From a virus: a stretch of DNA of 64,000 nt. The stretch lies in the IMG/VR virus record IMGVR_UViG_3300027857_000016, positions 1-64,000 of that record; one strand, 5' to 3'. Below the pieces are notes generated by a model. The model ran no database searches. It was not told the DNA's origin and saw only the letters and a list, made by a program, of their open reading frames with translations. Shown here piece after piece: positions 1-64,000 of this stretch. A program made the translations under genes and the position numbers. Every line of letters starts with the position of its first letter. The stretch's first letter is position 1.

Positions 1-205
1 GCTTGCCATGATTGGCTGGTGCTAGTGGAGTTTCATGTGCAGATAGGGAGAGAGCAACCACGCCAGTAGTAGTGATGATAGCCGCGCAGAAGGCGATGAG
101 AGTTCTCTGGATGGGTCGCCAATCTCTGTGTCGTGGAGGTGGCGGTGGAGGTGGGATGTCGTATGGGTTGTCATTGTATACCACGCTATGATTCTTCCCT
201 TCCAT
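1..205 (-). CDS. Partial membrane-anchored protein (runs off the window edge)
   Basis: Manual translation MEGKNHSVVYNDNPYDIPPPPPPPRHRDWRPIQRTLIAFCAAIITTTGVVALSLSA...; poly-Pro followed by one hydrophobic helix. Confidence 0.45.
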   Translation of the reverse strand, partial: MEGKNHSVVYNDNPYDIPPPPPPPRHRDWRPIQRTLIAFCAAIITTTGVVALSLSAHETPLAPANHGK

Positions 206-323
206 CCTCGTTTGTTCGTAATGTGAACACTACCTTCCTATCATAGCGTATGTTGTCTAGAGACTACGTGTTACTTACGCAGCGCATTGAGGAGGCAGTG
301 GGTGCTGCCTCCCCACGTCTCAA

Positions 324-1181
324 TCAGCCTTGTTGCTTTATTTGGACCATGCGTTGTGTAAGTTCCCAGAGAAGTGTTTCCATTTTCGTCAGGTTGTCGA
401 TCCCGGTGATGCCGCGAGTTGTACGCTTCTTTCCACGGTTTTTAAAATCACGGCGAGTCTGATTGCCCTCACGAAGATTTTCTTCCAACACGTTCATGAC
501 CGTAAAAGCGTCATCGGCGTAATCTTCTGGGCGATGAGGCGCGAGAAAATCTTGAGGCTTATAGAGATCAATCGCTCTTGTTTTGCCTGTCTGCTCATCC
601 TCATCCTCATCAAATCGTCCTTTCATGCCCAGCTCTGAGAGGAGGAGTTGCTCTTGCCTCGTCAGTTCAACGGATTTCATTTCCTGGACGGTCTCCATCA
701 CCTGTTCAGATTGTTTGCCCAGAGCAAGGGTACTCTCTACGACTTCGCCAACGATGGTATCGCCACCTCTATGATAGACCTTGTAGGTATTGAGGATATC
801 GCCTCGAATGAGTCCGTTGGTGCAGACGAGTCGGAAAATGCCGTCTCGTACGATGTAGCCAGAAGTTCCATCGTGTGAGTTCTCCAAAAGAATCTGATGA
901 CGTTCTGTCAACTCAACTCCCAGATGATCTCGATGGGTAAGCGTCACCAGATGTTTGGTATATTCAGCCTTCCCTTCAATTCTGGAGCCAGATTGCATGA
1001 CTTTTGTCGGCACATATCCCGTTTCTCTCTCAACCACCTCAAGGATCTGGCTGGTCGGGATATACGTATATCGCTGTGATCTCGACTCATGCTTCTGTTC
1101 CGCGAAAACTGAGGGACAATATTTCAGAATTTCCTCACTCGAAAGTCCGTTTAAATTCAGTACTGATGATGCTTGTGCCAT
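324..1181 (-). CDS. DUF932/DUF945 family protein
   Basis: Motifs PSVF..KHESRSQRYTYIPT, YTKH, ENSHDGTS, FRLVCTNGL; AGGAG RBS before ATG 1181. Confidence 0.85.
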   Translation of the reverse strand: MAQASSVLNLNGLSSEEILKYCPSVFAEQKHESRSQRYTYIPTSQILEVVERETGYVPTKVMQSGSRIEGKAEYTKHLVTLTHRDHLGVELTERHQILLENSHDGTSGYIVRDGIFRLVCTNGLIRGDILNTYKVYHRGGDTIVGEVVESTLALGKQSEQVMETVQEMKSVELTRQEQLLLSELGMKGRFDEDEDEQTGKTRAIDLYKPQDFLAPHRPEDYADDAFTVMNVLEENLREGNQTRRDFKNRGKKRTTRGITGIDNLTKMETLLWELTQRMVQIKQQG

Positions 1182-1284
1182 GATATAATCTCCTTTGAAT
1201 ACCAGGAACACAGGTTCTCAATGCTGCCCTGGTTCGTTTCACCTGCCGTCATGCTTCTGCTTGGCGGCTTTCTTTTCTACCTTT

Positions 1285-1370
1285 ATTGTAACCGACACCA
1301 GTTACAATTGTCAAGCCATTTTGAGGCAATTTCTAGGGGGTTGCAGAAATTGATTGGTATCGGTTACAAT
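1285..1370. promoter_or_regulatory. Divergent sigma70-like promoters with paired operator sites
   Basis: Palindrome ATTGTAAC-N8-GTTACAAT at 1285-1308 and related TGGTATCGGTTACAAT at 1355-1370; each overlaps a TACAAT -10 box (with TTGACA on -, TTGCAG on +). Confidence 0.7.
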
Positions 1371-1402
1371 GTGAGAAAGAGAAAACAGTAAGGAGAGGGA
1401 TT

Positions 1403-1678
1403 ATGCCTGTGCAGATTGATGGGAAAGAACTTTGGACGCCAAAGGAGGTATCCAAAGCATTTCATGTGCATGAAAGTAAACTGAGAAGGATGGCACAATT
1501 ACACCTCATTCCATCCATTTCCGTGAATAAATCCATGAGACTTTATGATTATGAGGAACTCCGCCAGATCGATGATGAGATCTGGGATCAACATGTTCGA
1601 GGGGTAAAGAAGCCACAGGGGAATCATCGCTACTATTCACGTCTTCGGCGGAAAACAGAGGAGAAGGCTGTCTCATGA
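1403..1678 (+). CDS. MerR/excisionase-like HTH DNA-binding protein
   Basis: LWTPKEVSKAFHVHESKLRRM...MRLYD pattern; AAGGAG RBS. Confidence 0.7.
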   Translation: MPVQIDGKELWTPKEVSKAFHVHESKLRRMAQLHLIPSISVNKSMRLYDYEELRQIDDEIWDQHVRGVKKPQGNHRYYSRLRRKTEEKAVS

Positions 1679-1902
1679 ACCAGGCTGAACAACTTCAAGT
1701 CACGACAACCTATCAGGAGGCGTTTTCTGAGTGGTTTGGACGTTTCTACCAAGAATGGCAGCGACAACGTGAAACATCTCTTGCAGACCCTGGAGATCCA
1801 CACGCCTTTGTGGCGCAACTGCGTGAGTACTATCAACAAGAATTGGAGCCAGAGCAGGCGTTTCTAGAGTGGAGACAATCGATGATGGAATGGGAAGGAT
1901 AG
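1675..1902 (+). CDS. Hypothetical protein
   Basis: ATGA overlap with upstream gene; RBS. Confidence 0.6.
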   Translation: MNQAEQLQVTTTYQEAFSEWFGRFYQEWQRQRETSLADPGDPHAFVAQLREYYQQELEPEQAFLEWRQSMMEWEG

Positions 1903-1912
1903 GTTATCTCTC

Positions 1913-2122
1913 TCATTGCGTCAACCCAAGCAGATGTTTGAGTGCTTGGGACGCGACCAGAATGGCTGTACTCCCGGTGAGACACTCCTCAATGACCTTT
2001 TCTGGGTTCTTCGCCTGACCGATCTGTAATGCTTGAATGGCGGCCCGTATCTGTGTAGATCGCTCCTCGATGAGGGTGAACTGCTCATTCAGGTCCTGTT
2101 GCTGTTCTTCTGTGAATTTCAC
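1913..2122 (-). CDS. Hypothetical coiled-coil protein
   Basis: GTGA overlap; AGGAG RBS. Confidence 0.6.
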   Translation of the reverse strand: MKFTEEQQQDLNEQFTLIEERSTQIRAAIQALQIGQAKNPEKVIEECLTGSTAILVASQALKHLLGLTQ

Positions 2123-2568
2123 TTCTTCTCCTGTTCTTCTAACTTCTGTGGAAACACCACCCGAAACGCGATTGAGAGAGGATCACCATCTTTCTTCCGA
2201 TCGGGTGTAACTGGACTCGGTTTAGTAGGAAACACAAAGAACCGTTGCTCTCCCTCGGTCCAGATAACCAGATCCATTTCAACACGTGAAATGGTCTTGG
2301 CAAGCGACCCCTGCATCTCCCAATACATGAGGTGTGTCTCGTGGTCACAACCTTTGAGCCACTCAGGTTCCTCTAGCTCGTTGTACTGCTTCATCACACA
2401 GACACTCCATGCTTGTCCGTCGTGCGCGTAGGAAAGATCTGCAGGAATCTCTAGAGGCTGGATATATTGGATAAACCACCGCATGGAGCGCTTCTCAAGG
2501 GAGGCGGAGCCTATCTGCTTCTTGGTGATGAGTGTCATGCTTCCCTGTCCACTACACTTTCCAGTCAA
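2119..2568 (-). CDS. Hypothetical protein (start uncertain)
   Basis: ORF within a tightly packed minus-strand run. Confidence 0.5.
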   Translation of the reverse strand: MTGKCSGQGSMTLITKKQIGSASLEKRSMRWFIQYIQPLEIPADLSYAHDGQAWSVCVMKQYNELEEPEWLKGCDHETHLMYWEMQGSLAKTISRVEMDLVIWTEGEQRFFVFPTKPSPVTPDRKKDGDPLSIAFRVVFPQKLEEQEKK

Positions 2569-3073
2569 TGCGTACCCCTGACTTCATCCACTTCATGAAC
2601 TCCTGTGGCGTCTTGCAGAGGGTTGGTGCGACCAGTCCATTCTCAGGATAGGACAGCAAGTGGAACTGGACTAGACTTGCCTGTGCTGGAAGATCAGTGA
2701 GCCACATGCGTAGATCCTGCTCGTGCTGAGTGTTCAGGAAATGTTTGAGCATCAGTAACTGATGCTCAAGGCACATATGATACACACTGTGAATAGTGAA
2801 GATGTCCTGCATCTGCTCTTTCATCGTGTTCTGCCAGATTATCTCTTCCAGTGCCTTGAGATTGACCACACCATGACTCTTCCTGATAGCCTCTTCGATG
2901 ACGTTTTTATCTTCATATTCATCGATGGCAAACTTGGCAATACGCTGGCACTTTCCCTGTCTCGCTTCGCATTTCTGAAGTGGATCAGTATTGTGTTTGA
3001 TCCAGGCAAGGATAAGTGGGAGGTCTTCAGCATCAGGAATAGGTTGTTTTGCATGGTTGCTGGTGGTCATCAC
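2552..3073 (-). CDS. Hypothetical protein
   Basis: 173 aa ORF with AGGAG RBS. Confidence 0.6.
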   Translation of the reverse strand: MMTTSNHAKQPIPDAEDLPLILAWIKHNTDPLQKCEARQGKCQRIAKFAIDEYEDKNVIEEAIRKSHGVVNLKALEEIIWQNTMKEQMQDIFTIHSVYHMCLEHQLLMLKHFLNTQHEQDLRMWLTDLPAQASLVQFHLLSYPENGLVAPTLCKTPQEFMKWMKSGVRIDWKV

Positions 3074-3167
3074 TCTCTCTCCTACATGATCTATCTTCTC
3101 TAGACGAGCGTATTATTATTCATGGTATGAGTAAAGTCAATGTCCTATTTTATTGAAGAGGTTTTTC

Positions 3168-3854
3168 ATGTATATTTTGGTAATCGATGATGACCCGTTG
3201 AACTGCGAACTCGTCAAATTTCTGTTGTTGAAAGAACGCTACGAAGTCGAAGTAGTGGACAACCCGCGTGGTGCCATTCATCTCATCGAGAAACGTCTTC
3301 CTGACCTCTTGTTGCTGGATATCCGCATGCCAGGCATGGATGGCTTTGCACTGACGGAGCACCTGGAAAAGACCGGGTACCGTATTCCCAGGGTCTATCT
3401 TACGGCTTGCTCAACTGAGGAGGACCGCCTCCGGGGCTACAAACTGGGAGCTGAAGACTATATTTGCAAGCCGTATTCTCCCGCCGAACTCCTGGAACGT
3501 GTCAAGGTCGTGGCACGCCATCAGCGAGGAGTCCGGCCAGCACAGCATCTGCGTGTTGGACCAATAGAACTGATCCCTGAAGAACTGCATCTGCTCATAG
3601 CGGGGCAATCTGGTCCTCTCCCACTCACTCCCACTGAAGCACGTTTGCTTGCTATCCTGATGAGTCATGAAGGGATCGTGGTTCAGCGTGGCGAGTTTAT
3701 TGCCACCATCTGGAATGACTCCGAAGACATGGGAAGCAACATTCTTGATGTGTTTATTAAGCGGTTACGTGGGAAATTGCGTATTCCTGGGAAGATGCTC
3801 CCTAGTATTCTGACGGTGCGTGGGGTAGGATATAAGCTGGTGAATGTGAATTAA
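3168..3854 (+). CDS. OmpR/PhoB-family response regulator (orphan)
   Basis: Receiver ILVIDDD...LLLDIRMPGMDG...LTA...DYICKPYS and winged helix LTPTE...LDVFIKRLRGKL...TVRGVGY. Confidence 0.95.
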   Translation: MYILVIDDDPLNCELVKFLLLKERYEVEVVDNPRGAIHLIEKRLPDLLLLDIRMPGMDGFALTEHLEKTGYRIPRVYLTACSTEEDRLRGYKLGAEDYICKPYSPAELLERVKVVARHQRGVRPAQHLRVGPIELIPEELHLLIAGQSGPLPLTPTEARLLAILMSHEGIVVQRGEFIATIWNDSEDMGSNILDVFIKRLRGKLRIPGKMLPSILTVRGVGYKLVNVN

Positions 3855-3875
3855 GCAGAGAGATGGAGAAGTGCT

Positions 3876-4328
3876 ATGGTTGATCTGCAACGAAAACGTG
3901 TCACGGCTTCCTTTACCTTTGAAGTGAGAGTAGATGATACCAAGATCCACTCTTCAGGCAATGACGAAGAGGTGAAGCAACTTGACCTGGCACTTCTCCG
4001 CCAGTTCTTGGAGTCTGATCCAGAACGGGTGCGAATACTCCTTGCCGACATGATCTCATTGCAGTTGGGTGGGATGTACGATGATGAGACCAGGAAGTAT
4101 CTCGTCAAAGGCGTACCCGATGGCGATACCTTTATGAAATACCTCTTTTACGATGCTATTGAGCAGCTACCAGAGCCATTTTTGACTGATTGGCGAGAGA
4201 TACGCGATGATCCTGCCATTGACCTTTCCCAATGTGTAGAAGGTATTCTGGCGTGTTTTGAAGTCACGTTGGTGAGTGGAAGCCTGGAGCAGGACTCGAA
4301 CCTGCGACCACCGCACGATGTGAGATGA
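3876..4328 (+). CDS. Hypothetical acidic protein
   Basis: GGAG RBS; follows the response regulator; 3' end overlaps the tRNA-like element in antisense. Confidence 0.65.
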   Translation: MVDLQRKRVTASFTFEVRVDDTKIHSSGNDEEVKQLDLALLRQFLESDPERVRILLADMISLQLGGMYDDETRKYLVKGVPDGDTFMKYLFYDAIEQLPEPFLTDWREIRDDPAIDLSQCVEGILACFEVTLVSGSLEQDSNLRPPHDVR

Positions 4329-4378
4329 GTCGATGACCCAGTGCTCACGGCGGTGCTCTGCCACTGAGCTACCCAGAC
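4277..4378 (-). tRNA. tRNA-like RNA with extended anticodon arm (identity unassignable)
   Basis: Acceptor GTCTGGG/TCCAGGC, U8A9, D-arm GCTC-AGTGGCA-GAGC, T-arm GCAGG-TTCGAGT-CCTGC, variable TGGTC, 3' TTCCA; 33 nt replace the 7-nt anticodon loop. Confidence 0.75.
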
Positions 4379-4647
4379 GTGTTGCTGCTTTCATCCTCAA
4401 TGTCAAACAAGCTCAGTTTCTTCCTCAGGTAATCGAGCGTAGCCTCTTCTTTTGTTCTTCCTTGCCCACGGAATGGACTGATAAATAGGTCAGTGGCAAC
4501 AAATAGTTTCTCCCATTGCCTGAATGTCAGTACCAGTTCTACATGCGTATCCCCGCACCGGAAAAGTATGTGGTCATTCCATTCATCTCGATACTCATCA
4601 TCTACTATTTCGCTCAAATAGCTTTCTCGCTGTTCTGCCTTGTTCAT
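4369..4647 (-). CDS. Hypothetical protein
   Basis: ORF in minus-strand run. Confidence 0.55.
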   Translation of the reverse strand: MNKAEQRESYLSEIVDDEYRDEWNDHILFRCGDTHVELVLTFRQWEKLFVATDLFISPFRGQGRTKEEATLDYLRKKLSLFDIEDESSNTSG

Positions 4648-4657
4648 AACGTCTTAT

Positions 4658-4873
4658 CTAAGGCTTGGTTGCTATCCATTCCAATGTGTTTATCGCTGGT
4701 TCATAGTAGGGCGATGTTTTAGGGATGAATACCTCTCTCCCTTTCAGAATAAGGAGAAGCCCTTTCCCCTTCCTGGAGGTGTAGCAGATGTCCTCTAGCG
4801 CAATACGCTCTTCTCCCAGGTCAATAGCTAGATGTTTTTCTATGACGGAATCCACTTGTTCATGTATGTCCAT
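4658..4873 (-). CDS. Hypothetical protein
   Basis: TAATG overlap; GGAAGG RBS. Confidence 0.6.
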   Translation of the reverse strand: MDIHEQVDSVIEKHLAIDLGEERIALEDICYTSRKGKGLLLILKGREVFIPKTSPYYEPAINTLEWIATKP

Positions 4874-5376
4874 TATTTACCTTCCTTTTCAATCAACCAC
4901 TCATATAATGCTCTTCCATCATCAGCATCGCCATCCTCCATCTCACCAGATGCTACCCCAGATGGGAGTACACGTACATAATCTATGCTGTCCATATCCA
5001 CAAATACCGTCAACTTCTTCTTGCCATTCCACCACTCCATGACCACCTCATCACGCTCAGTAACTGGCATCAGTGGTGGTGTCCAGACCCATTGCTGTTG
5101 CTTCACATATCTATATAACGGCAAAATCCAGGCTAGAGCCTTTGCCAGCGACCTATGGACATTCATCTCAACGTGGTAACTGACGATAGGATGCTGCCCG
5201 TCTGTACTCTCAGCAATGGTGATAACACACGGATGCATCGCACGCCACGCCTTTTCTTGTTGCTTCCTTGCTTCCTCGTAGATACGCAACGCTTCATCTA
5301 ATTCGGGATGCTGCCTGCGCAGCTCGTCCACTGCATCAAAGATGGATACGGTTGTGCCATCTAATGGTTTGTTCAT
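4873..5376 (-). CDS. Hypothetical protein
   Basis: Probable start MNKPLDG with GGAGG RBS and TGATG overlap. Confidence 0.55.
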   Translation of the reverse strand: MNKPLDGTTVSIFDAVDELRRQHPELDEALRIYEEARKQQEKAWRAMHPCVITIAESTDGQHPIVSYHVEMNVHRSLAKALAWILPLYRYVKQQQWVWTPPLMPVTERDEVVMEWWNGKKKLTVFVDMDSIDYVRVLPSGVASGEMEDGDADDGRALYEWLIEKEGK

Positions 5377-5801
5377 CAGTCCTCCAGGCAATCGATATCG
5401 ATATAGGTGTGTATGGTTACAATAGCCTCTTTCATCGCGTCTGTCCATGTAATATGAAATGCCTGTCCACACAAGCATAAGATAATGGGATATAGTTGTA
5501 TGAGTGACTGCCTGTTTTTCGAGAGCATATGGCGGCATTTAGGACAGACAATCCGTACCTCATGGATGGTCCACGACTCCACACTATCACCATGCTGAAG
5601 ATCTTGCATCGCTTCCTGCTCTTCCAGGAGGTGCCCAGGATGCAGGTCAAAGCACTTCGCCAGCAGAGTGAGGGTTCGTAGAGATGGTTGAGCACGTCCG
5701 TGTTCCAGATCAGAGAGATAGGAAACGGAGAGCGCCGTCTTTTCAGCCATCTGTGCAAGCGTCATTTTGCGCAGCTTTCGGAGTTCTCGCAGTTTCTTCA
5801 T
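5376..5801 (-). CDS. XRE-family HTH regulator with C-terminal Cys cluster
   Basis: LRELRKLRKMTLAQMAEKTALSVSYLSDLEHGRAQPSL; CPKC...CLCG. Confidence 0.85.
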   Translation of the reverse strand: MKKLRELRKLRKMTLAQMAEKTALSVSYLSDLEHGRAQPSLRTLTLLAKCFDLHPGHLLEEQEAMQDLQHGDSVESWTIHEVRIVCPKCRHMLSKNRQSLIQLYPIILCLCGQAFHITWTDAMKEAIVTIHTYIDIDCLED

Positions 5802-6048
5802 TCACTATCTTCTTTCCACACTCGTCACACGTCGCCCATATCGCCACTGTCTCGATGCCTACCAACCTGATCCACCGCTCTCTCTTGCTTTCATATGTCC
5901 AGTCATATCCTTGCCACTCCCTCGTCTGAAGAACAACATCATGGATATAGGCCGTAGGAAAAGGGTAGCATTCTGGATGGAAGACAGCAAAAGCTGAGAA
6001 CGACATGCTCAGCGTCTTGTGTGCTGTACTAATGGCTGTTTGGGTCAT
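5743..6048 (-). CDS. Hypothetical protein (CxxC)
   Basis: ORF with HPEC and CDECG motifs; start uncertain. Confidence 0.45.
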   Translation of the reverse strand: MTQTAISTAHKTLSMSFSAFAVFHPECYPFPTAYIHDVVLQTREWQGYDWTYESKRERWIRLVGIETVAIWATCDECGKKIVNEETARTPKAAQNDACTDG

Positions 6049-6565
6049 CGGGCCTCAAGATCTGAGGATCATATACATCCTTGATCCACTTACTTTTTCC
6101 TAGTCCTTCCTGCAATGGCTTTCTTTGCATAGCCCTCCCAACATAGGTACTTCGCAACTTTTTGTGATCGTCCCTGAAATAGGCAAACCAGACACTCAAT
6201 GCACCTCTTTTCCTCTTCTGATACGTAATAGTTCGGTCAGATGGGACCTTTCCGCTGTATAATATGATGGCTACTGTTTCTTCGATGTCTCTCAACTCTA
6301 TCTCTAGAGCCTCCAGAAAGAGTTGTATGCTTTCTTCAAAGATGCGTTGACGTTCTCCAAAGAACCTCGCCTCTCGTGCCATCTTCGTGGCAACTTCACG
6401 CAGATGTTTTCTCTCGATAAAATAGGACTTCAACTCTATGAGCATGGATGAGGTGCCCTTTGCCAAACTTCCAATATAGGCGTCGGGTAGATGTTCAATA
6501 CTTGTGCTAATGGCTACCTGATCCACGGCGGTGGCGTCGTCTCCTGCTCTACGAACGTTTTCCAA
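6029..6565 (-). CDS. Hypothetical protein, possibly DNA-binding
   Basis: C-terminal W.AYFR....LRSTYVG pattern. Confidence 0.5.
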   Translation of the reverse strand: MENVRRAGDDATAVDQVAISTSIEHLPDAYIGSLAKGTSSMLIELKSYFIERKHLREVATKMAREARFFGERQRIFEESIQLFLEALEIELRDIEETVAIILYSGKVPSDRTITYQKRKRGALSVWFAYFRDDHKKLRSTYVGRAMQRKPLQEGLGKSKWIKDVYDPQILRPDDPNSH

Positions 6566-6801
6566 TCCACTGGTTCCTCCCTGTACTCTGGGAGATAACT
6601 TAATCCATTGTTGAGATGGCTCTGCGCATCAGCAAGATGTCTGCTAATATCCTCCCACAAAGCCTTATCGTAGCTCTCTCCCACAAGAAGGGTGAGCAAC
6701 TTATCCATAGCGTCCTGATTGTCTTTGAGCGCCCAGAGGATACGGCGTCGAATGTGCTGCTCTTCTTCTTTGAGGCTACGCTCAGCAATAACGCTAGACA
6801 T
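6514..6801 (-). CDS. Hypothetical protein
   Basis: AGGAG RBS; overlaps neighbours. Confidence 0.55.
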   Translation of the reverse strand: MSSVIAERSLKEEEQHIRRRILWALKDNQDAMDKLLTLLVGESYDKALWEDISRHLADAQSHLNNGLSYLPEYREEPVDWKTFVEQETTPPPWIR

Positions 6802-7399
6802 CTTGTCTCCTCTCTCCTATGGTGTCATGAACGATGAAGTCCCGATGATGCTCCATCTCTCCGTATGGTGATGAAACTTTGGCTGTCACCCGATGTTTCC
6901 CTGCTTGAAAGATGATATTGCAGGTACAAGCAACACCGAGTCGCTGCTCACACTCAGAAAGAGCGTGTGATGGACTCGATCCAACGCTGAGTGAATGTTC
7001 CTCTTCTGCAAGTACCTTCCCGTCCTTTTCACGCGTTACCGTCAGAAAGAACGTGAAGCGTTTCCCCCAGTCTTCGTCACGATGTCCTTTATACTGGTCT
7101 CCAATCGCTTGGTCTATATATTCTTCCAGGTCGGCAATCCGCAAGTCAATCAACGCATTCATCTCCTTGCTCTTTGCCTCCAACCGCTGATCCACCTCCT
7201 GCCTCTGTTGGATTAGCACGAGAGAGATGATAAGCGCCAGGAGAGTGACGCAGATCCCGAAGGCACTCTCCGTGAAGACCAGCAAGTCTATGGTGTGCTC
7301 AGGGAGTCTCCCATAGTACAGGAGGCCTGCGCCAACAAAGACACCGAGGCATCCTGCAATGCTGGCGGTTAGCGCCACACTTCTTTGCTGTTGTCTCAT
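6794..7399 (-). CDS. Two-TM membrane protein with coiled coil
   Basis: Two N-terminal hydrophobic helices followed by a heptad segment. Confidence 0.65.
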   Translation of the reverse strand: MRQQQRSVALTASIAGCLGVFVGAGLLYYGRLPEHTIDLLVFTESAFGICVTLLALIISLVLIQQRQEVDQRLEAKSKEMNALIDLRIADLEEYIDQAIGDQYKGHRDEDWGKRFTFFLTVTREKDGKVLAEEEHSLSVGSSPSHALSECEQRLGVACTCNIIFQAGKHRVTAKVSSPYGEMEHHRDFIVHDTIGERRQDV

Positions 7400-7809
7400 G
7401 GCGACTCATAGCCATGTGCCAGTGTTGTCCCTGCTCCCTCGATATTGTTGATGATGACTCCATCGTCCAGGTTGATCTCGCCCTTGATGGTAAACCCGTA
7501 GATACATCCTATTCTCACTTGAGTTAGGATGATATCAATTTGATGTGTCGAAATAGGCTTGCTCAAGGTGAAGAGAATGGCTTTCTCCTCATAAGGCACT
7601 GAGAAGGGTGCAGCCATATTCCACATCAGATGCTTCTTCTCCGAGGTACTCACCGTATACCCTATCCCTTCTTCGGTGAGTGACTCTCCTATATGGTGTA
7701 TTGTGCTTTCTTCCCATGCTGGGTGAACGTACACTGTCAGCAGCGTCTTCGGCATAGATGTTCTCTTTCTAGAGTATTCACAATGTGAGCACATTATACC
7801 AGTACTCAT
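7396..7809 (-). CDS. Hypothetical protein
   Basis: ATGA overlap; probable start MPKTLL. Confidence 0.55.
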   Translation of the reverse strand: MSTGIMCSHCEYSRKRTSMPKTLLTVYVHPAWEESTIHHIGESLTEEGIGYTVSTSEKKHLMWNMAAPFSVPYEEKAILFTLSKPISTHQIDIILTQVRIGCIYGFTIKGEINLDDGVIINNIEGAGTTLAHGYESP

Positions 7810-7845
7810 CTATGTGCTACTTGCTTGTTGAGAGGACAAAGCAAA

Positions 7846-7882
7846 GGATGAGGTAATGTGTTTGTGAGACATTACCTCATCC
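7846..7882. terminator. 14-bp stem hairpin
   Basis: GGATGAGGTAATGT / ACATTACCTCATCC; T-rich tail on the minus strand. Confidence 0.6.
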
Positions 7883-7926
7883 GTATTACAAATCTTCCCC
7901 CAGGTGCCTGATGCCAGATCTTTTTG

Positions 7927-8286
7927 TTACCCATTTGTCTGTTCTCTCCCTGGATCAGGATATGCCCTCCGAGCCTCTTCTACCGCCTCCTGATGCGCCT
8001 TCTCAGCCTCCTGCCTCGTCTCAACCCTCACTTGCCCCATTAGTCTCCCATCCACAAACATCGCCGTCTCATACATACACCGCAACACAGGCGCACTGGT
8101 CCCGAAGAATTTGGTGCTGATCTCAATCAACTGATCCTGTTCCGTTCTCCATTCATCCCATGCTACTCGTATACGGTCAGCATGCGCTTCAGAAAACGCT
8201 AACCAGTCCTCTAGTCCACCAAGAGGATACGGTGTCCCTTGCGCGTCTACGCCGTAGTACTCTATACCTTGCGGATCTCCACTCAT
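7927..8286 (-). CDS. Hypothetical phage protein
   Basis: ISTKFFG...YETAMF...EAEKAH pattern; ATGA overlap. Confidence 0.65.
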   Translation of the reverse strand: MSGDPQGIEYYGVDAQGTPYPLGGLEDWLAFSEAHADRIRVAWDEWRTEQDQLIEISTKFFGTSAPVLRCMYETAMFVDGRLMGQVRVETRQEAEKAHQEAVEEARRAYPDPGREQTNG

Positions 8287-8600
8287 TCCCCTCTTTCCCT
8301 CGCTTCCATCTCTTTCTTCAAGTACTCTGCATAATTGCTATCCGATATCATGCTTACCTCCTGCACTGCTATCTTCGTTGGTTTCCCATCACTATCGCGT
8401 TCCTGCACGGTATATGCTAATGCAAACACAGCATCAGGTGGGATCTCCACGCCATCTGCCAGCGTCAACACACCGATGATATCCGTTTTATCAAACTCCC
8501 TAGTCACTTGTATTTTCATACTTCCCTCTTCTCTCTTGACCTCTGCCACTTTGTTTGCCGTCATTCTACAGTATTCACGATACGAATGGAACATCCCCAC
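8283..8600 (-). CDS. Hypothetical protein
   Basis: ORF; probable start MKIQVT. Confidence 0.55.
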   Translation of the reverse strand: MGMFHSYREYCRMTANKVAEVKREEGSMKIQVTREFDKTDIIGVLTLADGVEIPPDAVFALAYTVQERDSDGKPTKIAVQEVSMISDSNYAEYLKKEMEARERGE

Positions 8601-8814
8601 TTCTCATCTGCTTGCTCTCAGATTCTTCATAGTGCGAATGATCCGTGCTATACTGATATTACGCTCTGGTGGAGAGCGCTAGAAGAGTTTCTTCGCGGGT
8701 GTTGGTGAGGCGGTAAATACATGATGTGACAACGGACATCCTTGACGAAAGCAGTCAGGCGATGTCTTTTTTGTTGTCTGAAAAGCGTATGGTGGAGCGT
8801 GTGGAGCGGAAACA

Positions 8815-10152
8815 ATGACACTATCATCGGTTAGTACATCTTTAGCATTTCATGAAGTTGCTAATCTTTTTCCTCTTATTGAAGGTCAGGAGTTCGATGA
8901 TCTTGTAAAAGACATCACGGAGAATGGTCTCAAACAACCCATATGGGTCTATCAGAACAAAATTATTGATGGACGCAATCGTTATAGGGCCTGCAACATG
9001 GCTGGCGTGGAACCTCGTTTTCAAGAATGGGACGAACAAGGATCGCTGGTGGCTTTTGTTATTAGTCTGAATGTCAAGCGCAGGCACCTCACGAGTAGTC
9101 AATTAGGCGTCATTGCATTGGGGGTTGAGCGCCAATTGGCTGAAGAGGCAACGGTAAGACATGCATTAAATGGAGGCGATAAAGTAAGTGCATTTGCTCC
9201 AGCGGCGGGTCAAAATTTTGACCCGAAGACCTCTGCTAAGTCTGCTCACCTTGCTGCAGATCTTCTAGGAACTAACCACGATTATGTGAGTGCAGCTAAA
9301 CGAATAGAGAGAGAGGCACCTGAACTTCTTTCCCATATCACCGAAGGGACTCTCACCATTCCTGACGCTAGGGCGATTGCTTCTCTCCCTCAAGAGCGGA
9401 GAACAAAGGTGGTGACGAAAGCCGTCCAGAAGAGGGAAGAGGAAGGGAAAAGGGTCAGTCGTGCTGTCAAGGATGCCATCTCTGAAGAAGAGGTCGAGAT
9501 CAGGAAAATACGGATGGAAGAGGAGGCAAAACAGGTCATTCTCCCTCAGTCTCTCCGATTATTGCATACCGACTTTCGTTCTTCCGGTCATGGAACCGTC
9601 TCCGATGCTTCTGTTGACCTGCTCTTTACTGACCCTCCCTATCATGGAGAACATCTCCACCTCTGGTCTGACCTTGCCTCTTTTGCTGCACGTGTCCTCA
9701 AGCCAGGTGGTGTCCTGCTAGCGTATAGCGGGCAGGTTTTCTTACCTGACGTTCTTAATCGCCTCATGGAACACCTTGATTATTGCTGGTTGCTCGGTAT
9801 TCAGCATACAGGTGGACATATTCAGATATGGAAACATACCCTCTGGAATGATTGGAAGCCTCTTGTGATGTTCAGTAAAGGGATTCCCACCAATCATGAA
9901 TGGTTTATGGACCTCTACCGAGGGGACAAAGGAGACAAGGATGCACACGAATGGTCGCAGGGTGAGGGTGAAGCTGCCTATTTTATTGAGAAATTGACGA
10001 AACCTGGACAGTTCGTGCTTGATCCCATGTGCGGATCAGGCACCATTTTACGTGCTGCTCAGAAACTAGGGAGGCATTCTCTCGGAATGGAAGTAGACGA
10101 GGATCGGTACACCGTGGCGTTGGCCAGCATGAAAGAGATGATGAGTGCTTAA
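8815..10152 (+). CDS. ParB-like N-terminal domain fused to an amino (N4-C/N6-A) DNA methyltransferase
   Basis: ANLFP...GLKQPI..IIDGRNRYRAC (ParB/Srx); catalytic DPPY before SAM motif VLDPMCGSGT (beta-class order). Confidence 0.9.
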   Translation: MTLSSVSTSLAFHEVANLFPLIEGQEFDDLVKDITENGLKQPIWVYQNKIIDGRNRYRACNMAGVEPRFQEWDEQGSLVAFVISLNVKRRHLTSSQLGVIALGVERQLAEEATVRHALNGGDKVSAFAPAAGQNFDPKTSAKSAHLAADLLGTNHDYVSAAKRIEREAPELLSHITEGTLTIPDARAIASLPQERRTKVVTKAVQKREEEGKRVSRAVKDAISEEEVEIRKIRMEEEAKQVILPQSLRLLHTDFRSSGHGTVSDASVDLLFTDPPYHGEHLHLWSDLASFAARVLKPGGVLLAYSGQVFLPDVLNRLMEHLDYCWLLGIQHTGGHIQIWKHTLWNDWKPLVMFSKGIPTNHEWFMDLYRGDKGDKDAHEWSQGEGEAAYFIEKLTKPGQFVLDPMCGSGTILRAAQKLGRHSLGMEVDEDRYTVALASMKEMMSA

Positions 10153-10153
10153 T

Positions 10154-10747
10154 ATGGCTGGAACAACCCCTCGCCGTGACGGTGGTGATACTCCTGGTGG
10201 TGATTGGATACGCAGACAACCAGAACTCAGCTCAAATCGTGGCTATGACCTGGAAGATATCGACTATGTTCACACGCGCATGTACTATTGGCACCAATAT
10301 TTACATGGTGAACTGATGATTATCGAGGAGAAGCAGTTCAATAGGGATGCAACCAAGGCGCAGAAGGATACCTTTGGGATTGTGAATCAGGCATTGACGA
10401 ATTCCTTTGCCGATCCTAAGTTTCGGGTCAAGCGGAAGTTTCCAGGACGGACGAATACCTATACCTACTTCGGCTATCACCTTGTCCAATACGAAAAGAC
10501 TTCACCTCTTGATGGCGAGATTCGTATCGATTATACAGTAGTCACACCACAGGAGTACTTGTTGTTCCTTCAGTTTGATAGGGCCTTCCTGGCAGAGCGA
10601 CTTCACTTTGACCCATTGACGGTCCCTATCCATGAACAATTTCATCTGGACCGTTTAAAACGCAAGTCACGCAAAAGCGTCTATCCTGTCGTCCCTACCC
10701 TGTTTGACCCAACACACCAGCAGTCTCTCTGGGAGCTACCAGGATAA
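10154..10747 (+). CDS. Hypothetical protein, possible PD-(D/E)xK nuclease fold
   Basis: DIDY...MIIEEKQ spacing resembles PD-(D/E)xK; directly after the methyltransferase. Confidence 0.5.
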   Translation: MAGTTPRRDGGDTPGGDWIRRQPELSSNRGYDLEDIDYVHTRMYYWHQYLHGELMIIEEKQFNRDATKAQKDTFGIVNQALTNSFADPKFRVKRKFPGRTNTYTYFGYHLVQYEKTSPLDGEIRIDYTVVTPQEYLLFLQFDRAFLAERLHFDPLTVPIHEQFHLDRLKRKSRKSVYPVVPTLFDPTHQQSLWELPG

Positions 10748-10848
10748 CCGCAGTGGGAGTCGTGACCGCTTCTCTCACCTTCCCACGACTCCCACCTCTT
10801 CCCTCGCCTCCACATACCCCCTCGCCTGGTCCTGCCCACTGTCTCTTT

Positions 10849-11298
10849 TCATGTTGGATTTTTGCCATATCTCTTTGTATAAATCTCTGCTATATGGGTG
10901 AGAGTTTGACCGCATACAAAAATGGCAATAATGATACAAAGGGCAGAAATAAGTCCTGCAATCCAAGAACTATTTGTCACGATTGCCCCTATGCCAATAA
11001 TTGCCGTTATGAGTCCAGCATACTGGAGAAATAGAAATGTTTTGCCTTTTGCTTGAGGGTCAACTTTATATGCTTGTATCTCGTACATAATAAGCGTGTA
11101 GCCTCCCAGACAAGGAAGGGCTATGGCAAATGAGGCGAGGGAAATGAACTGCCATATTGTAAGGTTACTCATTCCCAGTAGTGTTGGTAAAGTGATAATA
11201 ATAAGCGAGGAGAGTATCCCACTTATTTTTGCTGGTAATTCCAGCATAATCTCTCCTGGTTGTTTCTGTTCCATAGTTTCCTTTTCAATCGTTTTCAC
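10849..11298 (-). CDS. Four-TM membrane protein (AT-rich gene)
   Basis: Four hydrophobic segments; GAGG RBS. Confidence 0.7.
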   Translation of the reverse strand: MKTIEKETMEQKQPGEIMLELPAKISGILSSLIIITLPTLLGMSNLTIWQFISLASFAIALPCLGGYTLIMYEIQAYKVDPQAKGKTFLFLQYAGLITAIIGIGAIVTNSSWIAGLISALCIIIAIFVCGQTLTHIAEIYTKRYGKNPT

Positions 11299-11312
11299 TT
11301 CTTTGTCCTCTT

Positions 11313-12071
11313 CTATTGATATGACTCACACCACAATTTTGCAGCAGGGATCACCATACCCTTTGACTTCCAGGGTTTACGGGTTACTGATGCTAACGAA
11401 GTGATATCAACTTCCTTGAAGAAATACGGTGTTCTATATCTTTTAGCGTAGCGATGGTACCCGCCAGCATAACACGCTTCTCCATCGCTGTCATACCAGG
11501 ATGACTCTTCTACATATATTCTGTGCTCATCAAAGCGCACTGGCTGTAATGTTTCACCTTCTACCCAATAATACATCTTTCCAAAGTACATAGCGTGCAA
11601 GTACTTCTCCCATTGCAGAGGGCTGTACTTCTTGGTGTTATATTCCAGCGTCAAGGGACACGGTGAAGTCCATAAGAGAGCGATCCCCTTGTTCGTATAG
11701 GCTCGCGTCCTTCTCTCAATGGTATCTAATGATAAAGTGCTCACCTGTACCTCAATGGCAATAGGAATGTTTCTCAGATAAAAGCTAATATCTGGACGGA
11801 CATCACCTAAAGGTCGCTCTAGTTGCAATTTGGTGATATCAGGATGATGCTGTAACGTCTCATAGATGCCTTGCTTTGCCTCTCTGTGCTTTTCACTTTC
11901 CCCTTCACCATAAACACAATTCGACGGAGGGATGTGGGAGAAATGGTGGATCTTTACTCTCCCCTTCTTGACCAATACACCGCTTTTACACATAGGACAG
12001 GTAAACGGACTATCTTCTTTTATTACTTGGGACGCTAGAACGTCACCGCCTTGGTTGCGAGCACTTAACAT
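11313..12071 (-). CDS. CoiA-family PD-(D/E)xK nuclease-like protein
   Basis: FTCPMC...HHFSH...GESEKH...RPDI...AIEVQVS. Confidence 0.85.
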   Translation of the reverse strand: MLSARNQGGDVLASQVIKEDSPFTCPMCKSGVLVKKGRVKIHHFSHIPPSNCVYGEGESEKHREAKQGIYETLQHHPDITKLQLERPLGDVRPDISFYLRNIPIAIEVQVSTLSLDTIERRTRAYTNKGIALLWTSPCPLTLEYNTKKYSPLQWEKYLHAMYFGKMYYWVEGETLQPVRFDEHRIYVEESSWYDSDGEACYAGGYHRYAKRYRTPYFFKEVDITSLASVTRKPWKSKGMVIPAAKLWCESYQ

Positions 12072-12178
12072 AAGGTACTGTCCTTCTACATCAGTATATG
12101 CCACTATGACGACGCCTATCATACATCATTCGCACTGCGAAGAGAACTCGCTATCCCACAGTTACCATCACTGCCTGC

Positions 12179-13549
12179 TCAACTGCCTTGTGCCATCTCA
12201 ACCACCCCTAACTCCTCCCTCAGTAGGTTAAGATAACAACGAGCAGGATCAAGCCCGCTGCCCTTTTTAATGCGCACGTAGAACAGGCTCTTGTAGAGCG
12301 TATCCGCATCTCTCCCAGCCTGCTCATAGATCCCACACAACTCTCGCTCAATCGCCTCATCACTCATGCTGGTATTCCACTTCGCTCTAAATTGCATCAC
12401 CTGCTCAACGATCATCTCAAACGTCACTGGCGGTCCTTCTGCATCGGCAGGATATTGACTTTCAGTTGCTATAGGCTTCATTGTTCTATATGCAGTCATC
12501 TCTCTGGGTGAGTTGCCCTGAGCCTGCTGTGCGTTGAACCTGGCACTAGCCATCCGTGTTGCATAGTGTTTGCAATAGGCTTTGAGTGTCAACTTCTTTG
12601 GGTCTCTCCACCAATAGGTGCCATTCTTCTCGCGCTCATTCCAGAAGTCGGTAAACGCCAGCCTCATCGCTTCTGATGAAGTATCCTGCTCATCAAGCAG
12701 TTGTACGATGGTGGCGTACAACTCGCTATCAACCTCAACCTTGTGTGTGCTTAGTTTGGGATTGGCAAACATTTCTCGCGTCAACTTCTCAAAGCCTGAG
12801 CAGAATGCTTCTACCTGCTCTAGTTGGTCTTCTTTGGCTGGCTCCGGGTTCCCTCCCTTCTCGGAAATAGTCTTTTCTTGAAGAAGTGGAGGAGAGATCT
12901 GTCTTGCAGTCTCTTTTCGTTTTTGATTGGCGCTCTCCTCCTCTTTTTTAGATGGTTCTATGTCATGATTCTTAGGGGATTCTATGTTGCGTTTACTTGA
13001 GGATGGTACGCGTCCCTCTGTAAACGCTACCGATTGATTTGTAATCGGATAGCGTTTACTTGTAAACTGGTCAGATTGATTTGTATATGGGTCTGTTTGT
13101 GAGTGCTTCATATCTACTTGGGGATGCTTTTGATGGGGTTCTCGCTCAGGGAGGAGCTTTATTCTGCGGTTGAGTTCCTGGTAATTCAGTCGATACTTAA
13201 AGGAGTCTCTACCATACATTTTGTACGGTTCTTTGGAAATAAGTCCCTCACCTATCAGCTCGTCAAGACTATCTATGATGACGTTGCGTCCAAACATTCC
13301 ATACATGGCATTGATCCACTGGGGATAACTCATGAAGATAGCTAGATCCTCACCCCTGCCACGCTTGTCATTCGTCCAGCTTTCGAGGATAGCAAGAATA
13401 AATGCTTTGCAGTAGGCAGATGCCTTATTCTTTGACTTGCCTGCTGGTACTTTTTTGTACGTACAGTTGCAACAAATAATGAGATACTCTTCTCGAAATT
13501 CAACGTAGAAGTAGCTGCCACGATGCTCTACAATGCTATTATTACTCAC
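12179..13549 (-). CDS. Putative replication initiator (lambda O-like architecture)
   Basis: N-terminal wHTH-like region (IIDSLDELIGEGLI..YRLNY), repeat-containing linker, C-terminal helical domains. Confidence 0.65.
   Translation of the reverse strand: MSNNSIVEHRGSYFYVEFREEYLIICCNCTYKKVPAGKSKNKASAYCKAFILAILESWTNDKRGRGEDLAIFMSYPQWINAMYGMFGRNVIIDSLDELIGEGLISKEPYKMYGRDSFKYRLNYQELNRRIKLLPEREPHQKHPQVDMKHSQTDPYTNQSDQFTSKRYPITNQSVAFTEGRVPSSSKRNIESPKNHDIEPSKKEEESANQKRKETARQISPPLLQEKTISEKGGNPEPAKEDQLEQVEAFCSGFEKLTREMFANPKLSTHKVEVDSELYATIVQLLDEQDTSSEAMRLAFTDFWNEREKNGTYWWRDPKKLTLKAYCKHYATRMASARFNAQQAQGNSPREMTAYRTMKPIATESQYPADAEGPPVTFEMIVEQVMQFRAKWNTSMSDEAIERELCGIYEQAGRDADTLYKSLFYVRIKKGSGLDPARCYLNLLREELGVVEMAQGS
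12989..13093. repeat. Five degenerate 21-bp tandem repeats (iteron-like origin)
   Basis: Units start at 12989, 13010, 13031, 13052, 13073; GCGTTTACTTG x2 and GATTGATTTGTA x2. Confidence 0.7.
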
Positions 13550-13589
13550 TTACTCACCTCGTCATATATCGATAAAAGTGAGAATACTC

Positions 13590-13697
13590 TTGACGATAGG
13601 TAAGTGGGTATGCTACTCTGCTGGTAGCATACTTCAACCTTTTAAGAGGGCTGGTTCCTATCCGTCGAAAGTTGGGAATCAGCTTTCTCGCTTTTAT
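13590..13697 (+). ncRNA. Putative antisense RNA over the rep leader
   Basis: TTGACG-18-TACTCT promoter, then stem GCTGGTTCC...GGAATCAGC with a GAAA loop and T-rich end; antisense to the rep 5' region. Confidence 0.5.
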
Positions 13698-13843
13698 ACA
13701 CTTCTTCTAACTTCAACAAAAAACGCGCAGGGTTGCTCCATCCTTCCCGGCTTTCCAACCCATATCGATGCAACTCTACGCGTTTGTTCATACTGCGAAT
13801 TGTTCTCCTCATCATACGGAGATTCCACTCCGCTGTCTAGTGG

Positions 13844-14191
13844 TTATGCCAGTATGCTCTCCTGTTGCTCTAAGTCGTGAATGTGGGAACAGTATCCACA
13901 GACCTTCGCCTCGTAGCATGAGCACCTATACTGCTGCTCTTTGTTTGACCACATTTGAATGTAGCTCCACCCTGGAAACTTCTGCGCAGTTGCCAAGTGG
14001 ACCATAACACTTCCCTGCAGGCGGATCTCTACATTGCGGATATGTTCTCCAGTAAGCGCGTAGAAATAGGCTGCAGGAAGGATAACGCCATATGGGAATG
14101 GCAACGAGATGCTATTCCCAGTAAGGATCTGGTGATGGACCAGCAGAACTCGTTGCGAGCTAACTGGGACCCGACCAAGAAAGGTATCCAT
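13844..14191 (-). CDS. Hypothetical protein with Cys cluster (SWIM-like)
   Basis: YRCSC...CGYCSH; GGAGG RBS. Confidence 0.55.
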   Translation of the reverse strand: MDTFLGRVPVSSQRVLLVHHQILTGNSISLPFPYGVILPAAYFYALTGEHIRNVEIRLQGSVMVHLATAQKFPGWSYIQMWSNKEQQYRCSCYEAKVCGYCSHIHDLEQQESILA

Positions 14192-14200
14192 ATCTCCTCC

Positions 14201-14419
14201 CTAGAATCCGTCAGGTGAGAACTCATCAACATACGTGGCGCGTTGATGTGCTTCTTGCTCAAGTGGTGTGAGCGCATTCCATGAGAGCATGAGGAATATG
14301 CCATTGCGATAGGTAGGGAACAGCAGCGAGTCCTCAATGTGCTGTTGGAGGTCTCTGTCAATAATGCGCTCAAGGGAGGTCGTTTGGTTGGCTGGTAGTT
14401 GCGTGGTTGAAATGGACAT
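14201..14419 (-). CDS. Hypothetical protein
   Basis: AAGGA RBS; first gene after the leftward promoter. Confidence 0.55.
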   Translation of the reverse strand: MSISTTQLPANQTTSLERIIDRDLQQHIEDSLLFPTYRNGIFLMLSWNALTPLEQEAHQRATYVDEFSPDGF

Positions 14420-14524
14420 GGTAGAATCCTTTCGAGGTGTTGCCTCTGGCCTAGTAAACGAGGGGCTTCACCAAATGCTAGAGCGCTTGTCTTCAAAGGC
14501 AGGCGCTTTCTTTTACCTGCCTAT

Positions 14525-14597
14525 ATTATACTCTAAGTTGTCATGAGTTGTCAATGTTAGGTCTATGTTTGACAAAACTTATAATAACTCTGTATAA
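14525..14597. promoter_or_regulatory. Divergent TTGACA/TATAAT promoter pair
   Basis: Consensus -35/-10 boxes on both strands; AGTTGTCA direct repeat. Confidence 0.7.
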
Positions 14598-14641
14598 TGT
14601 GTCTAATGGCTAACACTAAACTGTCACCACGGGAGGGATAC

Positions 14642-14848
14642 ATGAAGAGAGAGTTTCTCAATATTAAGCAGGTACAAGAACTTCTTGGTATTAGTGAACG
14701 TACGGCGTTTCGCTATATCAGGGGTGGAGAGTTAAAAGGTTTCAAGGCTGGCCGCGAGTGGAGGTTTGAACCGTCTGATATTGATGCGTTTATTCAAAAG
14801 CGGCGTGAGCAGGCTGAAGCAGATTTGAAGGACAAGAATGTGGCGTAG
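14642..14848 (+). CDS. Excisionase-like HTH_17 DNA-binding protein
   Basis: FLNIKQVQELLGISERTAFRYIRGGELKGFKAGREWRF. Confidence 0.85.
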   Translation: MKREFLNIKQVQELLGISERTAFRYIRGGELKGFKAGREWRFEPSDIDAFIQKRREQAEADLKDKNVA

Positions 14849-14980
14849 CCCCGCGTGCGTCTCAGTGCATCCCGACAACGCAAGGAAGACGCACGCGACA
14901 AAGCTCTCTCTACAGTATACCGAATAATAGAATTGTACACAAGAAGGGATAGACTTGGTACCCTAAAGGAGAGAGGGAGC

Positions 14981-15229
14981 ATGAAAGCTGTACTGAGAAA
15001 AGAGGACACGCCAAGAGGGAGATGGAGTCTGATGGGAGGCAAGATCAAAATGAGTGCCTTCAATTTCACTCCTGATGCTTTTGAACAAGAGCGAATACAG
15101 AAAGCTACGCGGGGCGATTGGGATGCCATGATCGATCTCGCCTATCGAGATATCCTCTATGATGCGTTGAGAGAGGCGTGGGTACGCGTACCTGAAGAGG
15201 ACTTTGATCGGAGGCGTAGTGGAGTATGA
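14981..15229 (+). CDS. Hypothetical protein
   Basis: GGAG RBS before MKAVLR. Confidence 0.55.
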   Translation: MKAVLRKEDTPRGRWSLMGGKIKMSAFNFTPDAFEQERIQKATRGDWDAMIDLAYRDILYDALREAWVRVPEEDFDRRRSGV

Positions 15230-15489
15230 GTGGGTCAGATTCGCACATTGGAGATAATATTCTGGCGTGGTTTTATCCGAACAAAGAAAGCGTGTATCGT
15301 ATGGACCTGCGAACAGAGGACGGATGGACTGAGGGAGTGCCATTGACCATGAGCAGGAAACTCGCCTTTGCCACATTCGACTTCTTAACACAGACCTGGG
15401 TACAAGAAGTCGTGATGTATCGGGATGACAAAGAAATCAAACGACACGAGCAGGCAAAGGAGGAAATACATGCAAGTGACAATAGTTGA
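15226..15489 (+). CDS. Hypothetical protein
   Basis: ATGA overlap; RBS. Confidence 0.6.
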   Translation: MSGSDSHIGDNILAWFYPNKESVYRMDLRTEDGWTEGVPLTMSRKLAFATFDFLTQTWVQEVVMYRDDKEIKRHEQAKEEIHASDNS

Positions 15490-15763
15490 CCATTTGTCAG
15501 GATGGAGTGACCCATCTGAAATTATGGTGATGGATATGGAGGTCATCCCACGTGAGGGCGAGTATATTCGTCTCACGCTCGGAGAGATACTCGCCTTTCT
15601 CAAGGTGCGATCTGTTGAGTGGCACTTGGACACGCGGGATTATGTGACTTGTGGTGAGCACCGTCACGAGATAGTACTTCGAGTTGCTGGTGCGGATCAG
15701 ACAACCAGTGACTATCTCCAGAACGCGTTGAGAGAGAAGATGAAGCAGAATGAGCAATCGTGA
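15470..15763 (+). CDS. Hypothetical protein
   Basis: AGGAGG RBS before MQVTIV. Confidence 0.6.
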   Translation: MQVTIVDHLSGWSDPSEIMVMDMEVIPREGEYIRLTLGEILAFLKVRSVEWHLDTRDYVTCGEHRHEIVLRVAGADQTTSDYLQNALREKMKQNEQS

Positions 15764-15995
15764 TACCCAGTTCAAGCAGTTCGCTGAGTTGTTGTTTGCT
15801 GAACTGTTGGCCGTTGATGATGGACGAATTGATGTGAGCACCTATAACTTTATGGACAATGAGATGATCAACACCTATCGCGCTATCATTGCTCAACGGG
15901 CTTATGACCTGGCATCCCACGTTGTGACGCAGACGACCCTCACCGCACATGGCGATATGGACAAGATACCAGATATGGGCAAGTGGCCCGAATAG
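15750..15995 (+). CDS. Hypothetical protein
   Basis: Overlapping ORF in the operon. Confidence 0.55.
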   Translation: MSNRDTQFKQFAELLFAELLAVDDGRIDVSTYNFMDNEMINTYRAIIAQRAYDLASHVVTQTTLTAHGDMDKIPDMGKWPE

Positions 15996-16006
15996 GAGGA
16001 ACAGAG

Positions 16007-16429
16007 ATGCAACAAGAACGCATAGACGCCATGTCTGCTCTCATGGTACAAGTCAGAAAAGCACAGCAGGATATTGGTGAAGTCCTGGTGGCCTCTCTTG
16101 CAGATGCCGCGAAAGAATTAGGCAGCGTTGAGGCTCTCGTTCATGGACGCCCTGGCTCCTGGGAAGCCGATATTGTTCGACGGATGGCGCTCGCTGGTCA
16201 CTACGTGAGAGTGACCAACCTGGACGAGAGCGTGGTCCGTGGACTGTCTGTCCTCTTCATCGAAATGGGAGAGGCGCGAGAAGACGGTGGTGATATCCTC
16301 TCTCAGGCAATGGGACAGGCAGTCAATGAGTTGGGTGGACTCAAGGAGTTTGCCGGAGACAGTCAGTGGTATTGGGATCTCGTCAATATCGGGTGCCAGT
16401 ATTCACGCTATCCGTTCCCAGTGAAGTAG
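16007..16429 (+). CDS. Hypothetical protein with internal duplication
   Basis: AGGAGG RBS; DIGEVL..AAKELG and DGGDIL..AVNELG repeats. Confidence 0.65.
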   Translation: MQQERIDAMSALMVQVRKAQQDIGEVLVASLADAAKELGSVEALVHGRPGSWEADIVRRMALAGHYVRVTNLDESVVRGLSVLFIEMGEAREDGGDILSQAMGQAVNELGGLKEFAGDSQWYWDLVNIGCQYSRYPFPVK

Positions 16430-16540
16430 CTCTAGATCCAATATGGTATACTCTCCCATGTGAGAGAATGCATGTCCCTGAAGGAAAGGGAGACAACGCC
16501 CACCAGTCTTGGTGGGCGTTGTTCGCTAGCTATGACTTGT

Positions 16541-16609
16541 AGGGGTAGAGCTATGTAAGGTGACACCCGCTACTTTGCGGCGGGTGTCACCTTACATAGC
16601 TCTACCCCT
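16541..16609. repeat. Perfect 30-bp inverted repeat with 9-nt spacer
   Basis: AGGGGTAGAGCTATGTAAGGTGACACCCGC and its exact reverse complement, between convergent genes; a second 13-bp stem hairpin lies at about 16494-16523. Confidence 0.9.
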
Positions 16610-16616
16610 TGTAATG

Positions 16617-17213
16617 CTAAATGGACGCGCTGCGAGGCATGATATGAAGTTCGTAGTCTGAATGGCATCGTATTCTGTTCACAGGTTTTTTTCTATCAGC
16701 ATACATGATCCATACTGAGTCTCCATTTTGTTTGACGTTTGTGACGAGTCCAACTGGGTCTAGACCCAGGTCTAAGTGATCGCCCTGGATGACCTGATTT
16801 GCATGTACTTTGAGTGGTTCTATGTAACTAACCGCTTCTAAAGAGAAGTTAATGGGAAGCAATATTTCCTGTTTTCGATGAGAAGTACCTCGTGCTTGAT
16901 TCGCCCTGTCTTTGGTGGCTTGCGATAGTGGCATATATTGGATATTTGTTAAGAGAATATTTTGCTGAGTATATGCATGAATGTAGTACCTTTCCCTTGT
17001 TTTTGCTTTCTCTTTGCCTTCTACAATCTCAATGATGTTCATTTTGGGCAGCAAATTTTCGGATTGGATCTCACTTATTCTTGTGCTTTTTACTTCATTT
17101 GTATCTTTTACTGTCAGGTGTTGCATCATTCTCCCATTGGGATGGTTTGTGATTCCAATGTAAAAGGTCTGGTCTGTTCGAGGGTCAATGAGTTCGTAGA
17201 CGAAATAGAGCAT
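16617..17213 (-). CDS. GIY-YIG nuclease
   Basis: FVYELIDP...FYIGIT..RMMQH...RERYYI...LLTN; own TTGATT-17-TATAGT promoter. Confidence 0.85.
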   Translation of the reverse strand: MLYFVYELIDPRTDQTFYIGITNHPNGRMMQHLTVKDTNEVKSTRISEIQSENLLPKMNIIEIVEGKEKAKTRERYYIHAYTQQNILLTNIQYMPLSQATKDRANQARGTSHRKQEILLPINFSLEAVSYIEPLKVHANQVIQGDHLDLGLDPVGLVTNVKQNGDSVWIMYADRKKPVNRIRCHSDYELHIMPRSASI

Positions 17214-17329
17214 ATTCCTCTCCTTGTGGGTAATGATATATAACAACGTGTTACATATCATTACTATACGTTATTTGGTTGGTAAAATCAAGTATTATTC
17301 AAAACTAATCGTTTGGCTTAAGCGATAAA

Positions 17330-17357
17330 AGACGCCTTCCCAACAGGGAAGGCGTCT
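17330..17357 (-). terminator. Intrinsic terminator
   Basis: AGACGCCTTCCC stem followed by TTTT on the minus strand, right after the stop at 17361. Confidence 0.8.
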
Positions 17358-17360
17358 GAT

Positions 17361-18242
17361 CTAATCTCCAGGATGTCGGTGTTGCTGCCAATTATTGAGG
17401 GATACCGCATATTCTGAATGTTTGAGGAACAACTCTCCGAGAGCACGTTGATATGCTTTCAGAAGTGGGACCGATGAGTTGAGAATATCAAGCCAGTACG
17501 TGTACCGCCTTCTGACAGGTTCTGCATATTGTCTCATGTGCATTCTCACGCTCAACAGAATACCACTTTTGGATTCGGTATAGGCGTAAAGGCGAGGTAT
17601 GATAATTCCCTGTTTGCCTAGTTGCTCTAACTCTTTGCTGACTCCACGTAACAGTATGCCTGTATGTCTACGTCGCAAAGATCGCTTGATACTAGGATCA
17701 CTACCAATGCTTACGATGATGCATCCAGTAGGTTTGCCTGGCTCCAGTTTCTGTACCATCTCTCCAGTGATATCTCTCCCACGAAATTCATTGCGCATAT
17801 AGGCTTCGATACGCTCATCAGTAAGTGCGACGATATGAAGGTAGGCTACTACATCACCATTGGATTTCCTGACTACGTAATGTCCCTTTGGCTCCTTCTC
17901 AAACCATTCTGTGCGTGTTGGTGTCTGGATAGGGCGAAGTGTTGCTGTCTTAAAAAGCTTCTCAGAGACAAGAGTTATTTTTTCGAGGTCACCAATAGTT
18001 GCTGGAGAGAATTGTACATCTGTCTCTTCGGTCAGTTTTCCCTTTTCTTCTCTCACCAACTTCTCTAATTCTTGAATTTTATAATATTTTTGTTTGCGAG
18101 ATTCCGGTCCATGTCGCAGCAAGCGTCCTTGCTTTACGTATTTATAGACCATACCCTCGCTTATATGAAGCCCATGATTGTCTAAAAATTGTATGGCATC
18201 CTTTAGGTTGAGATGTCCTTCAGGTGGTAGTGGTCGTGGCAT
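17361..18242 (-). CDS. MerR-like HTH fused to a GNAT-like domain (candidate repressor)
   Basis: N-terminal LNLKDAI...MVYKYVKQGRL..KYYK; C-terminal FSPATIGDL...VVAYL...SIG..P..RRR..G..L GNAT-like pattern; divergent from a small HTH gene. Confidence 0.65.
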   Translation of the reverse strand: MPRPLPPEGHLNLKDAIQFLDNHGLHISEGMVYKYVKQGRLLRHGPESRKQKYYKIQELEKLVREEKGKLTEETDVQFSPATIGDLEKITLVSEKLFKTATLRPIQTPTRTEWFEKEPKGHYVVRKSNGDVVAYLHIVALTDERIEAYMRNEFRGRDITGEMVQKLEPGKPTGCIIVSIGSDPSIKRSLRRRHTGILLRGVSKELEQLGKQGIIIPRLYAYTESKSGILLSVRMHMRQYAEPVRRRYTYWLDILNSSVPLLKAYQRALGELFLKHSEYAVSLNNWQQHRHPGD

Positions 18243-18460
18243 GCAGTGCTCTTATGCCTCCCCGTGCGTGTTTAGCTAAGTATACGGTATTCCCTACCAT
18301 TTTTACAATCCCTACAATAATTACTGGACAATATTCTCATGATAGCGATATTTCCCATTTTTGTCCGATAATCAAAATTTGGTTGTGAAAACACTTGACT
18401 TTAGCCAACCGATAGAGTAAACTAACAAATAAGAACACTAATGAACATTCGAGTTGTAGG

Positions 18461-18667
18461 ATGGCAATGATAGAGATCAAAGGAGAGACGTATCTACTGG
18501 CGTGTGAGGCAGCGAAAACATTAGGAGTTGCACGGACTACGTTTTATGGGCGATATCGGGAATTGCTTCAGGCATTTAGAATTGGGGCGAGGCGGCGAAT
18601 ACACTATAGGCTATCAGATATAGAGCAATTGAACAAAGCGGAACCGATAGTGGCGCAAGGGGGATGA
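18461..18667 (+). CDS. Small HTH DNA-binding protein (Cro/Xis-like)
   Basis: YLLACEAAKTLGVARTTFY..YRLSDIE; TTGACT-17-TAAACT promoter upstream. Confidence 0.8.
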   Translation: MAMIEIKGETYLLACEAAKTLGVARTTFYGRYRELLQAFRIGARRRIHYRLSDIEQLNKAEPIVAQGG

Positions 18668-18729
18668 GTCCATCTTGCCCATGATACCATTCATACTGTG
18701 AATGCTTTTGCGATAGAAGGAGAGAAACG

Positions 18730-18927
18730 ATGGAAGAAGAAGTGGCGGTGGTCGTGACGGACGATCCACGGCTGGGGCGCTATGCGACGGACTGTGAAGG
18801 GTTTCGTGGGAGGATCAGCACCATTTGGCGATGTTCCGATGGGTCTGAGTTGTTTGAGATCAGCGATGGTGGACATGCTCATGGCGGATTGGAACGAGAT
18901 CAAATCCAGATAGAGGAGGCAGAGTGA
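18730..18927 (+). CDS. Hypothetical protein
   Basis: AAGGAG RBS. Confidence 0.55.
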   Translation: MEEEVAVVVTDDPRLGRYATDCEGFRGRISTIWRCSDGSELFEISDGGHAHGGLERDQIQIEEAE

Positions 18928-19193
18928 TGGAACGAGTAGAGGTTGAGCGACTACTGCAGGAGGCGAGGGAGATTCCTGTTGAGATGGGGCAGGCGAGCGC
19001 CATTAGTCAGGTTCAGGTCGCATTGCAACGTGGGATACCTGGGCAGGAAACGGCTAATGGCGGTGACGATGATCCTGTAGGTGGACCAGAAGGGACCATT
19101 CCTCGGTTTAGCCACCTCTTTGTGGACTGGTGGCGGTCTGGAGGCCCTGTCACCTCAGAATTGGTGGATGAAGTCTGCGCATTGATGCAATGA
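18924..19193 (+). CDS. Hypothetical protein
   Basis: GTGA overlap; GGAGG RBS. Confidence 0.55.
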   Translation: MMERVEVERLLQEAREIPVEMGQASAISQVQVALQRGIPGQETANGGDDDPVGGPEGTIPRFSHLFVDWWRSGGPVTSELVDEVCALMQ

Positions 19194-19249
19194 CAGAAAG
19201 ATGTGGGAGGGAATGGGTATGTGTTTTTTGTAGCGTGTTTGATAGGGCA

Positions 19250-19480
19250 ACACCAGACATCTGGTGAGGATTGAAACTAGCGCGGTCACTAGAGCTTGTC
19301 AATCGGGCACTCAGCGGGTTGATAAGCATGTGGTGAGTGAGCCACGAGTCGTTGTAGTGCGGTTTGTCGTTTGAATCTGTCATGCGGATTTTGTAGGTGT
19401 CGTTCTCGTAGTTTTTGCGCTCTGTGCCAGTGTTGTTACCACTGGCACAGAGCTGACCGCAAACGTGAAAGGCCACGTTC
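19250..19480 (+). ncRNA. Putative structured non-coding element
   Basis: GCGGTCA(19282)/TGACCGC(19454) closing pair, perfect 14-bp stem 19419-19453, further stems rich in G-U pairs. Confidence 0.5.
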
Positions 19481-19807
19481 ATGGCTTCCGCCATAGTAGC
19501 ATCTCCAGTGGATGCGCACAAGCAAATAAGTCAAAGTGTCACCCAATTTCCTACTGTCACTGTATCGTCGTCTCTTCCCGGTCTCACCGTGCTGCATTAC
19601 CCGATACCCGGTGATTCTACACGGGAATGCGTCATTCTTGAGCACAGGGAGCCATTTCATCCAACCCTGGCAACTGGCGTGCGTCGTCTGAGTGGGAAGA
19701 CATCTGCGAAGGCTCGCCGTGTCCCTATGTTGCTCAGTCATGATGGGACTGTCTACTCGTCCAGCGTGTTCGCACCTCTGGGGAGCCAGGTGGAGGTGAG
19801 ACGATGA
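19481..19807 (+). CDS. Hypothetical protein
   Basis: ORF coupled to the next gene. Confidence 0.5.
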   Translation: MASAIVASPVDAHKQISQSVTQFPTVTVSSSLPGLTVLHYPIPGDSTRECVILEHREPFHPTLATGVRRLSGKTSAKARRVPMLLSHDGTVYSSSVFAPLGSQVEVRR

Positions 19808-20013
19808 TGAAAAACACCACGAATGATGAATTGTATATCGTCGTCACTGATGAGAGCACAGAACCGCCAACAACCAGCGAATGGAGTACTGACTGTGCCT
19901 GGTGTCTTGTTGAACAGGGTAGTGAATTAGGCGAGGGTTCACACGGAATATGCTCTCCTCATGCAGAAGCCGTTTATGCTTCCTATCAAGCACGGCATGG
20001 GAGGGCAGCATGA
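19804..20013 (+). CDS. Small zinc-binding protein
   Basis: CAWC...SHGICSPH; GGAGG RBS. Confidence 0.65.
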   Translation: MMKNTTNDELYIVVTDESTEPPTTSEWSTDCAWCLVEQGSELGEGSHGICSPHAEAVYASYQARHGRAA

Positions 20014-20285
20014 GCGAGACAGAAGAGAGGCAAGAGGGGTTGCCTGACTTGACGCCAGTCCAGGTAAGTTGGGAAAGCATCCGTCTCCCTGGTGGAAGTC
20101 GGGTCGTGACCGTCAGGAGTAATCGACCCCTTTTCAGGATGATGGTCATCACGGGGAAGCAGCATACGGAACAGGCAGTCTATCAGGACTCGTTCGGGTA
20201 TGTGGCGACCTTCCAGATCCCAAACGGTGGGAGCGTTGATGGAACGTTCTTCATCATGCCACAGGGGAAGTTGGTGGAGCGATGA
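20010..20285 (+). CDS. Hypothetical protein
   Basis: ATGA overlap; GGAGG RBS. Confidence 0.6.
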   Translation: MSETEERQEGLPDLTPVQVSWESIRLPGGSRVVTVRSNRPLFRMMVITGKQHTEQAVYQDSFGYVATFQIPNGGSVDGTFFIMPQGKLVER

Positions 20286-20557
20286 GCGAGATGGTACCAG
20301 GGACACTCACCATTCACCTCATCCAGGGCGATGTGGACCTGCACGCTATTGGGGTGCCACGGTTCGTAGAAGAAACGGCTTCCTGGGTCAGTTGGACCAT
20401 CACCGGATCTCATCCGTTTGTCATGGGGGATCAGGCAAGCGAGGAGTACAAGGAGGGATATCACGTGGTCCAGCGACTCCTGCCAGTTGATGCTGAGGTG
20501 AAGGTGTTGATCAAGGGGCTTCTTCTTACGGTGCAGAAGGGAGTGGGAAAGGAATGA
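20282..20557 (+). CDS. Hypothetical protein
   Basis: ATGA overlap. Confidence 0.6.
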   Translation: MSEMVPGTLTIHLIQGDVDLHAIGVPRFVEETASWVSWTITGSHPFVMGDQASEEYKEGYHVVQRLLPVDAEVKVLIKGLLLTVQKGVGKE

Positions 20558-20799
20558 GCATTTGGCACTGTCCCTCCTGTACGGGTGTCTGGACGCAGCG
20601 AGGGGTGATCTGGTCTTGTGTGCAAGATCATCCTGAGCAAGAAGACCTGCCAGACTTCTCTACCTGGAGCGGGGAAACACTGAGGTGGCTGTACGACATC
20701 CTGCAGAAGTGGCCGCAGGAGTCTCGCCCTCCGAACGTGCAGGAAACGATCAGGCGGATTGAGCAGGTGATGGATGAGCGGAAGAGAGGGATGTCATGA
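20554..20799 (+). CDS. Hypothetical protein (CxxC)
   Basis: ATGA overlap. Confidence 0.55.
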   Translation: MSIWHCPSCTGVWTQRGVIWSCVQDHPEQEDLPDFSTWSGETLRWLYDILQKWPQESRPPNVQETIRRIEQVMDERKRGMS

Positions 20800-21122
20800 A
20801 TCGGCTTTCTGAAAACTGGGGTGTCTATGGGTGGAAGCTCATTCCTCACCTCATCAGTGATTGTGTCACGGAGATGAACACACGACAGCGGATCAGCATG
20901 GGGGTGCTGATGGTGTTTGTGTATGCTCTGGTTGCAAAAGTGGATTGGGGAGAGTGGCTCCCGCTTATCGGGGTCCTGCTCTGGGTGACGGTGGCATGGA
21001 GTATGTGCCTCATCGGGGAAGGCTGGTCTGTGCATTGTGCCTCTCGCTATGGTGAGTCCGAGTCTCTCACAGACGAGGAAGGTATGGGAACTCTCGATGT
21101 GGAACAGGAGGAGCGGGTGTGA
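20796..21122 (+). CDS. Two-TM membrane protein
   Basis: Two hydrophobic helices; ATGA overlap. Confidence 0.6.
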   Translation: MNRLSENWGVYGWKLIPHLISDCVTEMNTRQRISMGVLMVFVYALVAKVDWGEWLPLIGVLLWVTVAWSMCLIGEGWSVHCASRYGESESLTDEEGMGTLDVEQEERV

Positions 21123-21688
21123 GGAGGAAGCGATGTGTACGGCAGGTTCTGCAGATGTCTCTTTGTCTGGTTGTTCTCTTCTTTGTGATGGTCATGGGTA
21201 CTGCGTGTACGAAGGCAGAGCAACAAACCTTTGGCACCAATGGGGATGGGTTCTATTCAGTGATCGGGGTGCCAACGATCACTGTGTCAAAGATAGATAG
21301 TATTCTCTGTAACGCTGGCAGTCCCGCGTGTGGGACGGGTAAAAGCCTGTATGACCTGGGAGTGCAGTACACCATTAACCCAGTGTACGCACTGGCCTGG
21401 TTTCGTCAGGAGTCAACGTATGGCACCGCTGGCGTAGCACGTTCCACCCATGCGTTGGGCAATATTCAGTGTTCGCATGGATATGCCTGTTATCAAGGGT
21501 TTCGGTCTTACTCGGGTTGGGTGGTAGGCTACGAGGATTGGTACAAACTTATTGCTGGACCGGTTTATGTAGGGTCTGGTCTGACCACGGTGAATGCTAT
21601 TGCACAGAAATATGCTCCATCTGGCAGTAACAACACGATTCAGTATGTCAGGAGTATCGAGTCTTTTGTGGACTCGTGTAGTGCGTAG
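21119..21688 (+). CDS. Secreted glucosaminidase/lysozyme-like peptidoglycan hydrolase
   Basis: Basic N-terminus plus hydrophobic helix; INPVYALAWFRQESTYG (catalytic Glu), GNI, IAQKYAP..N..QYV. Confidence 0.85.
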   Translation: MRRKRCVRQVLQMSLCLVVLFFVMVMGTACTKAEQQTFGTNGDGFYSVIGVPTITVSKIDSILCNAGSPACGTGKSLYDLGVQYTINPVYALAWFRQESTYGTAGVARSTHALGNIQCSHGYACYQGFRSYSGWVVGYEDWYKLIAGPVYVGSGLTTVNAIAQKYAPSGSNNTIQYVRSIESFVDSCSA

Positions 21689-21729
21689 AAACCGTCCTGC
21701 CGGGCTTGACAGGACGGAAAGGAAAAGAT

Positions 21730-22365
21730 ATGAGCGCAGAATTTCGCGGGGCGAAGAAAACCTCGAAACTGGAGGATACCCTGGATGATACGGCTTTCGA
21801 GGCGATCCCTGAACATCCTCCCTATCTCAAGTTTGGCATTGGCGTCTGTGAGTTCCTGTTTGGATTTGTCTGCAATTTCGTGCAGGTGGTGACTTCGACG
21901 ATTGGAATCTTGTCTCTCGTCCTGGGGTCATCCATCGCGCTGGTGGGCCTCACTCATCTCATGGGGGTTTATCCGTATGCTGCTACCATCGCGCTGGTGA
22001 TTGCCTGTGCGATCCAATTGTTCTTGCACAAAAATGCGCAGTCGATGAGCAGCACCTATCAGCGTCTCAGACAGATCCAGCATTTCAATATCAAGAGTGT
22101 GAATGCTCTCTCGGATGTGAAGGAGGCGATCACCGTCAACTCGGTCTACTTTGCACTGGCGCTTGCCGCCGATATCATCAGCGATGCTACCTTTGTCAAT
22201 CTCTATTCACGTAATGCCTATGTCATCGTCGGTTGGATGCTTTTCCTAACCGGATCAAGCACATTGCTCATGTATGATGGCGCGACAAGGGTGTGGGGCG
22301 CGATTGAGGACTTCAAAGACTATGCCGCCTATCATGCGAGGCACGCTGCCAAAGACACGAAATAG
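21730..22365 (+). CDS. Multi-pass membrane protein
   Basis: 4-5 hydrophobic segments. Confidence 0.75.
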   Translation: MSAEFRGAKKTSKLEDTLDDTAFEAIPEHPPYLKFGIGVCEFLFGFVCNFVQVVTSTIGILSLVLGSSIALVGLTHLMGVYPYAATIALVIACAIQLFLHKNAQSMSSTYQRLRQIQHFNIKSVNALSDVKEAITVNSVYFALALAADIISDATFVNLYSRNAYVIVGWMLFLTGSSTLLMYDGATRVWGAIEDFKDYAAYHARHAAKDTK

Positions 22366-22368
22366 GAG

Positions 22369-23997
22369 ATGCTCATGGGCTTTTTATTCCCGTATATCAA
22401 TAGGTTGAGGAACCCAATCTACCTGGTGATCCTGGTGATCCTGGTTGGGTTCCTCGCGTCCCAGTTTTCCGGTTTGGGGATGGACGGTATCACCTATGCA
22501 GTTCTAGGTGCTGCCGCCATTGTTGTGCTCATTCCACTCGTTGGATCTGCGATAAAAACAGGGTGGCACGCCATGATTCATGGGGAGTCTGGTGTGCTTG
22601 ATTTCGCGGTCTCACCAGGCGGATATCGTCGAGCAAGGCAAGCAGAGACAGAAGAGGAGCAGGTCGCGCAATCTATTGTGCAGCCTACTCCCAACCGTCC
22701 ATTTATTATTGATGCTTTGCCATCTGTTGCATCTTCTTCGTCTGTACAGGTTTCTCCGACTGCTGTGGTAAAAGGATCGTCGATGACAGTAGCACCCTAT
22801 CGCGGTGGTCTGCTTGAGACGAAGCTGAACCTTTCTGCTGACTGTAAGCCTCCTATCAACTTTGTGCTTGGTCGGGCGATTCTGGGCGTTGGTCAACGTG
22901 GATCTGGGAAGACGAATCTAGCAGCCCGTCTCATTGAGCAGATTGGGCAGTTCCCTATCCCGATGGCGATCTTCGACTATGAGGAGGACTACCTGACGCT
23001 GCCAGCCCTCTCGAAGGTGAAGCCGAACGTGCTCAACCGTTGCGTCATTGCAGGGAGACCTGATTGGGAGGAAGCGTTCCGCTACCGGGAATACTATTGG
23101 CAGGTGGATACGGAAAATGCTAGAGAAGTGGGCTATGAGATCTTAGAGCAGGGGGTGCAACTCGTTCTAGAGGTTGGGACGTATCTGACCCTGGAAGAGG
23201 GTGCTCGCATCATGACTGAGATCATTCGCGGCATGTTTGACTGGGCCAATGAGCAAGATCCGAAGAAGCGTGTTCCCAATCTGGTCTTGCTCGACGAGGC
23301 ACAGCACTTCCTGCCTCAGAACTCTGGCGTCTCCAATATTCGTGAGGAGGAAGCTGGCGAACTGCTCAAGGCATTCATGGACATCAATGCCCGTGGCCGC
23401 AAGCGTGGATTTACCCCTGCTATCTTCACGCAGCGTATTGCTCAGATCCGCAAAGAGGTGATCGCTGGATCTGAGATCTACTTCCTCATGCGCCAGACGA
23501 TCAGCAATGACCTGCAGGTCTATGAGGGACTATTGGGCAAGGATGACAACAATAAGCAGCGTCTGGACCGGAGGACAGTGCAGGCATTTGAGAAAGGTGA
23601 TGGGATTGTCTTTGAGGGTGGAGAGATGTTCATCACGCACTTCGATGAGCGTGAGTCGGAACATCGCGGGAACACACCGAAGCTGGAGCAGGCCCTCAAC
23701 CGTTACGGGGACAGACCATTGGCACAGCGGTCCAGAAACAAATCACCTCTTGTACCAGATGAAGAGATCGAGGATGAGGATGAACAGGAACTGGAGTGCA
23801 TGCAGTTGGGGAAAGATGTTTTTATCACGATGGACCAGTTTGCTTTAGCGGTCAAGTTGCGCAAAGAAGGTCTCTCAAAGGGGTATCGAGATTTAATGCC
23901 TGTGTTTGAGTTATCAGAGCATCACGCCAAAGAGTTGAACAAGCGTATCCGAGAAGTGTTGGGTCAGGAACCTGAACAAGAGGGCAATGGAGTCTGA
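22369..23997 (+). CDS. Membrane-anchored HerA/FtsK-superfamily ATPase (TraB-like architecture)
   Basis: Two N-terminal TMs; Walker A GQRGSGKT; Walker B LVLLDEAQ; RGRKRG arginine finger; TQR; short C-terminal HTH-like segment. Confidence 0.88.
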   Translation: MLMGFLFPYINRLRNPIYLVILVILVGFLASQFSGLGMDGITYAVLGAAAIVVLIPLVGSAIKTGWHAMIHGESGVLDFAVSPGGYRRARQAETEEEQVAQSIVQPTPNRPFIIDALPSVASSSSVQVSPTAVVKGSSMTVAPYRGGLLETKLNLSADCKPPINFVLGRAILGVGQRGSGKTNLAARLIEQIGQFPIPMAIFDYEEDYLTLPALSKVKPNVLNRCVIAGRPDWEEAFRYREYYWQVDTENAREVGYEILEQGVQLVLEVGTYLTLEEGARIMTEIIRGMFDWANEQDPKKRVPNLVLLDEAQHFLPQNSGVSNIREEEAGELLKAFMDINARGRKRGFTPAIFTQRIAQIRKEVIAGSEIYFLMRQTISNDLQVYEGLLGKDDNNKQRLDRRTVQAFEKGDGIVFEGGEMFITHFDERESEHRGNTPKLEQALNRYGDRPLAQRSRNKSPLVPDEEIEDEDEQELECMQLGKDVFITMDQFALAVKLRKEGLSKGYRDLMPVFELSEHHAKELNKRIREVLGQEPEQEGNGV

Positions 23998-24099
23998 GAG
24001 AGTGAGTGAGAGACTGCGAGGGGACCCCATTTTGTGCTCGGAGAGACTTCTCTCACTCACTCTCGCGCCATTTTCTCTCACTCTCTCAGCACTCTCGCG
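23995..24099. repeat. GAGAG/CTCTC repeat locus (clt-like)
   Basis: Perfect 16-bp inverted repeat 23998-24013/24049-24064; direct repeats TTCTCTCACTC x2 and CACTCTCGCG x2. Confidence 0.8.
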
Positions 24100-24131
24100 G
24101 TACATTAGTCTTTCGAAAGGACTTGTAGGTT

Positions 24132-25463
24132 ATGTCATCAAAGCAGAAAATCATCACGCAGGGACTCTTCTGGGGTGCATTTGGCATCTTTCTCGCGGTG
24201 TCTATCCCGCATATTGCCTGGGTGGTGTTCCAATATACGCCACAGGATGCGTCCGTTTGGGTCTCGGTGGGGTATGGGGCGCTCTCACTGGGCTACGCGA
24301 TAGCCATTGATGGCATCATGGCATGGCTGACCCATGCGCAGAGCAGCCAGAAGCGGGCTTTTTCGCGTGATGCCATCTTCACCTGGATCTTTATCTTCGC
24401 GCTTGTGGCAATGAGTTGGTATCTCAACTGGGTCTATAACGTGGCTCATGACCCATCACACCAGGGCGGAGAGGTCTGGAAGTTCGCTCTCACCAGCCAG
24501 TGGGGGGTTCTCCCTGAAATCACCGTTGGCACGTTTACGCCGTGGCTCCTAGCGGCGCTCCCGGTCTTCACGATTGCCTACGTGGGAGTCCTCAATAATG
24601 TTAACAATATGAAGGAAGAGGCAGCAAAAAGTGTGGAGGATCTGGAGAATGAGGCAAAGGTTGCGGTGCGTCGTGCAACGGCGATGAAGCAGATCAAAGA
24701 TGCGAGATCAAGTGATGATACTGTCGCAAAAGTTGTTGATAATGCTTTCGGTATTGCGGGAAAATTCAAGGAAAATTTGAGGGAGTTTCGTGGCACAAAA
24801 CGAGATCCTGAGATGGAGAAGCAGACAAAGGTTTTACAGATGTTCCGTGATGTTCCCTCCCTTTTAGAACCACAAAACGAAGAGAATGGTGTGGCAACCA
24901 TCAAGGAAATGTTGCGGATAAAGCGAGACGCCGAAGCTCGTTTCTGGTGGCTAAAAGCAAAGACACTTCTTGAACAGAAACAGGCAGAAGAGCAGGAAGA
25001 AAACGTGGCACATTCTGTGGATGATTCGCTGGAAGAAACTTCCACAGGTGAGACCCACAAAAAGACGACGCAGCAGGATGAAGAGAGCACTTCTCACACT
25101 GAAAACAATGCGTCTAAAACATCCACAGCAACACCTGCTTCTACCCGCGCTACAACGCCACTGAGCATCACTATTCAAGAGGCAGCAGCGCAACTCGAAC
25201 TCAGCGAGGCATACATTCGTGAATTGCGCAATAATGGGAAACTTCGCAGTCCAGCACGTAGTAAAAAAATGATCCTGATCAGTAGTCTGAAAACCTATCA
25301 AGAAAGTCGTGCGAAAAAGGAACCAGTAACCGACAAAACAGCATCTATAAAATCGGAACAAAACCACCAACAGAATGGACAAAGTGGTGGGAAGAATGGC
25401 AACGGAAGTGGGTACGATAAGGAGACAGAATCTGTTATGAATTTGCCAATGTATACGGCTTAA
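24132..25463 (+). CDS. SpdB2/DUF2637-like protein: 4 TM, coiled coil, C-terminal HTH
   Basis: VSIPHI..., YAIAIDG, SWYLNW TM motifs; C-terminal ITIQEAAAQLELSEAYIRELRNNGKL. Confidence 0.7.
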   Translation: MSSKQKIITQGLFWGAFGIFLAVSIPHIAWVVFQYTPQDASVWVSVGYGALSLGYAIAIDGIMAWLTHAQSSQKRAFSRDAIFTWIFIFALVAMSWYLNWVYNVAHDPSHQGGEVWKFALTSQWGVLPEITVGTFTPWLLAALPVFTIAYVGVLNNVNNMKEEAAKSVEDLENEAKVAVRRATAMKQIKDARSSDDTVAKVVDNAFGIAGKFKENLREFRGTKRDPEMEKQTKVLQMFRDVPSLLEPQNEENGVATIKEMLRIKRDAEARFWWLKAKTLLEQKQAEEQEENVAHSVDDSLEETSTGETHKKTTQQDEESTSHTENNASKTSTATPASTRATTPLSITIQEAAAQLELSEAYIRELRNNGKLRSPARSKKMILISSLKTYQESRAKKEPVTDKTASIKSEQNHQQNGQSGGKNGNGSGYDKETESVMNLPMYTA

Positions 25464-25480
25464 AGAAAGGGAGTTTTATC

Positions 25481-25681
25481 GTGAGTTCTACCCAATTTCG
25501 TAGTATGTGTGAACTTAGTCTGGTGGCGATTATCATGTCTGGTTTTATCGGGGCATTCCCGCTGTTCAATGGGACCATCATCCCATTTTTGATTGTGTGT
25601 GGACAGGGGATCATCTTCATGGTATGTATCCTAGTCACTGTTCGAGTATGGAAACAACAGAAAAGGAGGCAAGAAGCATGA
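25481..25681 (+). CDS. Small two-TM protein
   Basis: 66 aa, two hydrophobic helices, basic C-terminus; GGGAG RBS. Confidence 0.65.
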   Translation: MSSTQFRSMCELSLVAIIMSGFIGAFPLFNGTIIPFLIVCGQGIIFMVCILVTVRVWKQQKRRQEA

Positions 25682-25717
25682 ACTGGAAAATGGAGCAGTA
25701 GAAACAACTCCTCAGCT

Positions 25718-25759
25718 AGAAAGGCACCTCTCAAAACTCCCTTTGAGAGGTGCCTTTCT
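25718..25759 (+). terminator. 18-bp perfect stem closing the operon
   Basis: AGAAAGGCACCTCTCAAA / TTTGAGAGGTGCCTTTCT. Confidence 0.75.
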
Positions 25760-25956
25760 GGTCATCCACCACCTATCCCCCAACGTATCTTTCGACAAAA
25801 AAGCATTCACAAAATGAGTAGATTTTGAGTAGACATTGTTATTGCAAAGTGACCCATCATTGGTCACAATGTTTGTATATGTCTCGTCGTCCTATTGTTG
25901 AGTTGTCCATATGTTCTAGTGCAGGGAGGCAGTATTAGACAAGAAAGGTTCATGTT

Positions 25957-26220
25957 GTGAATGGTATCCCGCTTCCTGAGTTAACGCAGGCCCTGGAGGA
26001 GTACAAACGCTATGAAGAGGCATTTCGACGAGCCTCTTACTACGGATCTCTCTGTACCTCTTTCCTTCGTGAGCAGTTGCAGATAGCTGAGAAGGTACTA
26101 GATGAATTGTTCATCTCCTTCTATGAGATGAATATCGCCCCTCTTTGGGATGCAAGTCAGAGGTGTTTCTATGGCGTCTCTTTTTGTGAGCGTCAATCTG
26201 TTCGCAGTGTGAAGGGATGA
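25957..26220 (+). CDS. Hypothetical protein
   Basis: AAAGG RBS. Confidence 0.55.
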   Translation: MNGIPLPELTQALEEYKRYEEAFRRASYYGSLCTSFLREQLQIAEKVLDELFISFYEMNIAPLWDASQRCFYGVSFCERQSVRSVKG

Positions 26221-26226
26221 TGGGGA

Positions 26227-26427
26227 ATGAAGATCATGCATGTGTGTGGGGAGTGTCACGAGGCATTTGAGGTGGAACTGCGTGAAGGTGGGCGTGGGTC
26301 CGCTCACTGTTGTCCGGGATGCAGGGTCATCTTACGGGAACGGCGCAAAGAGGTAAATAACCAGCGGTATCATCGCTGGTATAGCAAACATCGGGCAGGG
26401 CATCATGCAGAGGATATCCGTGCTTGA
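26227..26427 (+). CDS. Small zinc-finger protein
   Basis: CGEC...CPGC with basic tail. Confidence 0.6.
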   Translation: MKIMHVCGECHEAFEVELREGGRGSAHCCPGCRVILRERRKEVNNQRYHRWYSKHRAGHHAEDIRA

Positions 26428-26820
26428 CAGTCCTCTTGTCTGAGCGTAGAGTAGGTTTTCATGGTGCGAGGGATATGCTGCCAAAGGAATCCTTTCGTGG
26501 TTGAAATACTCCATAAAGCCTGTTTCTCGCACCTCGTATTGATGACCTCCGTTTCTGAAGACGGGTACACTGAACATGTGTGCGTGTGTGCTTTTCTACC
26601 TCTTCAACTACTTCGTGTTCCATGAGGGCGTTCATCCTATTCCACTTTTCCATCAGACATGCGCACACTTGTTGCATTCATGTTGCGAACTATGTACAAT
26701 AGATAGCAAGAAGCGAGGGTCGTAGGATCATCGGCTGGCTGGAAACCGAGAGAGAAATACTATGAAGTGAAAGTAGATGTCTCTGGCCTTTCCACGTCTT
26801 ACGTCTCGCCTCTTCTCTTA
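26424..26820 (+). ncRNA. Two promoter-led putative structured RNAs
   Basis: TTGACA-17-TAGAGT (26424) and TTGCAT-17-TACAAT (26672), each followed by long closing stems. Confidence 0.45.
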
Positions 26821-26829
26821 GACTGATGA

Positions 26830-27273
26830 ATGGATACATGGAAGAGGTGCTACGTGGTGGTTGAGATGAGACGCATTACTCTCAAGGATCTCCCTGTCTA
26901 CCCTCTCTACGATGAGCTATACCTCAGTCACGGGCATACGCGTTTGCAGGTGGATTGGTTGCTCCAGAACGGCACGCTCTATCGCTCTCTTCCTGTGTTT
27001 GTTCCAGACGACCCGTTTGGCGATACCTCCTGGTATCACGAGATGTTTTATCGGGATGGGGTCTACACGTTTGTGAAGTATGCGCCAGGCTATCATGCTG
27101 ATGATGAACCCGACCCGTCCAAAGTGACGATGAGGCAATACAAGACGCTGAATGAGTTGTTCGAGGGCGAGCAGGTGAGGAATATAGCCGATTGTGCTCA
27201 TGATGTGAGTGATCCTGGGTGGCACTGGACACATTACGCGCCTGCAGTCCTGGTGAGTGGAGGTCGTGAGTGA
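26830..27273 (+). CDS. Hypothetical protein
   Basis: 147 aa ORF; start uncertain. Confidence 0.55.
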   Translation: MDTWKRCYVVVEMRRITLKDLPVYPLYDELYLSHGHTRLQVDWLLQNGTLYRSLPVFVPDDPFGDTSWYHEMFYRDGVYTFVKYAPGYHADDEPDPSKVTMRQYKTLNELFEGEQVRNIADCAHDVSDPGWHWTHYAPAVLVSGGRE

Positions 27274-27386
27274 TGGTTATCACAGGTGAGATGCTAGTGC
27301 AAGCGGCGTTGACGGCATTCTTTGTGGTGTTCTTCTTAGCGATTATCTCGTTGTTGTTTGGACGCTGGATGTGGCCCAAGCCGTAG
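27273..27386 (+). CDS. Small single-TM protein (37 aa)
   Basis: Manual translation MVITGEMLVQAALTAFFVVFFLAIISLLFGRWMWPKP; GGAGG RBS. Confidence 0.5.
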   Translation: MVITGEMLVQAALTAFFVVFFLAIISLLFGRWMWPKP

Positions 27387-27408
27387 GCAATTCACTAGGG
27401 TGGAATAG

Positions 27409-27981
27409 GTGGTAGGTGTGGCGGAGAAGTATGGGCAAGTGCAACTGGAAGAAACGCCTAAATCAGCAGCAGCATTCTATGAGTACTGTTTGCTCGGTGC
27501 TGATCGCAGTTTAGCAAAACTTGCTCAAAAACTCGGTAAGTCAACGGCATATATACGGTGTCTGGAAACGTGGTCATCGCACAATAGGTGGCAGGAACGG
27601 GTCAGAGAATATGACGCTGAGCAGGCAAGATTTCAAGGAGAAGCCATCCTCCAGGAGCGTACAAAAATCCTCAAATTTCGTTATGCGCTTATGCACAAGC
27701 GCATTGAACAACTTGACCGCATAGCACAAAAACTCCTCGATTATGCCGAAGACGAAGAAAAAGTATGGCTCCCCGATGTGAAAGCTATTGGCAATGGACC
27801 AGGCGCTGAACGTGTTGATCTAGTGCAGTTCAACGATGCCCTCTTCCGAGAAATCCGTGCGCACTTTGCCGATATCGCATCTGAACTGGGTGAGCGTGTC
27901 AAAAAGACCGATACCACCGTTACGGTAATCCCAAAGACCTACCTTGATCTTGATCCTGATGAGGACGGGAGCGAAGAGTGA
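27409..27981 (+). CDS. terS: Terminase small subunit (probable)
   Basis: ETPKS..AFYEY..LG..RSL..LA...WS...W.ER...YD HTH pattern; GTGA-coupled to TerL. Confidence 0.7.
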   Translation: MVGVAEKYGQVQLEETPKSAAAFYEYCLLGADRSLAKLAQKLGKSTAYIRCLETWSSHNRWQERVREYDAEQARFQGEAILQERTKILKFRYALMHKRIEQLDRIAQKLLDYAEDEEKVWLPDVKAIGNGPGAERVDLVQFNDALFREIRAHFADIASELGERVKKTDTTVTVIPKTYLDLDPDEDGSEE

Positions 27982-29384
27982 TGGGAGCAGTGATGAGCGC
28001 TCCGAAAGAGCAACGACCCTACAAGCGATACGGTGCTGCATTGACTGCATGGAAATCTCGACGGCGTGAGCTGGTGCTTTCTGGTCCTGCTGGAACTGGC
28101 AAGAGTCGCGCCTGTTTAGAGAAACTTCACTTCTGCGCTGACAAATATGCTGGCATGCGTGGGTTGATCGTGCGTAAAACACGGACCAGTGTCACGCAAA
28201 CAGCAATGGTGACATTCGAGCAGAAAGTGTTACCTGAAGGGTGGCTTGGAAACATTATCCACTTTCGCTCAAGCGAGCAAGAGTATCGATATCCCAACGG
28301 CTCCATTATTGCCGTTGGCGGGCTAGATAAATCATCCAAGATCATGAGTTCCGAGTGGGACATGATCTATGTACAAGAGGCAACAGAACTAAGCGAGGAT
28401 GGATGGGAATCGCTGACCACACGCTTACGTAATAATGTGATGCCTTATCAACAACTTCTTGCTGACTGTAACCCTGGACCTCCTACCCACTGGCTCAAAC
28501 TTCGCGCTGATCGTGGTCTTGTGTTGATGTTGGAGTCCAGACACGAGGATAATCCCTCCGTTACTCCTGAGTATATTGCTACCCTGGATGCACTCACAGG
28601 TGTGCGCTATCTCCGTTTACGCAAAGGAATATGGGCAGCGGCTGAGGGATTGGTATATGAGGAGTGGAATCCCGCCATACATAAAGTCTCACGCTCGAAG
28701 CTGGTGGAATGGCAGATCCTTACATCGACAGGGGCGATGAATCGTAATGGAGCAAGGCGGGTTATTGCTGGTGTGGACTGGGGATGGAAGAATCCTGGAA
28801 CCATCCTCGTTTTTGCTCTAGATGCTGATGATCGTTTGTTTCTCATCCACGAGGTGTATCGAACACAGCGTACAGATGACTGGTGGACAGAGCAAGCGGT
28901 GCAACTCAAGAAGATGTATGGCATTAGTGAGTTCATCTGTGATCCTGCTATGCCTGCCTATATCGCCAAGTTCAAGCTCGCAGGCTTAAATGCTATCGAG
29001 GCGAACAATGAGATCGCCGCTGGTGTCAACGATATGCGCGAATGTCTCCAGATAGCCAGCGATGGACGACCGCGTTTTTATGTCTACGAATATGCGCTGA
29101 GAGATCGTGATGAGACACGTGTTGAGAAGTATCTCCCGTTTTGTTTCGATGGGGAAATCTTGGAGTATGTGTGGCCGAAAGATCAGGAGGGGAAACCCGT
29201 TAAGGAATTACCAGTAGCGGTGAACAATCATGCGTTAGACGCCTCTCGCTACGTATGCCGGTGGTTGAGTAAAGACACGCCCTCATCAGCACACCATCTT
29301 TTGGCAATAAATCGTCGTGTTGAGTTGGACAGGAGAAGAAGGGTACAACCTATCCAGTCAGTGCAAAGAGGATGGCCGCAATGA
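27978..29384 (+). CDS. terL: Terminase large subunit (PBSX-like)
   Basis: Walker A GPAGTGKS, Walker B IYVQEA, CNP, RNase H-like GVDWG and NHALDASRY. Confidence 0.95.
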   Translation: MMGAVMSAPKEQRPYKRYGAALTAWKSRRRELVLSGPAGTGKSRACLEKLHFCADKYAGMRGLIVRKTRTSVTQTAMVTFEQKVLPEGWLGNIIHFRSSEQEYRYPNGSIIAVGGLDKSSKIMSSEWDMIYVQEATELSEDGWESLTTRLRNNVMPYQQLLADCNPGPPTHWLKLRADRGLVLMLESRHEDNPSVTPEYIATLDALTGVRYLRLRKGIWAAAEGLVYEEWNPAIHKVSRSKLVEWQILTSTGAMNRNGARRVIAGVDWGWKNPGTILVFALDADDRLFLIHEVYRTQRTDDWWTEQAVQLKKMYGISEFICDPAMPAYIAKFKLAGLNAIEANNEIAAGVNDMRECLQIASDGRPRFYVYEYALRDRDETRVEKYLPFCFDGEILEYVWPKDQEGKPVKELPVAVNNHALDASRYVCRWLSKDTPSSAHHLLAINRRVELDRRRRVQPIQSVQRGWPQ

Positions 29385-29656
29385 GCAAGGTTAACCTCTC
29401 GGAGTGGACACCGGAGCAAATTGACGAGTTTGAACAGCTCTTCCGTGACCTCAAAAAGATCTATGGGAACGAACCACTCGCATTGACGCCAGAACAAAGA
29501 GACATCGCTGTTCAATTGGGATTGATACCTCCCTTATCAGTAAAGGTAGAGGTGGATTTCAAAGGGGAAAAATGTCGGGGGTTTCTTCATTTGGATGACA
29601 ATGATGTCTACAGGGGGATGGTATATCTAGTTGAAGAGGAGAAAGAAATTCAATGA
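29381..29656 (+). CDS. Hypothetical protein (paralog of 33210-33494)
   Basis: NLSEW..QID.FEQ...PEQR.IA.QLG...PLSVKVEV...VYRG shared. Confidence 0.7.
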   Translation: MSKVNLSEWTPEQIDEFEQLFRDLKKIYGNEPLALTPEQRDIAVQLGLIPPLSVKVEVDFKGEKCRGFLHLDDNDVYRGMVYLVEEEKEIQ

Positions 29657-30312
29657 CAGAAGTACAAACCGAGCAAACATCTTTAGACCAAATCAATACA
29701 CCACTGAAAACCAATGTGATCTTTATCATCGACGAATCTGGTTCGATGGCATCTGCCGCCAGTGACGTACGAGGCGGGTTTAACACCTATGTCCAGACGC
29801 TGAAAGATGATAGCAACGAGTACTCTCTCACCGCTCTCAAGTTTGGGACAAATGTAAGACCCTTGTTTACTAATTTACCACTCAGTCAGGTACCAGAACT
29901 CACGGTAGCGAACTATAGACCGCTAGATGGGACTGCCCTCTATGACGCCATTGGGTATGGGTTCGCCTCCACGAAACAGCAGTCCACTGATCCGGTGAAG
30001 CCAGATGAAGCCGAGCGGTATCTGATGATCATTATGACTGATGGCTTCGAGAACTCTTCCCGTGAGTTTGACAAGGAGACCATTGTCAAGAAGATGAAAG
30101 AGCATGAGGCATCTGGATACTGGACGTTCGTGTATCTGGGAGCAGATCAAGATGCATGGCCTATTGCATCCCAGTTGGGATTTGCTCAGGGGAATGTGAT
30201 GAGTTACGCCAGTGCTGATACCGGTTCAACGTTCTCTGAATTAGCATCATCAACCACAACTACCAGCAGTTCTGGACACGCACAGACGCGCCGCTTCTTT
30301 GGCGGGAAATAA
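29653..30312 (+). CDS. von Willebrand factor A domain protein
   Basis: MIDAS DESGSM, TALYDAIG, IMTDGFENSS, FVYLGA. Confidence 0.92.
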   Translation: MTEVQTEQTSLDQINTPLKTNVIFIIDESGSMASAASDVRGGFNTYVQTLKDDSNEYSLTALKFGTNVRPLFTNLPLSQVPELTVANYRPLDGTALYDAIGYGFASTKQQSTDPVKPDEAERYLMIIMTDGFENSSREFDKETIVKKMKEHEASGYWTFVYLGADQDAWPIASQLGFAQGNVMSYASADTGSTFSELASSTTTTSSSGHAQTRRFFGGK

Positions 30313-30314
30313 TA

Positions 30315-30710
30315 ATGGATGAGTTCATACGAGATGTCATCACCAAACTGACACAAGCGCGAGTCAATGCTGGTCTGACACAGGCTGAAGTGGCCGAGCG
30401 CATGGGGACAAAACAAGCGTCTATTGCTCGGATGGAGAATGCTCTCAATGGGTCATTCTCTCTACGTCGGATAGCTGACTACGCCCTAGCGTGCGGGGTA
30501 GTTCCATGTCAGTTTGCCCATAATGAACCTTTAGAGTTTCATCTCATTTCTTTGGAACTTGCCTATGAGTTCACCCTTGTTGATCCACAAAAGCCAATGA
30601 CATGGAAGAATTTCACGGCGTGGGTGTCAAAGCGAGTCTGGGAAGGTGCCCCGCCTGTGTATACTGTGTCGAGTACGTGGCATTGGGATGGGAGGAGTAT
30701 AGCGGCATGA
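30315..30710 (+). CDS. XRE-family HTH protein
   Basis: ARVNAGLTQAEVAERMGTKQASIARME. Confidence 0.85.
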   Translation: MDEFIRDVITKLTQARVNAGLTQAEVAERMGTKQASIARMENALNGSFSLRRIADYALACGVVPCQFAHNEPLEFHLISLELAYEFTLVDPQKPMTWKNFTAWVSKRVWEGAPPVYTVSSTWHWDGRSIAA

Positions 30711-31087
30711 GTGATGAGAAGAACCTCGTCATGGCACCAATGAAGGTGAAGAACCTCTGCATCATTGAGTGGTGCTATCTCTGCAACAAGGCAAAGGCAG
30801 CATCCTACACGCTTGTCGATGCCTCTCATAGTGCGGATGAGGGTGTGCAAGATCTTCCATCAATGTGCTCTTGTGAATGGTGGGGGCAAAACTTCACGAC
30901 GAGTCATGTGGGATGGAACCCGTCGCCTAGTACTTACCATGTGGTACAACCTCCTCCTGTCACTCCTACCTACTCATTCAAAGCCTATCAACTCACGGAG
31001 TATGATCTGCAGCGTATACGGCAGATAGTTGCTGAAGAGGTCAAGAATGTGTTGCAAGCAGTGAAGGAGGGGCATGCTGGTGAGTAG
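30707..31087 (+). CDS. Hypothetical protein (Cys cluster)
   Basis: ATGA overlap; GGAGGAG RBS. Confidence 0.55.
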   Translation: MSDEKNLVMAPMKVKNLCIIEWCYLCNKAKAASYTLVDASHSADEGVQDLPSMCSCEWWGQNFTTSHVGWNPSPSTYHVVQPPPVTPTYSFKAYQLTEYDLQRIRQIVAEEVKNVLQAVKEGHAGE

Positions 31088-31355
31088 CAAGAACACAGTA
31101 TGGATCAGCGACCCGACCACTGGTCGCTTGTTACAATCTGAACCCGTGTCGGGTACTGTTGTGGTTACAGCACGTCTGGTACAAGAGGATATTGAAGTGA
31201 TACGCCATATTGTTGAGGAAGTGGTTGAGAAGGCGTTTCGGAAATGGCTTGATACCAATCTTGCAGTCGATGAGTTTGCCTATGAGCATCTCCGCGACAT
31301 GGCGAAAGCATCTTTGCCTATGAGTGACGAGAGACTTGCTGGGATGGACTCATAG
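31074..31355 (+). CDS. Hypothetical protein
   Basis: GGAGG RBS. Confidence 0.55.
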   Translation: MLVSSKNTVWISDPTTGRLLQSEPVSGTVVVTARLVQEDIEVIRHIVEEVVEKAFRKWLDTNLAVDEFAYEHLRDMAKASLPMSDERLAGMDS

Positions 31356-31380
31356 CAGTGCTGAGAGTGGGAGGTGTGAT

Positions 31381-31914
31381 GTGGCAGAGAAACATGAAGG
31401 CGGAGACAACCGAGCATTTGAGCAGAAACGGATAGCAGGCGTCCAGAAGCCTCGTCTGTTTCAGCATGTCCCTCATCCTCATGTCCCTCACAATGTGAAC
31501 CTCCTCCATGAGGCAGAGAAGGCCAGCTCCTCGCTTAACGACAGGATTGCTATTGCATTGACCAAAGGTGTGGGGAGTATGACTTGTGCCTATATCTTCG
31601 CTGTCCTGGCTCTCCTGGGGTTGCCGGGTTTGCTTCCACCTGTTGTTGCGCAGTGGGTCCAGTGGATCTCTCAGACATTCATTCAACTTGTCATGTTGAG
31701 CATTATCATGGTTGGTACTGGACTCTTGGGACGACATCAGGAACTGCAATCGGACGAGCAATTTGAGACAACAACGAAAACGTACAACGATATCGGGCAA
31801 ATCATCGAACATCTTGGGAAACAGGATGAAGAGTTACTCAAGCATACCGCTATTCTCACCGCAATAGCACAGATGATGAGTGGAGAGGGAACACATGGCG
31901 ATTCCACCAAATAA
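31381..31914 (+). CDS. DUF1003-like two-TM membrane protein
   Basis: NDRIA..LT..VGSM..AYIF; W..WISQTFIQLVMLSIIMVG; coiled-coil tail. Confidence 0.7.
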   Translation: MAEKHEGGDNRAFEQKRIAGVQKPRLFQHVPHPHVPHNVNLLHEAEKASSSLNDRIAIALTKGVGSMTCAYIFAVLALLGLPGLLPPVVAQWVQWISQTFIQLVMLSIIMVGTGLLGRHQELQSDEQFETTTKTYNDIGQIIEHLGKQDEELLKHTAILTAIAQMMSGEGTHGDSTK

Positions 31915-32350
31915 ACCGAAGAATGGAGGCGATCCACCTCGCCCAATTCTGTTGCATCGTATGAGGCGATTTGTTGTGACGTTCAACAATCGGAAGAAGA
32001 GGGGTGCCTACCCTGCTCAGTCTCATACTGCTGAAGGGTGCGTTGCGACCAATGGAGAGGTTGCCATTTTTACCGATGACTTCCATAGACGTGGATTTCG
32101 CAGTGTAAGTGAGATGTGCAGCGCATTAGAAGAGTATGGGGACTGCAACGTGTCCTGGGTGCCTGAGAATGGGTTGACCGCGCTCTCTCCTGTGACCCGT
32201 CGCCTCCTCTCCCAATTTATCGTAGAAGCCTTTCAGGAGGGTAGGGTACAGGATACCCTCACCCGTTTTGCCGTTCCTCCTGACACGATGAAAGGCGCGA
32301 TTGAGGAGTTGAAGCAGTTGATGGTGGAACTACAGGAGAAGCCAGTATGA
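31895..32350 (+). CDS. Hypothetical phage protein (AEG-motif family)
   Basis: RRF...AEGCV..NGEVA...S..E pattern shared with 40204-40530. Confidence 0.6.
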   Translation: MAIPPNKPKNGGDPPRPILLHRMRRFVVTFNNRKKRGAYPAQSHTAEGCVATNGEVAIFTDDFHRRGFRSVSEMCSALEEYGDCNVSWVPENGLTALSPVTRRLLSQFIVEAFQEGRVQDTLTRFAVPPDTMKGAIEELKQLMVELQEKPV

Positions 32351-32703
32351 GTGATCTCACCGTGAACCCTGACTTCAAGGTGGACACACGGGAACGCCTC
32401 ATCACCATCTCTAACAAGGATGCGGTGATCTTGATCTGCCCCATCTGCGGCAATACCAAGAATGTCTTTCTCCACGCCATTCCGCTGCATAGCGAGATGG
32501 AGCCACAAGCGCGACTCAAGACGGGCATGATTCAATACCCGTTCTTCCAGCAATGTCACTGCAACAAGCAGACACCTGTCGTAGACCTGCAAAAGATATT
32601 GCGAGATATCTCAACGGCTCTTGCTACCTGTAAGACCATCGATGATGCTCAACGCCTGTTGCAGACACTGGCGAGCCGTGAGGAAATGAAGGAGTCATCA
32701 TGA
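32347..32703 (+). CDS. Hypothetical zinc-binding protein
   Basis: CPICG...CHC; ATGA overlap. Confidence 0.6.
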   Translation: MSDLTVNPDFKVDTRERLITISNKDAVILICPICGNTKNVFLHAIPLHSEMEPQARLKTGMIQYPFFQQCHCNKQTPVVDLQKILRDISTALATCKTIDDAQRLLQTLASREEMKESS

Positions 32704-32942
32704 GCAAAGCTAAACAAGCGGCGCAGCGTCTTGCTCGTATCAAGCTGCGCTCTATTAGGCGATGGCGCTGCCAAGTCTGTAAAGGTGTCCGTCGAGTGGA
32801 GCCAGAACGCACAGATGAGATCCCGGTGGAACTGGAGGGATGTCACTGGTGCGTCTGTGGCGAGCATAATGAATACCGAGCACATATTGAGGCATGGCGG
32901 AATTGGTTAGTAGCGCGAGGGAACAAGGTAGCAGCATTATGA
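32700..32942 (+). CDS. Hypothetical zinc-binding protein
   Basis: CQVC...CHWC; ATGA overlap. Confidence 0.55.
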   Translation: MSKAKQAAQRLARIKLRSIRRWRCQVCKGVRRVEPERTDEIPVELEGCHWCVCGEHNEYRAHIEAWRNWLVARGNKVAAL

Positions 32943-33220
32943 GGTGGTTCTGGCAGAGAGAAGCGCAACCGAAAGACGAGCATCCTATGCAGGAGATCTG
33001 GGATGAACTTGAAGAAGGTGGCAGTGGGCAATCGAATAGCGCATTGCTTACTCTGATGAAGTCATTGGAGAGACAACTGCCTATCTCACCGCTCACATGT
33101 TTACCCTATGATCCTGCGCTCATCAGGTATGATCCACCGCAGGGTGGGAGTGTTATTGCTCCTCCTCCTATGTCACGCGTTGACCATAGGTTGATTGGGT
33201 ACAAGAAATATGAGCGATGA
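32939..33220 (+). CDS. Hypothetical protein
   Basis: ATGA overlap. Confidence 0.5.
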   Translation: MRWFWQREAQPKDEHPMQEIWDELEEGGSGQSNSALLTLMKSLERQLPISPLTCLPYDPALIRYDPPQGGSVIAPPPMSRVDHRLIGYKKYER

Positions 33221-33494
33221 TGTAGGGATGGATGCTCTCAACCTTTCAGAGTGGAATGCCGATCAGATTGACCACTTTGAGCAAGTCATCCTGGCACTCA
33301 AGGAGATGAACGGCGATAAACCGTTTGCACTACGACCAGAGCAGAGAGCAATTGCCATCCAGTTGGGGATTCTAGAGCCATTATCCGTAAAGGTGGAAGT
33401 GATGCTTGAGGGAAAGCCGTACACAGGGACATTGCACCAAGATGGTGATGTGTATCGAGGTGAGGTCTGCTTGGTAGAAGGTAAGAGCGTATGA
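33210..33494 (+). CDS. Hypothetical protein (paralog of 29381-29656)
   Basis: Clear full-length similarity. Confidence 0.7.
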   Translation: MSDDVGMDALNLSEWNADQIDHFEQVILALKEMNGDKPFALRPEQRAIAIQLGILEPLSVKVEVMLEGKPYTGTLHQDGDVYRGEVCLVEGKSV

Positions 33495-34072
33495 GTGAGT
33501 ATAGATTTGAGATTGTGAAGGACCAAGACGTTGACTGTTTGCATGTCCTGGTTGGTGATGAGGAGATTGTTGACGCTTCTATCCCACTTTGCGATATCCA
33601 GACAGCAATGTACCATGCTGGAGTCAAATGGGATCTGCCTAGTGTAGGGCGTATCAAGATCAGCGCTGGTGGTATTGAACAGTATAAAAATGGTTTACGA
33701 GTCTGTTTTCCTCAATTTGATTTCTGCCAGTCAATGATTACTGATGCTGATACCGGTCAATGCCTAAGTTTTGTGAACGGTATAGAGATCAGTAGCACCA
33801 TCCCTCATGGCACGATTGTCAAACTCTTAGTCGCAGATTTTGAGTTAGATTGCCATATCCAGCAGCAGTTGAAACGTACTGGTGATTGGCGAATAGAAGA
33901 TGCGCGAGCGAGCATCAAAGATCTGCAGCATCAACTTGAGGATATTGATAAGTGGTCTGAGATGCTGCGATTCAAGATCCAACAGTTGGAAGCAAAGCAA
34001 ACTGGATTACTTACTCTTGCAGATATTGACCAGTGGATGGACATGATGTCTGAGGAAAAGAGTGAAACATGA
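33491..34072 (+). CDS. Hypothetical protein with coiled coil
   Basis: ATGA overlap. Confidence 0.6.
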   Translation: MSEYRFEIVKDQDVDCLHVLVGDEEIVDASIPLCDIQTAMYHAGVKWDLPSVGRIKISAGGIEQYKNGLRVCFPQFDFCQSMITDADTGQCLSFVNGIEISSTIPHGTIVKLLVADFELDCHIQQQLKRTGDWRIEDARASIKDLQHQLEDIDKWSEMLRFKIQQLEAKQTGLLTLADIDQWMDMMSEEKSET

Positions 34073-34317
34073 TACAAGAAGACCCATCTCAAATAAGACA
34101 ACGCATGGCTCTTGCCACTGCTGTCCGTAATGCCGCCACACATCAGTGCATTTTCACCGTAGATGGCTCAGAGTACGCCTATATAGATGGAGCACTTTAT
34201 AGGGTAACACCTGGCACGTCGCAGTTCCAGCGTGGATATGCTCCGGTTTCCCTACGCGTTGAAGAACTATTTGGGATGTCAGATGAGGATATTTGGGTAA
34301 GGGTGATGGGGGAGTAA
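34069..34317 (+). CDS. Hypothetical protein
   Basis: ATGA overlap. Confidence 0.55.
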   Translation: MIQEDPSQIRQRMALATAVRNAATHQCIFTVDGSEYAYIDGALYRVTPGTSQFQRGYAPVSLRVEELFGMSDEDIWVRVMGE

Positions 34318-34321
34318 GCAC

Positions 34322-34786
34322 ATGACGACAACGTGGCCAATAGAGATAGACACAACCAAAGATGAGCAAGAGCAAAACCGTATATGGATTCGGAACTATT
34401 TGTCTTACTTAGGGTATGATATCGAAGAATCATGCCCTCTTTTGGATGAGATCTATTCGCTTTATATGGGCAATAAGCTGCGTATTGGGAGACATGAGAA
34501 AAACGGTCGCCTCCCACTCATCTGCAACAACGAAAATAAGACCTCATTACGTAAGGACAAAAATCTCTATAGATGGGATAGCGGGCACCTCCTCCTTTGG
34601 CCCATTCATATTGTTTTGTGGAGATATAAATGGTGGCGAGAAGAATATGGTCCAAAACTCTGCTCTGGGAAGCGGGTAGTTGATTACACACAAGAAGGTG
34701 TACAGATCTTTGCTTGGAGTGTGCGTTTGGGACCAGTCGGAATAAGCGCTCGCACCGAATCGAAAATACGATGGTCATTCTGTTGA
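34322..34786 (+). CDS. Hypothetical protein
   Basis: GGGAG RBS. Confidence 0.55.
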   Translation: MTTTWPIEIDTTKDEQEQNRIWIRNYLSYLGYDIEESCPLLDEIYSLYMGNKLRIGRHEKNGRLPLICNNENKTSLRKDKNLYRWDSGHLLLWPIHIVLWRYKWWREEYGPKLCSGKRVVDYTQEGVQIFAWSVRLGPVGISARTESKIRWSFC

Positions 34787-34827
34787 TTGCGACGTAGGGA
34801 TGATGTGAGTGTAGTGGAGGTGGAAGC

Positions 34828-37800
34828 GTGAGCAGGCGAAAATTCCGAAAAAAGCAGATGACCCTGGATAGAGCAAACCAGATGGCTCTGCCTGGTGGGG
34901 CAATGATGTATGTACCTCCAGGGGGCGCACAGTCAACCTATTCGCAGACGTTTTACGGGTCTCGCACAAAAAATACTCCCACAGGTCAAGTAGCACTTTT
35001 CACACCTGGAAGTCCATTGCAGCCGCAGCAAGGGATAAACCCTAATGGGCAACCCATTGCTTACCGTTATCCTTTCTCCTTCAATACGTTCCCGGTTGAC
35101 CGTACAAGTCAAAACCCTGATATACCCTCTTTTCAGCAGTTACGCAACTTAGCGAAACTCTACAATGGAGTGACTCTTTGCGAACGCTGTTGGCTTGATC
35201 TCGTCCCTCGGATGAAACTCAAAATTGAACTCAAACCTGAATATGCGGCGCTTGGTGCCGATGAAAAAGACTATCAGGCAGACATTTCTTACTTCCTCAC
35301 CTGGTTTGAGTCTCCTGATAAGATGCATGACCTCCACTCATGGCTTCGCATGTGTCTCCGCGAGCAAACTCAAATTGATGAACTATACATCTACAAACGG
35401 AAGAAGCGTGGTGGTGGTTTACATGCATTAGAGTTGGTTGCAGGCGATCAGGTCAAACCACTGCTTGATGATTGGGGCAAGATCCCGCAGCCACCTGATT
35501 TTGCCTACCAGCAATATCCCTGGGGCATACCGGGCGCATGGTTCAGATCCGATGAGATGATCCACTATCAGGAGTCTCCTGCTGCCGATAATCCTTACGG
35601 TCAGAGTCGTGTTGAGCGCATTATCATGCTGGTCAACCAGGGTCTCCGCAAGCAAAAGAAAGACCTCTCACACTTCACTGAAGGGAACATTCCGAGCGGC
35701 ATGATGCTTGTCCCGGATGATGCCACCTGGACACCAGATCAAATTGACGCCTTTGAGCAAGCCTGGAACGCGTTACTCGCAGGAAATGCACAGCAACAAG
35801 TACGGATGAGATTTACCCAACCAGGGATGAAGTATCAACCATTCGAGCAGTATGGGCTTGATCCAACCTTTGACAAGTTCATTCTCAACATTGCCGTGAG
35901 CGCGTACGGCATGAGTATGCAGGATCTGGCGTTTACTGAGGATATCCATAAGAGCAGTGGTGACTCTCAACAAAATGTCACGTATAGGCGTACCATTGAT
36001 CCTCTCGCCGTAGTGTACGCCTCCTTCCTCACCCAGTCCATGAATACTGACTTCCCACCTGAGTATCATGGTGAGATGTTTCAAGCGAGCTTTGGGGGCT
36101 ATGATGAGGAGGAAGATGTATCTGAGTTAGCAGGTGCATATAGTACATTAGTGACATCAGGTATTCTTGGCATTACCAATGCTGGCAAACTGCTGAAACT
36201 CCCTGATGATCCGAATGCTCCCTACATTGGTCGGATCTTGGTTACCAAAGACGGACCCGTGTTCCTCGACGATATGGCGAGCGACAAGATGCGCAATGCT
36301 CAAATGCAGGCACAAATGGCAGGGTACAAACAAGCTAGTAGTCCACAACAACCCGCACAGAATCAACAGAAGACTGGAGAAGAAGAGCAGCAATCGAAGG
36401 AGAACGAGCAGAAGACGCCTGAGAACGAGCCTGCTGACCAGACAGCATCCACTACGCCACAAAATAGCGATGAACATGAGAGTGAGCAAGAGACCGAAAC
36501 GCCCGAAGAGACGGCTGAACATGAGAATGAGATCTCGACCTTGCTCAAGCAGGATACAAGCGAGCCATTTACGCAACTTGAGCGTATGATCGATGTTTTT
36601 GAGCGGCATGAGCCTGGTGGACACGATCATGATCAGAAAACGCATGGAGACTTCGCCCATCCAGGATATGGCGCAAAGCACGACAAGACACCAGCCAATC
36701 AGGAGGCGATGCAGGCTGAAGCAAAAGCACAACCGGCGATCCAGGCGGCAGACAAGGCAGTACAGGCTGCCCAGGCCAAAGTCAATCAAGCAGAAGTGGC
36801 ACTGGCAGGTGCGGCAACCCCTGCCGCAAAGGCACAGGCAAGAGCAGCGCTGGACCAGGCACGTACCGACCTCAGAAAAGCAAAAGATGCACTTCTCATG
36901 GAAAAAGCAAAGGCGAAGGATGCGGCAACAGCAGAGCGGGCAAAAGCCAAACAGGAAGCGCAGAAACTGGCGGCAGAGAAAAAAGCTGCTGCCGCCAAGC
37001 TGCATGCACAAAAGATGAAAGCACACCTACAGAAACAGGCACAAGCAGCATCCGCCAAAGCCGCGAGAATGCAGGCAACCGCACAACACAAGGCTCAGAT
37101 TGCCGCAGGGAGAGCGGCCAAGTCTGCTGCGAAGTCTGGGAAAGCGCAGGCTCACGCACAACTTCAGGCTGCCAAACAGCAGCAGAAGGCGGCGAAGGTG
37201 TTGGCATCATTGGTCAATACGTTGGGAGCGAAGGCAACACTCTATAATGCGCTAGCAGGACGCAAACTCTCGAAGACCTGGAATGCGCAGGACTCCCAGG
37301 ATGCTTCAGCTATTGCCAGTGACTTCCATGCCCTGATCGAGATGGTCAATTCTCATGCCAACGAAGGGAACGCAAAGGCACTTGTTCAACAATTAACGCA
37401 ATCGGTAAGTAAGTTACAGGGACAAAAGGGAATCACCTCTGCGAGGTCTGCGGCATTGGATAAGTTGATAGCGCGTATCCAGTCCCAACTAGCGCTCAAT
37501 CGCTCAGTTGGAGACGATAACAGTGACGAGTGGCTCTATGACGATCCAGAAGAGGATGAACGGTTTGATGATGAGGAAATTGACGAAGAAGCAGGAATTG
37601 AAGAAAGACGCTACACGATTGGCGAACTCCTTCACCTCCTCCAGGAACAGATGCAAGCGAAGGCGACAGATCAAAGAGATGGAACGGATCTTGAGCAACC
37701 CATCAAAGCGCGATCAGTTGATACAGGAAATGGCAATACGAAGCACGCCACTTCGTCCAATGACGAGACCTCGGATTACAAGCGATGGAGGGGACGAGCC

Positions 37801-38061
37801 ATCGAAGATGTGAAGGCAGGAAAGTCACAACGCGGTTTTACTACAACACTGATACCCGACCACATCCATAGGTGGATTAGCGATGAGTTGCCTCTGTGTA
37901 CGACTCCCGATGAAGTTCGCTCTGTGTTTAGCAGGGCAAAGAATATGGGTGATGAACCGCTTATCACCAGTCGTGAAGAACTAGCAAGGGGTGTTCATTC
38001 TGTGTTTAGCAAAGTGGCTCAGCGAGGGCACAATGAACTGATTACCCTGGAGTCTGAATAA
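34828..38061 (+). CDS. Portal protein with a long C-terminal extension
   Basis: PSFQQLRNLA...YGQSRVE...HFTEGNIP...AFEQAWNALL portal motifs in about the first 490 aa; then acidic, His-motif and Ala/Lys/Gln coiled-coil segments. Confidence 0.88.
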   Translation: MSRRKFRKKQMTLDRANQMALPGGAMMYVPPGGAQSTYSQTFYGSRTKNTPTGQVALFTPGSPLQPQQGINPNGQPIAYRYPFSFNTFPVDRTSQNPDIPSFQQLRNLAKLYNGVTLCERCWLDLVPRMKLKIELKPEYAALGADEKDYQADISYFLTWFESPDKMHDLHSWLRMCLREQTQIDELYIYKRKKRGGGLHALELVAGDQVKPLLDDWGKIPQPPDFAYQQYPWGIPGAWFRSDEMIHYQESPAADNPYGQSRVERIIMLVNQGLRKQKKDLSHFTEGNIPSGMMLVPDDATWTPDQIDAFEQAWNALLAGNAQQQVRMRFTQPGMKYQPFEQYGLDPTFDKFILNIAVSAYGMSMQDLAFTEDIHKSSGDSQQNVTYRRTIDPLAVVYASFLTQSMNTDFPPEYHGEMFQASFGGYDEEEDVSELAGAYSTLVTSGILGITNAGKLLKLPDDPNAPYIGRILVTKDGPVFLDDMASDKMRNAQMQAQMAGYKQASSPQQPAQNQQKTGEEEQQSKENEQKTPENEPADQTASTTPQNSDEHESEQETETPEETAEHENEISTLLKQDTSEPFTQLERMIDVFERHEPGGHDHDQKTHGDFAHPGYGAKHDKTPANQEAMQAEAKAQPAIQAADKAVQAAQAKVNQAEVALAGAATPAAKAQARAALDQARTDLRKAKDALLMEKAKAKDAATAERAKAKQEAQKLAAEKKAAAAKLHAQKMKAHLQKQAQAASAKAARMQATAQHKAQIAAGRAAKSAAKSGKAQAHAQLQAAKQQQKAAKVLASLVNTLGAKATLYNALAGRKLSKTWNAQDSQDASAIASDFHALIEMVNSHANEGNAKALVQQLTQSVSKLQGQKGITSARSAALDKLIARIQSQLALNRSVGDDNSDEWLYDDPEEDERFDDEEIDEEAGIEERRYTIGELLHLLQEQMQAKATDQRDGTDLEQPIKARSVDTGNGNTKHATSSNDETSDYKRWRGRAIEDVKAGKSQRGFTTTLIPDHIHRWISDELPLCTTPDEVRSVFSRAKNMGDEPLITSREELARGVHSVFSKVAQRGHNELITLESE

Positions 38062-38747
38062 TGCATGCCAGTCTCATTGACCACATTGTCAAAACTTATG
38101 CCTTCACTGTTGAAGAGAAGCGGCAACTAGCCAACACACTTGCTCAAGGCTACTTGCAGGCGAAAACACAGGCATATCAGAGAGCACAATCACATGCTGG
38201 TCATATTGTGCAGATTCGTCATCCCTGGCAGGTGAGTGAGTCTGATGTAAAGAAGTCGCAACAATGGGCATTGAGTCAGGTACAGAGTATTGCAGAAACG
38301 TATGAGACACTGCTGCGCCACATGCTAGAACAACTCCCAGAGGAACGTGCTGCAGAAAATATCATTGGCAAAGTACGGGGTGTCATCTCATCCATTATTG
38401 ACTGGATCAATGGCTTTTTGCCGTGGAAGGTGAAGCAAGTCGCTGATAACACATGGAACACTGGCGACAATGATGGAACAGAGCAGTGGATAGACGATGT
38501 GCAGTCAGATGACATTGAAGGCGATACGAGCACTATTTTCTTGAAAGTAGTGCCAGAAGGAAGCAGTTCTGACTATTGTGCTGACTTCGCTGGGCGCACT
38601 TTCGCATTGGGGGATGAGATTCCTCATTTCCCTGCTCATGTTGGCTGTATTCATTCTATTGAGGTTATTACGGCTTCCGAGCGCATGGTAAATGTATCGA
38701 GAAATGTACAACCGGAACGGTTTTTAGTAGGCGTGTGGGGCGTATGA
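38061..38747 (+). CDS. MuF/SPP1 gp7-like minor head protein
   Basis: Position after portal; C...FPAHVGCIHS resembles the PxHPxCRC motif. Confidence 0.65.
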   Translation: MHASLIDHIVKTYAFTVEEKRQLANTLAQGYLQAKTQAYQRAQSHAGHIVQIRHPWQVSESDVKKSQQWALSQVQSIAETYETLLRHMLEQLPEERAAENIIGKVRGVISSIIDWINGFLPWKVKQVADNTWNTGDNDGTEQWIDDVQSDDIEGDTSTIFLKVVPEGSSSDYCADFAGRTFALGDEIPHFPAHVGCIHSIEVITASERMVNVSRNVQPERFLVGVWGV

Positions 38748-38760
38748 AAGGGAATAAACG

Positions 38761-39234
38761 ATGCCAAGTGAGTATCTTGCAGACATTATAGATCACAAAC
38801 AGCGAGTAGCCAACTACTTGCGAATTATAGCGAATGACCTCTTTAAAAGGGCAGCGGAGCATGATAATTCAAAGTTTTCCCCCGAAGAGTTCGAGGCATA
38901 TGAGAAAGCTTTTCCTGGACTCCAAAAATATGCTTATGGTACTCCTGAGTTCAAAGCAGAGTTGCGTAAGATCAAGCCAGCTATAGAACACCACTATGCG
39001 CATAATCGGCACCATCCAGAGCATTACAAAAACGGCATAAATGATATGAACCTATCAGACATGATGGAAATGGGGTGTGATTGGCTTGCAGCATCTAGTA
39101 GAAGTAAAACTGGACTTGAAAAGGGTCTTTTGATGAATAAGGAGAGATTTGGAATAGGTGACCAAATGTTTGGCATTATCCAGAGGACTATTATAGATCT
39201 CACCAAAGATGGAGAAGGTAGTAGCAGTGAGTAA
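38761..39234 (+). CDS. DUF5662-like HD-superfamily protein
   Basis: HDNSKF, HHYAHNRHHPEH, EM..DWLAAS. Confidence 0.8.
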   Translation: MPSEYLADIIDHKQRVANYLRIIANDLFKRAAEHDNSKFSPEEFEAYEKAFPGLQKYAYGTPEFKAELRKIKPAIEHHYAHNRHHPEHYKNGINDMNLSDMMEMGCDWLAASSRSKTGLEKGLLMNKERFGIGDQMFGIIQRTIIDLTKDGEGSSSE

Positions 39235-39340
39235 ACTTGTTCTAGTGACTGATTTAGGGTATAATAAGCACATAAATATTGTTGTGTCAGGCGCTACTTG
39301 CGATAGCCCTGACCGGATACGTCTGATAAGGAGACATATC

Positions 39341-39988
39341 GTGGATAGTTTACATCATCCTGCCCATTTTCAGCAAGCCTCTTCCTTTATCGATCCTCTT
39401 CAAGGCGCACAAGCAATCTCACAAGAAGAACGGTGGCTGCCCGTTGTAGGTTACGAAGGTTACTGTGAGATAAGTAATCTTGGCAATGTTCGTAGCCTTG
39501 GGCGTGTAGTGGAAAGACCTGTACGCGGAAATTACATCAAGCGTAACCGTACTCTCAAGCCACATCTAACGCCAAAGGGTTATGCCCGTATCCAGTTAAG
39601 CCGTGATGGAGTGTTGAAAAGTCATATGGTTCATAGACTTGTAGCCCAAGCCTTCATTCCCAATCCCTACGAATTGCCTGAAGTCAATCATAAAAATGGC
39701 ATAAAGGTAGACAATCGGGTAGAAAATCTGGAATGGATAACATCTGCAGCAAACCAGGAACATGCCTACGAGATAGGACTAAGAGATCCTGTAACTAAAT
39801 ATATTATCCATTGTAAAGAACTAGATATAACCACTAAAGGGACTACTAAGATGGCTGAAGCCCTTAGAGAGCGGGGTTATGTCACTGCTAACCCTGGTGC
39901 CATTTGGAATTGCATTTTTGGAACGAGTGCAACCCATTTAGGCTTGACTTTTACAGGTTCAAGGCTAGTAACCAACAGAGTTTCATGA
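39341..39988 (+). CDS. NUMOD4-HNH homing endonuclease
   Basis: ERWLPVVGYEGYCEISNLGNVRS; VHRLVA..F..VNHKNGIKVDNRVENLEW; GTG start after AAGGAG. Confidence 0.92.
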   Translation: MDSLHHPAHFQQASSFIDPLQGAQAISQEERWLPVVGYEGYCEISNLGNVRSLGRVVERPVRGNYIKRNRTLKPHLTPKGYARIQLSRDGVLKSHMVHRLVAQAFIPNPYELPEVNHKNGIKVDNRVENLEWITSAANQEHAYEIGLRDPVTKYIIHCKELDITTKGTTKMAEALRERGYVTANPGAIWNCIFGTSATHLGLTFTGSRLVTNRVS

Positions 39989-40187
39989 AAATGGGGTTGA
40001 GGATATGACGCTCCCGCAGATTATTGAGATGTCTTGTGCTGACTGGCTCGCAGCTTCTGAGCGAAGCCAGATCGATCTCTCAAAAGGTCTTGAGATGAAC
40101 AAAGAGCGGTATCACATTGATGATCAACTGTTTCGGATTATCAAGAATACCATTAAGCAGTACGCACCAGAGAAAGATCTCGACTAA
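39975..40187 (+). pseudogene. Displaced duplicate 3' half of the DUF5662-like gene
   Basis: EFHENGVEDMTLPQIIEMSCADWLAASERSQIDLSKGLEMNKERY aligns with EHYKNGINDMNLSDMMEMGCDWLAASSRSKTGLEKGLLMNKERF. Confidence 0.8.
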
Positions 40188-40203
40188 ACAGGAGACAGAT
40201 ATC

Positions 40204-40530
40204 ATGCGAACGTTTTTGCTCATGCGCTATGATAACCCATCGGCTCCCAGTTTCTTGGATGTAGAAGTGGCTGCTGAAGGAGTTATTTTTACCGAGAAGG
40301 TTGTGCTTTATCACCTCCATGATGAATCTATCACCATTTATGACTCAGTGGATGTCCTCAAAGGGACGTGGGTGGACGATGGCACACATTTCATCCAGTT
40401 CAAGGAGGGTATACCACTTCATGCCGTAGAGCGACATTTTACTCTGGCAGAGCAACAAGAGATTGTTCAGATCGTGGAGAAACACCTGAGACAACAATTA
40501 CGGTTACGTGGAAATACCTTGATGAAATGA
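40204..40530 (+). CDS. Hypothetical phage protein (AEG-motif family)
   Basis: MRTFLL.R...AAEGVIF; AGGAG RBS. Confidence 0.65.
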   Translation: MRTFLLMRYDNPSAPSFLDVEVAAEGVIFTEKVVLYHLHDESITIYDSVDVLKGTWVDDGTHFIQFKEGIPLHAVERHFTLAEQQEIVQIVEKHLRQQLRLRGNTLMK

Positions 40531-40539
40531 GGGAAGTGG

Positions 40540-40788
40540 ATGGTGGAGCCGCCAATGGATCTACGTGTGTCAGTTGAGGGACCAGAATATCAGAAGGTGG
40601 TACATGGTGTGGGTCAACATGGCAACGGTGCCTGGTTTACGTTGACTGTTGCTGTTCCTGGCTGGACTGGTGACATCCCCTATTCCATGCTCACGGATGT
40701 TCTTTTTAGCAGGCAGAGAGGGTCCCGGCATAGATTGCGCAAACGACCTGAGCGCATGAAGAAGAGGTGGAGGAGGGATATGCGATGA
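40540..40788 (+). CDS. Hypothetical protein
   Basis: RBS; basic tail. Confidence 0.5.
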   Translation: MVEPPMDLRVSVEGPEYQKVVHGVGQHGNGAWFTLTVAVPGWTGDIPYSMLTDVLFSRQRGSRHRLRKRPERMKKRWRRDMR

Positions 40789-40994
40789 AAGAGTTACCAG
40801 TTACGCAAACTGATACCCAACAGATCCCAATTCGATGTGAGACCACAGGCCGATTAGTAGCACGGGCAGATGAGCATGGCGTCTATTTCTTTTGTCGGCA
40901 ACACAATACTCAACATCTGATGTCATGGACTGCATTGGAAAGATTAAGAGAAGATATTCGGTTGGGAGAAGTGAAGCCGAAGCAGATGGTGTGA
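40785..40994 (+). CDS. Small Com-like zinc-ribbon protein
   Basis: IRCETTGRLVAR.....FFCRQHN resembles Mu Com; GGAGG RBS. Confidence 0.5.
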   Translation: MKELPVTQTDTQQIPIRCETTGRLVARADEHGVYFFCRQHNTQHLMSWTALERLREDIRLGEVKPKQMV

Positions 40995-41121
40995 GAGAAT
41001 ATCAGCGTCATAAATTGCCTTTTCAGGCGAATTCATGGTATAATGAGATTGGTTGATTGAGTTGTTGCCCTTGCGGTGATGGAAACACCCAAGGGCGTGA
41101 TAGCAAGGAGTGACCCTTACT

Positions 41122-42237
41122 ATGGATAGCACTATACCAGAAGGTTTTAAACGATGCAACAAATGTGATCTAGTGAAGCCGCTAGATGAGTTTTATACGA
41201 TGAAGAGGCCGAATGGGATAAGGAGTCCAAAGTACATATGTAAAGAGTGTGAGAATGTAGGATCTCAAAGCCGCTTCAAGCAAAAGAAAGTACAAGCAAA
41301 CAAAAAGTGCGCCTATCCACCCTGTGATACTATCATTGTGCCTTCCGCAACTTATTGCTCTGCTCACTTCCGGTTAAACCCTGAAGAGGTTGAGCGACGT
41401 GCTTCTAAATTCCCTCCTAAATCCACCTGCATTTTTCCTGGTTGTGGCAAACTAATCTCTCGCGGAGCATCATATTGTCATTATCACTATAATCGACGTG
41501 AACGATCCCACGTCACTAAATCTAAGATGTCTATGTCTGCTAAGAGACGAGCTAATACTCCAGAAGGCAGGGCAAGAATGTCTCAAGCTGCCAGCCTTGG
41601 AGGGAAAACATGGAAGGGACGGCACCACACACAGGAAACAAGAGATAAGATACGTGGAAAGCGTGCAATGCAAATTCTTTCTCGTGAAAGTCTGGAGAAG
41701 ACGTGGAGTAAAACGCGAGGTCGACCTGGCAATCGTGGCGGTATCCCCCATACAGAGGAAGTAAAGGCGAGGATCTCAACAACCCTACAGTCTAAGCGAG
41801 AGCACTTATCGCGGAAGGGTAGAGAGCGTTATGAACGTGAGACAGAGGAGCAACGGGAAAAACGACTTAATCACTGGATACAGGCTGGACAAGAGAGTAT
41901 AGCTAAGATTTTTAGTGGTACTACCATCGAAATGTTTATTGCTCAGCAACTCGACACTCTAGGTATTGAGTATGAAATGCAAAAGAAGATTGGTTACTAT
42001 ATTGCTGACTTTTGTATTCCTTCTCATATGATAGTGATAGAAGCAATGGGATGTTTCTGGCATGGGTGTGAGCAGTGTGGATATAATGAACCTTGGCATA
42101 TACTCAAGCGAGAGAAGGAGAAAGTGCGAACCGAAAGGATAGTGAAGAAGGGATATTCTGTTGTAGCCCTTTGGGAACACGAGATTCGTCGAGCAATGCA
42201 AGATAGCGGCTATATCTTGCAATTAGGAATTGAATAG
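41122..42237 (+). CDS. Free-standing endonuclease: zinc fingers, NUMOD3, Vsr/DUF559-like nuclease
   Basis: KRCNKC..KPLDEFY; HTQETRDKI and HTEEVKARIS; YIADF...IEAMGCFWH...LWEHE. Confidence 0.85.
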   Translation: MDSTIPEGFKRCNKCDLVKPLDEFYTMKRPNGIRSPKYICKECENVGSQSRFKQKKVQANKKCAYPPCDTIIVPSATYCSAHFRLNPEEVERRASKFPPKSTCIFPGCGKLISRGASYCHYHYNRRERSHVTKSKMSMSAKRRANTPEGRARMSQAASLGGKTWKGRHHTQETRDKIRGKRAMQILSRESLEKTWSKTRGRPGNRGGIPHTEEVKARISTTLQSKREHLSRKGRERYERETEEQREKRLNHWIQAGQESIAKIFSGTTIEMFIAQQLDTLGIEYEMQKKIGYYIADFCIPSHMIVIEAMGCFWHGCEQCGYNEPWHILKREKEKVRTERIVKKGYSVVALWEHEIRRAMQDSGYILQLGIE

Positions 42238-42331
42238 GCTATACTCTAAAGTAACAAAATATAATTGATGAAGAGCCATAGCGTAAGACGCATAGGCCGT
42301 CCATTTCAAATTGAAGGGACGGCCCCTTTTT

Positions 42332-44185
42332 ATGGCAATAGACCTCTCCTCACAGACAATAGACGTTTGGCCTGAAGGTGCTGAAGAGCAGGGAATTGCT
42401 CGTTCCATGACCATGGACGAGCGCAATAAAGTTGATGACTCAGACTTTGCGTGGCCCGACGCCCCCGACCATCCAAAGTACCCCGTTCACGACCAGGCTC
42501 ATCTGGATGCTGCTGCAAAATTGATAGGACGTGCCCCTGCTGACAAACAGGACGAAATCAAAGCGCGTGCCAAAAGAATCGCTAAGCGTAAGGGTCTCAA
42601 ACTTCCTGATAGCTGGGAAGAGGGCAGCGCAAAAGACGATAGCACCAAAGATCGTGCCGTTGGAACGGAAGCGTCCTCTCCCAACATCCAGGTCACGATT
42701 GACGGAGCCATGCTTGCTGCCACCACTACGAGTACCAACGTTATTGCCGATATCACCCTCCACCGAGCAGCTGGAATGAATCACGATCCCTTCACGGGTA
42801 CACACAGTCATGCGCACCCAGCATTTGGCAGTCAAGGGGACGACGAGATGCATGAACATGAGCATAGCCACGATGGAGATGCTGACCACAAGCATAGTCA
42901 TGCCCACACGTCGGATGAAAAGAAGGATCGCTCTGTGGGTTCCATCGTTCAGGTGAGTGACCGTCATGTGATGTCTCTGCCTCTTGTGCGTATCGATGCA
43001 GCAAAACGGGAGGTCTGGGGGCAGGCAACGGCTGAAGTCCCTGACAGTTATGGGACGATCTTTGGATACTATCCCGAAGCCTGGACGCAGTGGCGAGGCA
43101 ATATCAGGGAGCAGCATGATCCCAAGAAGGCGGTAGGCAAGCGTGTTGATCTTGATTGTAATGATCAGGAACGCGCTGTTTATGTGGGATCTCGTGTGAG
43201 CCGTGGAGCGCAAGACACCTGGCTCAAGGTAGAGGACAACGTGCTGACAGGGTATAGCGCCTCCATTATCCCCGATGCTGAGTATGGCAATGACCCACGA
43301 CGCTGGCCAAAGAAAGAATACAACGGAAAAGAATATCCCTACCTCCCCCGCTATACCGTTGCTGAGTTATCCCTCGTTGATAATCCAGCCTGTCCTGGCT
43401 GCAATATCCAGATTGTGCGAGCTGATGGTTTTGCTACCGATGTTCTTGACCTGACTGAAGAAGAACCAGAGCAACCCAAACCAGTAGAGCGAGCAGGGGC
43501 CAGAGTCTCTGGCGCAACACGCGTCTCGAATCACAAATCCATTGGACATACCCTTCGAGCAGCTATCTCACAAATGCAGAACTGTGGGGGTGACTGCCCT
43601 CAGTGTACTGCTGCTATGAAAATCATTGATCCTGATGGGGATGGCGATATCGATCTTGGAGGCTATGACGACTCTGATGGTGACTGGCAATCGCTCTACA
43701 ATGGCAAACAAGAGGACATGGAGCGCGTGGTCACTGAACTCATCGAACGCTCACTCCAACCCGTCTATGCGCGATTTCAGGGCATTGCAGGCACCCTTGC
43801 TCGCAATAATGCTCTTCCAACGAATATTGATTCTCTGATTTCATCCTCCATCTCACGCGCATTTGAAGCGATTGACGCCAAGCTTACGGCGCTTCCGACA
43901 GAGGCAAGCCTCGCTGAAGTACGCGCTGAATTGTCAGCGGTAAAAGAGCGGGTTGTCCAGATTGCAGAGCAGCCGATGCCAGGGGGGCCGATTCTCAATG
44001 CAGGCGTGATGCCACGGGCGATTGAAAAGCAACTCCCAACTGATCCTCCCTACGCACCACCACGACCATCGATGGGGTCGGTGTATGACGCGATTGCAAC
44101 GATGTCACGGCAGGGTCAGCTCGATACCGAAGATAAACAAGTTGATGCAATGTACGCTGGCCTGCTGGCACAGCGCAGGAGATAG
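42332..44185 (+). CDS. Prohead protease/scaffold fusion
   Basis: N-terminal DFA.P...KYPVHD.AH (DUF6582-like); His-rich tract; IREQH..KAVGK, LTGYSAS, ELSLVDNPACP protease motifs; C-terminal coiled coil. Confidence 0.85.
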   Translation: MAIDLSSQTIDVWPEGAEEQGIARSMTMDERNKVDDSDFAWPDAPDHPKYPVHDQAHLDAAAKLIGRAPADKQDEIKARAKRIAKRKGLKLPDSWEEGSAKDDSTKDRAVGTEASSPNIQVTIDGAMLAATTTSTNVIADITLHRAAGMNHDPFTGTHSHAHPAFGSQGDDEMHEHEHSHDGDADHKHSHAHTSDEKKDRSVGSIVQVSDRHVMSLPLVRIDAAKREVWGQATAEVPDSYGTIFGYYPEAWTQWRGNIREQHDPKKAVGKRVDLDCNDQERAVYVGSRVSRGAQDTWLKVEDNVLTGYSASIIPDAEYGNDPRRWPKKEYNGKEYPYLPRYTVAELSLVDNPACPGCNIQIVRADGFATDVLDLTEEEPEQPKPVERAGARVSGATRVSNHKSIGHTLRAAISQMQNCGGDCPQCTAAMKIIDPDGDGDIDLGGYDDSDGDWQSLYNGKQEDMERVVTELIERSLQPVYARFQGIAGTLARNNALPTNIDSLISSSISRAFEAIDAKLTALPTEASLAEVRAELSAVKERVVQIAEQPMPGGPILNAGVMPRAIEKQLPTDPPYAPPRPSMGSVYDAIATMSRQGQLDTEDKQVDAMYAGLLAQRRR

Positions 44186-44187
44186 AC

Positions 44188-45963
44188 ATGACTGTAACGG
44201 ATAACGTCATACAGGGTCAATTGCCACCAGGCGCACAAAAGAGCGTTGGCGATAGTAAACATGCCGCTGGTGTGATTGATGAGTCCTTGTATACCGAAAC
44301 CGATGTGCTTGCTAATCAGGCTCGCATGATGGCACGTGCTCGCAATGGCATCGCGTATGAAAACGGAGACGAATTTTCAGACCGCTTCGTGAGGGATGTG
44401 CGCGGGATGAACATGCCAAAACAATACGTTCATCAACGATTGAGCCAGGATACCATCAACGCTCTTCAGACTGGCAGCCAACAGCGCGATCAGCAGTATA
44501 TCGGGAATAACGCCGATTGGACCGGGTACTATCTGGAGCCATTGGCGAAATTTATTGTGCCGTATGACACTCCAGTGCGCAATATGCTGCCACGCTCACC
44601 AAGTGTAGGCATCGATGTCGAGAACTGGCGTGCCATCACGGATGTGTTTGGCGGTACTGGCCCAACGGTCGGACAGTTCATCCTCGCACAGCAGACCGCA
44701 CCACAGAAGGCATCATATACCTGGGCGAATAAAAGCAATGTCCTGCGTCAACTTGCCTTCTCCGACGTGGTGACCTTTGAGTCTGAGTTGTTTGGTCGGA
44801 TGTTCGAGCCGGATGTTCGAGCCAAGGTTGCTAGTAAACTTGCCCCGTCGCTTATGCTTGGGCAAGAGGTCTGGTACTTAAACGCCGCGCAGAACCTGTG
44901 GAATCCACCGCCTCCAAATACGCCAACCACAGCAACAACAGGTGGAACCGTTGCCGCTGCTACCTATTGGATCATCACAACCGCCGTGAATGCACAGGGC
45001 GAGACGTTGGCATACTCATTGCCACCAGCTTCTTCTTCTGTCCCATTCGCTATCTCTCAGACTACCTCTGGGAGTACCAGCACACTCTCATTCAATATCA
45101 TGAGGGTCCCGAACGCGGTCAGTTACAACGTCTATGTCGGATCTGGTTCAACACAACCTGCAAACTCTGCAATGTGGCGACAGTCAGCAACCACCCAGTT
45201 TGGCGGTTCGACTGCCCTCAATGATCCCGGCGGACTAGCCAGTGGGTACTTCAACGTCACGATGAGTGCAGCGCCTGCCACTTCTGGTACAGCATACTCA
45301 ACGGTGGTGACCGCAGGCAATACGGCGGTTGCCTATACTTCTGGTGGTGGTGGCACTCCAGCCAACCAGACACTGACCTTTGATGGCATCCAGTCACTCA
45401 CCTACCTCAATGCGGGCACACTTTCAACCGTTGGTGTTGGTGGCGAGACAGCAACAGTCAGACGCGTATCAGATACAGGTGGCGCTCTCGCTAAGACGGA
45501 TATTGACGGGTGGCTAGAGGCCATGTACCTCAATGCCCGTGCCAACCCTGAATGCCTCCTTGTCTCCGTGAAAGATCACAAGGCCCTCAGCAATATCATC
45601 ACCACATCCACCAATTATCGCGTCAACGTCCAGCCCACCGGGCCGTCTCAGACCGATTTGGTCGGAGGAGGCCGTGCGACGAAATGGATCAATCAGACGA
45701 CAGGACGAGTAATGGACATCATTATGACTCCGTATCTGATGCAAGGGACGATTTTGGCTCTTTCGCTTACCCTTCCTTTCCAGGTAGCAGAAATTGATAA
45801 ACCGCCATTACGGGTATCTGTGAACAGAGATATGTGGGCAATGGAATATCCACCTGACCAGTCTCACACTACACAATGGCTCTATAGCTGTTTTTCAAGC
45901 GAGACAGTTGTAAACCAATTTTTGGGCGGTGCTGGAGCGCTCGTAGGCTTAGTGACTGCTTAA
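44188..45963 (+). CDS. Major capsid protein with a Thr/Ser-rich inserted domain
   Basis: Follows the protease; YDTPVRNMLPR, FDGI motifs; FN3/Ig-like insert (TYW..TAVN..GET...SYNVYVG). Confidence 0.85.
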   Translation: MTVTDNVIQGQLPPGAQKSVGDSKHAAGVIDESLYTETDVLANQARMMARARNGIAYENGDEFSDRFVRDVRGMNMPKQYVHQRLSQDTINALQTGSQQRDQQYIGNNADWTGYYLEPLAKFIVPYDTPVRNMLPRSPSVGIDVENWRAITDVFGGTGPTVGQFILAQQTAPQKASYTWANKSNVLRQLAFSDVVTFESELFGRMFEPDVRAKVASKLAPSLMLGQEVWYLNAAQNLWNPPPPNTPTTATTGGTVAAATYWIITTAVNAQGETLAYSLPPASSSVPFAISQTTSGSTSTLSFNIMRVPNAVSYNVYVGSGSTQPANSAMWRQSATTQFGGSTALNDPGGLASGYFNVTMSAAPATSGTAYSTVVTAGNTAVAYTSGGGGTPANQTLTFDGIQSLTYLNAGTLSTVGVGGETATVRRVSDTGGALAKTDIDGWLEAMYLNARANPECLLVSVKDHKALSNIITTSTNYRVNVQPTGPSQTDLVGGGRATKWINQTTGRVMDIIMTPYLMQGTILALSLTLPFQVAEIDKPPLRVSVNRDMWAMEYPPDQSHTTQWLYSCFSSETVVNQFLGGAGALVGLVTA

Positions 45964-46047
45964 ATAAATAGTGTATCTATTAGTCCGATCTGGCTCAAGA
46001 AGCCGGTTTATCGGTTGACCTTAACAACAAAATAGAGTACAATGCAT

Positions 46048-46126
46048 GTGGTTGTCTAGGGACGGATTGATCATCCGTTCCGAAGAAGCGTTACCTTGAC
46101 GCTCTGGCAACCACCACGATCAAGGT
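46048..46126 (+). ncRNA. c4-like three-way-junction leader RNA
   Basis: GTGGTTGTC/GGCAACCAC closing stem, two inner hairpins, loop ACCTTGA complementary to TCAAGGT at 46120; TTGACC-17-TACAAT promoter. Confidence 0.6.
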
Positions 46127-46148
46127 TAAACTTAAGGAGTTTAGAACT

Positions 46149-47021
46149 ATGCCTCAGTGTGGCATCTATCAGATCGTAAACACGATCACTGGTGACTGTT
46201 ATGTTGGCAGTGCTGTTAATTTTCATGTACGCAAATTGCGTCACCTCAACGAATTACGGCAAGGTATCCATCATTCTCTCCATCTCCAACGTGCATACGA
46301 TAAGTACGGCAAAGATGTCTTCGTTTTCACTTTTCTCGAAGATGTTATAAGAGATCGAGATACCCTCTTCCAGCGTGAAAGCCATTGGGTACAGCAACTA
46401 CATCCTCAGTACAACACAGGCAAAGTAAATGCAACTGCCCTTGGCGCGAAACGGACAGAAGAAACCCGTAAGCGCATAACTGAAAAAGCTACGGGACGGA
46501 AGCATTCTGAGGAAACTAGGCGAAAGCAATCAGAACGTAAGTTCGGTATCAAACAATCTCCCGAATTCATACAGAAGCGCTCAGAAGGCATGCTTGGTCA
46601 CGCAGTTTCTGAGGAAAATCGCCAGAAATTTGCTGAAAGAAGTCGTGAGATGTGGGCAAATCGCACACCTGAAGAAAAGCGTGCGATTGTAGAAAAGCGT
46701 TCACCTGAAGTTCAAGAGAAGAATCGAGAACGAATGCGTGAACTTGGCAAAGATCCTGACAGGATTGCACATATCAAGCAAGTGCATTTGGGTGCCAAGC
46801 GGTCTGAAGAGACACGTCAGAAGCAACGTGAGGCGTGGGTAAGACGGAAACAAAGACAACTGGAGAATCCGAAACCTCCAGTAGAAAATACGCAGCCTCC
46901 CAAAGAGTATAAGTACTCTGAGGAGACTCGAAGAAGGATGTCTGAAGGGAAAAAGGCATCCTGGGACAAAAAGAAAGCCGCGCAAGCGGAAACGATACAA
47001 CAACAAAATCTGTTTGATTAA
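46149..47021 (+). CDS. GIY-YIG homing endonuclease with NUMOD3 repeats
   Basis: GIYQI.N......YVGSA...R..RH...LQRAYDKYG; repeated SEETR.K.SE. Confidence 0.93.
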   Translation: MPQCGIYQIVNTITGDCYVGSAVNFHVRKLRHLNELRQGIHHSLHLQRAYDKYGKDVFVFTFLEDVIRDRDTLFQRESHWVQQLHPQYNTGKVNATALGAKRTEETRKRITEKATGRKHSEETRRKQSERKFGIKQSPEFIQKRSEGMLGHAVSEENRQKFAERSREMWANRTPEEKRAIVEKRSPEVQEKNRERMRELGKDPDRIAHIKQVHLGAKRSEETRQKQREAWVRRKQRQLENPKPPVENTQPPKEYKYSEETRRRMSEGKKASWDKKKAAQAETIQQQNLFD

Positions 47022-47075
47022 CTCCTCTTCCTCCATTGGAACGAGTTAACAAACGTTCTAATGGAGGTTTCCTCT

Positions 47076-47423
47076 ATGGACAATCCGAATGTGGCATCCA
47101 CGACTGGCGAGGCGATTCCTTTTTCGACGTCTGTCCCACCTGTGGTGAGCAAGTCTGGTCACCCATTCCAGCAAGTGGAACCATTTGCTGTTGCTGCAAA
47201 TACCTCGCAAACACCGATGAGTTTTGAGACAACCGTCAAAACCTCCTATGAACTTGCGAACAGTGAAGCCGTACAAGGGGCAAAATACACCTTTGGGCAG
47301 CAGGGGTCCATTCCTGGACAGCCACCGATGGTACCAAAGGGGTCGCTTCCATCATTTGAAAAGCTCGATATGAAACCATTGCCTATGCAGGGGTTACCTA
47401 CGCCCCCAGACTATAAACCGTAA
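47076..47423 (+). CDS. Pro-rich hypothetical (virion-associated?)
   Basis: GGAGG RBS; ends in DYKP. Confidence 0.6.
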   Translation: MDNPNVASTTGEAIPFSTSVPPVVSKSGHPFQQVEPFAVAANTSQTPMSFETTVKTSYELANSEAVQGAKYTFGQQGSIPGQPPMVPKGSLPSFEKLDMKPLPMQGLPTPPDYKP

Positions 47424-47463
47424 TCAGGGCATCCATGTGGGATGGAAGGGATGAGAGAGAACG

Positions 47464-48906
47464 ATGCCAACACCACCAACTGATGGGAGTTTGCCAAGAG
47501 ATGTTGCAGGGTTTCCTGCAGATGGTGTCTATGTTTCAAACACTGGCACGGTTGCTGCAATGGGGGGCACGCTCACTACTGATAATCTGAATATTCCGAG
47601 TGCGCCGCCCGTTATTCAAATGGGTGATGGATCAACGCCCTCGCTTCGGGCGACGATCACCGCTTTTCACTCTGCTGATCATCAGTATTTAGGGGCCAAC
47701 GCGAACGGACTCAATACGGGCGGCTATACCCAACTTCTGACGGTCGATGGATATGGAGATAGGCAGCGTGAAACAGGGGTTGACGGTATTTCAGCGATAG
47801 GCATTGCGACTGGTGCTGCTCAATTCGCACAGTTCTTTGCCACAACGGTCCCAACAACAGGAACGCTTACTTCAGGACAGGCGACAGGAACGATTACCCC
47901 GGCCTCTATGTTTGGCATTCAGGTCGGGGCTGTGCTCACGGTGGACACTGGGGCAAGTGTCGAAGTGGTGATGGTTACGGGTCTTCCGAGCGCCTCTACG
48001 GCGACGGTTGTTCCTGTCAACGGTGCCCCTACAGCACCCACCTTTAAATTTACCCATACTCCTTCCTATACCGTCACCGGCTTTGTCTACAACCAGGAGC
48101 GTGATGCATCTGGGGAGAACTCAGGCGCATCTGGCAAGGGAACGGCGGTTGCCGCCGAGTATGAGTACGCTTCAGGTGGACCTGCCCTCGCCAATGGGAC
48201 GCCCTCTCAACTCCAATACGACCGTGAAGTGGCAGCCCTTGGCAAAGTAGCGAGCAATGCAGGCGCAGGTTTTGCCATATCAAGCACGACTGCTGGTGAC
48301 ACCATTCTGACGCCAACGACACCAGGGAACTTCAAGACCCTCACCCCTGGACAGTGGATCAGGCTGTCAGGATCTGGCACGAATGAGTACGTGCGTGTCC
48401 ATGACTCCTATACCATTGCTACAGCACCTGCCACCATCCCACTCACTTCTCCTGTGGTCAATACCGGGCAAACCACCGCAACCTGGGATGCCTTTGGCGC
48501 AAACGGACCAGGGCAGACCCCTGTATTGTGGACAGGCGAAGGCTTTGAAGGTGTCTTGCTCAATGATCGAGCGAACGCAGGGTTTGCGCGTGCCTGGCAA
48601 GGGAATACGGTTGGTGAGGCCGCAGTCACCAACGGGGGATTGCAGACAACACAGACAACACCTACATCACTGACCGTCATCAAGGCGAGTCCTGGTCGTT
48701 TAGCACGCATCCTGGTCTCTGTGGCGAACGGGGCAAACCCGATCCTTATCTATGACAATGCGTCGGCTGCCAGTGGAACGGTTATCGGCGCGGTGGCAGC
48801 TTCTGCCGCGATTGGAACGGCTGTGGATTGTCAGATGCCAGCCGCTAATGGAATCACGATTGCGGCAACCGCCAGCGCGGGCACCATTACGGTGAGTTGG
48901 AGCTAA
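47464..48906 (+). CDS. Head decoration/fibre-like structural protein
   Basis: Thr/Gly/Ala-rich; C-terminal K..PGRL....IYDNA...SGT module. Confidence 0.7.
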   Translation: MPTPPTDGSLPRDVAGFPADGVYVSNTGTVAAMGGTLTTDNLNIPSAPPVIQMGDGSTPSLRATITAFHSADHQYLGANANGLNTGGYTQLLTVDGYGDRQRETGVDGISAIGIATGAAQFAQFFATTVPTTGTLTSGQATGTITPASMFGIQVGAVLTVDTGASVEVVMVTGLPSASTATVVPVNGAPTAPTFKFTHTPSYTVTGFVYNQERDASGENSGASGKGTAVAAEYEYASGGPALANGTPSQLQYDREVAALGKVASNAGAGFAISSTTAGDTILTPTTPGNFKTLTPGQWIRLSGSGTNEYVRVHDSYTIATAPATIPLTSPVVNTGQTTATWDAFGANGPGQTPVLWTGEGFEGVLLNDRANAGFARAWQGNTVGEAAVTNGGLQTTQTTPTSLTVIKASPGRLARILVSVANGANPILIYDNASAASGTVIGAVAASAAIGTAVDCQMPAANGITIAATASAGTITVSWS

Positions 48907-48932
48907 ATCGAGGAAGAAGGAGGGGCATCATC

Positions 48933-49154
48933 ATGACACACGCGAGTCCAGGAGATCCGCTCAACCCTGCGCAGGAAACGAGTGCAGAAGGGTTGCCAGG
49001 AGGCGGGTTTCTCATTCCATCTCATGTGATGAACGTGGGAAGTGGGCAGTATAGCATGTGTACGCCCGTGCTCCTGCCAGTTCCTCTTCAACACGCTCAA
49101 TACAAGAGTACCGACGTGCCTTTTCGTCCATTGCGGGCAGACTACAAGCCGTGA
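48933..49154 (+). CDS. Small hypothetical protein
   Basis: GGAGG RBS; ends in DYKP. Confidence 0.5.
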   Translation: MTHASPGDPLNPAQETSAEGLPGGGFLIPSHVMNVGSGQYSMCTPVLLPVPLQHAQYKSTDVPFRPLRADYKP

Positions 49155-49160
49155 GGGTGA

Positions 49161-50063
49161 ATGAACACGTACATCAGTTGGTTCGACTGGCAAAGGACGA
49201 CGACGGGGTTAGAGTGGTTGTCTCTGGTAGGAAATACGGGGAGAGTAGGAAGCACCATCAGCATAGGGGCAACCTCTCTTCCTATCACACCCGCCTTAAC
49301 AACTGTTCAGGTGAATCAATGGGATGTCATTACGGTTTTCGATGGATCTAGTTCAGAGGTGGTCACAGCGACGGCGGGAGCAAGCATTGGAGCAACCAGC
49401 ATACCAATCACCGCGACAACCTTTGCCCATAGTGCAGGGACGCCCTATTGCACTGATGGAGTGCTCGGGAGTCTGGCAGATCAGATCGTAAAGGCCTCCC
49501 AGTGGCTGGAAACTATTTGTCGGCAATCTCTGTTCTTGACGACCTATACCAATGAGGAGTTAGCGATGCCATCGATGAGAGCGTCTATCGACAATGCCTA
49601 TGCATTGCACTTTCGCCCTCGCCATTGGCCTATTCAATCCTTAACCAGTCTTTCTATCGCAGGAACACCAGGAACGGCGATCTCATTTGACCCAACCCAG
49701 GTCTTTATCAACTCAGACAAACAAATTTGTACGATGCCCAACATGCAGCCCTTACCACTGCCAGGAAGTGGACAGGCACCGTACCCGATTTGGAATGTCC
49801 CATCGAGACAACGTATGGCACAGTTGACCTTGACCTATCAGGCAGGGTACGCAGCATCGGCCATGCCACCTGACGTGACAGAAGCCGCCGTCTTATTGAC
49901 TTCTGATCTCCTGGCGAAACGACAAAATCCCATTGGTGCGCCTGACCTTGGAAGTGGGAACCGGCATATTTCAGCCGTGCTCAGAGGCGATAATTCAGGT
50001 GAAAGCCTCCTTGCAAAAAGAGCGATGCGTATTTTAGAAAACTATATGATGCAATCTTTTTAA
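49161..50063 (+). CDS. Head-tail connector/adaptor
   Basis: IVKASQWLETICRQ...LTYQAGY...MPPDVTEAAVLL...ILENY. Confidence 0.75.
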   Translation: MNTYISWFDWQRTTTGLEWLSLVGNTGRVGSTISIGATSLPITPALTTVQVNQWDVITVFDGSSSEVVTATAGASIGATSIPITATTFAHSAGTPYCTDGVLGSLADQIVKASQWLETICRQSLFLTTYTNEELAMPSMRASIDNAYALHFRPRHWPIQSLTSLSIAGTPGTAISFDPTQVFINSDKQICTMPNMQPLPLPGSGQAPYPIWNVPSRQRMAQLTLTYQAGYAASAMPPDVTEAAVLLTSDLLAKRQNPIGAPDLGSGNRHISAVLRGDNSGESLLAKRAMRILENYMMQSF

Positions 50064-50092
50064 TTCATGAGAGGTGAAGCATTTCAGAGGAC

Positions 50093-50407
50093 GTGAGGGC
50101 AAACATCACAAGAGCAGGAGTCAACACTCCCATAGCCACAAACATTGTTTTGCAGTTAGATGAGATGAATGCACTGGAAGCAGCGAGCTATCAGGGGGCA
50201 GACCCGCACTTTACCTATAAGGTCTACACCACGATGCTGCCAGTAGGAAACCCTCAATTGGTCCAATTTCGTGATTACCTGATTGATCAGGTGGTGATTG
50301 ACGCAGTCACCAATGCACCGCGCAAATTTCTGATTATTGGCGAACCGAAAATGCATATCGCTGATGGACATTGGCAAATGGTTGTAACCCGCATGAGAGG
50401 ATCATGA
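50093..50407 (+). CDS. Head closure (stopper) protein, probable
   Basis: Size, beta-rich sequence and position after the adaptor. Confidence 0.6.
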   Translation: MRANITRAGVNTPIATNIVLQLDEMNALEAASYQGADPHFTYKVYTTMLPVGNPQLVQFRDYLIDQVVIDAVTNAPRKFLIIGEPKMHIADGHWQMVVTRMRGS

Positions 50408-50455
50408 TATTTCACCTTGTTTTACCGTATATAAGTGATAGTGAGGAGATACAAT

Positions 50456-50683
50456 ATGCAACAACATGTCACACAAGCAGAGCATCAGGTGTTGGCAGAG
50501 GCTCATACAAAACTGCATGCGGCTCATGTCCAACTCCGTGATGACCATGAACTGTTGACAAAGGCACATCAGGAGTTGAGTGAGCGTGTAACAGCACTGG
50601 AGAAGCATGCAACTCCTGCTCCCGGCACGACGACAGCAAGCAGCGTTCGTAAACCAGTGATCCAGAAGACGGGCGAGCACTAG
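50456..50683 (+). CDS. His-heptad coiled-coil protein
   Basis: His every 7th residue x5, Leu in register, RVTALE motif. Confidence 0.65.
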   Translation: MQQHVTQAEHQVLAEAHTKLHAAHVQLRDDHELLTKAHQELSERVTALEKHATPAPGTTTASSVRKPVIQKTGEH

Positions 50684-50793
50684 AGGCGACGGGAAGAGGA
50701 CGGTGAGGGGGAGGCGCGGTGTGGATGCTGTGTTCGTAGTGGGTGATCGCCTCGCCCGATCCGTCGCCTCTCATAAAAGAGAAAGAATGCAGG

Positions 50794-51030
50794 ATGAAAC
50801 AAACAAAAGCCATGCCAGTCCTCTCGACTACTGCGACCGTGGTCGAGGAAGTGAAGACGCCAGAACAGCGCCTTGTCGCCATTGAACAGCGTCTTGAGTC
50901 CTTGGAAAGGCAGGCTCACACTGAGCATACCATTGGTGAAACGACATTAGAGACGATTGCTACTCATGTTCTGCGTCGTTTAACAGAGCATTTGCAGCAC
51001 ACGTTTGGGCAGACGGATACACAGATCTAA
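50794..51030 (+). CDS. Small coiled-coil protein
   Basis: RLVAIEQRLESLE; start uncertain. Confidence 0.55.
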   Translation: MKQTKAMPVLSTTATVVEEVKTPEQRLVAIEQRLESLERQAHTEHTIGETTLETIATHVLRRLTEHLQHTFGQTDTQI

Positions 51031-51072
51031 CCCGCTTTCAGGGGAAGTAGAGAGAAGAAGAGGAGAAATGTT

Positions 51073-51963
51073 ATGCCACTCAATCCAGGTGCCGCCGATT
51101 TTCTCACGACGCCTCCTGCCCCAACGGTTGTCCAAAATGCTGTTGGAGCCAGTGCGGCGATTACCTATTCCATCGTCTTTGTCAACGCATCCGGCCAGGA
51201 TTCTATACCTAGCCCAACAACGGTGACCGGAGCAAACAATGCCTCAACAGCCAATAATACGCTTTCCTGGGCAGCTCAGGCGGGGGTTATAGGAACCCGT
51301 ATTCTGAAGAACGGCAACCTCCTTGCGACGGTTGGTCCGGGTGTGACCTCCTACACTGATAGCGCAGGAAGTGCTGGTATTGCCTACACGGCCTATACCG
51401 CTAATCCAACGGCGATGGTCCCTTCAACGAATAGCCCGATTGATGGAGGCTACGCCACCTATTCGGCATCGATGCAGGCACTGGTGGCTGTCACTGGATG
51501 TACTGATCTCTTCACCATCTATGGAAGCGCAACCAAGACAGTTAAAGTGACGAAAGTGACCATTGTGGGTACGACCATCACGACCCCGATTGTGTCTGAA
51601 GTCCAGCTTATCAAACGATCATCTGTGAATACAACAGGAACAAGTTCTGCACCAACCAATCTGGTTGCGTATGACAGTAACAGTCCAGCAGCGACAGCAA
51701 CGGTCTTAGGATATACAGCAAACCCAGGAGGCCTGGGGACGGTTGCAGGTATCATCAGTGCCTCGAAGATCATCCTCAATATCGTCCCAACATCAACCTT
51801 AGATGTCGCCCCTGATCGCTATATTCAGGAGTTTGGTGGAGGTCGTCCCTCGCAATGCCCGACACTTCGCGGTGTAGCTCAGGGACTCTGCGTCAACCTG
51901 GTGGCAACAGCCTTTTCCACTGCCGCAACATTTGATGTTGCCTTTGAATGGTGCGAATTCTAG
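51073..51963 (+). CDS. Structural protein with FN3-like N-terminal domain
   Basis: TYSIVFVN..G...TLSW...TSYTD. Confidence 0.7.
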   Translation: MPLNPGAADFLTTPPAPTVVQNAVGASAAITYSIVFVNASGQDSIPSPTTVTGANNASTANNTLSWAAQAGVIGTRILKNGNLLATVGPGVTSYTDSAGSAGIAYTAYTANPTAMVPSTNSPIDGGYATYSASMQALVAVTGCTDLFTIYGSATKTVKVTKVTIVGTTITTPIVSEVQLIKRSSVNTTGTSSAPTNLVAYDSNSPAATATVLGYTANPGGLGTVAGIISASKIILNIVPTSTLDVAPDRYIQEFGGGRPSQCPTLRGVAQGLCVNLVATAFSTAATFDVAFEWCEF

Positions 51964-52060
51964 CCTAATAAACCTATAACCCGTTATGTTGGGCAATGCA
52001 TAACACTGTATTTTATAGCGTGTTTGAGAAACGGTATGCAAAGGTGGAAGGGGGCGTGGC

Positions 52061-52504
52061 ATGAGCTTTGGCACAACACCAACCTCGACCACCCCTTTAA
52101 CAACCAACCAATTTCCTGTGTCTGCCGTGTATATCCCTGGCACCAGTGGAAGCAACTTGACGGCCTTGCAGGGTGGTCCTGCATCAACAGACGGGTTAGG
52201 GAATGTTTCAGCACCTGTCGTGGTGGTCTTTGGTGGAACGGCTACCTTTCCTGTGCCGTCCAATAGCGGTGTTACCGTGGTAAGAAACAGTGCAGGGCGT
52301 CTTGCGACGGTGATCGTGACCACCAGCGGACCAGCACAACTCAACATCTACGACAATGCGAGTCAGGCAAGCGGAACGATCATCGGGGCGATACCGGCCA
52401 ATGCGGCGGTTGGATCGGTCTACGCATTTAACAGTCCTGCCGCCCTTGGGATTGTGGCGAACTCGGTGGCATCCTGCTGTAGCGTCACTATTTGCTATTA
52501 CTAA
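52061..52504 (+). CDS. Decoration/fibre-like protein
   Basis: Shares N-terminal FP..VY...GG and C-terminal GRL..IYDNA modules with 47464-48906. Confidence 0.7.
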   Translation: MSFGTTPTSTTPLTTNQFPVSAVYIPGTSGSNLTALQGGPASTDGLGNVSAPVVVVFGGTATFPVPSNSGVTVVRNSAGRLATVIVTTSGPAQLNIYDNASQASGTIIGAIPANAAVGSVYAFNSPAALGIVANSVASCCSVTICYY

Positions 52505-52531
52505 GGTATGTGAGGGGGAGAGGGAAGAGCG

Positions 52532-53782
52532 ATGTCAACTGTCAATGTAGGCAACTCAACAAGTAATCCGGTTCCAGTGAACGTCAATGCCGCGTTGCCC
52601 GCTGGCGGCAATACCATCGGCAACGTCAATATCCAGGCCAGCGGATCTGCTGTCTCGCTTGGTCAGGCAGTCATGGCCTCCTCGCTTCCTGTGGTCATTG
52701 CGAGCAACCAAAGCAATCTCCCCACGAATTTTGTACAAGTTGCCGGTTCCGCCATTGCCACTGCTGCGACCGGGATCATCAAAGTTGGTCTCACGGATGG
52801 CACAGGCAATGCTATCACGAGCACCTCTAGCGCCATCGATGTCAACATCAAGAGTGGCGGCGGGTCAGGTTTTTCCGTCGTCGATGAAGTGGCATGGACA
52901 GCAGGCACTTCTGCGCTGGTGCCAACTGGTGGCGTCTTCAATGATTCCGCTGCTGCGTTGACTTCTGGTCAGGAAGGTACCATCAGGGTCACGAATAACC
53001 GCGCCATTCATGTCAATCTCCGTGACGCAAGTGCCAACCAACTGCTCGGATCGAAGACCTCTGCCAACTCTCTCCCGGTGGTAATTGCATCAGACCAGGC
53101 AGGACCCTTGCCTGTTGCGGGTATGGTGGCATCCGGTGCCTCCAATGCCAATAACCCGGTCAAGATCGGTGGAGCATTTAACACCACGCAGCCGACCGTC
53201 ACAACCGGGCAGGCGGTCGATGCGCAATATTCAGCGCGTGGCGCAGCCATCGTGACGACCGGCGTAGATACCTTCAACGTCACCATCAACGCAGCACTTC
53301 CAGCAGGTGGAAATACGATTGGTGCAGTCACACAGGCCAGCGGTCCCTGGACCTCCAATATTACCCAAGTAGGCGGTTCCTCTTTAGCTCTCGGGCAGAC
53401 GACCATGTCTGCAAGTGTTCCGGTGACGTTTGCTAGCAACCAGAGTTCGCTTGGCGTCACGCTTCCATCCAATAACACGACCATGATTGGCGTCATCAGT
53501 CCTGGAGGTATCTCCACATCAGCCATTGCAGCGGCAGCAACGAACACGGTGGTCAAGAGTGGTGCAGGACGATTATGTCGTGTCATGATCACGACCTCGG
53601 GCACTGCGGCACTCACGTTTTACGACAATGCCACAGGTGGAAGTACCACTGGAAACATCCTGGGTGTTGTTCCTGCTAATGCAGCAGCTGGGTCCGTCTA
53701 TGATTTCCAATTTATCGCATCTACAGGCATTCAGGCACCGGGCGGTGCAAGTACGCCTGCCGTTACCGTTGGATATATCTAA
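52532..53782 (+). CDS. Fibre-like structural protein
   Basis: LPAGGNTIG and LGQ..M..S.PV..AS.Q repeats; C-terminal GRL..FYDNA module. Confidence 0.75.
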   Translation: MSTVNVGNSTSNPVPVNVNAALPAGGNTIGNVNIQASGSAVSLGQAVMASSLPVVIASNQSNLPTNFVQVAGSAIATAATGIIKVGLTDGTGNAITSTSSAIDVNIKSGGGSGFSVVDEVAWTAGTSALVPTGGVFNDSAAALTSGQEGTIRVTNNRAIHVNLRDASANQLLGSKTSANSLPVVIASDQAGPLPVAGMVASGASNANNPVKIGGAFNTTQPTVTTGQAVDAQYSARGAAIVTTGVDTFNVTINAALPAGGNTIGAVTQASGPWTSNITQVGGSSLALGQTTMSASVPVTFASNQSSLGVTLPSNNTTMIGVISPGGISTSAIAAAATNTVVKSGAGRLCRVMITTSGTAALTFYDNATGGSTTGNILGVVPANAAAGSVYDFQFIASTGIQAPGGASTPAVTVGYI

Positions 53783-53797
53783 TCATGAAAGCGTTGT

Positions 53798-55627
53798 ATG
53801 TCTACTGTTAATATTGGGTCTTCTCTTCCAGCAGGAAGTAATACCATTGGAAATGTGAAGATTGTTGACGTAGCCGGAACAAACCAGGCTGCGGTAGATG
53901 CCAACAACAATCTACATATTGCCGTGTACAACGCTGCGAACTCAATGGCGGTGGACTCCTCGAATAATGCCCATGTCGCTCTTTTCAATATAGGTAACCA
54001 GCTTGCTATCAATGCATCCGGTGCTCTCTCTGACAACATTACACAAGTAGGAGGAGTATCGCTTGCACTTGGGCAGATTACCATGTCTGCTTCCCTCCCT
54101 GTTGCCATCGCGTCTGATCAGACGCCGCTCAACGTGGTGAGTGTCGGGAGTTCCATAACAACACTGAATGGACCTGCATCAACGGACAATTATCAAGCGA
54201 CCGTCTTTGCGCCTGGAGAGTTGCGGGTGAGCATGGAGCCAACACAACTCTTTCTGGATTCCTTTGATACAGGACTAGATACCGTGAATCGATGGAAAAC
54301 GCCAACATGGGGACGAGGAGGTATTGCCGCCCTCAATGAGGCGACGGATACGAGGCTCGGAACGGGAACGCTCGCAAATGGATGGAGTTGTCTGGAAAGT
54401 CAGCCGACATTTGGACCAGCGAATCCGGGATGGCTTCAAATCACGTATGGGAATAACGTTCCCTATCCCTACATCCCGAATACCTATTTTTTCTGGGGAA
54501 CAGGAACCTCTCCCGCTATCCCCACTGCCTTTGCTCCACTGGTCGATGCCGCAGGGTTTGAGATAGCCATTGGTGGTAGGCTCTTTGCTGTCATGTATCA
54601 GGGAGGTGTCAGGCAGCAAATCGCGGACCTCTCACAAGCTACAGGAACAAGAAAACAACCACAGGATGCTGGTGTCCACTACTATCACATGTTTTATCGA
54701 GGTGATCATACCTATTGGTGCATCGACAGTCTGGATAACGTAGTCGCACAAACCTTTACAGGCGCACCAGGCCCAAATCTCAATACGCTTCCATTAAAAA
54801 TGATGGCCGCAGCAGGGGCGGGTGCTCCTCCCACCAACGGACAACTGATTTGCAATACCGTCCACGTGAGCGATACCGCACGCAACAATGTGCAACTTTC
54901 TGATGGAGTCTGCCCGTGGAGGCAAGCAACCATCGATGTCAATGGGAACCTTTCTGTCAAAGCATCAGCAACTGCCTTTATTTCCACGACTCTACAAAGC
55001 AGTGCAAGCGCGAACAGTAACGGAGCGACACTCTCTGTCCTTGGCATGGGTACGGTGACTTTTACTGTCACGGGTACCTATCAAGGAACCGTGAATTTCG
55101 AGGGCAGTGAAGATGGGGTCAATTTTTATGGGCTTCAGGCCACACAACTGGGCACCAATGTCTTTGGGATGAGTACGGCAACCACAGGCATCTTCCAGGC
55201 GTCGTGTGCGGGACTCCAAACCATTCGATCGCGTATCAGCGGGTATGCCACTGGGCAAATCACCGTTACTGCTCATGCCATTCCCTCCCCATTTTCAACA
55301 CCAGTGGTCACGCTGAGTGGTGCGGGCGGAAAACTGGCCCTCTCGGCCAGTAGTCTAACGGTCAATGCCGATAATCCTATTACATTTGCTGGAGCAAGTA
55401 CAGTCGCACGGCGTGTCCGAATACAAAACGAGTCAGGCGGCACAGTCTACTGGGATGCCGATGTGACTGCCACTATTGGCAGTCCGAGCCTCCCGTCGCC
55501 TAGCGCAAACTCAGTGATGGTGGAGTGGGTCAACATTCCCATGACCACTCTCCACGTATTTGTCCCGTCAGGAGGCACAGCAGTGCTCAATGGCACAGGC
55601 GGCGTCAAAGTGAGTGCATGGGCCTAG
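53798..55627 (+). CDS. Fibre-like structural protein
   Basis: LPAGSNTIG and LGQITMSASLPVAIASDQ repeats; beta-sandwich-like domains (FEGSEDG.NF). Confidence 0.75.
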   Translation: MSTVNIGSSLPAGSNTIGNVKIVDVAGTNQAAVDANNNLHIAVYNAANSMAVDSSNNAHVALFNIGNQLAINASGALSDNITQVGGVSLALGQITMSASLPVAIASDQTPLNVVSVGSSITTLNGPASTDNYQATVFAPGELRVSMEPTQLFLDSFDTGLDTVNRWKTPTWGRGGIAALNEATDTRLGTGTLANGWSCLESQPTFGPANPGWLQITYGNNVPYPYIPNTYFFWGTGTSPAIPTAFAPLVDAAGFEIAIGGRLFAVMYQGGVRQQIADLSQATGTRKQPQDAGVHYYHMFYRGDHTYWCIDSLDNVVAQTFTGAPGPNLNTLPLKMMAAAGAGAPPTNGQLICNTVHVSDTARNNVQLSDGVCPWRQATIDVNGNLSVKASATAFISTTLQSSASANSNGATLSVLGMGTVTFTVTGTYQGTVNFEGSEDGVNFYGLQATQLGTNVFGMSTATTGIFQASCAGLQTIRSRISGYATGQITVTAHAIPSPFSTPVVTLSGAGGKLALSASSLTVNADNPITFAGASTVARRVRIQNESGGTVYWDADVTATIGSPSLPSPSANSVMVEWVNIPMTTLHVFVPSGGTAVLNGTGGVKVSAWA

Positions 55628-55646
55628 CCCTGGAGAGAAAAGAGAA

Positions 55647-58640
55647 ATGCCTTTTACGATTGCAACAACAAACAATGCCCAAGGGACTTCGTACCCGCAG
55701 AACTCAACAGTATCAATTGATGGGAGTGCGACTGCATCTATTTTCTGGTACGACGGAGCACAGATGAACTTTTCTACTGCTTCTCCGCCCTATAGTGCTT
55801 GGTCACATCAGGCGACACTTGAAGCAGGATCATCCCCTGCACTTTCAAGCTTCCCTACAACGCCTGGGCACATTTTGGATGTTGGCGTAATCACTGGGGT
55901 GGGTGTGCAGTGGCACTTCTATCTCAACAACGCAATCAGCCAGAGCGCTAGCGTGGTGAGTGATTCTGCATACACAACGGCAACTCAATCAGCCCAGCAC
56001 TATCGTGATATCCATACCCGCTATTGGGCCGTCGTATCTGATCACACTGGGGGCAGTGTCGAGGTGTATGAAGCGACGACGCCTGGGACGTCGAACTGGA
56101 CTGTCAGTTTCAGTGCCAGCGGTGTTACTGCCACGACTTCTCCCGTTGCGGCCATCTGTGGAAACTTCCTGGTCGTGGCGTATCAGACGGCACCGACTAC
56201 TTTTACCTATGTCCGTATTGATGTCTCTGTGTCAACGCTTGGAAGTTGGAGCACGCCAAAAACGTTCTCCCTTGCCGCATCGACTGCTTCCTCGACCTTC
56301 TGCTTGCGTGGCAACCCATCGGGCAAGGGTATGTTTGTCTACAACGGAACCGCTGGTATTGCGGCGCTCTCCTATGATCCTGTGTCGGATACCTGGGGGA
56401 CGGAAACGGCGCTTACCTCCAACGGCAGTGATACGCAACCGACACTCGCGACGGTTGGCTCCAACTTTTATGCGGTCTGGTGCAGTTATGTTAGTGTGAA
56501 CAACTACTCCATCGACTTCAACGTCTGGCGAGGAGGAACGCAGACGTGGGATATCGATAAGATCAATCTAGTGCCAGCAGGAGCAAACAATCATTTTCCA
56601 CAGGTTGCCTATGGCTCAAATATCATCGGAGTGGCCTACACGGTGGGAACTGCTGCCCCATACAGCATCAATTTTGAGATAGCACTTGCAGACGGAGGAC
56701 TTATCCCACTCTCGCTATATGGCATTAACACTTCTTCTGTCACTCTTTCGACAGCATCTACACTTGCCACACAAACAGGTGGAACGGCGACGGCAACTCC
56801 CATTACTAGCGCTCCGAGTAGTGGGACAAGTCTCTATATGGAAGCGCTCTCGCAAGGTGGCACGGGCAGCACAAGCGCATCCCTTCCAGCGCAAAGCGGC
56901 AAAGGGTGGCTCTACGAATCAACAGTCTTGGAAAACAGGAAAATCCCCGCAGGAAACTGGTCAGCCTTCGTAACCGTCGAGAATGGGTCTCGTATCAACG
57001 GTCAGACGCTTTCTAGTATGACTATTCGGTTCTCTGTGCGCTCGTCATCTGGCGTCTACACGACCATCGGAACTATTGCGCTCACCAATCCTTTCGTCCC
57101 GCACAGTCTTCAGGTGTTCTCATTTCCGGCTACGGCAATGCCAGGTGTGTCCTTTGGTGCTGGGGATAAGCTCTACATAGACTATTTCTATCAAAGCGGG
57201 ACTGGTGCCAATGCATGGGCGAGCGATGCGATGGCAATCACAATGACCTTTGATTATGCACTCGGAATGAGTAATAATCTCCAGGTCGCCACACCTGGGT
57301 ATGAAGCAGACCCTCCGCTTACTGTATACGGGAGTGCCGCTGCGTCTACCACACTTATAACAGCGGATAAGCTAGCCACAACTCTGGGTGGAACAGAAAC
57401 TTCTTCACGGACAACGGCTCCGGCCAGTGGTACAAGTCTTTGGATGGAGGCGCTCAGTCAGGGAGGAACAGGCACAACCAACGCCAGTATTCCTGCGCAA
57501 AGCGGGAACGGATGGCTCCTCGACTCAGCCCTGCTTGAAAATCAGTCCATGAACTCAGGGAACTGGTCAGCCTCCGTCGCGGTGCGGGACTTTACACGAT
57601 CTCTTACGCTCGGAAATATGACTATTCGCTTCTCTAAGCGCTCTTCTGGAGGAGTCTACACCACCATCGGGTCTTTAACACTTGCCAGTCCCGCTGTCAC
57701 AACATCCAGATCTGTGTTTGCATTTAGCGCCACGGCTCTCTCAGGGGTCTCATTCGTGACTGGGGATAAGTTATACCTGGACTTCTTCTACCAATCATCT
57801 GGAACGGCCGGATGGGCCAGTGATGCGATGGACATTTTTATCACGACGGCAAGTACAGCAGGTCTGGCCTCTGACTTGCAGGCAGCCACCCCTGGATATA
57901 CTGCAACACCGAATTATTATGCAACCGTGCTGCGAGATAATCCTATCCGTCTGTACAAACTCAACGAGACAAGCGGAACATCTGTCACGGATTACGGGTC
58001 GCAGGCGCAAAATGGCACCCTTCACGGCACGGTCACCCTCAATCAAGCGAGCATGATCCCCTCAAACGCAGCAGACGGTTCCATGCTCTTTGATGGTACG
58101 ACCGGATACATGCAAGCTGCAACGACAGGGCTTCCAACAGGTGCTCAGGTCTGGAGCATGGAGGGGTGGATTACGATGCCAACGGTGCCTGCAACGGGCA
58201 TCCACATTATGGCTGAGTGGGGAACCAATACCTCCAATGAGGCGGCGGCTATTGGCATCTTTACGGGGGTCATCCGCTTAAATACCTACTCCGCCAATAA
58301 CATTCTCGGCCCAACTGCCGTGAATGGAACAACCTATTATATTGTTGGCACGTACGATGGCACGAACCTGCGCCTTTATGTGAACGGTGCCCTGCAAGGA
58401 TCGCCGCTTGCAGCAACGCCTGCAATTGCGCTGACCTATTGCTACATTGGAACGGAGGATAATGCGGCGGATGACTTCTTCAGCGGGAAAATTCAGGGGG
58501 TTGCTTTCTACAATACTGTCCTAAGCGCTACTCAAGTCTCTACCCACTACAATGCGGGTATCACGATATTTTCTCCGCAAGGGGCCATTGCCTCCCCTGA
58601 ATTGAAAGCAGGAGTCATCACAGGAGGGATTAATAGTTAA
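55647..58640 (+). CDS. Large receptor-binding-like protein with duplicated domains and C-terminal LamG/ConA lectin domain
   Basis: Two about-200-aa repeats (SLYMEALSQGGTG...AQSG.GWL); YKLNETSG...FDG...YIVGTYDG..LRLYVNG...LSATQV..HY. Confidence 0.85.
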   Translation: MPFTIATTNNAQGTSYPQNSTVSIDGSATASIFWYDGAQMNFSTASPPYSAWSHQATLEAGSSPALSSFPTTPGHILDVGVITGVGVQWHFYLNNAISQSASVVSDSAYTTATQSAQHYRDIHTRYWAVVSDHTGGSVEVYEATTPGTSNWTVSFSASGVTATTSPVAAICGNFLVVAYQTAPTTFTYVRIDVSVSTLGSWSTPKTFSLAASTASSTFCLRGNPSGKGMFVYNGTAGIAALSYDPVSDTWGTETALTSNGSDTQPTLATVGSNFYAVWCSYVSVNNYSIDFNVWRGGTQTWDIDKINLVPAGANNHFPQVAYGSNIIGVAYTVGTAAPYSINFEIALADGGLIPLSLYGINTSSVTLSTASTLATQTGGTATATPITSAPSSGTSLYMEALSQGGTGSTSASLPAQSGKGWLYESTVLENRKIPAGNWSAFVTVENGSRINGQTLSSMTIRFSVRSSSGVYTTIGTIALTNPFVPHSLQVFSFPATAMPGVSFGAGDKLYIDYFYQSGTGANAWASDAMAITMTFDYALGMSNNLQVATPGYEADPPLTVYGSAAASTTLITADKLATTLGGTETSSRTTAPASGTSLWMEALSQGGTGTTNASIPAQSGNGWLLDSALLENQSMNSGNWSASVAVRDFTRSLTLGNMTIRFSKRSSGGVYTTIGSLTLASPAVTTSRSVFAFSATALSGVSFVTGDKLYLDFFYQSSGTAGWASDAMDIFITTASTAGLASDLQAATPGYTATPNYYATVLRDNPIRLYKLNETSGTSVTDYGSQAQNGTLHGTVTLNQASMIPSNAADGSMLFDGTTGYMQAATTGLPTGAQVWSMEGWITMPTVPATGIHIMAEWGTNTSNEAAAIGIFTGVIRLNTYSANNILGPTAVNGTTYYIVGTYDGTNLRLYVNGALQGSPLAATPAIALTYCYIGTEDNAADDFFSGKIQGVAFYNTVLSATQVSTHYNAGITIFSPQGAIASPELKAGVITGGINS

Positions 58641-58882
58641 TGCCTGTACTCACCATTCCCCGCACATTTGGGGGAACCCTTTTGATCACCCTGGCAGGGC
58701 CAACGAGCCAGATGGCATCTCTGGCAATTACGGCACTGTTCCGTGATGGTCAAATGGGAGGTGTATGGCGTGATGGTGAAGTTTCATCGCTTGGGCGTGA
58801 TGGACAGGTTCAGGCGAGATCTCGTGACGGTGAAGTGTCTTCAGCCGGGCGTGATGGGGTGATTGTGATGGGAGGGAGGTAG
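58640..58882 (+). CDS. Small protein with five 9-aa RDG repeats
   Basis: RDGQMGGVW-RDGEVSSLG-RDGQVQARS-RDGEVSSAG-RDG; TAATG overlap. Confidence 0.6.
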   Translation: MPVLTIPRTFGGTLLITLAGPTSQMASLAITALFRDGQMGGVWRDGEVSSLGRDGQVQARSRDGEVSSAGRDGVIVMGGR

Positions 58883-58885
58883 CAC

Positions 58886-59206
58886 GTGCCAATTAGCCCG
58901 TGGGCGCTTGGGCAACTCAGTCCTGTTTGGACCATCGTCATGGCAAGAGACAGCAAACCAATGGATCTCACGGGTGTGACCACGAATCAATTGAGTTTGC
59001 TCATCTATAACGCCAATCATGTGCAGATAGGTACGGGAGCAGGCACCTTTGTGATTGTTGATGTCAATCCAGGGGTCGTGACATATCAATTGGTTTCTGC
59101 TGACCTTCCGCTCACGACTGGCACCTATTACTTACGTGTGAAGATCAACTTTAATAATGTCTCGCCTGACATGAGCGATTACATCAACTGGGTCATCCAG
59201 GCGTGA
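58886..59206 (+). CDS. BppU N-terminal-like Ig-fold protein
   Basis: PMDLTG.T...GVVTYQL...DL...GTYY. Confidence 0.7.
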   Translation: MPISPWALGQLSPVWTIVMARDSKPMDLTGVTTNQLSLLIYNANHVQIGTGAGTFVIVDVNPGVVTYQLVSADLPLTTGTYYLRVKINFNNVSPDMSDYINWVIQA

Positions 59207-59233
59207 GGAATAGAGGAGAAAGGTGGTGAGTGT

Positions 59234-59656
59234 ATGGCGGATGGACTAATCAATGTTGCTTTTGATGCAGCGTCACTTGGGATCATTGACCATCTCGGTC
59301 AGTTCGGAACATTTCTTGAACCTGAGATAGCGTCAGCTATGACCAAGATTGGCGATCTATTAGTGGCTGCGGCCGAGGCAAACACATGGACCGCCTTCCA
59401 AAATCCCACGGGGCATCTCGCCTCTCAAATTGCCGCACAACTCCAAGGTCCGCTAGAAGTGATTATCACGGTAGATGTTCCCTATGCCTGGAGGCTGGAG
59501 GAGGGCTTCCACGGGGCTGATTCTCTAGGGCGTGTCTACGACGAAGTTGCTGAACCGTACGCCATGCCCGCATTGATGGCAAACGAAGATGAGATTATGG
59601 TAATCGTGGGGCTTGCTACTGCTGAAGCGTTTGCTTCGATGGGTGGGGGGGTGTAG
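59234..59656 (+). CDS. HK97 gp10-like neck/tail completion protein
   Basis: TGHLASQI...VPYAWRLEEG...PYAMPAL. Confidence 0.75.
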   Translation: MADGLINVAFDAASLGIIDHLGQFGTFLEPEIASAMTKIGDLLVAAAEANTWTAFQNPTGHLASQIAAQLQGPLEVIITVDVPYAWRLEEGFHGADSLGRVYDEVAEPYAMPALMANEDEIMVIVGLATAEAFASMGGGV

Positions 59657-59657
59657 A

Positions 59658-60152
59658 GTGCCAGCACCGAATCAGCCTTCAACGATTGCGGTTGCTCAGG
59701 CAATAGCAGGTTTTGCACAGTCCCTTGTCTATCCTTCAGGGATCTTGGTGTATAGCATCGTTTCACTGGGTGAGCAAAAGGACATTACCACAAATGTAGC
59801 AGGAGGAAATGCGTGCTTGGAGGTCTATGCAAACAAGGATGATTCACAACGGCATGCCTTCGGAGGCAAAATTTGGGATGAGCAGACATGGTTTCTGCTC
59901 TCCCTTGTCGGGCTGGACAATGCACAAGCAGCAGAGACCTTGATCTATGCCGTACGTGATGCGCTTGTTCAACCATTTCAGACCCATGCAACCCTCGGAA
60001 ATGCAGGCAGCGTCTTTCACGCGCAACTCAAGCCGGGAACAGGAAGGTTCCTCAAAGTACTGCGAAATGGGCAATGGCTGCGAGCACATTTAGTCGAGGT
60101 GATGTCACGTTCAGAATGGTTTGTTATAACACCACCGGGAATAACAGCATGA
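59658..60152 (+). CDS. Tail terminator protein, probable
   Basis: Size and position between the gp10-like and tail tube genes. Confidence 0.6.
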   Translation: MPAPNQPSTIAVAQAIAGFAQSLVYPSGILVYSIVSLGEQKDITTNVAGGNACLEVYANKDDSQRHAFGGKIWDEQTWFLLSLVGLDNAQAAETLIYAVRDALVQPFQTHATLGNAGSVFHAQLKPGTGRFLKVLRNGQWLRAHLVEVMSRSEWFVITPPGITA

Positions 60153-60448
60153 GTATACAAACATATAGTTTTTATGGGTCAAGTGGTGTGATCCCTGGCG
60201 TCCCTGGACAATTCAGTGCAGGAACATGGGTCACGATTGATACGACAACCATGCAGATTACTGCCCAGGGGTTTCTGGCACCCATCTTCTCACCATCGGT
60301 GAGTGATGTGGATGAGACCTTTATGGACTATGGCGAGGCTGGTGTTATTCCAGAGGTCGCCAATCAACCCATAGATGCAGGGCAGATTGAGGTGGTTGAC
60401 GCAACCACAGATACGGTGGTCAGTGATCACTTTTTGCCATCATCATAG
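60149..60448 (+). CDS. Hypothetical structural-region protein
   Basis: ATGA overlap. Confidence 0.55.
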   Translation: MSIQTYSFYGSSGVIPGVPGQFSAGTWVTIDTTTMQITAQGFLAPIFSPSVSDVDETFMDYGEAGVIPEVANQPIDAGQIEVVDATTDTVVSDHFLPSS

Positions 60449-60531
60449 AGACATGTTGTCTTTTATTCTGTTCATAGTGTGAAGGCTACCTCTTGTGAGG
60501 TGGTGGGAGATGGAAGGGAGAACATAAGAGT

Positions 60532-62133
60532 ATGCCTATTTCGGCCACCGCTGCACGCGGAATCGTTGATATTATGCTAGAGGCGAATAACGGTGAACAG
60601 TTATTACTTGCCTCTACTCCGGTTATTGCAACAATAACCGGCATCACTGCTCCTAGTGGTAGTACGGGTATGAGATTTCACATACGCATTACCAATTGGA
60701 CGGCTTCTGGGACCGTGACGATTACTGGCACTGGCACACCAGGCAACACGGAGACCTACAACATTGCCGCTCCAACTGCTCAACAGACCCAGAGTGCGCA
60801 GTTAGCAAGCAATGAGTATGTCAGTGTGAATGCCTACACGGCAATCACGAATATTACCACCACTGGACTCACCAACGGCACTATCACTGTGTATGGTATT
60901 TACGCTGGCAAGTTTACCGTGCCTTCCATCATGACCTCCAACCGTGTGGTGAAAGTCTATAGCCCGAACGAGCACAATAGTTTCCTGGAGCGTGACAAGA
61001 AGATCCTTCACCTTGTGAACAACACGACTGTTGATCTCAAGCAAGACGTCTACGCGGATTTGAGCTTGTGGTGGCCCTACATGATGATGGGGGCACCTAC
61101 CATCACGACGTTGCCATCCACACCCACGTCGCTCTTTGCTGCTGCTGCCATCTCGGCAACCCAGTCTCTGACGACACAGCCAACGGCACCGGGCATGAAG
61201 CTCATCTTTACCATTACTGCCTTTACCGTTGCAGGAACATTGACCATTGCCGGGACATCCTATGGTCAAGCAGTGACCGAAACAATTTCCATCACTGCTG
61301 CCGGTACCTACTACTCTAGCAATGTCTATTCTGCGGTGAATGCTTCTGGTATTACCAACGCCACGACGGCTGCGACGATGGCGATAACTGGCGTCTATGG
61401 CTGGCAGTTGGTCTTCTTATCAGGCGGCAACCTCTATAGTGCAGCGATTGAGTGGTACGACGGTGCAGGCTCATGGACGCATCCATTCTCCTTCGCCACT
61501 GAGGGCGATTTCGATATCAAGGTCCAGACGGAGGCGACCCTGACCCTCAAAGGCAAGGCACAAGACAAATTGCCAATTGGCGATAGAACGACGACCCCAC
61601 TTACGGGCGTGAATCGTATCGCCTCCATCGGTGCCAACCTCAACGATGAGCCAATTGTGGGATGGCAAAGTGCTGTGTATCTTGACCCTATTACGGGCAC
61701 GTCGCAAACGACCGCCTTTATACACTGCGAGGAGTTAAAGGTCGCCCTCAAGGTGCCGCAAGAAGATCATTTTACCTTTACGAATAGCCAGAACTACAAC
61801 AGGGCCTATGCCGTCAAGCGGGAATGCACCTGTGAGGCCGTCCTCGATTTCATCGATATGCTGCAGTGGGAACAATTCAGGCAAAACCTCAAGCAGTACC
61901 TCGCCTTCCAGTTTTTGGGTCAGTACATCGGGACCACGGGTGGGTCAGCGCAATTCAAAAGTTGGACTTGGACGCTTCCTGTCCGAAGTGATGGGCAATT
62001 CGATGTGACCTCTGATCCAGCAAAGGGCAACGTGCAAGCCAAGGCGATGTTTAGGACGGAATATGATTCGTCACTGGGGGGGAGCTACAAACTCGTGGTG
62101 GTTACACAACTTCCGCCTACCTACCCCGCGTGA
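60532..62133 (+). CDS. Tail tube protein with two inserted Thr-rich domains
   Basis: Position before the chaperone and tape measure; duplicated GM....IT..T..GT.TI.GT...TET..I inserts. Confidence 0.8.
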   Translation: MPISATAARGIVDIMLEANNGEQLLLASTPVIATITGITAPSGSTGMRFHIRITNWTASGTVTITGTGTPGNTETYNIAAPTAQQTQSAQLASNEYVSVNAYTAITNITTTGLTNGTITVYGIYAGKFTVPSIMTSNRVVKVYSPNEHNSFLERDKKILHLVNNTTVDLKQDVYADLSLWWPYMMMGAPTITTLPSTPTSLFAAAAISATQSLTTQPTAPGMKLIFTITAFTVAGTLTIAGTSYGQAVTETISITAAGTYYSSNVYSAVNASGITNATTAATMAITGVYGWQLVFLSGGNLYSAAIEWYDGAGSWTHPFSFATEGDFDIKVQTEATLTLKGKAQDKLPIGDRTTTPLTGVNRIASIGANLNDEPIVGWQSAVYLDPITGTSQTTAFIHCEELKVALKVPQEDHFTFTNSQNYNRAYAVKRECTCEAVLDFIDMLQWEQFRQNLKQYLAFQFLGQYIGTTGGSAQFKSWTWTLPVRSDGQFDVTSDPAKGNVQAKAMFRTEYDSSLGGSYKLVVVTQLPPTYPA

Positions 62134-63050
62134 TCTGACCATAAAGTAGGAGCATCAGAAGGAGGTAATTTTTTTATGGCATTTCGCTTTTTGTGTGCTA
62201 AGGACATCTTAGCACGGGTTTCAGGCGAGGGTTTTCGCCCTCGACTAGCATTGCCTATGGCACGACAATGCTCTTCAGAAAGTTTCCTCCCTTTGAGCGA
62301 GGTGGACGTTTTTGCCCGTGTCTCATCTGACTTTTTCCGCCCTCTGCTTGCCTTAGCCATATTAGCACGGGCTTCAGCAGAAAAAGGTTTACGCTTTACG
62401 CCTTTCTTTGCTTCAGATATGTTTTTGCATTCTTCCTGTGATTTCACACGTCCTTTATGGGCTTTTGAGATTTTAGCACGAGCTTCTAGTGAGGGCGTCA
62501 CACCTTTCATGCCTGCTCGTATGTTTTCTTTCCATTCGGAAGAAAAAGGTGGGCGTTTTCGACCTTTTGTCGTAGCAGACATCTTAGCTTTGGTTTCATC
62601 CGATAAATGCTTTCCCTTATTCGCTTCGGAAAGTCTTTGCGCTAAATCAGTTGTCGCGTACGCATTTCTCACGCTCGCAGAAATCTTTGCCCTGATCTCT
62701 GGTGTCAATGATTTCATTCCAATTCCACCCGGAGCTTCATTTGTGAGAGGTGCTCCTTGAGAACGGTAGTATTGAATCCAGTATTGCTCACGCTCTTGCC
62801 ATTCATCGACAGAGACTTCATCGATGATATCCAGGAGTGGTTCCAATCCGAGCGATTTGAGATGTTTGACCCAGCGGCCTCTATGTGTCGCTTCTTCGCT
62901 ATTCCTAATATGTACTCTCAATCGGTGCTGGGGATCATTCGACTTGCCCACGTATCGAACTTCGCGTGTGACAGGATCGCTAAGGATGTATATCCAGGTA
63001 GTTTGAGGGAGAGGGTTGTCCAATTGATCATGAGGTGGTACAGTGTCCAC
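62121..63050 (-). CDS. GIY-YIG homing endonuclease with NUMOD3 repeats (antisense to the tail operon)
   Basis: WIYILSDP....RYVGKS..P..RL..H...EREQYWI...LTN..PGG; many KG....S.E.RAK.S repeats; GTG start after AAGGAG. Confidence 0.92.
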   Translation of the reverse strand: MDTVPPHDQLDNPLPQTTWIYILSDPVTREVRYVGKSNDPQHRLRVHIRNSEEATHRGRWVKHLKSLGLEPLLDIIDEVSVDEWQEREQYWIQYYRSQGAPLTNEAPGGIGMKSLTPEIRAKISASVRNAYATTDLAQRLSEANKGKHLSDETKAKMSATTKGRKRPPFSSEWKENIRAGMKGVTPSLEARAKISKAHKGRVKSQEECKNISEAKKGVKRKPFSAEARANMAKASRGRKKSDETRAKTSTSLKGRKLSEEHCRAIGNASRGRKPSPETRAKMSLAHKKRNAIKKLPPSDAPTLWSDHAG

Positions 63051-63263
63051 GATATGTCTCCTTATACAGACGTATCCACGCCAGGGGATGGGTCCAACCA
63101 TCGCTCTGGCACAACATTTTACCTCCTCAGTATACCACATACCAAACATTCGTTCAAGCAATTTCACCGTATAATTTCTTGTTTTTCGTTACTCAAAAAC
63201 AGAAAACAAGAAGGGCGATACTAATTAAGATGATGTTGATAGAAGTGATGAGGAGAGAACAAC

Positions 63264-63716
63264 ATGGGTGCATTTGATGATGCAGCGAATATTCTGCTGC
63301 CAGATCCGAGCGATACAGAAGGGTCAGCAGCATTCCGTCGAAAGTGGGGATGGGATGCACACGAGCAGGTCATCCTGAAAGGGGCGTACACGGCAGGAGA
63401 TCTCGAAGCCGTTTCCAATGCTGTGCTCGTGAGTGGAAAGAGGGGCGAGAGCATTATGCAGGCAGGAGCGACTCGCATTAAGTTGCTTGATCGTCTCATT
63501 CTCGATTGGACCTTTGCTCGCAATGGGGTCAAGGTGCCAAAGACACTCGATGCCATCAGACGTCTTCCTGCAAACTACACCACGCCCATTCTTGAGGCCT
63601 GTGACAAGTTGGCATCAGCCATGAATGAGGAGGAGCAGGAGGATTTTTTGGACTTTGTGAACGGGCATTCCTCGGACGACTCCGTACCGATGAAACTGCT
63701 CCAGAAGCGATCATAG
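63264..63716 (+). CDS. Tail assembly chaperone (gpG-like)
   Basis: ILDWTF..NG..VP.T...I..LP; position before the tape measure. Confidence 0.8.
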   Translation: MGAFDDAANILLPDPSDTEGSAAFRRKWGWDAHEQVILKGAYTAGDLEAVSNAVLVSGKRGESIMQAGATRIKLLDRLILDWTFARNGVKVPKTLDAIRRLPANYTTPILEACDKLASAMNEEEQEDFLDFVNGHSSDDSVPMKLLQKRS

Positions 63717-63874
63717 AGGCAGAGTTGTGGCCGCTCTTTGGTGGCTATTGGGGGTACCAGGCGGCACCAGTACGCAAAACCATCGAGCAGCGTCTGGTCT
63801 TCTTTGCTCGCACGTCAGCGGAGAAGCAAATCCAAGAAAGACAAGAAGCGGAATATCGGCTACAGACGCGATAA
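63644..63874 (+). CDS. -1 programmed frameshift extension (gpGT-like)
   Basis: Slippery T TTT TTG at 63644-63650; -1 frame open to TAA 63874 (FFGLCERAF...ELWPLFGGYWGYQAAP...RLQTR). Confidence 0.8.
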   Translation, partial: FFGLCERAFLGRLRTDETAPEAIIEAELWPLFGGYWGYQAAPVRKTIEQRLVFFARTSAEKQIQERQEAEYRLQTR

Positions 63875-63893
63875 GTGGCGTAGAAGGTGATAA

Positions 63894-64000
63894 GTGGCAG
63901 CAGGTGACATCGCAATACAAATGACGATCACGGCGGTGGATGCCGCGTCATCGATTGTGGGGAATATCGCTGACAGCCTCTCAAAACTTCCTGGTGGACT
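63894..64000 (+). CDS. Tape measure protein, N-terminus (truncated by the window)
   Basis: GTG start with AAGGTGA RBS; MAAGDIAIQMTITAVDAASSIVGNI. Confidence 0.75.
   Translation, partial: MAAGDIAIQMTITAVDAASSIVGNIADSLSKLPGG

Follow-up and report, generated by a model that had tools for sequence, protein, structure and literature searches.

A gene in the tailed-phage record IMGVR_UViG_3300027857_000016 has the shape of a tRNA and carries a hairpin where a tRNA has its anticodon loop. Can such a gene still decode, is it restored by splicing, or would its RNA use a tRNA body for something else? We analyzed it within the first 64,000 nucleotides of the record (the window, to which all positions below refer).

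A complete tRNA body on the minus strand

The original prediction of a tRNA-like RNA at 4277-4378 was correct in its coordinates; the gene lies on the minus strand, with the 5' end of the RNA at 4378. Using Rfam RF00005 and ARAGORN with the intron option (-i), we delimited a tRNA-shaped gene of 98 nt, from G1 at 4378 to the discriminator U at 4281. The Rfam search scored it at 45.1 bits, where the gathering score is 29; the E-value was 2.2e-6 in the window and 6.4e-10 in the 79,998-bp record, and model positions 1-71 were all aligned. The element is thus a member of RF00005, with a cloverleaf above the curated threshold, and it is the sole tRNA-type match of the Rfam search in the ~80-kb record.

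The cmscan alignment and the minimum-energy fold agree on an acceptor stem whose 5' strand (4372..4378) pairs with 4282-4288; its 7 bp in the alignment include G1-C72, U2.G71, C3-G70, and G7.U66. In the same alignment, the D arm (4355..4369) has a 4-bp stem and a 7-nt loop carrying the GG pair of the elbow, and the T arm (4289..4305) has a 5-bp stem and a UUCGAGU loop (GCAGG-UUCGAGU-CCUGC). The 5' strand of the anticodon stem, CCGC (4350..4353), pairs with GCGG at 4311-4314 in both alignment and fold. U8, A14, and the GG of the D loop are present, G15 pairs with C48, and the variable loop UGGUC has 5 nt, so the elbow and tertiary positions of the tRNA body are all canonical. The canonical acceptor, D, and T arms described from the letters alone were therefore borne out by the full-length alignment, as was one extra base before CCA by the sequence (..GGC-U-UCCA). 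The UCCA at 4277..4280, 3' of the discriminator, would need one U fewer to be an encoded CCA end; it is probably a trailer, with CCA added once it has been trimmed.

We compared the body with about 100 ordinary metagenomic tRNAs picked by an identical anticodon stem. The closest bodies in this set were those of Thr(CGU) genes, identical at 54 of the 68 compared positions, and the Thr(CGU), Thr(UGU), and Thr(GGU) genes of the set share G1-C72 and the discriminator U with the element. This is a weak hint that the body descends from a tRNA-Thr.

A hairpin of the tRNA strand replaces the anticodon loop

The Rfam alignment showed 35 nt at model positions 31-39, where 9 are expected. By cmscan and the minimum-energy fold, this insert lies at 4315..4349 (minus strand) and replaces tRNA positions 31-39. 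On top of the CCGC/GCGG stem it forms, in order, a C-G pair, a bulged U, a 3-nt bulge AUC on the 3' strand, a 5-bp helix GUGAG/CUCAC, a CAC/U (3x1) internal loop, a 6-bp helix UGGGUC/GACUCA with one G-U pair, and an AUC triloop, and it prolongs the anticodon stem by 12 pairs in the minimum-energy fold. The three helices proposed earlier, CCGC/GCGG, GUGAG/CUCAC, and UGGGUC/GACUCA, were all found in the fold; the statement that the insert is fully paired went too far, as 12 of its 35 nt are unpaired.

The whole element folds at -43.7 kcal/mol (z -2.6), a value reached by 1 of 200 shuffled sequences, and the anticodon arm alone gave a z of -2.0, with 8 of 200 shuffles equally good. These values suggest that the fold beats chance only moderately. 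The complement strand folds at -33.1 kcal/mol, which is 10.6 kcal/mol worse than the minus-strand RNA, and the three G-U pairs of the element are valid on the minus strand only. The minus-strand advantage and the strand-specific G-U pairs point to an RNA-level structure of the tRNA strand, not to a DNA palindrome or a plus-strand terminator. The insert occurs once in the 80-kb record, and a repeated mobile hairpin was rejected on this ground.

No contiguous deletion restores a decoding loop

We enumerated all contiguous deletions that leave a 7-nt loop, in three registers of the stem: that of cmscan (with a C-U mismatch at 31-39), one with a C-G pair at 31-39 and a bulged U, and that of ARAGORN. 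No contiguous deletion in these three registers yielded a 7-nt loop with both U33 and a purine at 37, and every loop that keeps U33 has a pyrimidine at 37. A functional decoder (5-bp stem, 7-nt loop, U33, an anticodon, and a purine at 37) was thus not obtained. Judged by its sequence, the gene is unable to decode, as its anticodon loop cannot be recovered.

ARAGORN at default settings did not report the element. With the intron option it reported a 'tRNA-Ala(UGC)' after removing 28 nt; the product has G33 and is without position 26, and the intron junction is ambiguous, as CGUG stands on both sides of the 28 nt. The intron search that had been proposed as a check thus recovered the element, while the leftover loop carries G at 33.

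Bulges on opposite strands had also been likened to archaeal introns. The bulge-helix-bulge motif is defined by two 3-nt bulges around a 4-bp helix (PMC4090602). The insert resembles it in having two 3-nt unpaired stretches on opposite strands and a short helix stacked on the anticodon stem, and, as in archaeal introns at 37/38, the bulge of the 3' strand adjoins the stem, with that of the 5' strand lying distally. The likeness ends at the geometry: there are 5 bp in the helix where the motif has 4, and a U opposes the second, distal bulge, which makes it a 3x1 internal loop. Cuts inside both 3-nt bulges, in the style of the archaeal enzyme, would leave an 8-nt loop. The tRNA-splicing endonuclease EndA/Sen (PF01974), RtcB (PF01139), and RNA ligase (PF09414) were absent from the 80-kb record (CheckV completeness 53%) in searches to which control genomes responded, and the host looks bacterial (below). 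A protein-spliced bulge-helix-bulge intron of the archaeal or eukaryal kind was rejected because the minimum-energy fold lacks the defining geometry. We consider it very unlikely that a host or phage endonuclease cuts both opposed 3-nt bulges and a ligase rejoins the ends to give a tRNA with an unconventional 8-nt loop; if true, this would be a bacterial cut-and-rejoin route of tRNA splicing, possibly producing a non-triplet decoder.

Two other classes were also rejected. A group I self-splicing intron needs at least about 200 nt with a P1-P9 core, compared with an insert of 28-35 nt, and Rfam found no intron family. For tmRNA, ARAGORN -m found none, and the pair 3-70 is C3-G70 and not G3-U70.

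Phage, host, and the convergent junction

The phage terminase is 41% identical to those of Streptomyces and Thermobifida phages, portal and protease are also encoded, and the G+C content is about 49%. Bacterial-type domains are present in the phage: an OmpR-family response regulator and CoiA-like, MerR-like, and Lar-like domains. The host looks bacterial from these sequences, and an archaeal virus was rejected because of the OmpR-type regulator, the CoiA, Lar-like, and MerR domains, and the actinophage-like terminase. An archaeal virus with an ordinary intron is therefore no longer an easy explanation of the element.

The element sits at a convergent junction. On one side, it forms the end of a leftward operon of small ORFs that extends from about 8600 to 4369. 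The last member of the operon, P0002 (92 aa, 4369..4647, minus strand), has its last three codons and its TAG inside tRNA nt 1-10; the overlap with an upstream stop codon noticed earlier is real, with the TAG at 4369-4371 forming tRNA nt 8-10. The ribosome-binding site of P0002 is weak, and searches of 5.8 billion proteins and of viral contigs found no homologue; on this basis P0002 may not be a real gene. No homologue was found for a minus-strand ORF spanning the element, and a neighbouring ORF of 221 aa has no relatives in viral contigs.

On the opposite side, the response regulator gene and P0001 run into the element. The OmpR-type response regulator (3153..3854, plus strand; Pfam Response_reg 3.5e-29, Trans_reg_C 3.8e-20) is complete, with receiver and winged helix, and no histidine kinase was seen nearby. 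Just downstream of it lies the convergent ORF P0001 (150 aa, 3876..4328, plus strand). Over its final 17 codons (..SGSLEQDSNLRPPHDVR) this ORF runs antisense to the 3' half of the tRNA and to the insert's 3' strand, and it stops at a TGA within the insert. No terminator-like site was predicted at the junction on either strand, and a bidirectional terminator was rejected accordingly. We rejected a prophage attachment site, given the presence of both tRNA halves and of phage genes to either side.

Three nuclease genes were noted in the window, none adjoining the tRNA-like gene: a GIY-YIG/NUMOD3 homing endonuclease (62121-63167, minus strand), an endonuclease with a Lar-like N-terminus (41110-42237, plus strand), and a CoiA-like nuclease (11313-12122, minus strand). 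The only sequencing run holding the region is a soil metagenome of DNA, with no RNA run listed, and in this run, which is probably the source sample, no variant or joint was seen at the element. Logan unitigs of the source run break at 4269-4298, in the T arm and acceptor 3' strand, with a 30-nt overlap, and the depth in this bin rises from 34 to 56, which suggests that the 30-mer is common to another sequence of the sample, either another tRNA or a variant allele.

Close relatives keep the 3' half of the element

The region had no match in INPHARED phages by megablast or blastn, and the element itself gave just a 24-nt match to the T arm. The exact insert was not found in IMG/VR viral contigs. 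A search for the body-plus-gap pattern in IMG/VR, in one genome per prokaryote species, and in JGI metagenome contigs found no homologue of the insert; all matches were to ordinary tRNA genes (for Val, Thr, and Ile, among others) or to interrupted tRNAs unrelated to the element. A single-sequence covariance model run over 100 loci matched the tRNA body only. Four contigs with related terminases (L115-L118) have no tRNA and share neither genes nor synteny with the early region of the record.

Relatives of the element were found through the antisense tail of P0001. Two proteins, P0003 and P0004, each of 150 aa and 83% and 81% identical to P0001, both keep the 17-codon tail. By this protein-level evidence, two further contigs contain at least the T arm, the variable loop, the 3' strand of the anticodon stem, and 15 nt on the 3' strand of the insert. 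P0003 and P0004 differ from each other at two residues only, both in codons derived from the insert. The most economical RNA changes behind them are inferred to be A58 to G (U32-A58 becoming U32.G58) and U64 to A at a bulged base, and with both changes the fold keeps its shape at -43.3 kcal/mol. Of the proposed homologue check of the pairing in the insert, this much could be answered: both differences fit the fold, for the 3' strand alone, by inferred codons, and at two sites. The differences are compatible with a maintained structure, a statement that rests on these two sites and the inferred codons.

The tail of P0001 is identical to that of P0003, and the first 133 residues of the two proteins differ at 19.5%; the probability of zero changes in 17 is 0.025. 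The identity extends over the last 45 residues, and 26 of the first 105 residues differ. A recent recombination over the 3' end of the gene and the element, and not selection, would explain the identical tail equally well. The tRNA-antisense tail is absent from P0005 (49% identical), L227 (35%), and 20 further representatives of the family, and L227 has no Rfam match, tRNA included, at E up to 1. The absence of the tail from distant relatives indicates that the element is a recent acquisition of one narrow lineage.

P0001 belongs to a family of uncharacterised acidic proteins of about 140 aa (22 representatives), in which the C-terminal motif ..ecF.a.fV.. is conserved. In HMMER searches, relatives of P0001 align as far as SGSLEQ (residues 134-139, 4275-4292 on the plus strand), which overlaps the antisense of the acceptor 3' strand, and the counterparts of SGSLEQ in the relatives are ..lvSSQLQE and ..fvSSSYE. 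The element may thus have joined the native C-terminus of P0001 with an overlap of a few codons.

Other interrupted tRNA genes of phages

In IMG/VR, the pattern scan picked out 114 loci whose D and T arms are separated by 45-70 nt. Several keep an intact anticodon loop with a short insert at 37/38: Thr(UGU) genes with 19 additional nt (L019/L110), and Gly(GCC) genes with a hairpin of 44 or 39 additional nt (L043/L093 and L061). An Ile(UAU) gene of this kind, with 24 additional nt, lies on a metagenome contig (L126). These are candidate short introns outside archaea.

Another group of loci forms a recurrent family in which normal anticodon-stem strands enclose an insert of about 40-47 nt (L028, L063, L094, L012, L101, L052, L102, L067, L021, L018, L045, L058, L099, L098, L112, and L114). 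A motif conserved in these inserts, ..UUAC-N-UUUCGCUUAUAGCA..AAAGUUCCUA.., resembles a pair of hairpins, of which the first has a CUUAUAG loop of 7 nt. The family occurs on unrelated contigs with differing acceptor stems, and so looks like a widespread insert or module.

Comparison with known tRNA-like RNAs

YrlA is a bacterial and phage Y RNA, a tRNA mimic bound by Ro60/Rsr, and the M. smegmatis YrlA is an RNase P substrate that acquires CCA (PMC4201824). Like YrlA, the element encodes a non-decoding RNA with a tRNA-like D arm, T arm, and acceptor stem, and both come from actinobacteria and their phages. In contrast, YrlA ends on the Ro-binding stem and its 'acceptor' is an internal stem-loop, whereas the ends of the element form a normal acceptor stem, its extra helix stands at the anticodon position, and the record has no TROVE/Ro60 gene. 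The element was not classed as a YrlA/Y RNA, since a TROVE domain is absent, the termini form a normal acceptor stem, and Rfam reports tRNA only.

Devoto et al. (2019, PMC6784885) reported short 'enigmatic' introns for the tRNA genes that Lak megaphages carry. The element shares with them, and with the cases on viral contigs, a perfect tRNA body and an interruption of the anticodon loop by a few dozen nt, too short to self-splice. There, tRNAscan or ARAGORN recovers an anticodon and isotype after removal, whereas here no canonical loop appears: removal of the insert gives no loop to which an isotype could be assigned. The 3' strand of the insert is kept in two related contigs, as seen at the protein level. 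The setting also differs, with a single such gene in a siphovirus-like soil phage of about 80 kb as opposed to the tRNA array of a megaphage. The archaeal introns considered above stand apart by their 4-bp helix and unopposed distal bulge, by a product other than an 8-nt loop, and by their endonuclease and ligase.

The tRNA-like domain of tmRNA is comparable in that a tRNA-derived body is kept for recognition by tRNA enzymes and no codon is read, but tmRNA is without a full D arm and has G3-U70 and an mRNA module, whereas the element has a full D arm, C3-G70, and a hairpin only. Stable tRNA-like RNAs of phages T4 and T5 likewise have a tRNA-derived body that does not read codons. With no anticodon recoverable from its sequence, the element would belong with the anticodon-less tRNA look-alikes.

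Weighing the explanations

The reading that we tentatively favour, as less than an even prospect, is a non-decoding tRNA-derived RNA that matures like a tRNA and acts as a protein-binding mimic, as a processing or 3'-end element, or as both. It is supported by the full-length match to the tRNA family despite the insert and the canonical elbow, by an insert that lengthens the anticodon stem and a fold biased to the minus strand, by the failure of every contiguous deletion to rebuild a 7-nt loop that combines U33 with a purine at 37, by the position of the element as the only tRNA-like gene of the record, by the contigs of P0003 and P0004, where its 3' half and the insert's 3' strand persist with two inferred changes that preserve the fold, and by the junction without a predicted terminator. 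Counted against it are the restriction of the element to one lineage, the modest statistics of the hairpin (z -2.0), the possible origin of the tail identity in recombination, the DNA nature of the sole sequencing run, and the absence from the 80-kb record of both Ro60 (TROVE) and a CCA-adding enzyme. Some of these points would equally suit a young pseudogene, which we regard as possible and rather less likely: a phage tRNA gene, perhaps a tRNA-Thr, whose anticodon loop was destroyed by a short insertion or template switch that left a functionless hairpin. The element is limited to three close contigs and missing in the distant relatives of the flanking gene and the terminase, both positions at which P0003 and P0004 differ lie in the insert, which could mean relaxed constraint, recombination may account for the identical tail, 28 nt of the insert lie between direct repeats of CGUG, and the significance of the fold is modest. 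However, the tRNA body, at 45.1 bits, shows no flaw; the hairpin, with its bulges and a G-U pair that works on the RNA strand only, is not a newly formed, perfect palindrome; both known changes preserve the fold; and losing its sole tRNA-like gene would be more economical for a phage than keeping it dead.

A hairpin mini-intron, from which an RNase III-like or other endonuclease of host or phage and a ligase would restore a working tRNA, seems unlikely to us. Short inserts in phage tRNA genes have been published (PMC6784885) and our scan of viral contigs found many, with Thr(UGU) at L019 and Gly(GCC) at L043 and L061 keeping the anticodon ahead of a hairpin at 37/38, and the two 3-nt bulges on opposite strands follow the arrangement of archaeal pre-tRNAs. 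Yet no excision of the present insert restores a canonical loop, the 7-nt products being without U33 or with a pyrimidine at 37, while cuts at the bulges leave 8 nt around a central helix of 5 and not 4 bp; the missing EndA, RtcB, and RNA-ligase domains (in a record 53% complete) and the bacterial host also speak against it. We give very little weight to the proposal that the functional unit belongs to the plus strand, as a C-terminal extension or stop of P0001, a 3' stem-loop, or a cis-antisense pair of convergent transcripts. P0001 does read 17 codons into the element and ends at a TGA inside the insert, the HMMER alignments of its family reach residues 134-139 over the acceptor 3' strand, and no terminator was predicted on either strand; but the tail (..DSNLRP..) is what antisense read-through of a T arm classically gives, and none of the 20 other family representatives has it, the plus strand folds 10.6 kcal/mol worse, and no U-tract follows the hairpin on that strand.

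A possible role for the non-decoding RNA

For the favoured non-decoding, tRNA-derived RNA, the following course can be proposed. The element would be transcribed last in the leftward early operon. A cut by RNase P at G4378 would release the RNA and sever the upstream P0002 message 9 nt before its stop, and the RNA would be trimmed and given CCA in the fashion of a tRNA. The product would persist as a stable L-shaped RNA unable to enter the decoding centre, and it would likely occupy a protein that recognises the tRNA body, such as a tRNA-directed defence nuclease of the host or a tRNA-handling enzyme. In cis, the element may serve for processing and 3'-end formation at the terminator-less convergent junction; the role as an RNase P/Z processing signal suggested by the original prediction is compatible with the sequence.

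If the element is a pseudogene, it is an ordinary one. If the RNA is made and stable, it would be an independent, small example of a barely described group, that of RNAs with a perfect tRNA body that do not decode, and its source would be a mid-sized soil phage without a tRNA array. Such RNAs are candidate decoys of tRNA-directed host defences or candidate tRNA-type punctuation of phage transcripts.

What the first reader, a model, noticed from the sequence alone, without database searches (positions are those of the whole stretch)
21119..25759. A tailed phage carrying a Streptomyces-style TraB/clt/Spd-like DNA transfer module
Seen: one co-directional block closed by an 18-bp hairpin. It encodes a secreted muramidase-like enzyme, a multi-TM protein, a 2-TM-anchored HerA/FtsK-family ATPase with a short C-terminal HTH-like segment, a repeat locus starting at the ATPase stop, a 4-TM/coiled-coil/HTH protein and a 66-aa 2-TM protein. 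Known: Streptomyces plasmids and AICEs move dsDNA with a single FtsK-like TraB (TM, ATPase, wHTH) that binds an adjacent clt repeat locus, aided by SpdB2 (DUF2637-type) and small Spd membrane proteins, with no relaxase or T4SS. Inference: this phage, which also has a Rep with iterons, a DUF932 gene and a full virion set, could have a second, virion-independent route of spread between cells or hyphal compartments of a filamentous host, using a HerA-like rather than canonical TraB motor. This is the best candidate for an undescribed system in the window.
Basis: partly seen in the sequence, partly recalled or inferred. Interest (0 to 1): 0.9.

Follow-up and report, generated by a model that had tools for sequence, protein, structure and literature searches.

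The report
Membrane DNA-pump module in soil phage
A tailed phage of filamentous soil Chloroflexota carries a conserved, undescribed set of membrane proteins around a membrane-anchored HerA-type ring ATPase; the ATPase's DNA-binding tail and a repeat site just behind its gene change together among relatives, as in the Streptomyces plasmid system that pumps DNA between cells, so the phage may move its DNA without virions.

Summary
Six co-directional genes (20796-25681), all encoding membrane or exported proteins, end at an 18-bp hairpin.

- **Host:** relatives are named only from Ktedonobacteria, which are filamentous, spore-forming Chloroflexota.
- **Synteny:** the 219-aa membrane protein sits directly upstream of the ATPase in all 12 close loci that hold sequence there. 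A membrane-anchored wall hydrolase lies within 5 kb in all six element types, either glucosaminidase-like or SLT.
- **New here:** all 11 distinct loci carry a long inverted repeat at the ATPase stop codon, built from short units, with a near-palindromic motif in most spacers. The repeat unit follows the ATPase's C-terminal domain type and not the motor's phylogeny, so the two form a specificity cassette like TraB wHTH/clt.
- **Not supported:** no homology to TraB, SpdB2 or DUF2637 was detected.
- **Lysis:** a separate Amidase_2 endolysin candidate argues against a lysis role.

Best reading (0.5): a site-specific membrane dsDNA translocation apparatus, convergent with Streptomyces TraB/clt/Spd. 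Direction and purpose are inferred. This scan noted similar modules before on other DNA; I found no publication describing it.

The parts
20796..21122 (+). 108-aa small ORF with two hydrophobic stretches; its stop overlaps the start of the next gene. Possible first gene of the module.
   Evidence: ORF and sequence. TM segments were judged from the sequence by eye. No family hit above noise. Conservation in relatives was not tested.
21119..21688 (+). 189-aa exported or lipid-anchored peptidoglycan hydrolase candidate (glucosaminidase-like).
   Evidence: PF01832 at E 1.8e-4, below the cut-off. NCBIfam peptidoglycan hydrolase at E 3.5e-5, also below its cut-off. A 39%-identical homolog lies 2.2 kb downstream of the ATPase in phage L005. 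Other relatives have a TM-anchored SLT transglycosylase near the ATPase instead.
21706..22365 (+). 219-aa polytopic membrane protein and constant partner of the ATPase. Candidate channel or stator subunit with conserved polar residues in its TM helices (N57, Q60, Q104, H108, D156, D160, S185, T186, D191).
   Evidence: It lies immediately upstream of the ATPase in all 12 close loci that hold sequence there. Alignment A4. No Pfam, PDB or PHROG relative. Only 54 representatives at E <= 1e-3 among 1.84 billion proteins.
22369..23997 (+). 542-aa membrane-anchored HerA-class ring ATPase: TM hairpin (about 13-80), disordered linker (82-149), ATPase core (150-433), acidic linker, C-terminal three-helix HTH-like domain (477-531).
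23995..24105 (.). Inverted-repeat element that starts at the ATPase stop codon. Arms are GAGAGTGAGTGAGAGA / TCTCTCACTCACTCTC plus a third copy; the spacer holds GTGCTCGG where relatives have TGAGCTCA. Candidate loading site (clt-like) for the ATPase's C-terminal domain.
   Evidence: An equivalent element is present in all 11 distinct loci, with different arm units. The arm unit follows the C-terminal domain type, not the motor tree. Main stems have 226 Watson-Crick and 21 G-U pairs, and both strands fold about equally well. No Rfam family.
24132..25463 (+). 443-aa membrane-anchored DNA-binding protein: four-TM N-domain (motifs VSIPHIAW, AIAIDG, MSWYLNW..AHDPS, TP..ALPVF), coiled coil, disordered linker, excisionase/MerR-like HTH.
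   Evidence: Family A2, with named members from Ktedonobacteraceae. HTH_17 in 12 of 24 members. Model and BFVD matches cover the HTH only. Analogous four-TM proteins downstream of the ATPase: L024 with a C-terminal MarR wHTH; L005 four-TM with no C-terminal HTH found; L018 multi-TM, its C-terminal part matching the A2 profile.
25481..25681 (+). 66-aa hydrophobic small protein, judged two-TM by eye.
   Evidence: Sequence; TM segments judged by eye. A positional analog (58 aa, two TM) follows the four-TM protein in L005. No family hit.
25720..25759 (.). Stem-loop of about 17-18 bp that closes the block; probable terminator without a clear T run.
   Evidence: Sequence. Picked up only as a generic hairpin by Rfam miRNA models at E 0.4-0.56. 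Not called by the T-run terminator scan.

Best explanation
The block encodes a membrane-embedded, site-specific DNA translocation apparatus carried by phages, and probably by other elements, of mycelial Ktedonobacteria.

**Proposed mechanism**
1. The 542-aa protein forms a HerA-type hexameric ring held at the cytoplasmic face of the membrane by its N-terminal TM hairpin.
2. Its C-terminal HTH-like domains recognise the short repeat units in the inverted-repeat element that starts at its own stop codon, which acts as a loading site.
3. The ring pumps the element's double-stranded DNA through a conduit formed by the always-adjacent 219-aa polytopic protein.
4. A membrane-anchored peptidoglycan hydrolase opens the wall or septal cross-wall.
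5. A second membrane-anchored DNA-binding protein (443 aa) and small two-TM proteins assist.

The most likely purpose is virion-independent movement of the phage genome between hyphal compartments or adjacent cells. That would be functionally convergent with Streptomyces TraB/clt/Spd, but built on a HerA/VirB4-class motor and unrelated membrane partners.

**Shown:** gene content, fold class, synteny, conservation of the cis element, and its co-variation with the C-terminal domain.
**Inferred:** hexamer formation, DNA binding, channel role, direction, and biological purpose.
For: 2. There is strict tm219-ATPase synteny in 12 of 12 close loci, with a 3-nt gap between the genes in the window.
3. 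A TM-anchored PG hydrolase accompanies the ATPase in all six element types, with non-orthologous replacement: glucosaminidase-like in the window and L005, SLT in L014, L017, L018 and L024.
4. Every one of the 11 distinct loci has a long inverted repeat of short tandem units at or just after the ATPase stop. In most, the spacer holds a near-palindromic motif (TGAGCTCA, AAGCTCA or AAGCTTAG); the window, L022 and L025 keep only degenerate versions.
5. The repeat unit follows the C-terminal domain type, not the motor. L024's core is sister to L023 and L025 (85% and 79% identity, support 100/100), yet its tail is 87% identical to L014's and its arms are (GTGTGTGC)n like L014 and L017. L018's core groups with L005 and L020 but has its own tail and GGTGGGC arms. 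The window's core is nearest L014 and L017 (72%) but its tail and GAG-type arms match L005 and L020.
6. This mirrors clt. The pWTY27 clt spans 16 bp inside traA plus the next 159 bp, with 7-bp direct repeats and inverted repeats bound by TraA, which has two TM helices; pSVH1 TraB reads 8-bp repeats through its C-terminal wHTH (PMC3583192).
7. There are precedents for HerA-class motors in DNA transfer: Thermus TdtA (PMC5365140), and archaeal CedB with polytopic CedA and two-TM CedA1/A2 (PMC9905601).
8. The inferred host class is filamentous and spore-forming.
9. A separate Amidase_2 endolysin candidate lies at G000 78611-79567, so the module's hydrolase is not the only lysin.
10. The module occurs in a second, different and complete 109-kb DTR phage and next to PolA and ParM-like genes on other contigs.
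Against: - There is no experimental datum of any kind. DNA binding, oligomeric state and transfer are untested.
- No homology to TraB, SpdB2/DUF2637, VirB6 or any known channel protein was detected for the membrane partners.
- The inverted repeat could act as an RNA hairpin (terminator or attenuator). The block's closing terminator is also a long hairpin without a T run.
- Adjacency alone would make the C-terminal domain and the repeats co-transfer in a single recombination event, so co-variation is weaker evidence of recognition than it looks.
- The C-terminal domain's HTH fold rests on a model and on sub-threshold Pfam hits in a few relatives.
- The host is inferred only from named homologs.
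- The 443-aa family is not present in every related locus. No four-TM HTH protein was seen in the L014-type contig.
Confidence: 0.5

Rival explanations
1. Genome-entry or exclusion device. The early-expressed membrane motor binds its site on the phage's own DNA and pulls the rest of a large genome into the cell, like the second-step transfer that phage T5 needs its pre-early proteins for. Conversely, it could block or expel superinfecting DNA.
For: The module sits in the early or middle operon between the regulatory switch and the terminase genes. In the complete DTR phage G001 it lies near a genome end, at about 93-99 kb of 109 kb. Site-specific recognition of self DNA fits an import motor as well as an export one. 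The archaeal Ced system is an importer (PMC9905601).
Against: A wall hydrolase and several membrane partners are not obviously needed for pulling in DNA through an already formed ejection channel. The module also occurs beside PolA and ParM-like genes on contigs that show no virion genes in the part held. No known phage import system uses such a motor (own knowledge).
Confidence: 0.12
2. Membrane tethering or segregation system. The two membrane-anchored DNA-binding proteins attach the replicating phage or plasmid genome to the membrane or septum and partition it into daughter compartments or spores, as FtsK/SpoIIIE-type pumps clear DNA from closing septa. There would be no transfer to new cells.
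For: Two membrane-anchored proteins carry a confirmed or modelled HTH. There is a centromere-like repeat site. A ParM/Alp-like actin gene lies directly behind the element in L014. No tyrosine integrase was found in 80 kb, which allows a plasmid-like prophage state. The host class sporulates.
Against: The constant association with a peptidoglycan hydrolase is not expected for internal segregation. This rival overlaps with the best explanation, because pumping DNA across a septum is the same activity.
Confidence: 0.12
3. Anti-phage defence or abortive-infection module carried by the phage. A HerA-type sensor ATPase is coupled to membrane effectors that depolarise the cell.
For: The closest solved folds are defence HerA proteins from the Sir2-HerA, DUF4297-HerA and TdpAB systems. 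Weak PADLOC and NCBIfam hits to HerA and mad8, E 1e-9 to 1e-11. Phages often carry defence genes.
Against: The matches cover only the generic ATPase core and fall far below family cut-offs. The HerA N-terminal barrel is replaced by a TM hairpin. No nuclease, Sir2 or DUF4297 partner is present, and no partner gene hits PADLOC. A self-specific repeat site that co-varies with the tail, and a wall hydrolase, are not features of known HerA defence systems.
Confidence: 0.07
4. Accessory lysis or egress cassette (hydrolase plus holin-like membrane proteins). The inverted repeat is just a transcription terminator or attenuator between operon halves.
For: The block lies upstream of terS and terL, where some well-studied phages place lysis genes (own knowledge). 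It has an exported hydrolase followed by membrane proteins. The phage's other terminator-like hairpin also lacks a T run. RNA folds of the element are stable, with z-scores of -1.2 to -6 except L005 at -0.7.
Against: A conventional Amidase_2 endolysin candidate with a following small ORF sits after the tail genes. No known lysis system includes a 540-aa ring ATPase with a DNA-binding tail (own knowledge). Spacers of 25-37 nt with a conserved motif and arms of tandem units are unusual for terminators. Hydrolase position varies while the tm219-ATPase pair is fixed.
Confidence: 0.05

Closest known systems
Streptomyces TraB/TraA/Tra translocases with their clt sites and Spd proteins (pSVH1, pWTY27, pIJ101; PMC4447253, PMC3583192)
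   Same: One membrane-anchored ring ATPase (TraA of pWTY27 has two TM helices). C-terminal DNA-reading domain. A cis site of short direct and inverted repeats that overlaps or follows the 3' end of the motor gene. Accompanying small and polytopic membrane proteins. Wall interaction. Mycelial host. No T4SS and no tyrosine integrase found; relaxases were not searched for. SpdB2 homologs are already noted on some actinophages.
Thermus thermophilus TdtA of ICEth1 (transjugation donor pump; PMC5365140)
   Same: HerA-like hexameric ATPase, encoded on a mobile element, proposed to push dsDNA out of a donor without a T4SS.
   Different: The TdtA paper's text contains no mention of transmembrane segments, a C-terminal HTH or a cognate repeat site. 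TdtA works with a NurA-like nuclease and mobilises DNA from anywhere in the genome. Sequence relatedness was not tested here.
Archaeal Ced/Ted DNA-import systems (CedA, CedA1, CedA2, CedB; PMC9905601)
   Same: A VirB4/HerA-like ATPase with a polytopic membrane protein and small two-TM proteins, moving DNA across a membrane without a relaxase.
   Different: Ced is chromosomal, imports DNA, builds a pilus from CedA1 and probably moves ssDNA. No specific cis site or PG hydrolase is described. Homology to the proteins here was not tested.
Type IV coupling proteins (TrwB/VirD4, TcpA)
   Different: No all-alpha domain match. T4CP Pfam families are absent apart from two members at E 0.049. No VirB4, VirB6 or VirB8 set was seen in the module; relaxases were not searched for. 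A C-terminal HTH-like domain is present.
HerA of DNA repair and of anti-phage systems (HerA-NurA, Sir2-HerA, DUF4297-HerA, TdpAB)
   Different: The N-terminal HAS barrel is replaced by a TM hairpin and a disordered linker. There is no nuclease or NADase partner. The protein is membrane-bound, has a C-terminal HTH-like domain and has a cognate repeat site.

Membership tests
Streptomyces TraB/Tra conjugative translocases | FtsK/SpoIIIE-type motor domain (PF01580) | tested here: not met
Streptomyces TraB/Tra conjugative translocases | N-terminal transmembrane anchor | tested here: met
   Two hydrophobic helices within residues 13-80, conserved in the close members of A1 (three longer variants, P0024/P0025/P0028, have a different N-terminus).
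Streptomyces TraB/Tra conjugative translocases | C-terminal winged-HTH that reads the clt repeats | tested here: inconclusive
   The model shows strand-strand-three helices at 477-531 with pLDDT about 90. Sub-threshold Sigma70_r4 (2 members), FtsK_gamma (1 member, E 0.005), HTH_50 and HTH_psq hits in relatives. No domain-only fold search could be run. Binding is not testable here.
Streptomyces TraB/Tra conjugative translocases | Adjacent cis-acting site of short repeats specific to each motor | tested here: met
   Met at the sequence level. The element is at the stop codon in 11 of 11 loci, and its repeat unit follows the tail type and not the motor tree. Function as a transfer locus is not testable with these tools.
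SpdB2 / DUF2637 | Match to PF10935 or to a known SpdB protein | tested here: not met
   No PF10935 hit among the 24 members of the 443-aa family or the 26 members of the 219-aa family at E <= 1, nor in the six frames of the record at E <= 10. hhalign to pIJ101 SpdB gave probability 1.0% and 0.4%. The Atlas lead to a DUF2637-bearing cluster scored only 0.77. Caveat: PF10935 also finds nothing in phiC31, which is reported to carry an SpdB2 homolog, so the model is insensitive.
SpdB2 / DUF2637 | Integral membrane protein with four TM helices that binds DNA | tested here: inconclusive
   The 443-aa protein has four modelled TM helices and a C-terminal HTH_17. DNA binding and pore formation are not testable here.
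HerA helicases (repair and defence) | HerA-type ATPase core | tested here: met
HerA helicases (repair and defence) | N-terminal HAS-barrel domain | tested here: not met
   Residues 1-149 are modelled as helices plus a disordered linker with no beta barrel.
HerA helicases (repair and defence) | Adjacent nuclease, Sir2, DUF4297 or NurA partner | tested here: not met
   The neighbours are membrane proteins and a PG hydrolase. None of the other four genes scanned hits a nuclease, Sir2 or DUF4297 model in PADLOC (one weak capH match to the 443-aa protein's HTH, E 0.022). No such domains in Pfam.
Type IV coupling proteins (VirD4/TrwB/TcpA) | Two N-terminal TM helices plus an ATPase of the superfamily | tested here: met
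Type IV coupling proteins (VirD4/TrwB/TcpA) | T4CP family signatures and an accompanying relaxase/T4SS gene set | tested here: inconclusive
   TrwB_AAD_bind appears in only 2 of 20 members, at E 0.049. No T4SS-DNA_transf or TraG-D_C hits. No VirB-like genes were recognised in the module. Relaxase families were not searched systematically across the record.
Ced/Ted archaeal DNA exchange systems | VirB4/HerA-like ATPase with a VirB6-like polytopic protein and small two-TM proteins | not tested
   The architecture is similar. No Ced or Ted sequences were at hand for a homology test. The description comes from PMC9905601.

The most novel reading that the evidence does not exclude
Tailed phages of mycelial Chloroflexota have a second, virion-independent route of spread. 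A HerA-class membrane pump loads at a private repeat site behind its own gene and drives the phage's double-stranded genome through septa or into neighbouring hyphae. This would be an independent invention of the Streptomyces TraB/clt/Spd strategy, with an exchangeable tail-plus-site cassette that sets which DNA is moved.
Probability: 0.35. Interest if true: 0.9.

Novelty: new variant of a known kind. Interest (0 to 1): 0.75.

Why it matters
If the reading is right, conjugation-like pumping of double-stranded DNA is not an actinomycete peculiarity. It would be a recurrent solution for mobile elements of filamentous bacteria, reinvented with a different motor class and carried by true phages. 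That would blur the line between phage and conjugative element. It would also offer an explanation for how a phage can colonise a whole mycelium.

The module supplies a directly testable protein-DNA specificity pair, the C-terminal domain and the repeat arms, with natural swap variants. It also gives three families without annotation (the 219-aa partner, the four-TM HTH protein and the motor itself) a concrete functional hypothesis. Ktedonobacteria currently lack genetic tools (own knowledge), and such a transfer system might help provide one.

Tried and rejected
The genomic context of the Dictyobacter formicarum homolog and of other database hits could not be read.
- **Single-protein scans** of genome and viral contigs found nothing. 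The profile scan of genome contigs returned only distant Methanolobus ATPases. The genome search draws no relatives for a virus record, and metagenome records are not held for whole-record searches.
- **Complex prediction** of the ATPase TM hairpin with the 219-aa protein gave no verdict (score 0.01). It counts neither for nor against binding.
- **Fold search of the 443-aa model** against BFVD matched only the HTH. The four-TM domain had no match at E <= 0.001.
- **PDB sequence searches** with the ATPase tail and the 219-aa profile gave only noise.
- **tblastn** of the four-TM domain against isolated phages gave no match. The ATPase against phages and plasmids gave only generic DUF87 or HerA-like hits.
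- **A family about 29% identical** in sediment metagenomes is soluble (no TM) with a different conserved neighbourhood. I set it aside as a different system.
- **Rfam** has no family for the inverted-repeat element. The simple promoter and terminator scan was at background level.
- **The perfect-inverted-repeat count** under-detects the imperfect or longer-spaced elements and was replaced by folding.
- **NC_003904 (SCP2)** is not in the plasmid collection.
- **Lysis-cassette reading** was rejected as the main explanation because of the separate Amidase_2 gene.

Full report
**What is there**

The window is the first 64 kb of an 80-kb IMG/VR virus record that is linear and estimated about half complete. 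Small and large terminase genes follow the block (27409-29384). The rest of the record carries a tape-measure protein, an HNH element and an Amidase_2 gene.

Between 20796 and 25759 lie six co-directional, tightly packed ORFs:
- a 108-aa ORF with two hydrophobic stretches, judged by eye;
- a 189-aa protein with an export or lipobox-like leader and a sub-threshold glucosaminidase match;
- a 219-aa polytopic membrane protein;
- a 542-aa ATPase;
- after a 134-nt gap, a 443-aa protein with four TM helices, a coiled coil, a disordered linker and an excisionase/MerR-type HTH;
- a 66-aa hydrophobic protein, judged two-TM by eye.

The block ends at a stem-loop of about 17-18 bp.

**The motor**

Twenty relatives align well. 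Invariant features are Walker A (G175-K181), Walker B (D309/E310) and an RGRKRG...TQR motif.

The AlphaFold model (pLDDT 74) shows a TM hairpin, a disordered linker (82-149), a confident ATPase core (150-433) and a confident C-terminal unit of strand-strand-three helices (477-531).

|---|---|
| HerA proteins (rmsd about 2.6-3.1, about 245 residues) | 24-25.5 |
| VirB4 | 21.5 |
| TrwB | 21 |
| STIV2 B204 | 18.9 |
| EssC/EccC | 18 |
| TcpA | 17.6 |
| FtsK | 17.1 |

The protein belongs to the HerA/VirB4/coupling-protein side of the FtsK-HerA superfamily. It is not a TraB homolog. It lacks the HerA N-terminal barrel.

Pfam finds DUF87 in 15 of 20 members. It finds only weak HTH-type hits (Sigma70_r4 in two members, FtsK_gamma in one), presumably at C-termini; the scan does not return their positions.

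**Host and distribution**

The named homologs of the ATPase and the 443-aa protein, and the one named distant relative of the 219-aa protein, come from Dictyobacter formicarum, Ktedonobacteraceae or Chloroflexota MAGs. Ktedonobacteria are filamentous, spore-forming, Gram-positive-type soil bacteria (PMC9689679). The host assignment is an inference from these names.

The 219-aa family has only 54 representatives at E <= 1e-3 among 1.84 billion proteins.

**Synteny**

The 219-aa gene lies immediately upstream of the ATPase gene in all 12 close loci that hold sequence there. These include a different, complete 109-kb phage with terminal repeats (L005/G001) and contigs where the pair sits beside PolA, DUF1643, a C5 methylase or a ParM/Alp-like actin gene.

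A membrane-anchored peptidoglycan hydrolase lies within 5 kb in all six element types, but it is not always the same enzyme. It is glucosaminidase-like in the window and L005, and an SLT transglycosylase in L014, L017, L018 and L024. Replacement by a different enzyme family points to a functional need for wall cutting.

Proteins built like the 443-aa one recur downstream in L024 (four TM helices, MarR-type wHTH) and L018 (multi-TM; its C-terminal part matches the 443-aa family profile at E 5e-6). L005 has a four-TM protein there with no HTH found. They are not sequence homologs of the N-domain.

A conventional endolysin candidate (Amidase_2, E 6e-19) lies after the tail genes at G000 78611-79567. 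The module's hydrolase is therefore a second enzyme.

**The cis element: the main new result**

The repeat locus is a perfect 16-bp inverted repeat with a 35-nt spacer and a third copy of the arm. All three copies of GAGTGAGAG in the 64-kb window lie here.

All 11 distinct related loci carry an equivalent element that starts at or within about 30 nt of the ATPase stop codon. It consists of long arms made of short tandem units:
- (GTGTGTGC)n in L014, L017 and L024;
- (GTGCGTGCG)n in L021;
- (GAGCGAGA)2 in L020;
- (GTGTTTC)n in L022;
- (GTCT)n in L025;
- a GGCGTCGG-type unit in L023;
- GGTGGGC in L018.

The spacers are 25-37 nt. In most loci they hold a near-palindromic motif (TGAGCTCA, AAGCTCA or AAGCTTAG); the window, L022 and L025 keep only degenerate versions. 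The spacers often also hold a small GC hairpin.

Pairing is kept while the sequence changes. The main stems have 226 Watson-Crick and 21 G-U pairs, and both strands fold about equally well. Rfam has no such family.

**Co-variation with the tail**

The C-terminal domains fall into types that match the arm units:
- window, L005 and L020 with GAG-type arms;
- L014, L017 and L024, and more distantly L021, with GT/GC-type arms;
- L023 and L025 with GTC-type arms;
- L022 and L018 each with their own.

The motor-core tree disagrees with this grouping in three places:
- L024 is sister to L023 and L025 (85% and 79% identity, support 100/100) but carries the L014-type tail (87% identical) and arms.
- L018 groups with L005 and L020 (support 100/99) but has its own tail and arms.
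- The window's core is closest to L014 and L017 (72%) but its tail and arms are of the L005/L020 type.

The tail and the site therefore move together as a cassette, independently of the motor. This is what is expected of a DNA-binding domain and its target. Physical adjacency alone would also favour joint transfer, so the inference needs a binding test.

**Comparison with known systems**

- *Streptomyces.* The pWTY27 clt spans 16 bp inside traA plus the next 159 bp. It contains 7-bp direct repeats and inverted repeats bound by TraA, which has two TM helices. pSVH1 TraB reads 8-bp repeats through its C-terminal wHTH (PMC3583192). [quoted passage not shown]
- *HerA-class motors in DNA transfer.* TdtA in Thermus transjugation (PMC5365140), and CedB with polytopic CedA and two-TM CedA1/A2 in archaea (PMC9905601).

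The module here shares the logic of these systems but not detectable homology of its membrane parts. PF10935 gave no hit in either membrane family or in the record. hhalign to pIJ101 SpdB and Tra was insignificant. PF10935 also missed phiC31, so that test has low sensitivity.

**Verdict**

The best-supported reading is a site-specific membrane dsDNA translocation apparatus. It is functionally convergent with TraB/clt/Spd and built on a HerA-class motor. Confidence is about 0.5 for transfer between compartments or cells, and higher for the more general claim of a membrane DNA pump with its own loading site.

The rivals remain open: genome import or exclusion, membrane tethering or segregation, defence, and a lysis accessory with a plain terminator. 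They are listed with their refuting tests.

Earlier notes of this scan describe similar modules on other Chloroflexota phage DNA, including the tail/repeat co-variation. I treated them as leads and tested the co-variation independently on my own loci. Their claim that the cassette also sits in integrated elements without virion genes was not tested here. I found no publication describing this module in Chloroflexota or their phages.

Noticed in passing
window 11313-12122 (-): The phage encodes a CoiA-like competence protein (CoiA_N E 7e-13, CoiA nuclease-like domain E 1e-13). This is curious beside a putative DNA-transfer module, because Thermus transjugation couples a donor pump to the recipient's competence machinery.
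   Followed up: no
window 8815-10152 (+): A 445-aa fusion of ParB N-terminal and HTH domains with an N6/N4 DNA methylase domain.
   Followed up: no
window 3153-3854 (+): A complete OmpR-type response regulator (receiver domain E 4e-29, Trans_reg_C E 4e-20) inside the virus record. It is either host-derived cargo or flanking host DNA.
   Followed up: no
G000 78611-79956 (L094 18611-19956): A 318-aa Amidase_2 protein followed by a 130-aa ORF at the end of the record. This is the probable true lysis cassette, after the tail genes.
   Followed up: partly
L014 8513-8710: Three copies of a repeat of about 30-40 nt (GTACGGTACGAGAACAGCACGAGAACAGCAC...) just upstream of a ParM/Alp-like actin gene (8707-9804). 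It looks like a parC-type centromere, which suggests that element is plasmid-like.
   Followed up: no
L005 12219-12258: Three tandem 11-bp repeats (CACAAAACTTC) in front of the four-TM gene of the related phage, after a separate 19-bp hairpin (12119-12162). This may be an operator or a second binding site.
   Followed up: no
L030, L032, L065, L070, L078, L084 (about 8000-16800 in each): A soluble HerA-like ATPase family about 29% identical to the motor, in sediment metagenomes. It has a strongly conserved neighbourhood: a protein of about 490-540 aa, the ATPase, then proteins of about 173 aa, about 354 aa and about 1660 aa. This is an uncharacterised system, different from the one reported here.
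   Followed up: partly
window 19247-19277 (+): Weak match to the Rfam CRISPR-DR9 repeat model (27 bits, E 0.011, below the gathering score) inside the structured non-coding gap of the operon upstream of the module.
   Followed up: no
window 16617-17261 (-) and 17361-18242 (-); L005 5089-6557 (-): A GIY-YIG nuclease gene and a 293-aa HTH protein upstream of the module are shared (27-33% identity) with the otherwise different DTR phage L005, in the same order. The regulatory region may travel with the module.
   Followed up: partly

What the first reader, a model, noticed from the sequence alone, without database searches (positions are those of the whole stretch)
39237..63157. Three unrelated homing endonucleases share one regulatory leader with a built-in antisense promoter
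The NUMOD4-HNH (39341), Vsr-like (41122) and GIY-YIG (63050, minus) genes each have: (1) a sigma70-like promoter; (2) TGTTG followed by a stem, a bulged C and a 4-5-bp stem with a 6-7-nt loop; (3) a hairpin burying AAGGAG; (4) an antisense promoter written into the first codons (TTGCTG-18-TAAACT, TTGCAT-17-TATAGT, TTGTCC-17-TACAGT), giving similar N-termini MDSL, MDST, MDTV. The HNH and GIY-YIG leaders are nearly identical over 31 nt (GGATACGTCTG[T]ATAAGGAGACATATCGTGGA; 39315-39345 and 63046-63077) while their first stems differ by compensatory changes. RBS-occluding hairpins are known for T4 homing endonucleases. A portable sense/antisense leader module shared across nuclease families is my inference and may be an undescribed RNA motif.
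Basis: partly seen in the sequence, partly recalled or inferred. Interest (0 to 1): 0.8.

Follow-up and report, generated by a model that had tools for sequence, protein, structure and literature searches.

The report
Antisense control cassette heading homing endonucleases
Four selfish DNA-cutting-enzyme genes of unrelated families in this soil phage start with the same portable cassette of about 140 bases. About 50 further copies from other DNA show that its first codons hide a conserved outward-facing promoter and that its two hairpins fold best on the opposite strand, so it most likely makes a small antisense RNA that restrains the nuclease.

Summary
The 80-kb phage contig has four copies, not three. 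The fourth lies outside the window, in front of a PF01844 HNH gene. A covariance model built only from the leader (TGTTG to start codon) finds exactly these four in the contig. It finds more than 50 others in soil metagenomes, viral contigs and bacterial genomes (Ktedonobacter, Deinococcus). All full-length downstream genes with a Pfam nuclease match belong to six nuclease architectures. Both hairpins covary (86% of cells paired, 59% in shuffles).

Two new results favour the antisense reading:
- **Strand of the fold:** A.C mismatches outnumber G.U pairs 78 to 9. The reverse strand folds better in 39 of 43 copies (-28.5 against -22.8 kcal/mol), although composition predicts the opposite.
- **Outward promoter:** an antisense TAnnnT sits at codons 3-5, and TTGC lies 17-18 nt further on. 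Both are held by synonymous-codon choice (I/L/V codons are nTA in 37 of 39; Lys is AAG in 15 of 15).

The ribosome-site hairpin is weak in the mRNA (about -5 kcal/mol), so T4-style masking is unlikely. The closest analogues are IS10 RNA-OUT/RNA-IN and SymR/SymE. There is no Rfam match and no transcript data. Earlier notes of this scan describe analogous cassettes in T4-like phages.

The parts
39237..39265 (+). Sense promoter of the NUMOD4/HNH_3 gene: TTGTTC, 17 nt, TATAAT
   Evidence: Read from the sequence. The homologous position in family members carries TTGC-type -35 boxes and TATAAT-like -10 boxes.
39277..39343 (+). Leader 1, matched by the covariance models: TGTTG 39280-39284, hairpin 1 at 39286-39313 (bulged C39292), hairpin 2 at 39316-39340 around AAGGAG 39328-39333, GTG start 39341-39343
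   Evidence: R1 scores 64.4 bits and R2 gives E 1e-10. Fold. Covariation.
39270..39343 (-). Predicted antisense RNA 1. The 5' end is inferred at about 39341-39343. It has two perfect hairpins, with the anti-Shine-Dalgarno sequence CUCCUU in the first loop. The 3' end is unknown.
   Evidence: The reverse strand folds at -25.2 kcal/mol with z -4.4 and 0 of 200 shuffles as good. The sense strand gives z -1.6.
39347..39376 (-). Outward (antisense) promoter inside codons 3-12 of the HNH_3 gene: TTGCTG 39376-39371, 18 nt, TAAACT 39352-39347
   Evidence: Sequence.
39341..39988 (+). NUMOD4 + HNH_3 homing endonuclease gene. NUMOD4 starts at residue 30, so the first 29 residues are a cassette-borne extension.
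   Evidence: Pfam. A diverged second copy of the DUF5662 3' half lies just downstream, at 39975-40184.
41015..41044 (+). Sense promoter of the Vsr-like gene: TTGCCT, 18 nt, TGgTATAAT
   Evidence: 10 of 12 consensus matches, TG-extended.
41060..41124 (+). Leader 2: TGTTG 41063-41067, hairpin 1 at 41068-41095 (bulged C41074), hairpin 2 at 41100-41123 with AAGGAG 41105-41110 in its 5' arm, ATG 41122-41124
   Evidence: R1 scores 56.2 bits and R2 gives E 8e-13. Fold.
41053..41124 (-). Predicted antisense RNA 2
   Evidence: The reverse strand folds at -29.9 kcal/mol with z -6.5.
41131..41159 (-). Outward promoter inside codons 4-13 of the Vsr-like gene: TTGCAT 41159-41154, 17 nt, TGgTATAGT 41136-41131
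41122..42237 (+). Vsr/DUF559-type endonuclease gene with a NUMOD3 motif and an N-terminal zinc-ribbon-like CxxC region
   Evidence: Pfam. Translation.
63129..63157 (-). Sense promoter of the GIY-YIG gene: TTGAAC, 17 nt, TGgTATACT
63048..63119 (-). Leader 3: TGTTG 63116-63112, hairpin 1 at 63110-63080, hairpin 2 at 63076-63051 around AAGGAG 63063-63058, GTG 63050-63048
   Evidence: R1 scores 70.3 bits and R2 gives E 1.5e-13.
63048..63126 (+). Predicted antisense RNA 3. It runs in the direction of the flanking plus-strand phage genes; the next one starts at 63264.
   Evidence: The reverse strand folds at -31.5 kcal/mol with z -6.4, and the MFE structure holds 85% of the ensemble.
63016..63044 (+). 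Outward promoter inside codons 3-12 of the GIY-YIG gene: TTGTCC 63016-63021, 17 nt, TGgTACAGT 63039-63044
62121..63050 (-). GIY-YIG + NUMOD3 homing endonuclease gene. The catalytic domain starts at residue 19; residues 1-17 are the cassette-borne extension.
   Evidence: Pfam. The two GIY-YIG genes without the cassette (16617-17213 minus strand, 46149-47021 plus strand) have the domain starting at residue 3-4.

Best explanation
Each of these nuclease genes carries a self-contained expression cassette of about 140 bp that moves between nuclease families.

The cassette has three parts:
1. A sigma70-type promoter (TTGC-type -35 box, 17-18 nt, TATAAT-like -10 box, often TG-extended).
2. A 5' leader of about 65-75 nt with two hairpins.
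3. The first 12 or so codons of the gene. These hide a second promoter of the same flavour that faces outward.

Inferred mechanism. The outward promoter starts transcription at or next to the start codon. It produces a small RNA that is fully complementary to the ribosome-binding region and leader of the nuclease mRNA. This antisense RNA folds into two stable hairpins, with the anti-Shine-Dalgarno sequence in the first loop or arm. It pairs with the mRNA and blocks translation or triggers decay. Convergent transcription across the sense promoter may add to the repression. Because related cassettes sit on several nuclease genes in one genome, the RNA could also act in trans, so that repression grows with copy number. 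Two cassettes here share an identical 31-nt ribosome-site hairpin. Where the nuclease gene lies backwards in an operon, as two of the four do here, the same promoter may also feed the next phage gene.

Shown here: the cassette, its exclusive link with nuclease genes, covariation of the hairpins, the strand preference of the fold, and nucleotide-level conservation of the outward promoter.

Inferred: that the promoter fires, where the RNA starts and ends, and that it represses.
For: 1. Specificity to nuclease genes.
- A model built only from TGTTG to the start codon finds exactly 4 sites in the 80-kb contig, all in front of nuclease genes.
- It finds 44 sites at E<0.01 in fetched loci and more in other phage records.
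- It finds sites in 10 of 121 genomes of the class of Ktedonobacter racemifer, searched by RNA model alone.
- Downstream genes are HNH PF01844, NUMOD4+HNH_3, Vsr/DUF559+NUMOD3, GIY-YIG, HNH_3+AP2 and Endonuclease_7.

2. Structure. 86% of cells are paired, against 59% in shuffles. All 21 pairs show double changes. Slid controls give 34-53% paired.

3. Strand of the fold.
- A.C/C.A cells number 78 against 9 G.U cells, leaving out one terminal pair.
- The reverse strand is more stable in 39 of 43 copies, -28.5 against -22.8 kcal/mol, Wilcoxon p 7e-8.
- Shuffled sequences of the same composition predict the opposite, +2.4 kcal/mol, p 2e-13.
- Both hairpins show the preference separately.
- The four local antisense RNAs have z-scores of -4.4 to -6.5. 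The sense leaders score -0.7 to -3.1.

4. Outward promoter, in sequence the model did not include.
- TTG, then 16-19 nt, then TAnnnT, with the -10 box at +4 to +9, occurs in 31 of 43 copies.
- The I/L/V codon is nTA in 37 of 39 copies, where the background is 20-29% (log10 P about -21.6).
- The preceding codon starts with A in 38 of 39 copies. Ser is AGT in 8 of 9 and Thr is ACT in 15 of 18.
- In KQC motifs, Lys is AAG in 15 of 15 and Gln is CAA in 14 of 15. Gly in GN motifs is GGC in 7 of 7.
- Where the peptide differs, the -10 box is kept out of frame: L076 TGTATAAT, L078 TGGTATGAT, L183 TGCTAGAGT, L178 TGATAGAAT.
- The antisense -35 box shares the unusual fourth base of the sense -35 box, which is TTGC in 23 of 26.

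5. Link between cassette and N-terminal extension. Family members without the leader lack the N-terminal extension or the TAnnnT. The two GIY-YIG genes of this contig without the cassette start directly with the catalytic domain.
Against: - No transcript has been seen. No RNA run holds this DNA, so promoter activity, RNA ends and repression are all inferred.
- Against the E. coli consensus, the antisense promoters are weak (3 of 6 matches in the -35 box). A simple scan does not call them.
- 12 of 43 copies lack a TTG at the right spacing.
- No terminator-like signal follows hairpin 1 on the antisense strand, so the RNA's length is unknown.
- One conserved U.G pair at the base of hairpin 1 (34 of 44 copies) fits the sense strand only.
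- The sequences are related, so counts across copies are not fully independent.
- The alignment used for pair counts was fitted to the model's structure.
Confidence: 0.66

Rival explanations
1. The hairpins act in the nuclease mRNA itself, with no functional antisense RNA. They would mask the ribosome site, as in T4 endonuclease genes, or form an operator for a repressor protein or for the nuclease.
For: Both hairpins also fold in the sense RNA. T4 and Aeh1 endonuclease genes are controlled by hairpins that sequester the ribosome site and by autorepression (PMC2988022). The conserved closing U.G pair of hairpin 1 (34 of 44 copies) and the constant bulged C with CUNR-like loops look like a protein or RNA recognition surface on the sense strand.
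Against: A.C mismatches outnumber G.U pairs 78 to 9. The sense fold is systematically weaker than its mirror image, although composition favours the sense strand. Hairpin 2 is worth only about -5 kcal/mol, with 1.7 of 4 Shine-Dalgarno bases paired. The sense promoter lies upstream of both arms, so no transcript can escape the hairpin as in T4. This reading does not explain the codon-level conservation of TAnnnT and TTGC at promoter spacing.
Confidence: 0.13
2. The outward promoter exists mainly to drive the neighbouring gene on the other strand, repairing the operon that the insertion interrupted. The hairpins would be a 5' stabiliser of that transcript, and repression of the nuclease would be incidental.
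For: T4 seg and mob genes carry embedded promoters for downstream host-phage genes (PMC2988022). Two of the four local nuclease genes (GIY-YIG and the fourth HNH) lie backwards among plus-strand genes, so the outward promoter points at the next gene (63264 and contig 78611). In a crude count of 26 cassettes, the upstream neighbour is divergent in 12.
Against: In the other 13 of 26 cassettes, and at 39341 and 41122 here, the outward promoter reads into the 3' end of a co-oriented gene. The start point and fold are conserved so that the RNA covers exactly the ribosome site of the nuclease. The promoter is also kept in bacterial chromosomal copies, including one in front of a decayed 57-codon ORF.
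Confidence: 0.12
3. The similarity is only shared ancestry. One recent leader was copied between genes, and the promoter-like words in the codons are chance or reflect a conserved N-terminal peptide.
For: Two local leaders share 31 identical bases. N-terminal peptides such as MSDTIPQ and MDTLPPH recur. In the window alone, the promoter-like words are not above chance.
Against: Carrier proteins are only 30-45% identical and belong to six architectures. All 21 pairs nevertheless show compensatory changes. Synonymous positions are fixed, and the -10 box survives changes of frame and of peptide.
Confidence: 0.03

Closest known systems
IS10/Tn10 RNA-OUT / RNA-IN cis-antisense control of transposase (PMC5006887)
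   Same: A mobile-element enzyme gene with face-to-face promoters. The outward promoter lies at the 5' end of the coding region. The small, stable stem-loop RNA (69 nt in IS10) is complementary to the translation initiation region and blocks ribosome binding. It acts in trans, so repression grows with copy number.
   Different: No sequence or Rfam relationship. The RNA here has two hairpins, not one. It heads homing endonucleases of six architectures, not a transposase. It travels as a cassette between unrelated genes. Nothing here has been shown experimentally.
SymR / SymE of E. coli (PMC1891008)
   Same: The promoter of the antisense RNA is embedded in the open reading frame of a tightly repressed, nuclease-like toxic protein. 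The RNA represses its translation.
   Different: SymR/SymE is a single chromosomal locus under LexA control. It is not a portable cassette and not a homing endonuclease.
Hairpins that sequester the ribosome site, with late promoters, in T4 and Aeh1 endonuclease genes: I-TevI, I-TevII, I-TevIII, segB, mobE (PMC2988022)
   Same: Homing endonuclease genes of different families share a regulatory architecture placed over the ribosome-binding site.
   Different: The T4 hairpin is very stable, and a promoter placed inside or beside it gives late transcripts that cannot form it. Here the hairpin is weak in the mRNA, both arms are always transcribed, and the fold fits the opposite strand. That review reports no antisense RNA control.
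IS200 art200 (PMC4513863, seen)
   Same: A cis-encoded small RNA lies opposite the 5' UTR of a transposase gene and acts together with mRNA structure.
   Different: A different element and a different enzyme, and it depends on Hfq. I read only the abstract.
Analogous cassettes noted earlier in this scan in uncultured T4-like phages (e1-5898278, e1-6043201 and others)
   Same: A portable cassette of about 85-110 bases on homing endonucleases of unrelated families. It has two covarying hairpins that fit the opposite strand and lie between promoters that face each other.
   Different: Those cassettes use T4 late-promoter boxes. This one uses sigma70-type boxes, lies in a soil phage for which I found no T4-like markers, and also occurs in bacterial chromosomes. 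I could not test whether the two are homologous. The earlier notes are unchecked AI notes, not independent evidence.

Membership tests
T4-type translational mask (RBS hairpin plus late promoter) | A very stable hairpin sequesters the Shine-Dalgarno sequence | tested here: not met
   Hairpin 2 averages -5.0 kcal/mol in the sense RNA. The Shine-Dalgarno tetramer has 1.7 of 4 bases paired. Conserved A.C mismatches weaken the hairpin.
T4-type translational mask (RBS hairpin plus late promoter) | A promoter placed so that some transcripts lack the 5' arm of the hairpin | tested here: not met
   The sense -10 box lies 13-17 nt upstream of TGTTG, so it is upstream of both hairpins in all copies.
IS10 RNA-OUT-like cis-antisense control (mechanism, not homology) | An outward promoter inside the 5' coding region faces the gene's own promoter | tested here: met
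   TAnnnT at +4 to +9 and TTG(C) 16-19 nt further on occur in 31 of 43 copies. They are held by synonymous-codon choice. This is sequence evidence only.
IS10 RNA-OUT-like cis-antisense control (mechanism, not homology) | The antisense RNA is complementary to the translation initiation region | tested here: inconclusive
   The geometry places the start 6-8 nt beyond the -10 box, which is at the start codon. The base at -1 is a pyrimidine in 43 of 44 copies, giving a purine start on the antisense strand. The start point is inferred, not mapped.
IS10 RNA-OUT-like cis-antisense control (mechanism, not homology) | The antisense RNA has a stable, conserved fold | tested here: met
IS10 RNA-OUT-like cis-antisense control (mechanism, not homology) | The antisense RNA is made and represses translation | not testable with these tools
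   No RNA run was listed for this DNA.
Any Rfam 15 family (including RNA-OUT and HEARO) | A match to a curated covariance model | tested here: not met
   There is no match over the leaders at gathering score. There is none at E<=1 on eight leader-bearing loci.
Free-standing homing endonuclease genes | A catalytic domain of a homing-endonuclease family | tested here: met
   NUMOD4+HNH_3, Vsr/DUF559+NUMOD3, GIY-YIG+NUMOD3 and HNH.
Free-standing homing endonuclease genes | Evidence of insertion or mobility at the site | tested here: inconclusive
   A diverged second copy of the DUF5662 3' half (58% over 59 aa) follows the HNH_3 gene, as expected after invasion. No relative without the insert was found.

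The most novel reading that the evidence does not exclude
The cassette is a free-moving regulatory module of the homing-endonuclease world. Promoter, antisense-RNA gene and N-terminal codons recombine as one unit onto any nuclease body. Their small RNAs cross-react between copies, so the selfish nucleases of one genome share a common, copy-number-sensing brake. Together with the T4-like versions noted earlier in this scan, this would make antisense RNA a general and so far unpublished control layer of homing endonucleases across distant phage lineages and their hosts.
Probability: 0.35. Interest if true: 0.85.

Novelty: new variant of a known kind. Interest (0 to 1): 0.72.

Why it matters
Homing endonucleases must be held at very low levels, yet the only documented controls are the T4 ones: hairpin masks, late promoters and autorepression. 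A conserved antisense-RNA cassette that is exchanged among six nuclease architectures would add a new control principle for this class of selfish genes. It occurs in soil phages and in Ktedonobacter and Deinococcus chromosomes. It would explain the odd shared N-terminal peptides (MSDTIPQ, MDTLPPH) as promoter-bearing codons. It would supply a compact natural sense/antisense switch of about 140 bp, and a new RNA family for annotation. It is also a clear case where the strand of a conserved fold can be read from A.C against G.U counts. The claim can be tested directly with a reporter fusion and silent mutations.

Tried and rejected
- **Close relatives of the phage.** Megablast of 39000-43000 against phage records gave no match. 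An exact-pattern scan of viral contigs for the 31-nt shared hairpin gave no match. The Vsr-like protein found no confirmed relative in viral contigs.
- **Transcripts.** No RNA holder is listed for 38700-42400. The only holder is a soil-metagenome DNA run that may be the source sample.
- **Long-range pairing of the 5' UGUUG with the downstream CAACA-like words**, closing the initiation region. I considered this after and dropped it. TGTTG is not conserved in the family, whereas GCAA keeps a fixed 17-18 nt distance from the TAnnnT.
- **Hairpin 1 as an intrinsic terminator, on either strand.** No U tract follows it, and the scan finds no terminator-like site there.
- **Anticodon-loop mimicry by the hairpin 1 loop.** Many members have 6-nt loops, so I dropped it.
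- **The consensus promoter scan.** It calls the sense promoters of the Vsr-like and GIY-YIG genes only. It calls none of the antisense ones.
- **ORFs running through the leaders** (39209-39988 and 62121-63167). I took these as chance read-through, because a Shine-Dalgarno sequence and a start codon at a fixed distance are conserved in all copies.

Full report
**What is in the window.**
The window is the first 64 kb of an 80-kb IMG/VR virus contig. The only sequencing run that holds it is a soil metagenome. The contig carries a large terminase subunit, an amidase and long structural-type ORFs.

Each has:
- a sigma70-like promoter;
- a TGTTG word;
- a two-part hairpin with a bulged C;
- a second hairpin around AAGGAG that ends at the start codon;
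- promoter-like words on the other strand inside the first codons.

The downstream genes are NUMOD4+HNH_3, Vsr/DUF559+NUMOD3 and GIY-YIG+NUMOD3. The 31-nt near-identity between the HNH_3 and GIY-YIG leaders is real.

**A fourth copy, and specificity.**
A structure scan of the whole contig turned up a fourth copy at contig 78450-78515 on the minus strand, outside the window. It lies in front of a PF01844 HNH gene that starts MSDTIPDT. A covariance model finds exactly these four sites in the contig at E<=1.

Two further GIY-YIG genes (16617-17213 minus strand, 46149-47021 plus strand) have their own promoters and different hairpin leaders. Their catalytic domain starts at residue 3-4. The GIY-YIG gene with the cassette has a 17-residue N-terminal extension. 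The HNH_3 gene has a 29-residue one.

**A family.**
The fourth HNH protein has more than 100 relatives in metagenomes. Many of them start MSDTIPQ, MDTIPQD or MDTLPPH. I fetched 240 loci around such relatives. A strict hairpin scan gave six clean extra leaders.

From ten leaders I built model R1. It covers only TGTTG to the start codon, so anything upstream or downstream could be tested independently. R1 found 44 sites at E<0.01. Model R2, built from these, found:
- further copies in two phage records, including one in front of an HNH_3+AP2 gene;
- one site in Ktedonobacter racemifer;
- hits in 10 of 121 genomes of that organism's class.

In this last search, which used no protein information, the downstream genes were two GIY-YIG, two Endonuclease_7, one HNH and one HNH_3+AP2. 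There was also one ORF without a clear family and two truncated ORFs. With the Endonuclease_7 gene next to L084's HNH gene, the cassette heads six nuclease architectures. No downstream gene belonged to a non-nuclease family. Rfam has no match at gathering score, or at E<=1 on eight leader-bearing loci.

**The structure is real.**
On the 44-sequence alignment, 86% of cells form standard pairs, against 59% in shuffles and 34-53% when partners are slid. All 21 pairs show changes on both sides. Helix 1 is 93% paired and helix 2 is 76% paired. The alignment was fitted to the model, which favours the structure, but the margins are large.

**The fold belongs to the other strand.**
The unpaired cells are mostly A.C or C.A, which become G.U pairs in the reverse complement. 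There are 78 such cells against 9 G.U cells, leaving aside one terminal U.G pair.

Other measures agree:
- The reverse strand folds better in 39 of 43 leaders, with a mean of -28.5 against -22.8 kcal/mol (p 7e-8).
- The sense strand is G-rich, so shuffled sequences predict the opposite by +2.4 kcal/mol. The observed difference lies below the composition control in all 43 leaders (p 2e-13).
- Both hairpins show the effect separately: -19.0 against -15.8 and -8.6 against -5.0 kcal/mol.
- The four local antisense RNAs fold into two perfect hairpins with z-scores of -4.4 to -6.5. The sense leaders score -0.7 to -3.1.
- In the mRNA, the ribosome-site hairpin is weak and leaves the Shine-Dalgarno sequence largely open.

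T4-type masking (PMC2988022) is therefore not the best reading.

**The outward promoter is conserved at the nucleotide level.**
It lies downstream of the model, so the model could not have selected for it. An antisense TTG, then 16-19 nt, then TAnnnT, with the -10 box at +4 to +9, is present in 31 of 43 leaders.

I chose the relevant codons by the peptide, not by the DNA. The results are:

| Codon position | Observed | Background |
|---|---|---|
| I/L/V codon is nTA | 37 of 39 | 20-29% (log10 P about -21.6) |
| Preceding codon starts with A | 38 of 39 | not computed |
| Ser is AGT | 8 of 9 | 22% |
| Thr is ACT | 15 of 18 | 34% |
| Lys in KQC is AAG | 15 of 15 | 46% |
| Gln in KQC is CAA | 14 of 15 | 57% |
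| Gly in GN is GGC | 7 of 7 | 28% |

These fix T-12, A-11 and T-7 of a -10 box and TTGC of a -35 box. The sense promoters of the family also use TTGC (23 of 26).

Where the peptide is different, the box is kept out of frame, often with the TG extension. Examples are L076, L078, L183, L178, L174 and L182. Relatives without the leader either lack the N-terminal extension or lack the TAnnnT. The base before the start codon is a pyrimidine in 43 of 44 copies, so the predicted antisense start is a purine.

**Mechanism.**
The geometry puts the antisense start at the start codon. The RNA would therefore begin with the complement of the start codon and the hairpin that carries the anti-Shine-Dalgarno sequence. 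It would continue through hairpin 1 and run into the sense promoter.

This is the layout of IS10 RNA-OUT/RNA-IN. There, a 69-nt stem-loop RNA has its first 35 nt complementary to the initiation region, blocks ribosome binding, and gives multicopy inhibition (PMC5006887). It is also the layout of SymR/SymE, where the antisense promoter is embedded in the ORF (PMC1891008).

I therefore propose translational repression by a structured cis-antisense RNA. Promoter interference may contribute. Cross-talk between cassettes is possible where they share the ribosome-site hairpin.

In a crude count of 26 cassettes, the upstream neighbour is divergent in 12 and co-oriented in 13. A secondary role in feeding the neighbouring gene is therefore plausible for backwards insertions, but it cannot be the common function.

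**Limits.**
- No RNA data exist for this DNA.
- The antisense promoters are weak by the E. coli consensus, and a simple scan does not call them.
- 12 of 43 copies lack a -35 TTG.
- No terminator is evident.
- The copies are related, so the counts overstate independence.
- The closing U.G pair of hairpin 1 fits the sense strand only.

**Relation to earlier notes of this scan.**
I consulted these notes only after reaching the antisense reading (searches came). The scan's notebook lists several uncultured T4-like phages with portable two-hairpin cassettes on homing endonucleases. Their fold also fits the opposite strand, and they lie between facing late promoters. These are unchecked AI notes. 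They agree in logic, but I could not test homology. In three literature searches I found no paper that describes antisense RNA control of homing endonucleases. The T4 review mentions antisense transcripts only as a possible side effect of insertion.

**Verdict.**
The finding is a new variant of cis-antisense control, attached to a new class of genes and packaged as a mobile cassette.

Noticed in passing
L003:13475-14554 (+), which is contig 77475-78554, outside the window: The backwards HNH gene with the fourth cassette has no TTA, CTA or TCA codon among 14 Leu and 20 Ser codons. Its mirror frame is therefore a 359-codon open frame on the operon strand, and it spans the gene, the leader and the promoter. 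The other five nuclease genes have 5-12 stops in that frame. This matches the 'stop-free mirror frame' noted elsewhere in this scan (e1-3483497, e1-6054121).
   Followed up: partly
window 38761-39234 and 39975-40184 (+): A diverged second copy (58% over 59 aa) of the C-terminal part of the DUF5662 gene lies directly after the HNH_3 gene. This is as expected if the endonuclease cassette invaded that gene and brought a replacement 3' half. Another first-reader note makes the same point (e1-6092268).
   Followed up: partly
window 17214-17330 (-) and 46020-46148 (+): The two GIY-YIG genes without the cassette each have their own promoter: TTGATT, 17 nt, TATAGT; and TTGACC, 17 nt, TACAAT. Each also has a different hairpin-rich leader of 50-100 nt. 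I did not test whether these are further cassette families.
   Followed up: no
window 4281-4378 (-): Rfam tRNA match of 98 nt (45 bits, full model) that ARAGORN does not call. It may be a tRNA with an insertion or intron.
   Followed up: no
L084:2588-3003 (IMGVR_UViG_3300005557_000002): Two cassettes stand back to back about 290 bp apart, heading an Endonuclease_7 gene and an HNH gene. Each outward promoter therefore reads into the other nuclease gene in sense. A third copy lies 6 kb away.
   Followed up: partly
L246:1501-1736 (Ktedonobacter racemifer, NZ_ADVG01000003.1, about 977.6 kb): An intact cassette (54 bits) with an intact antisense promoter heads an ORF of only 57 codons, apparently a decayed HNH gene. 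This cultured strain could be used to look for the antisense RNA.
   Followed up: no
window 3153-3854 (+), 8815-10152 (+), 11313-12122 (-): The phage encodes an OmpR-type response regulator, a ParB-domain DNA methyltransferase and a CoiA-like nuclease.
   Followed up: no
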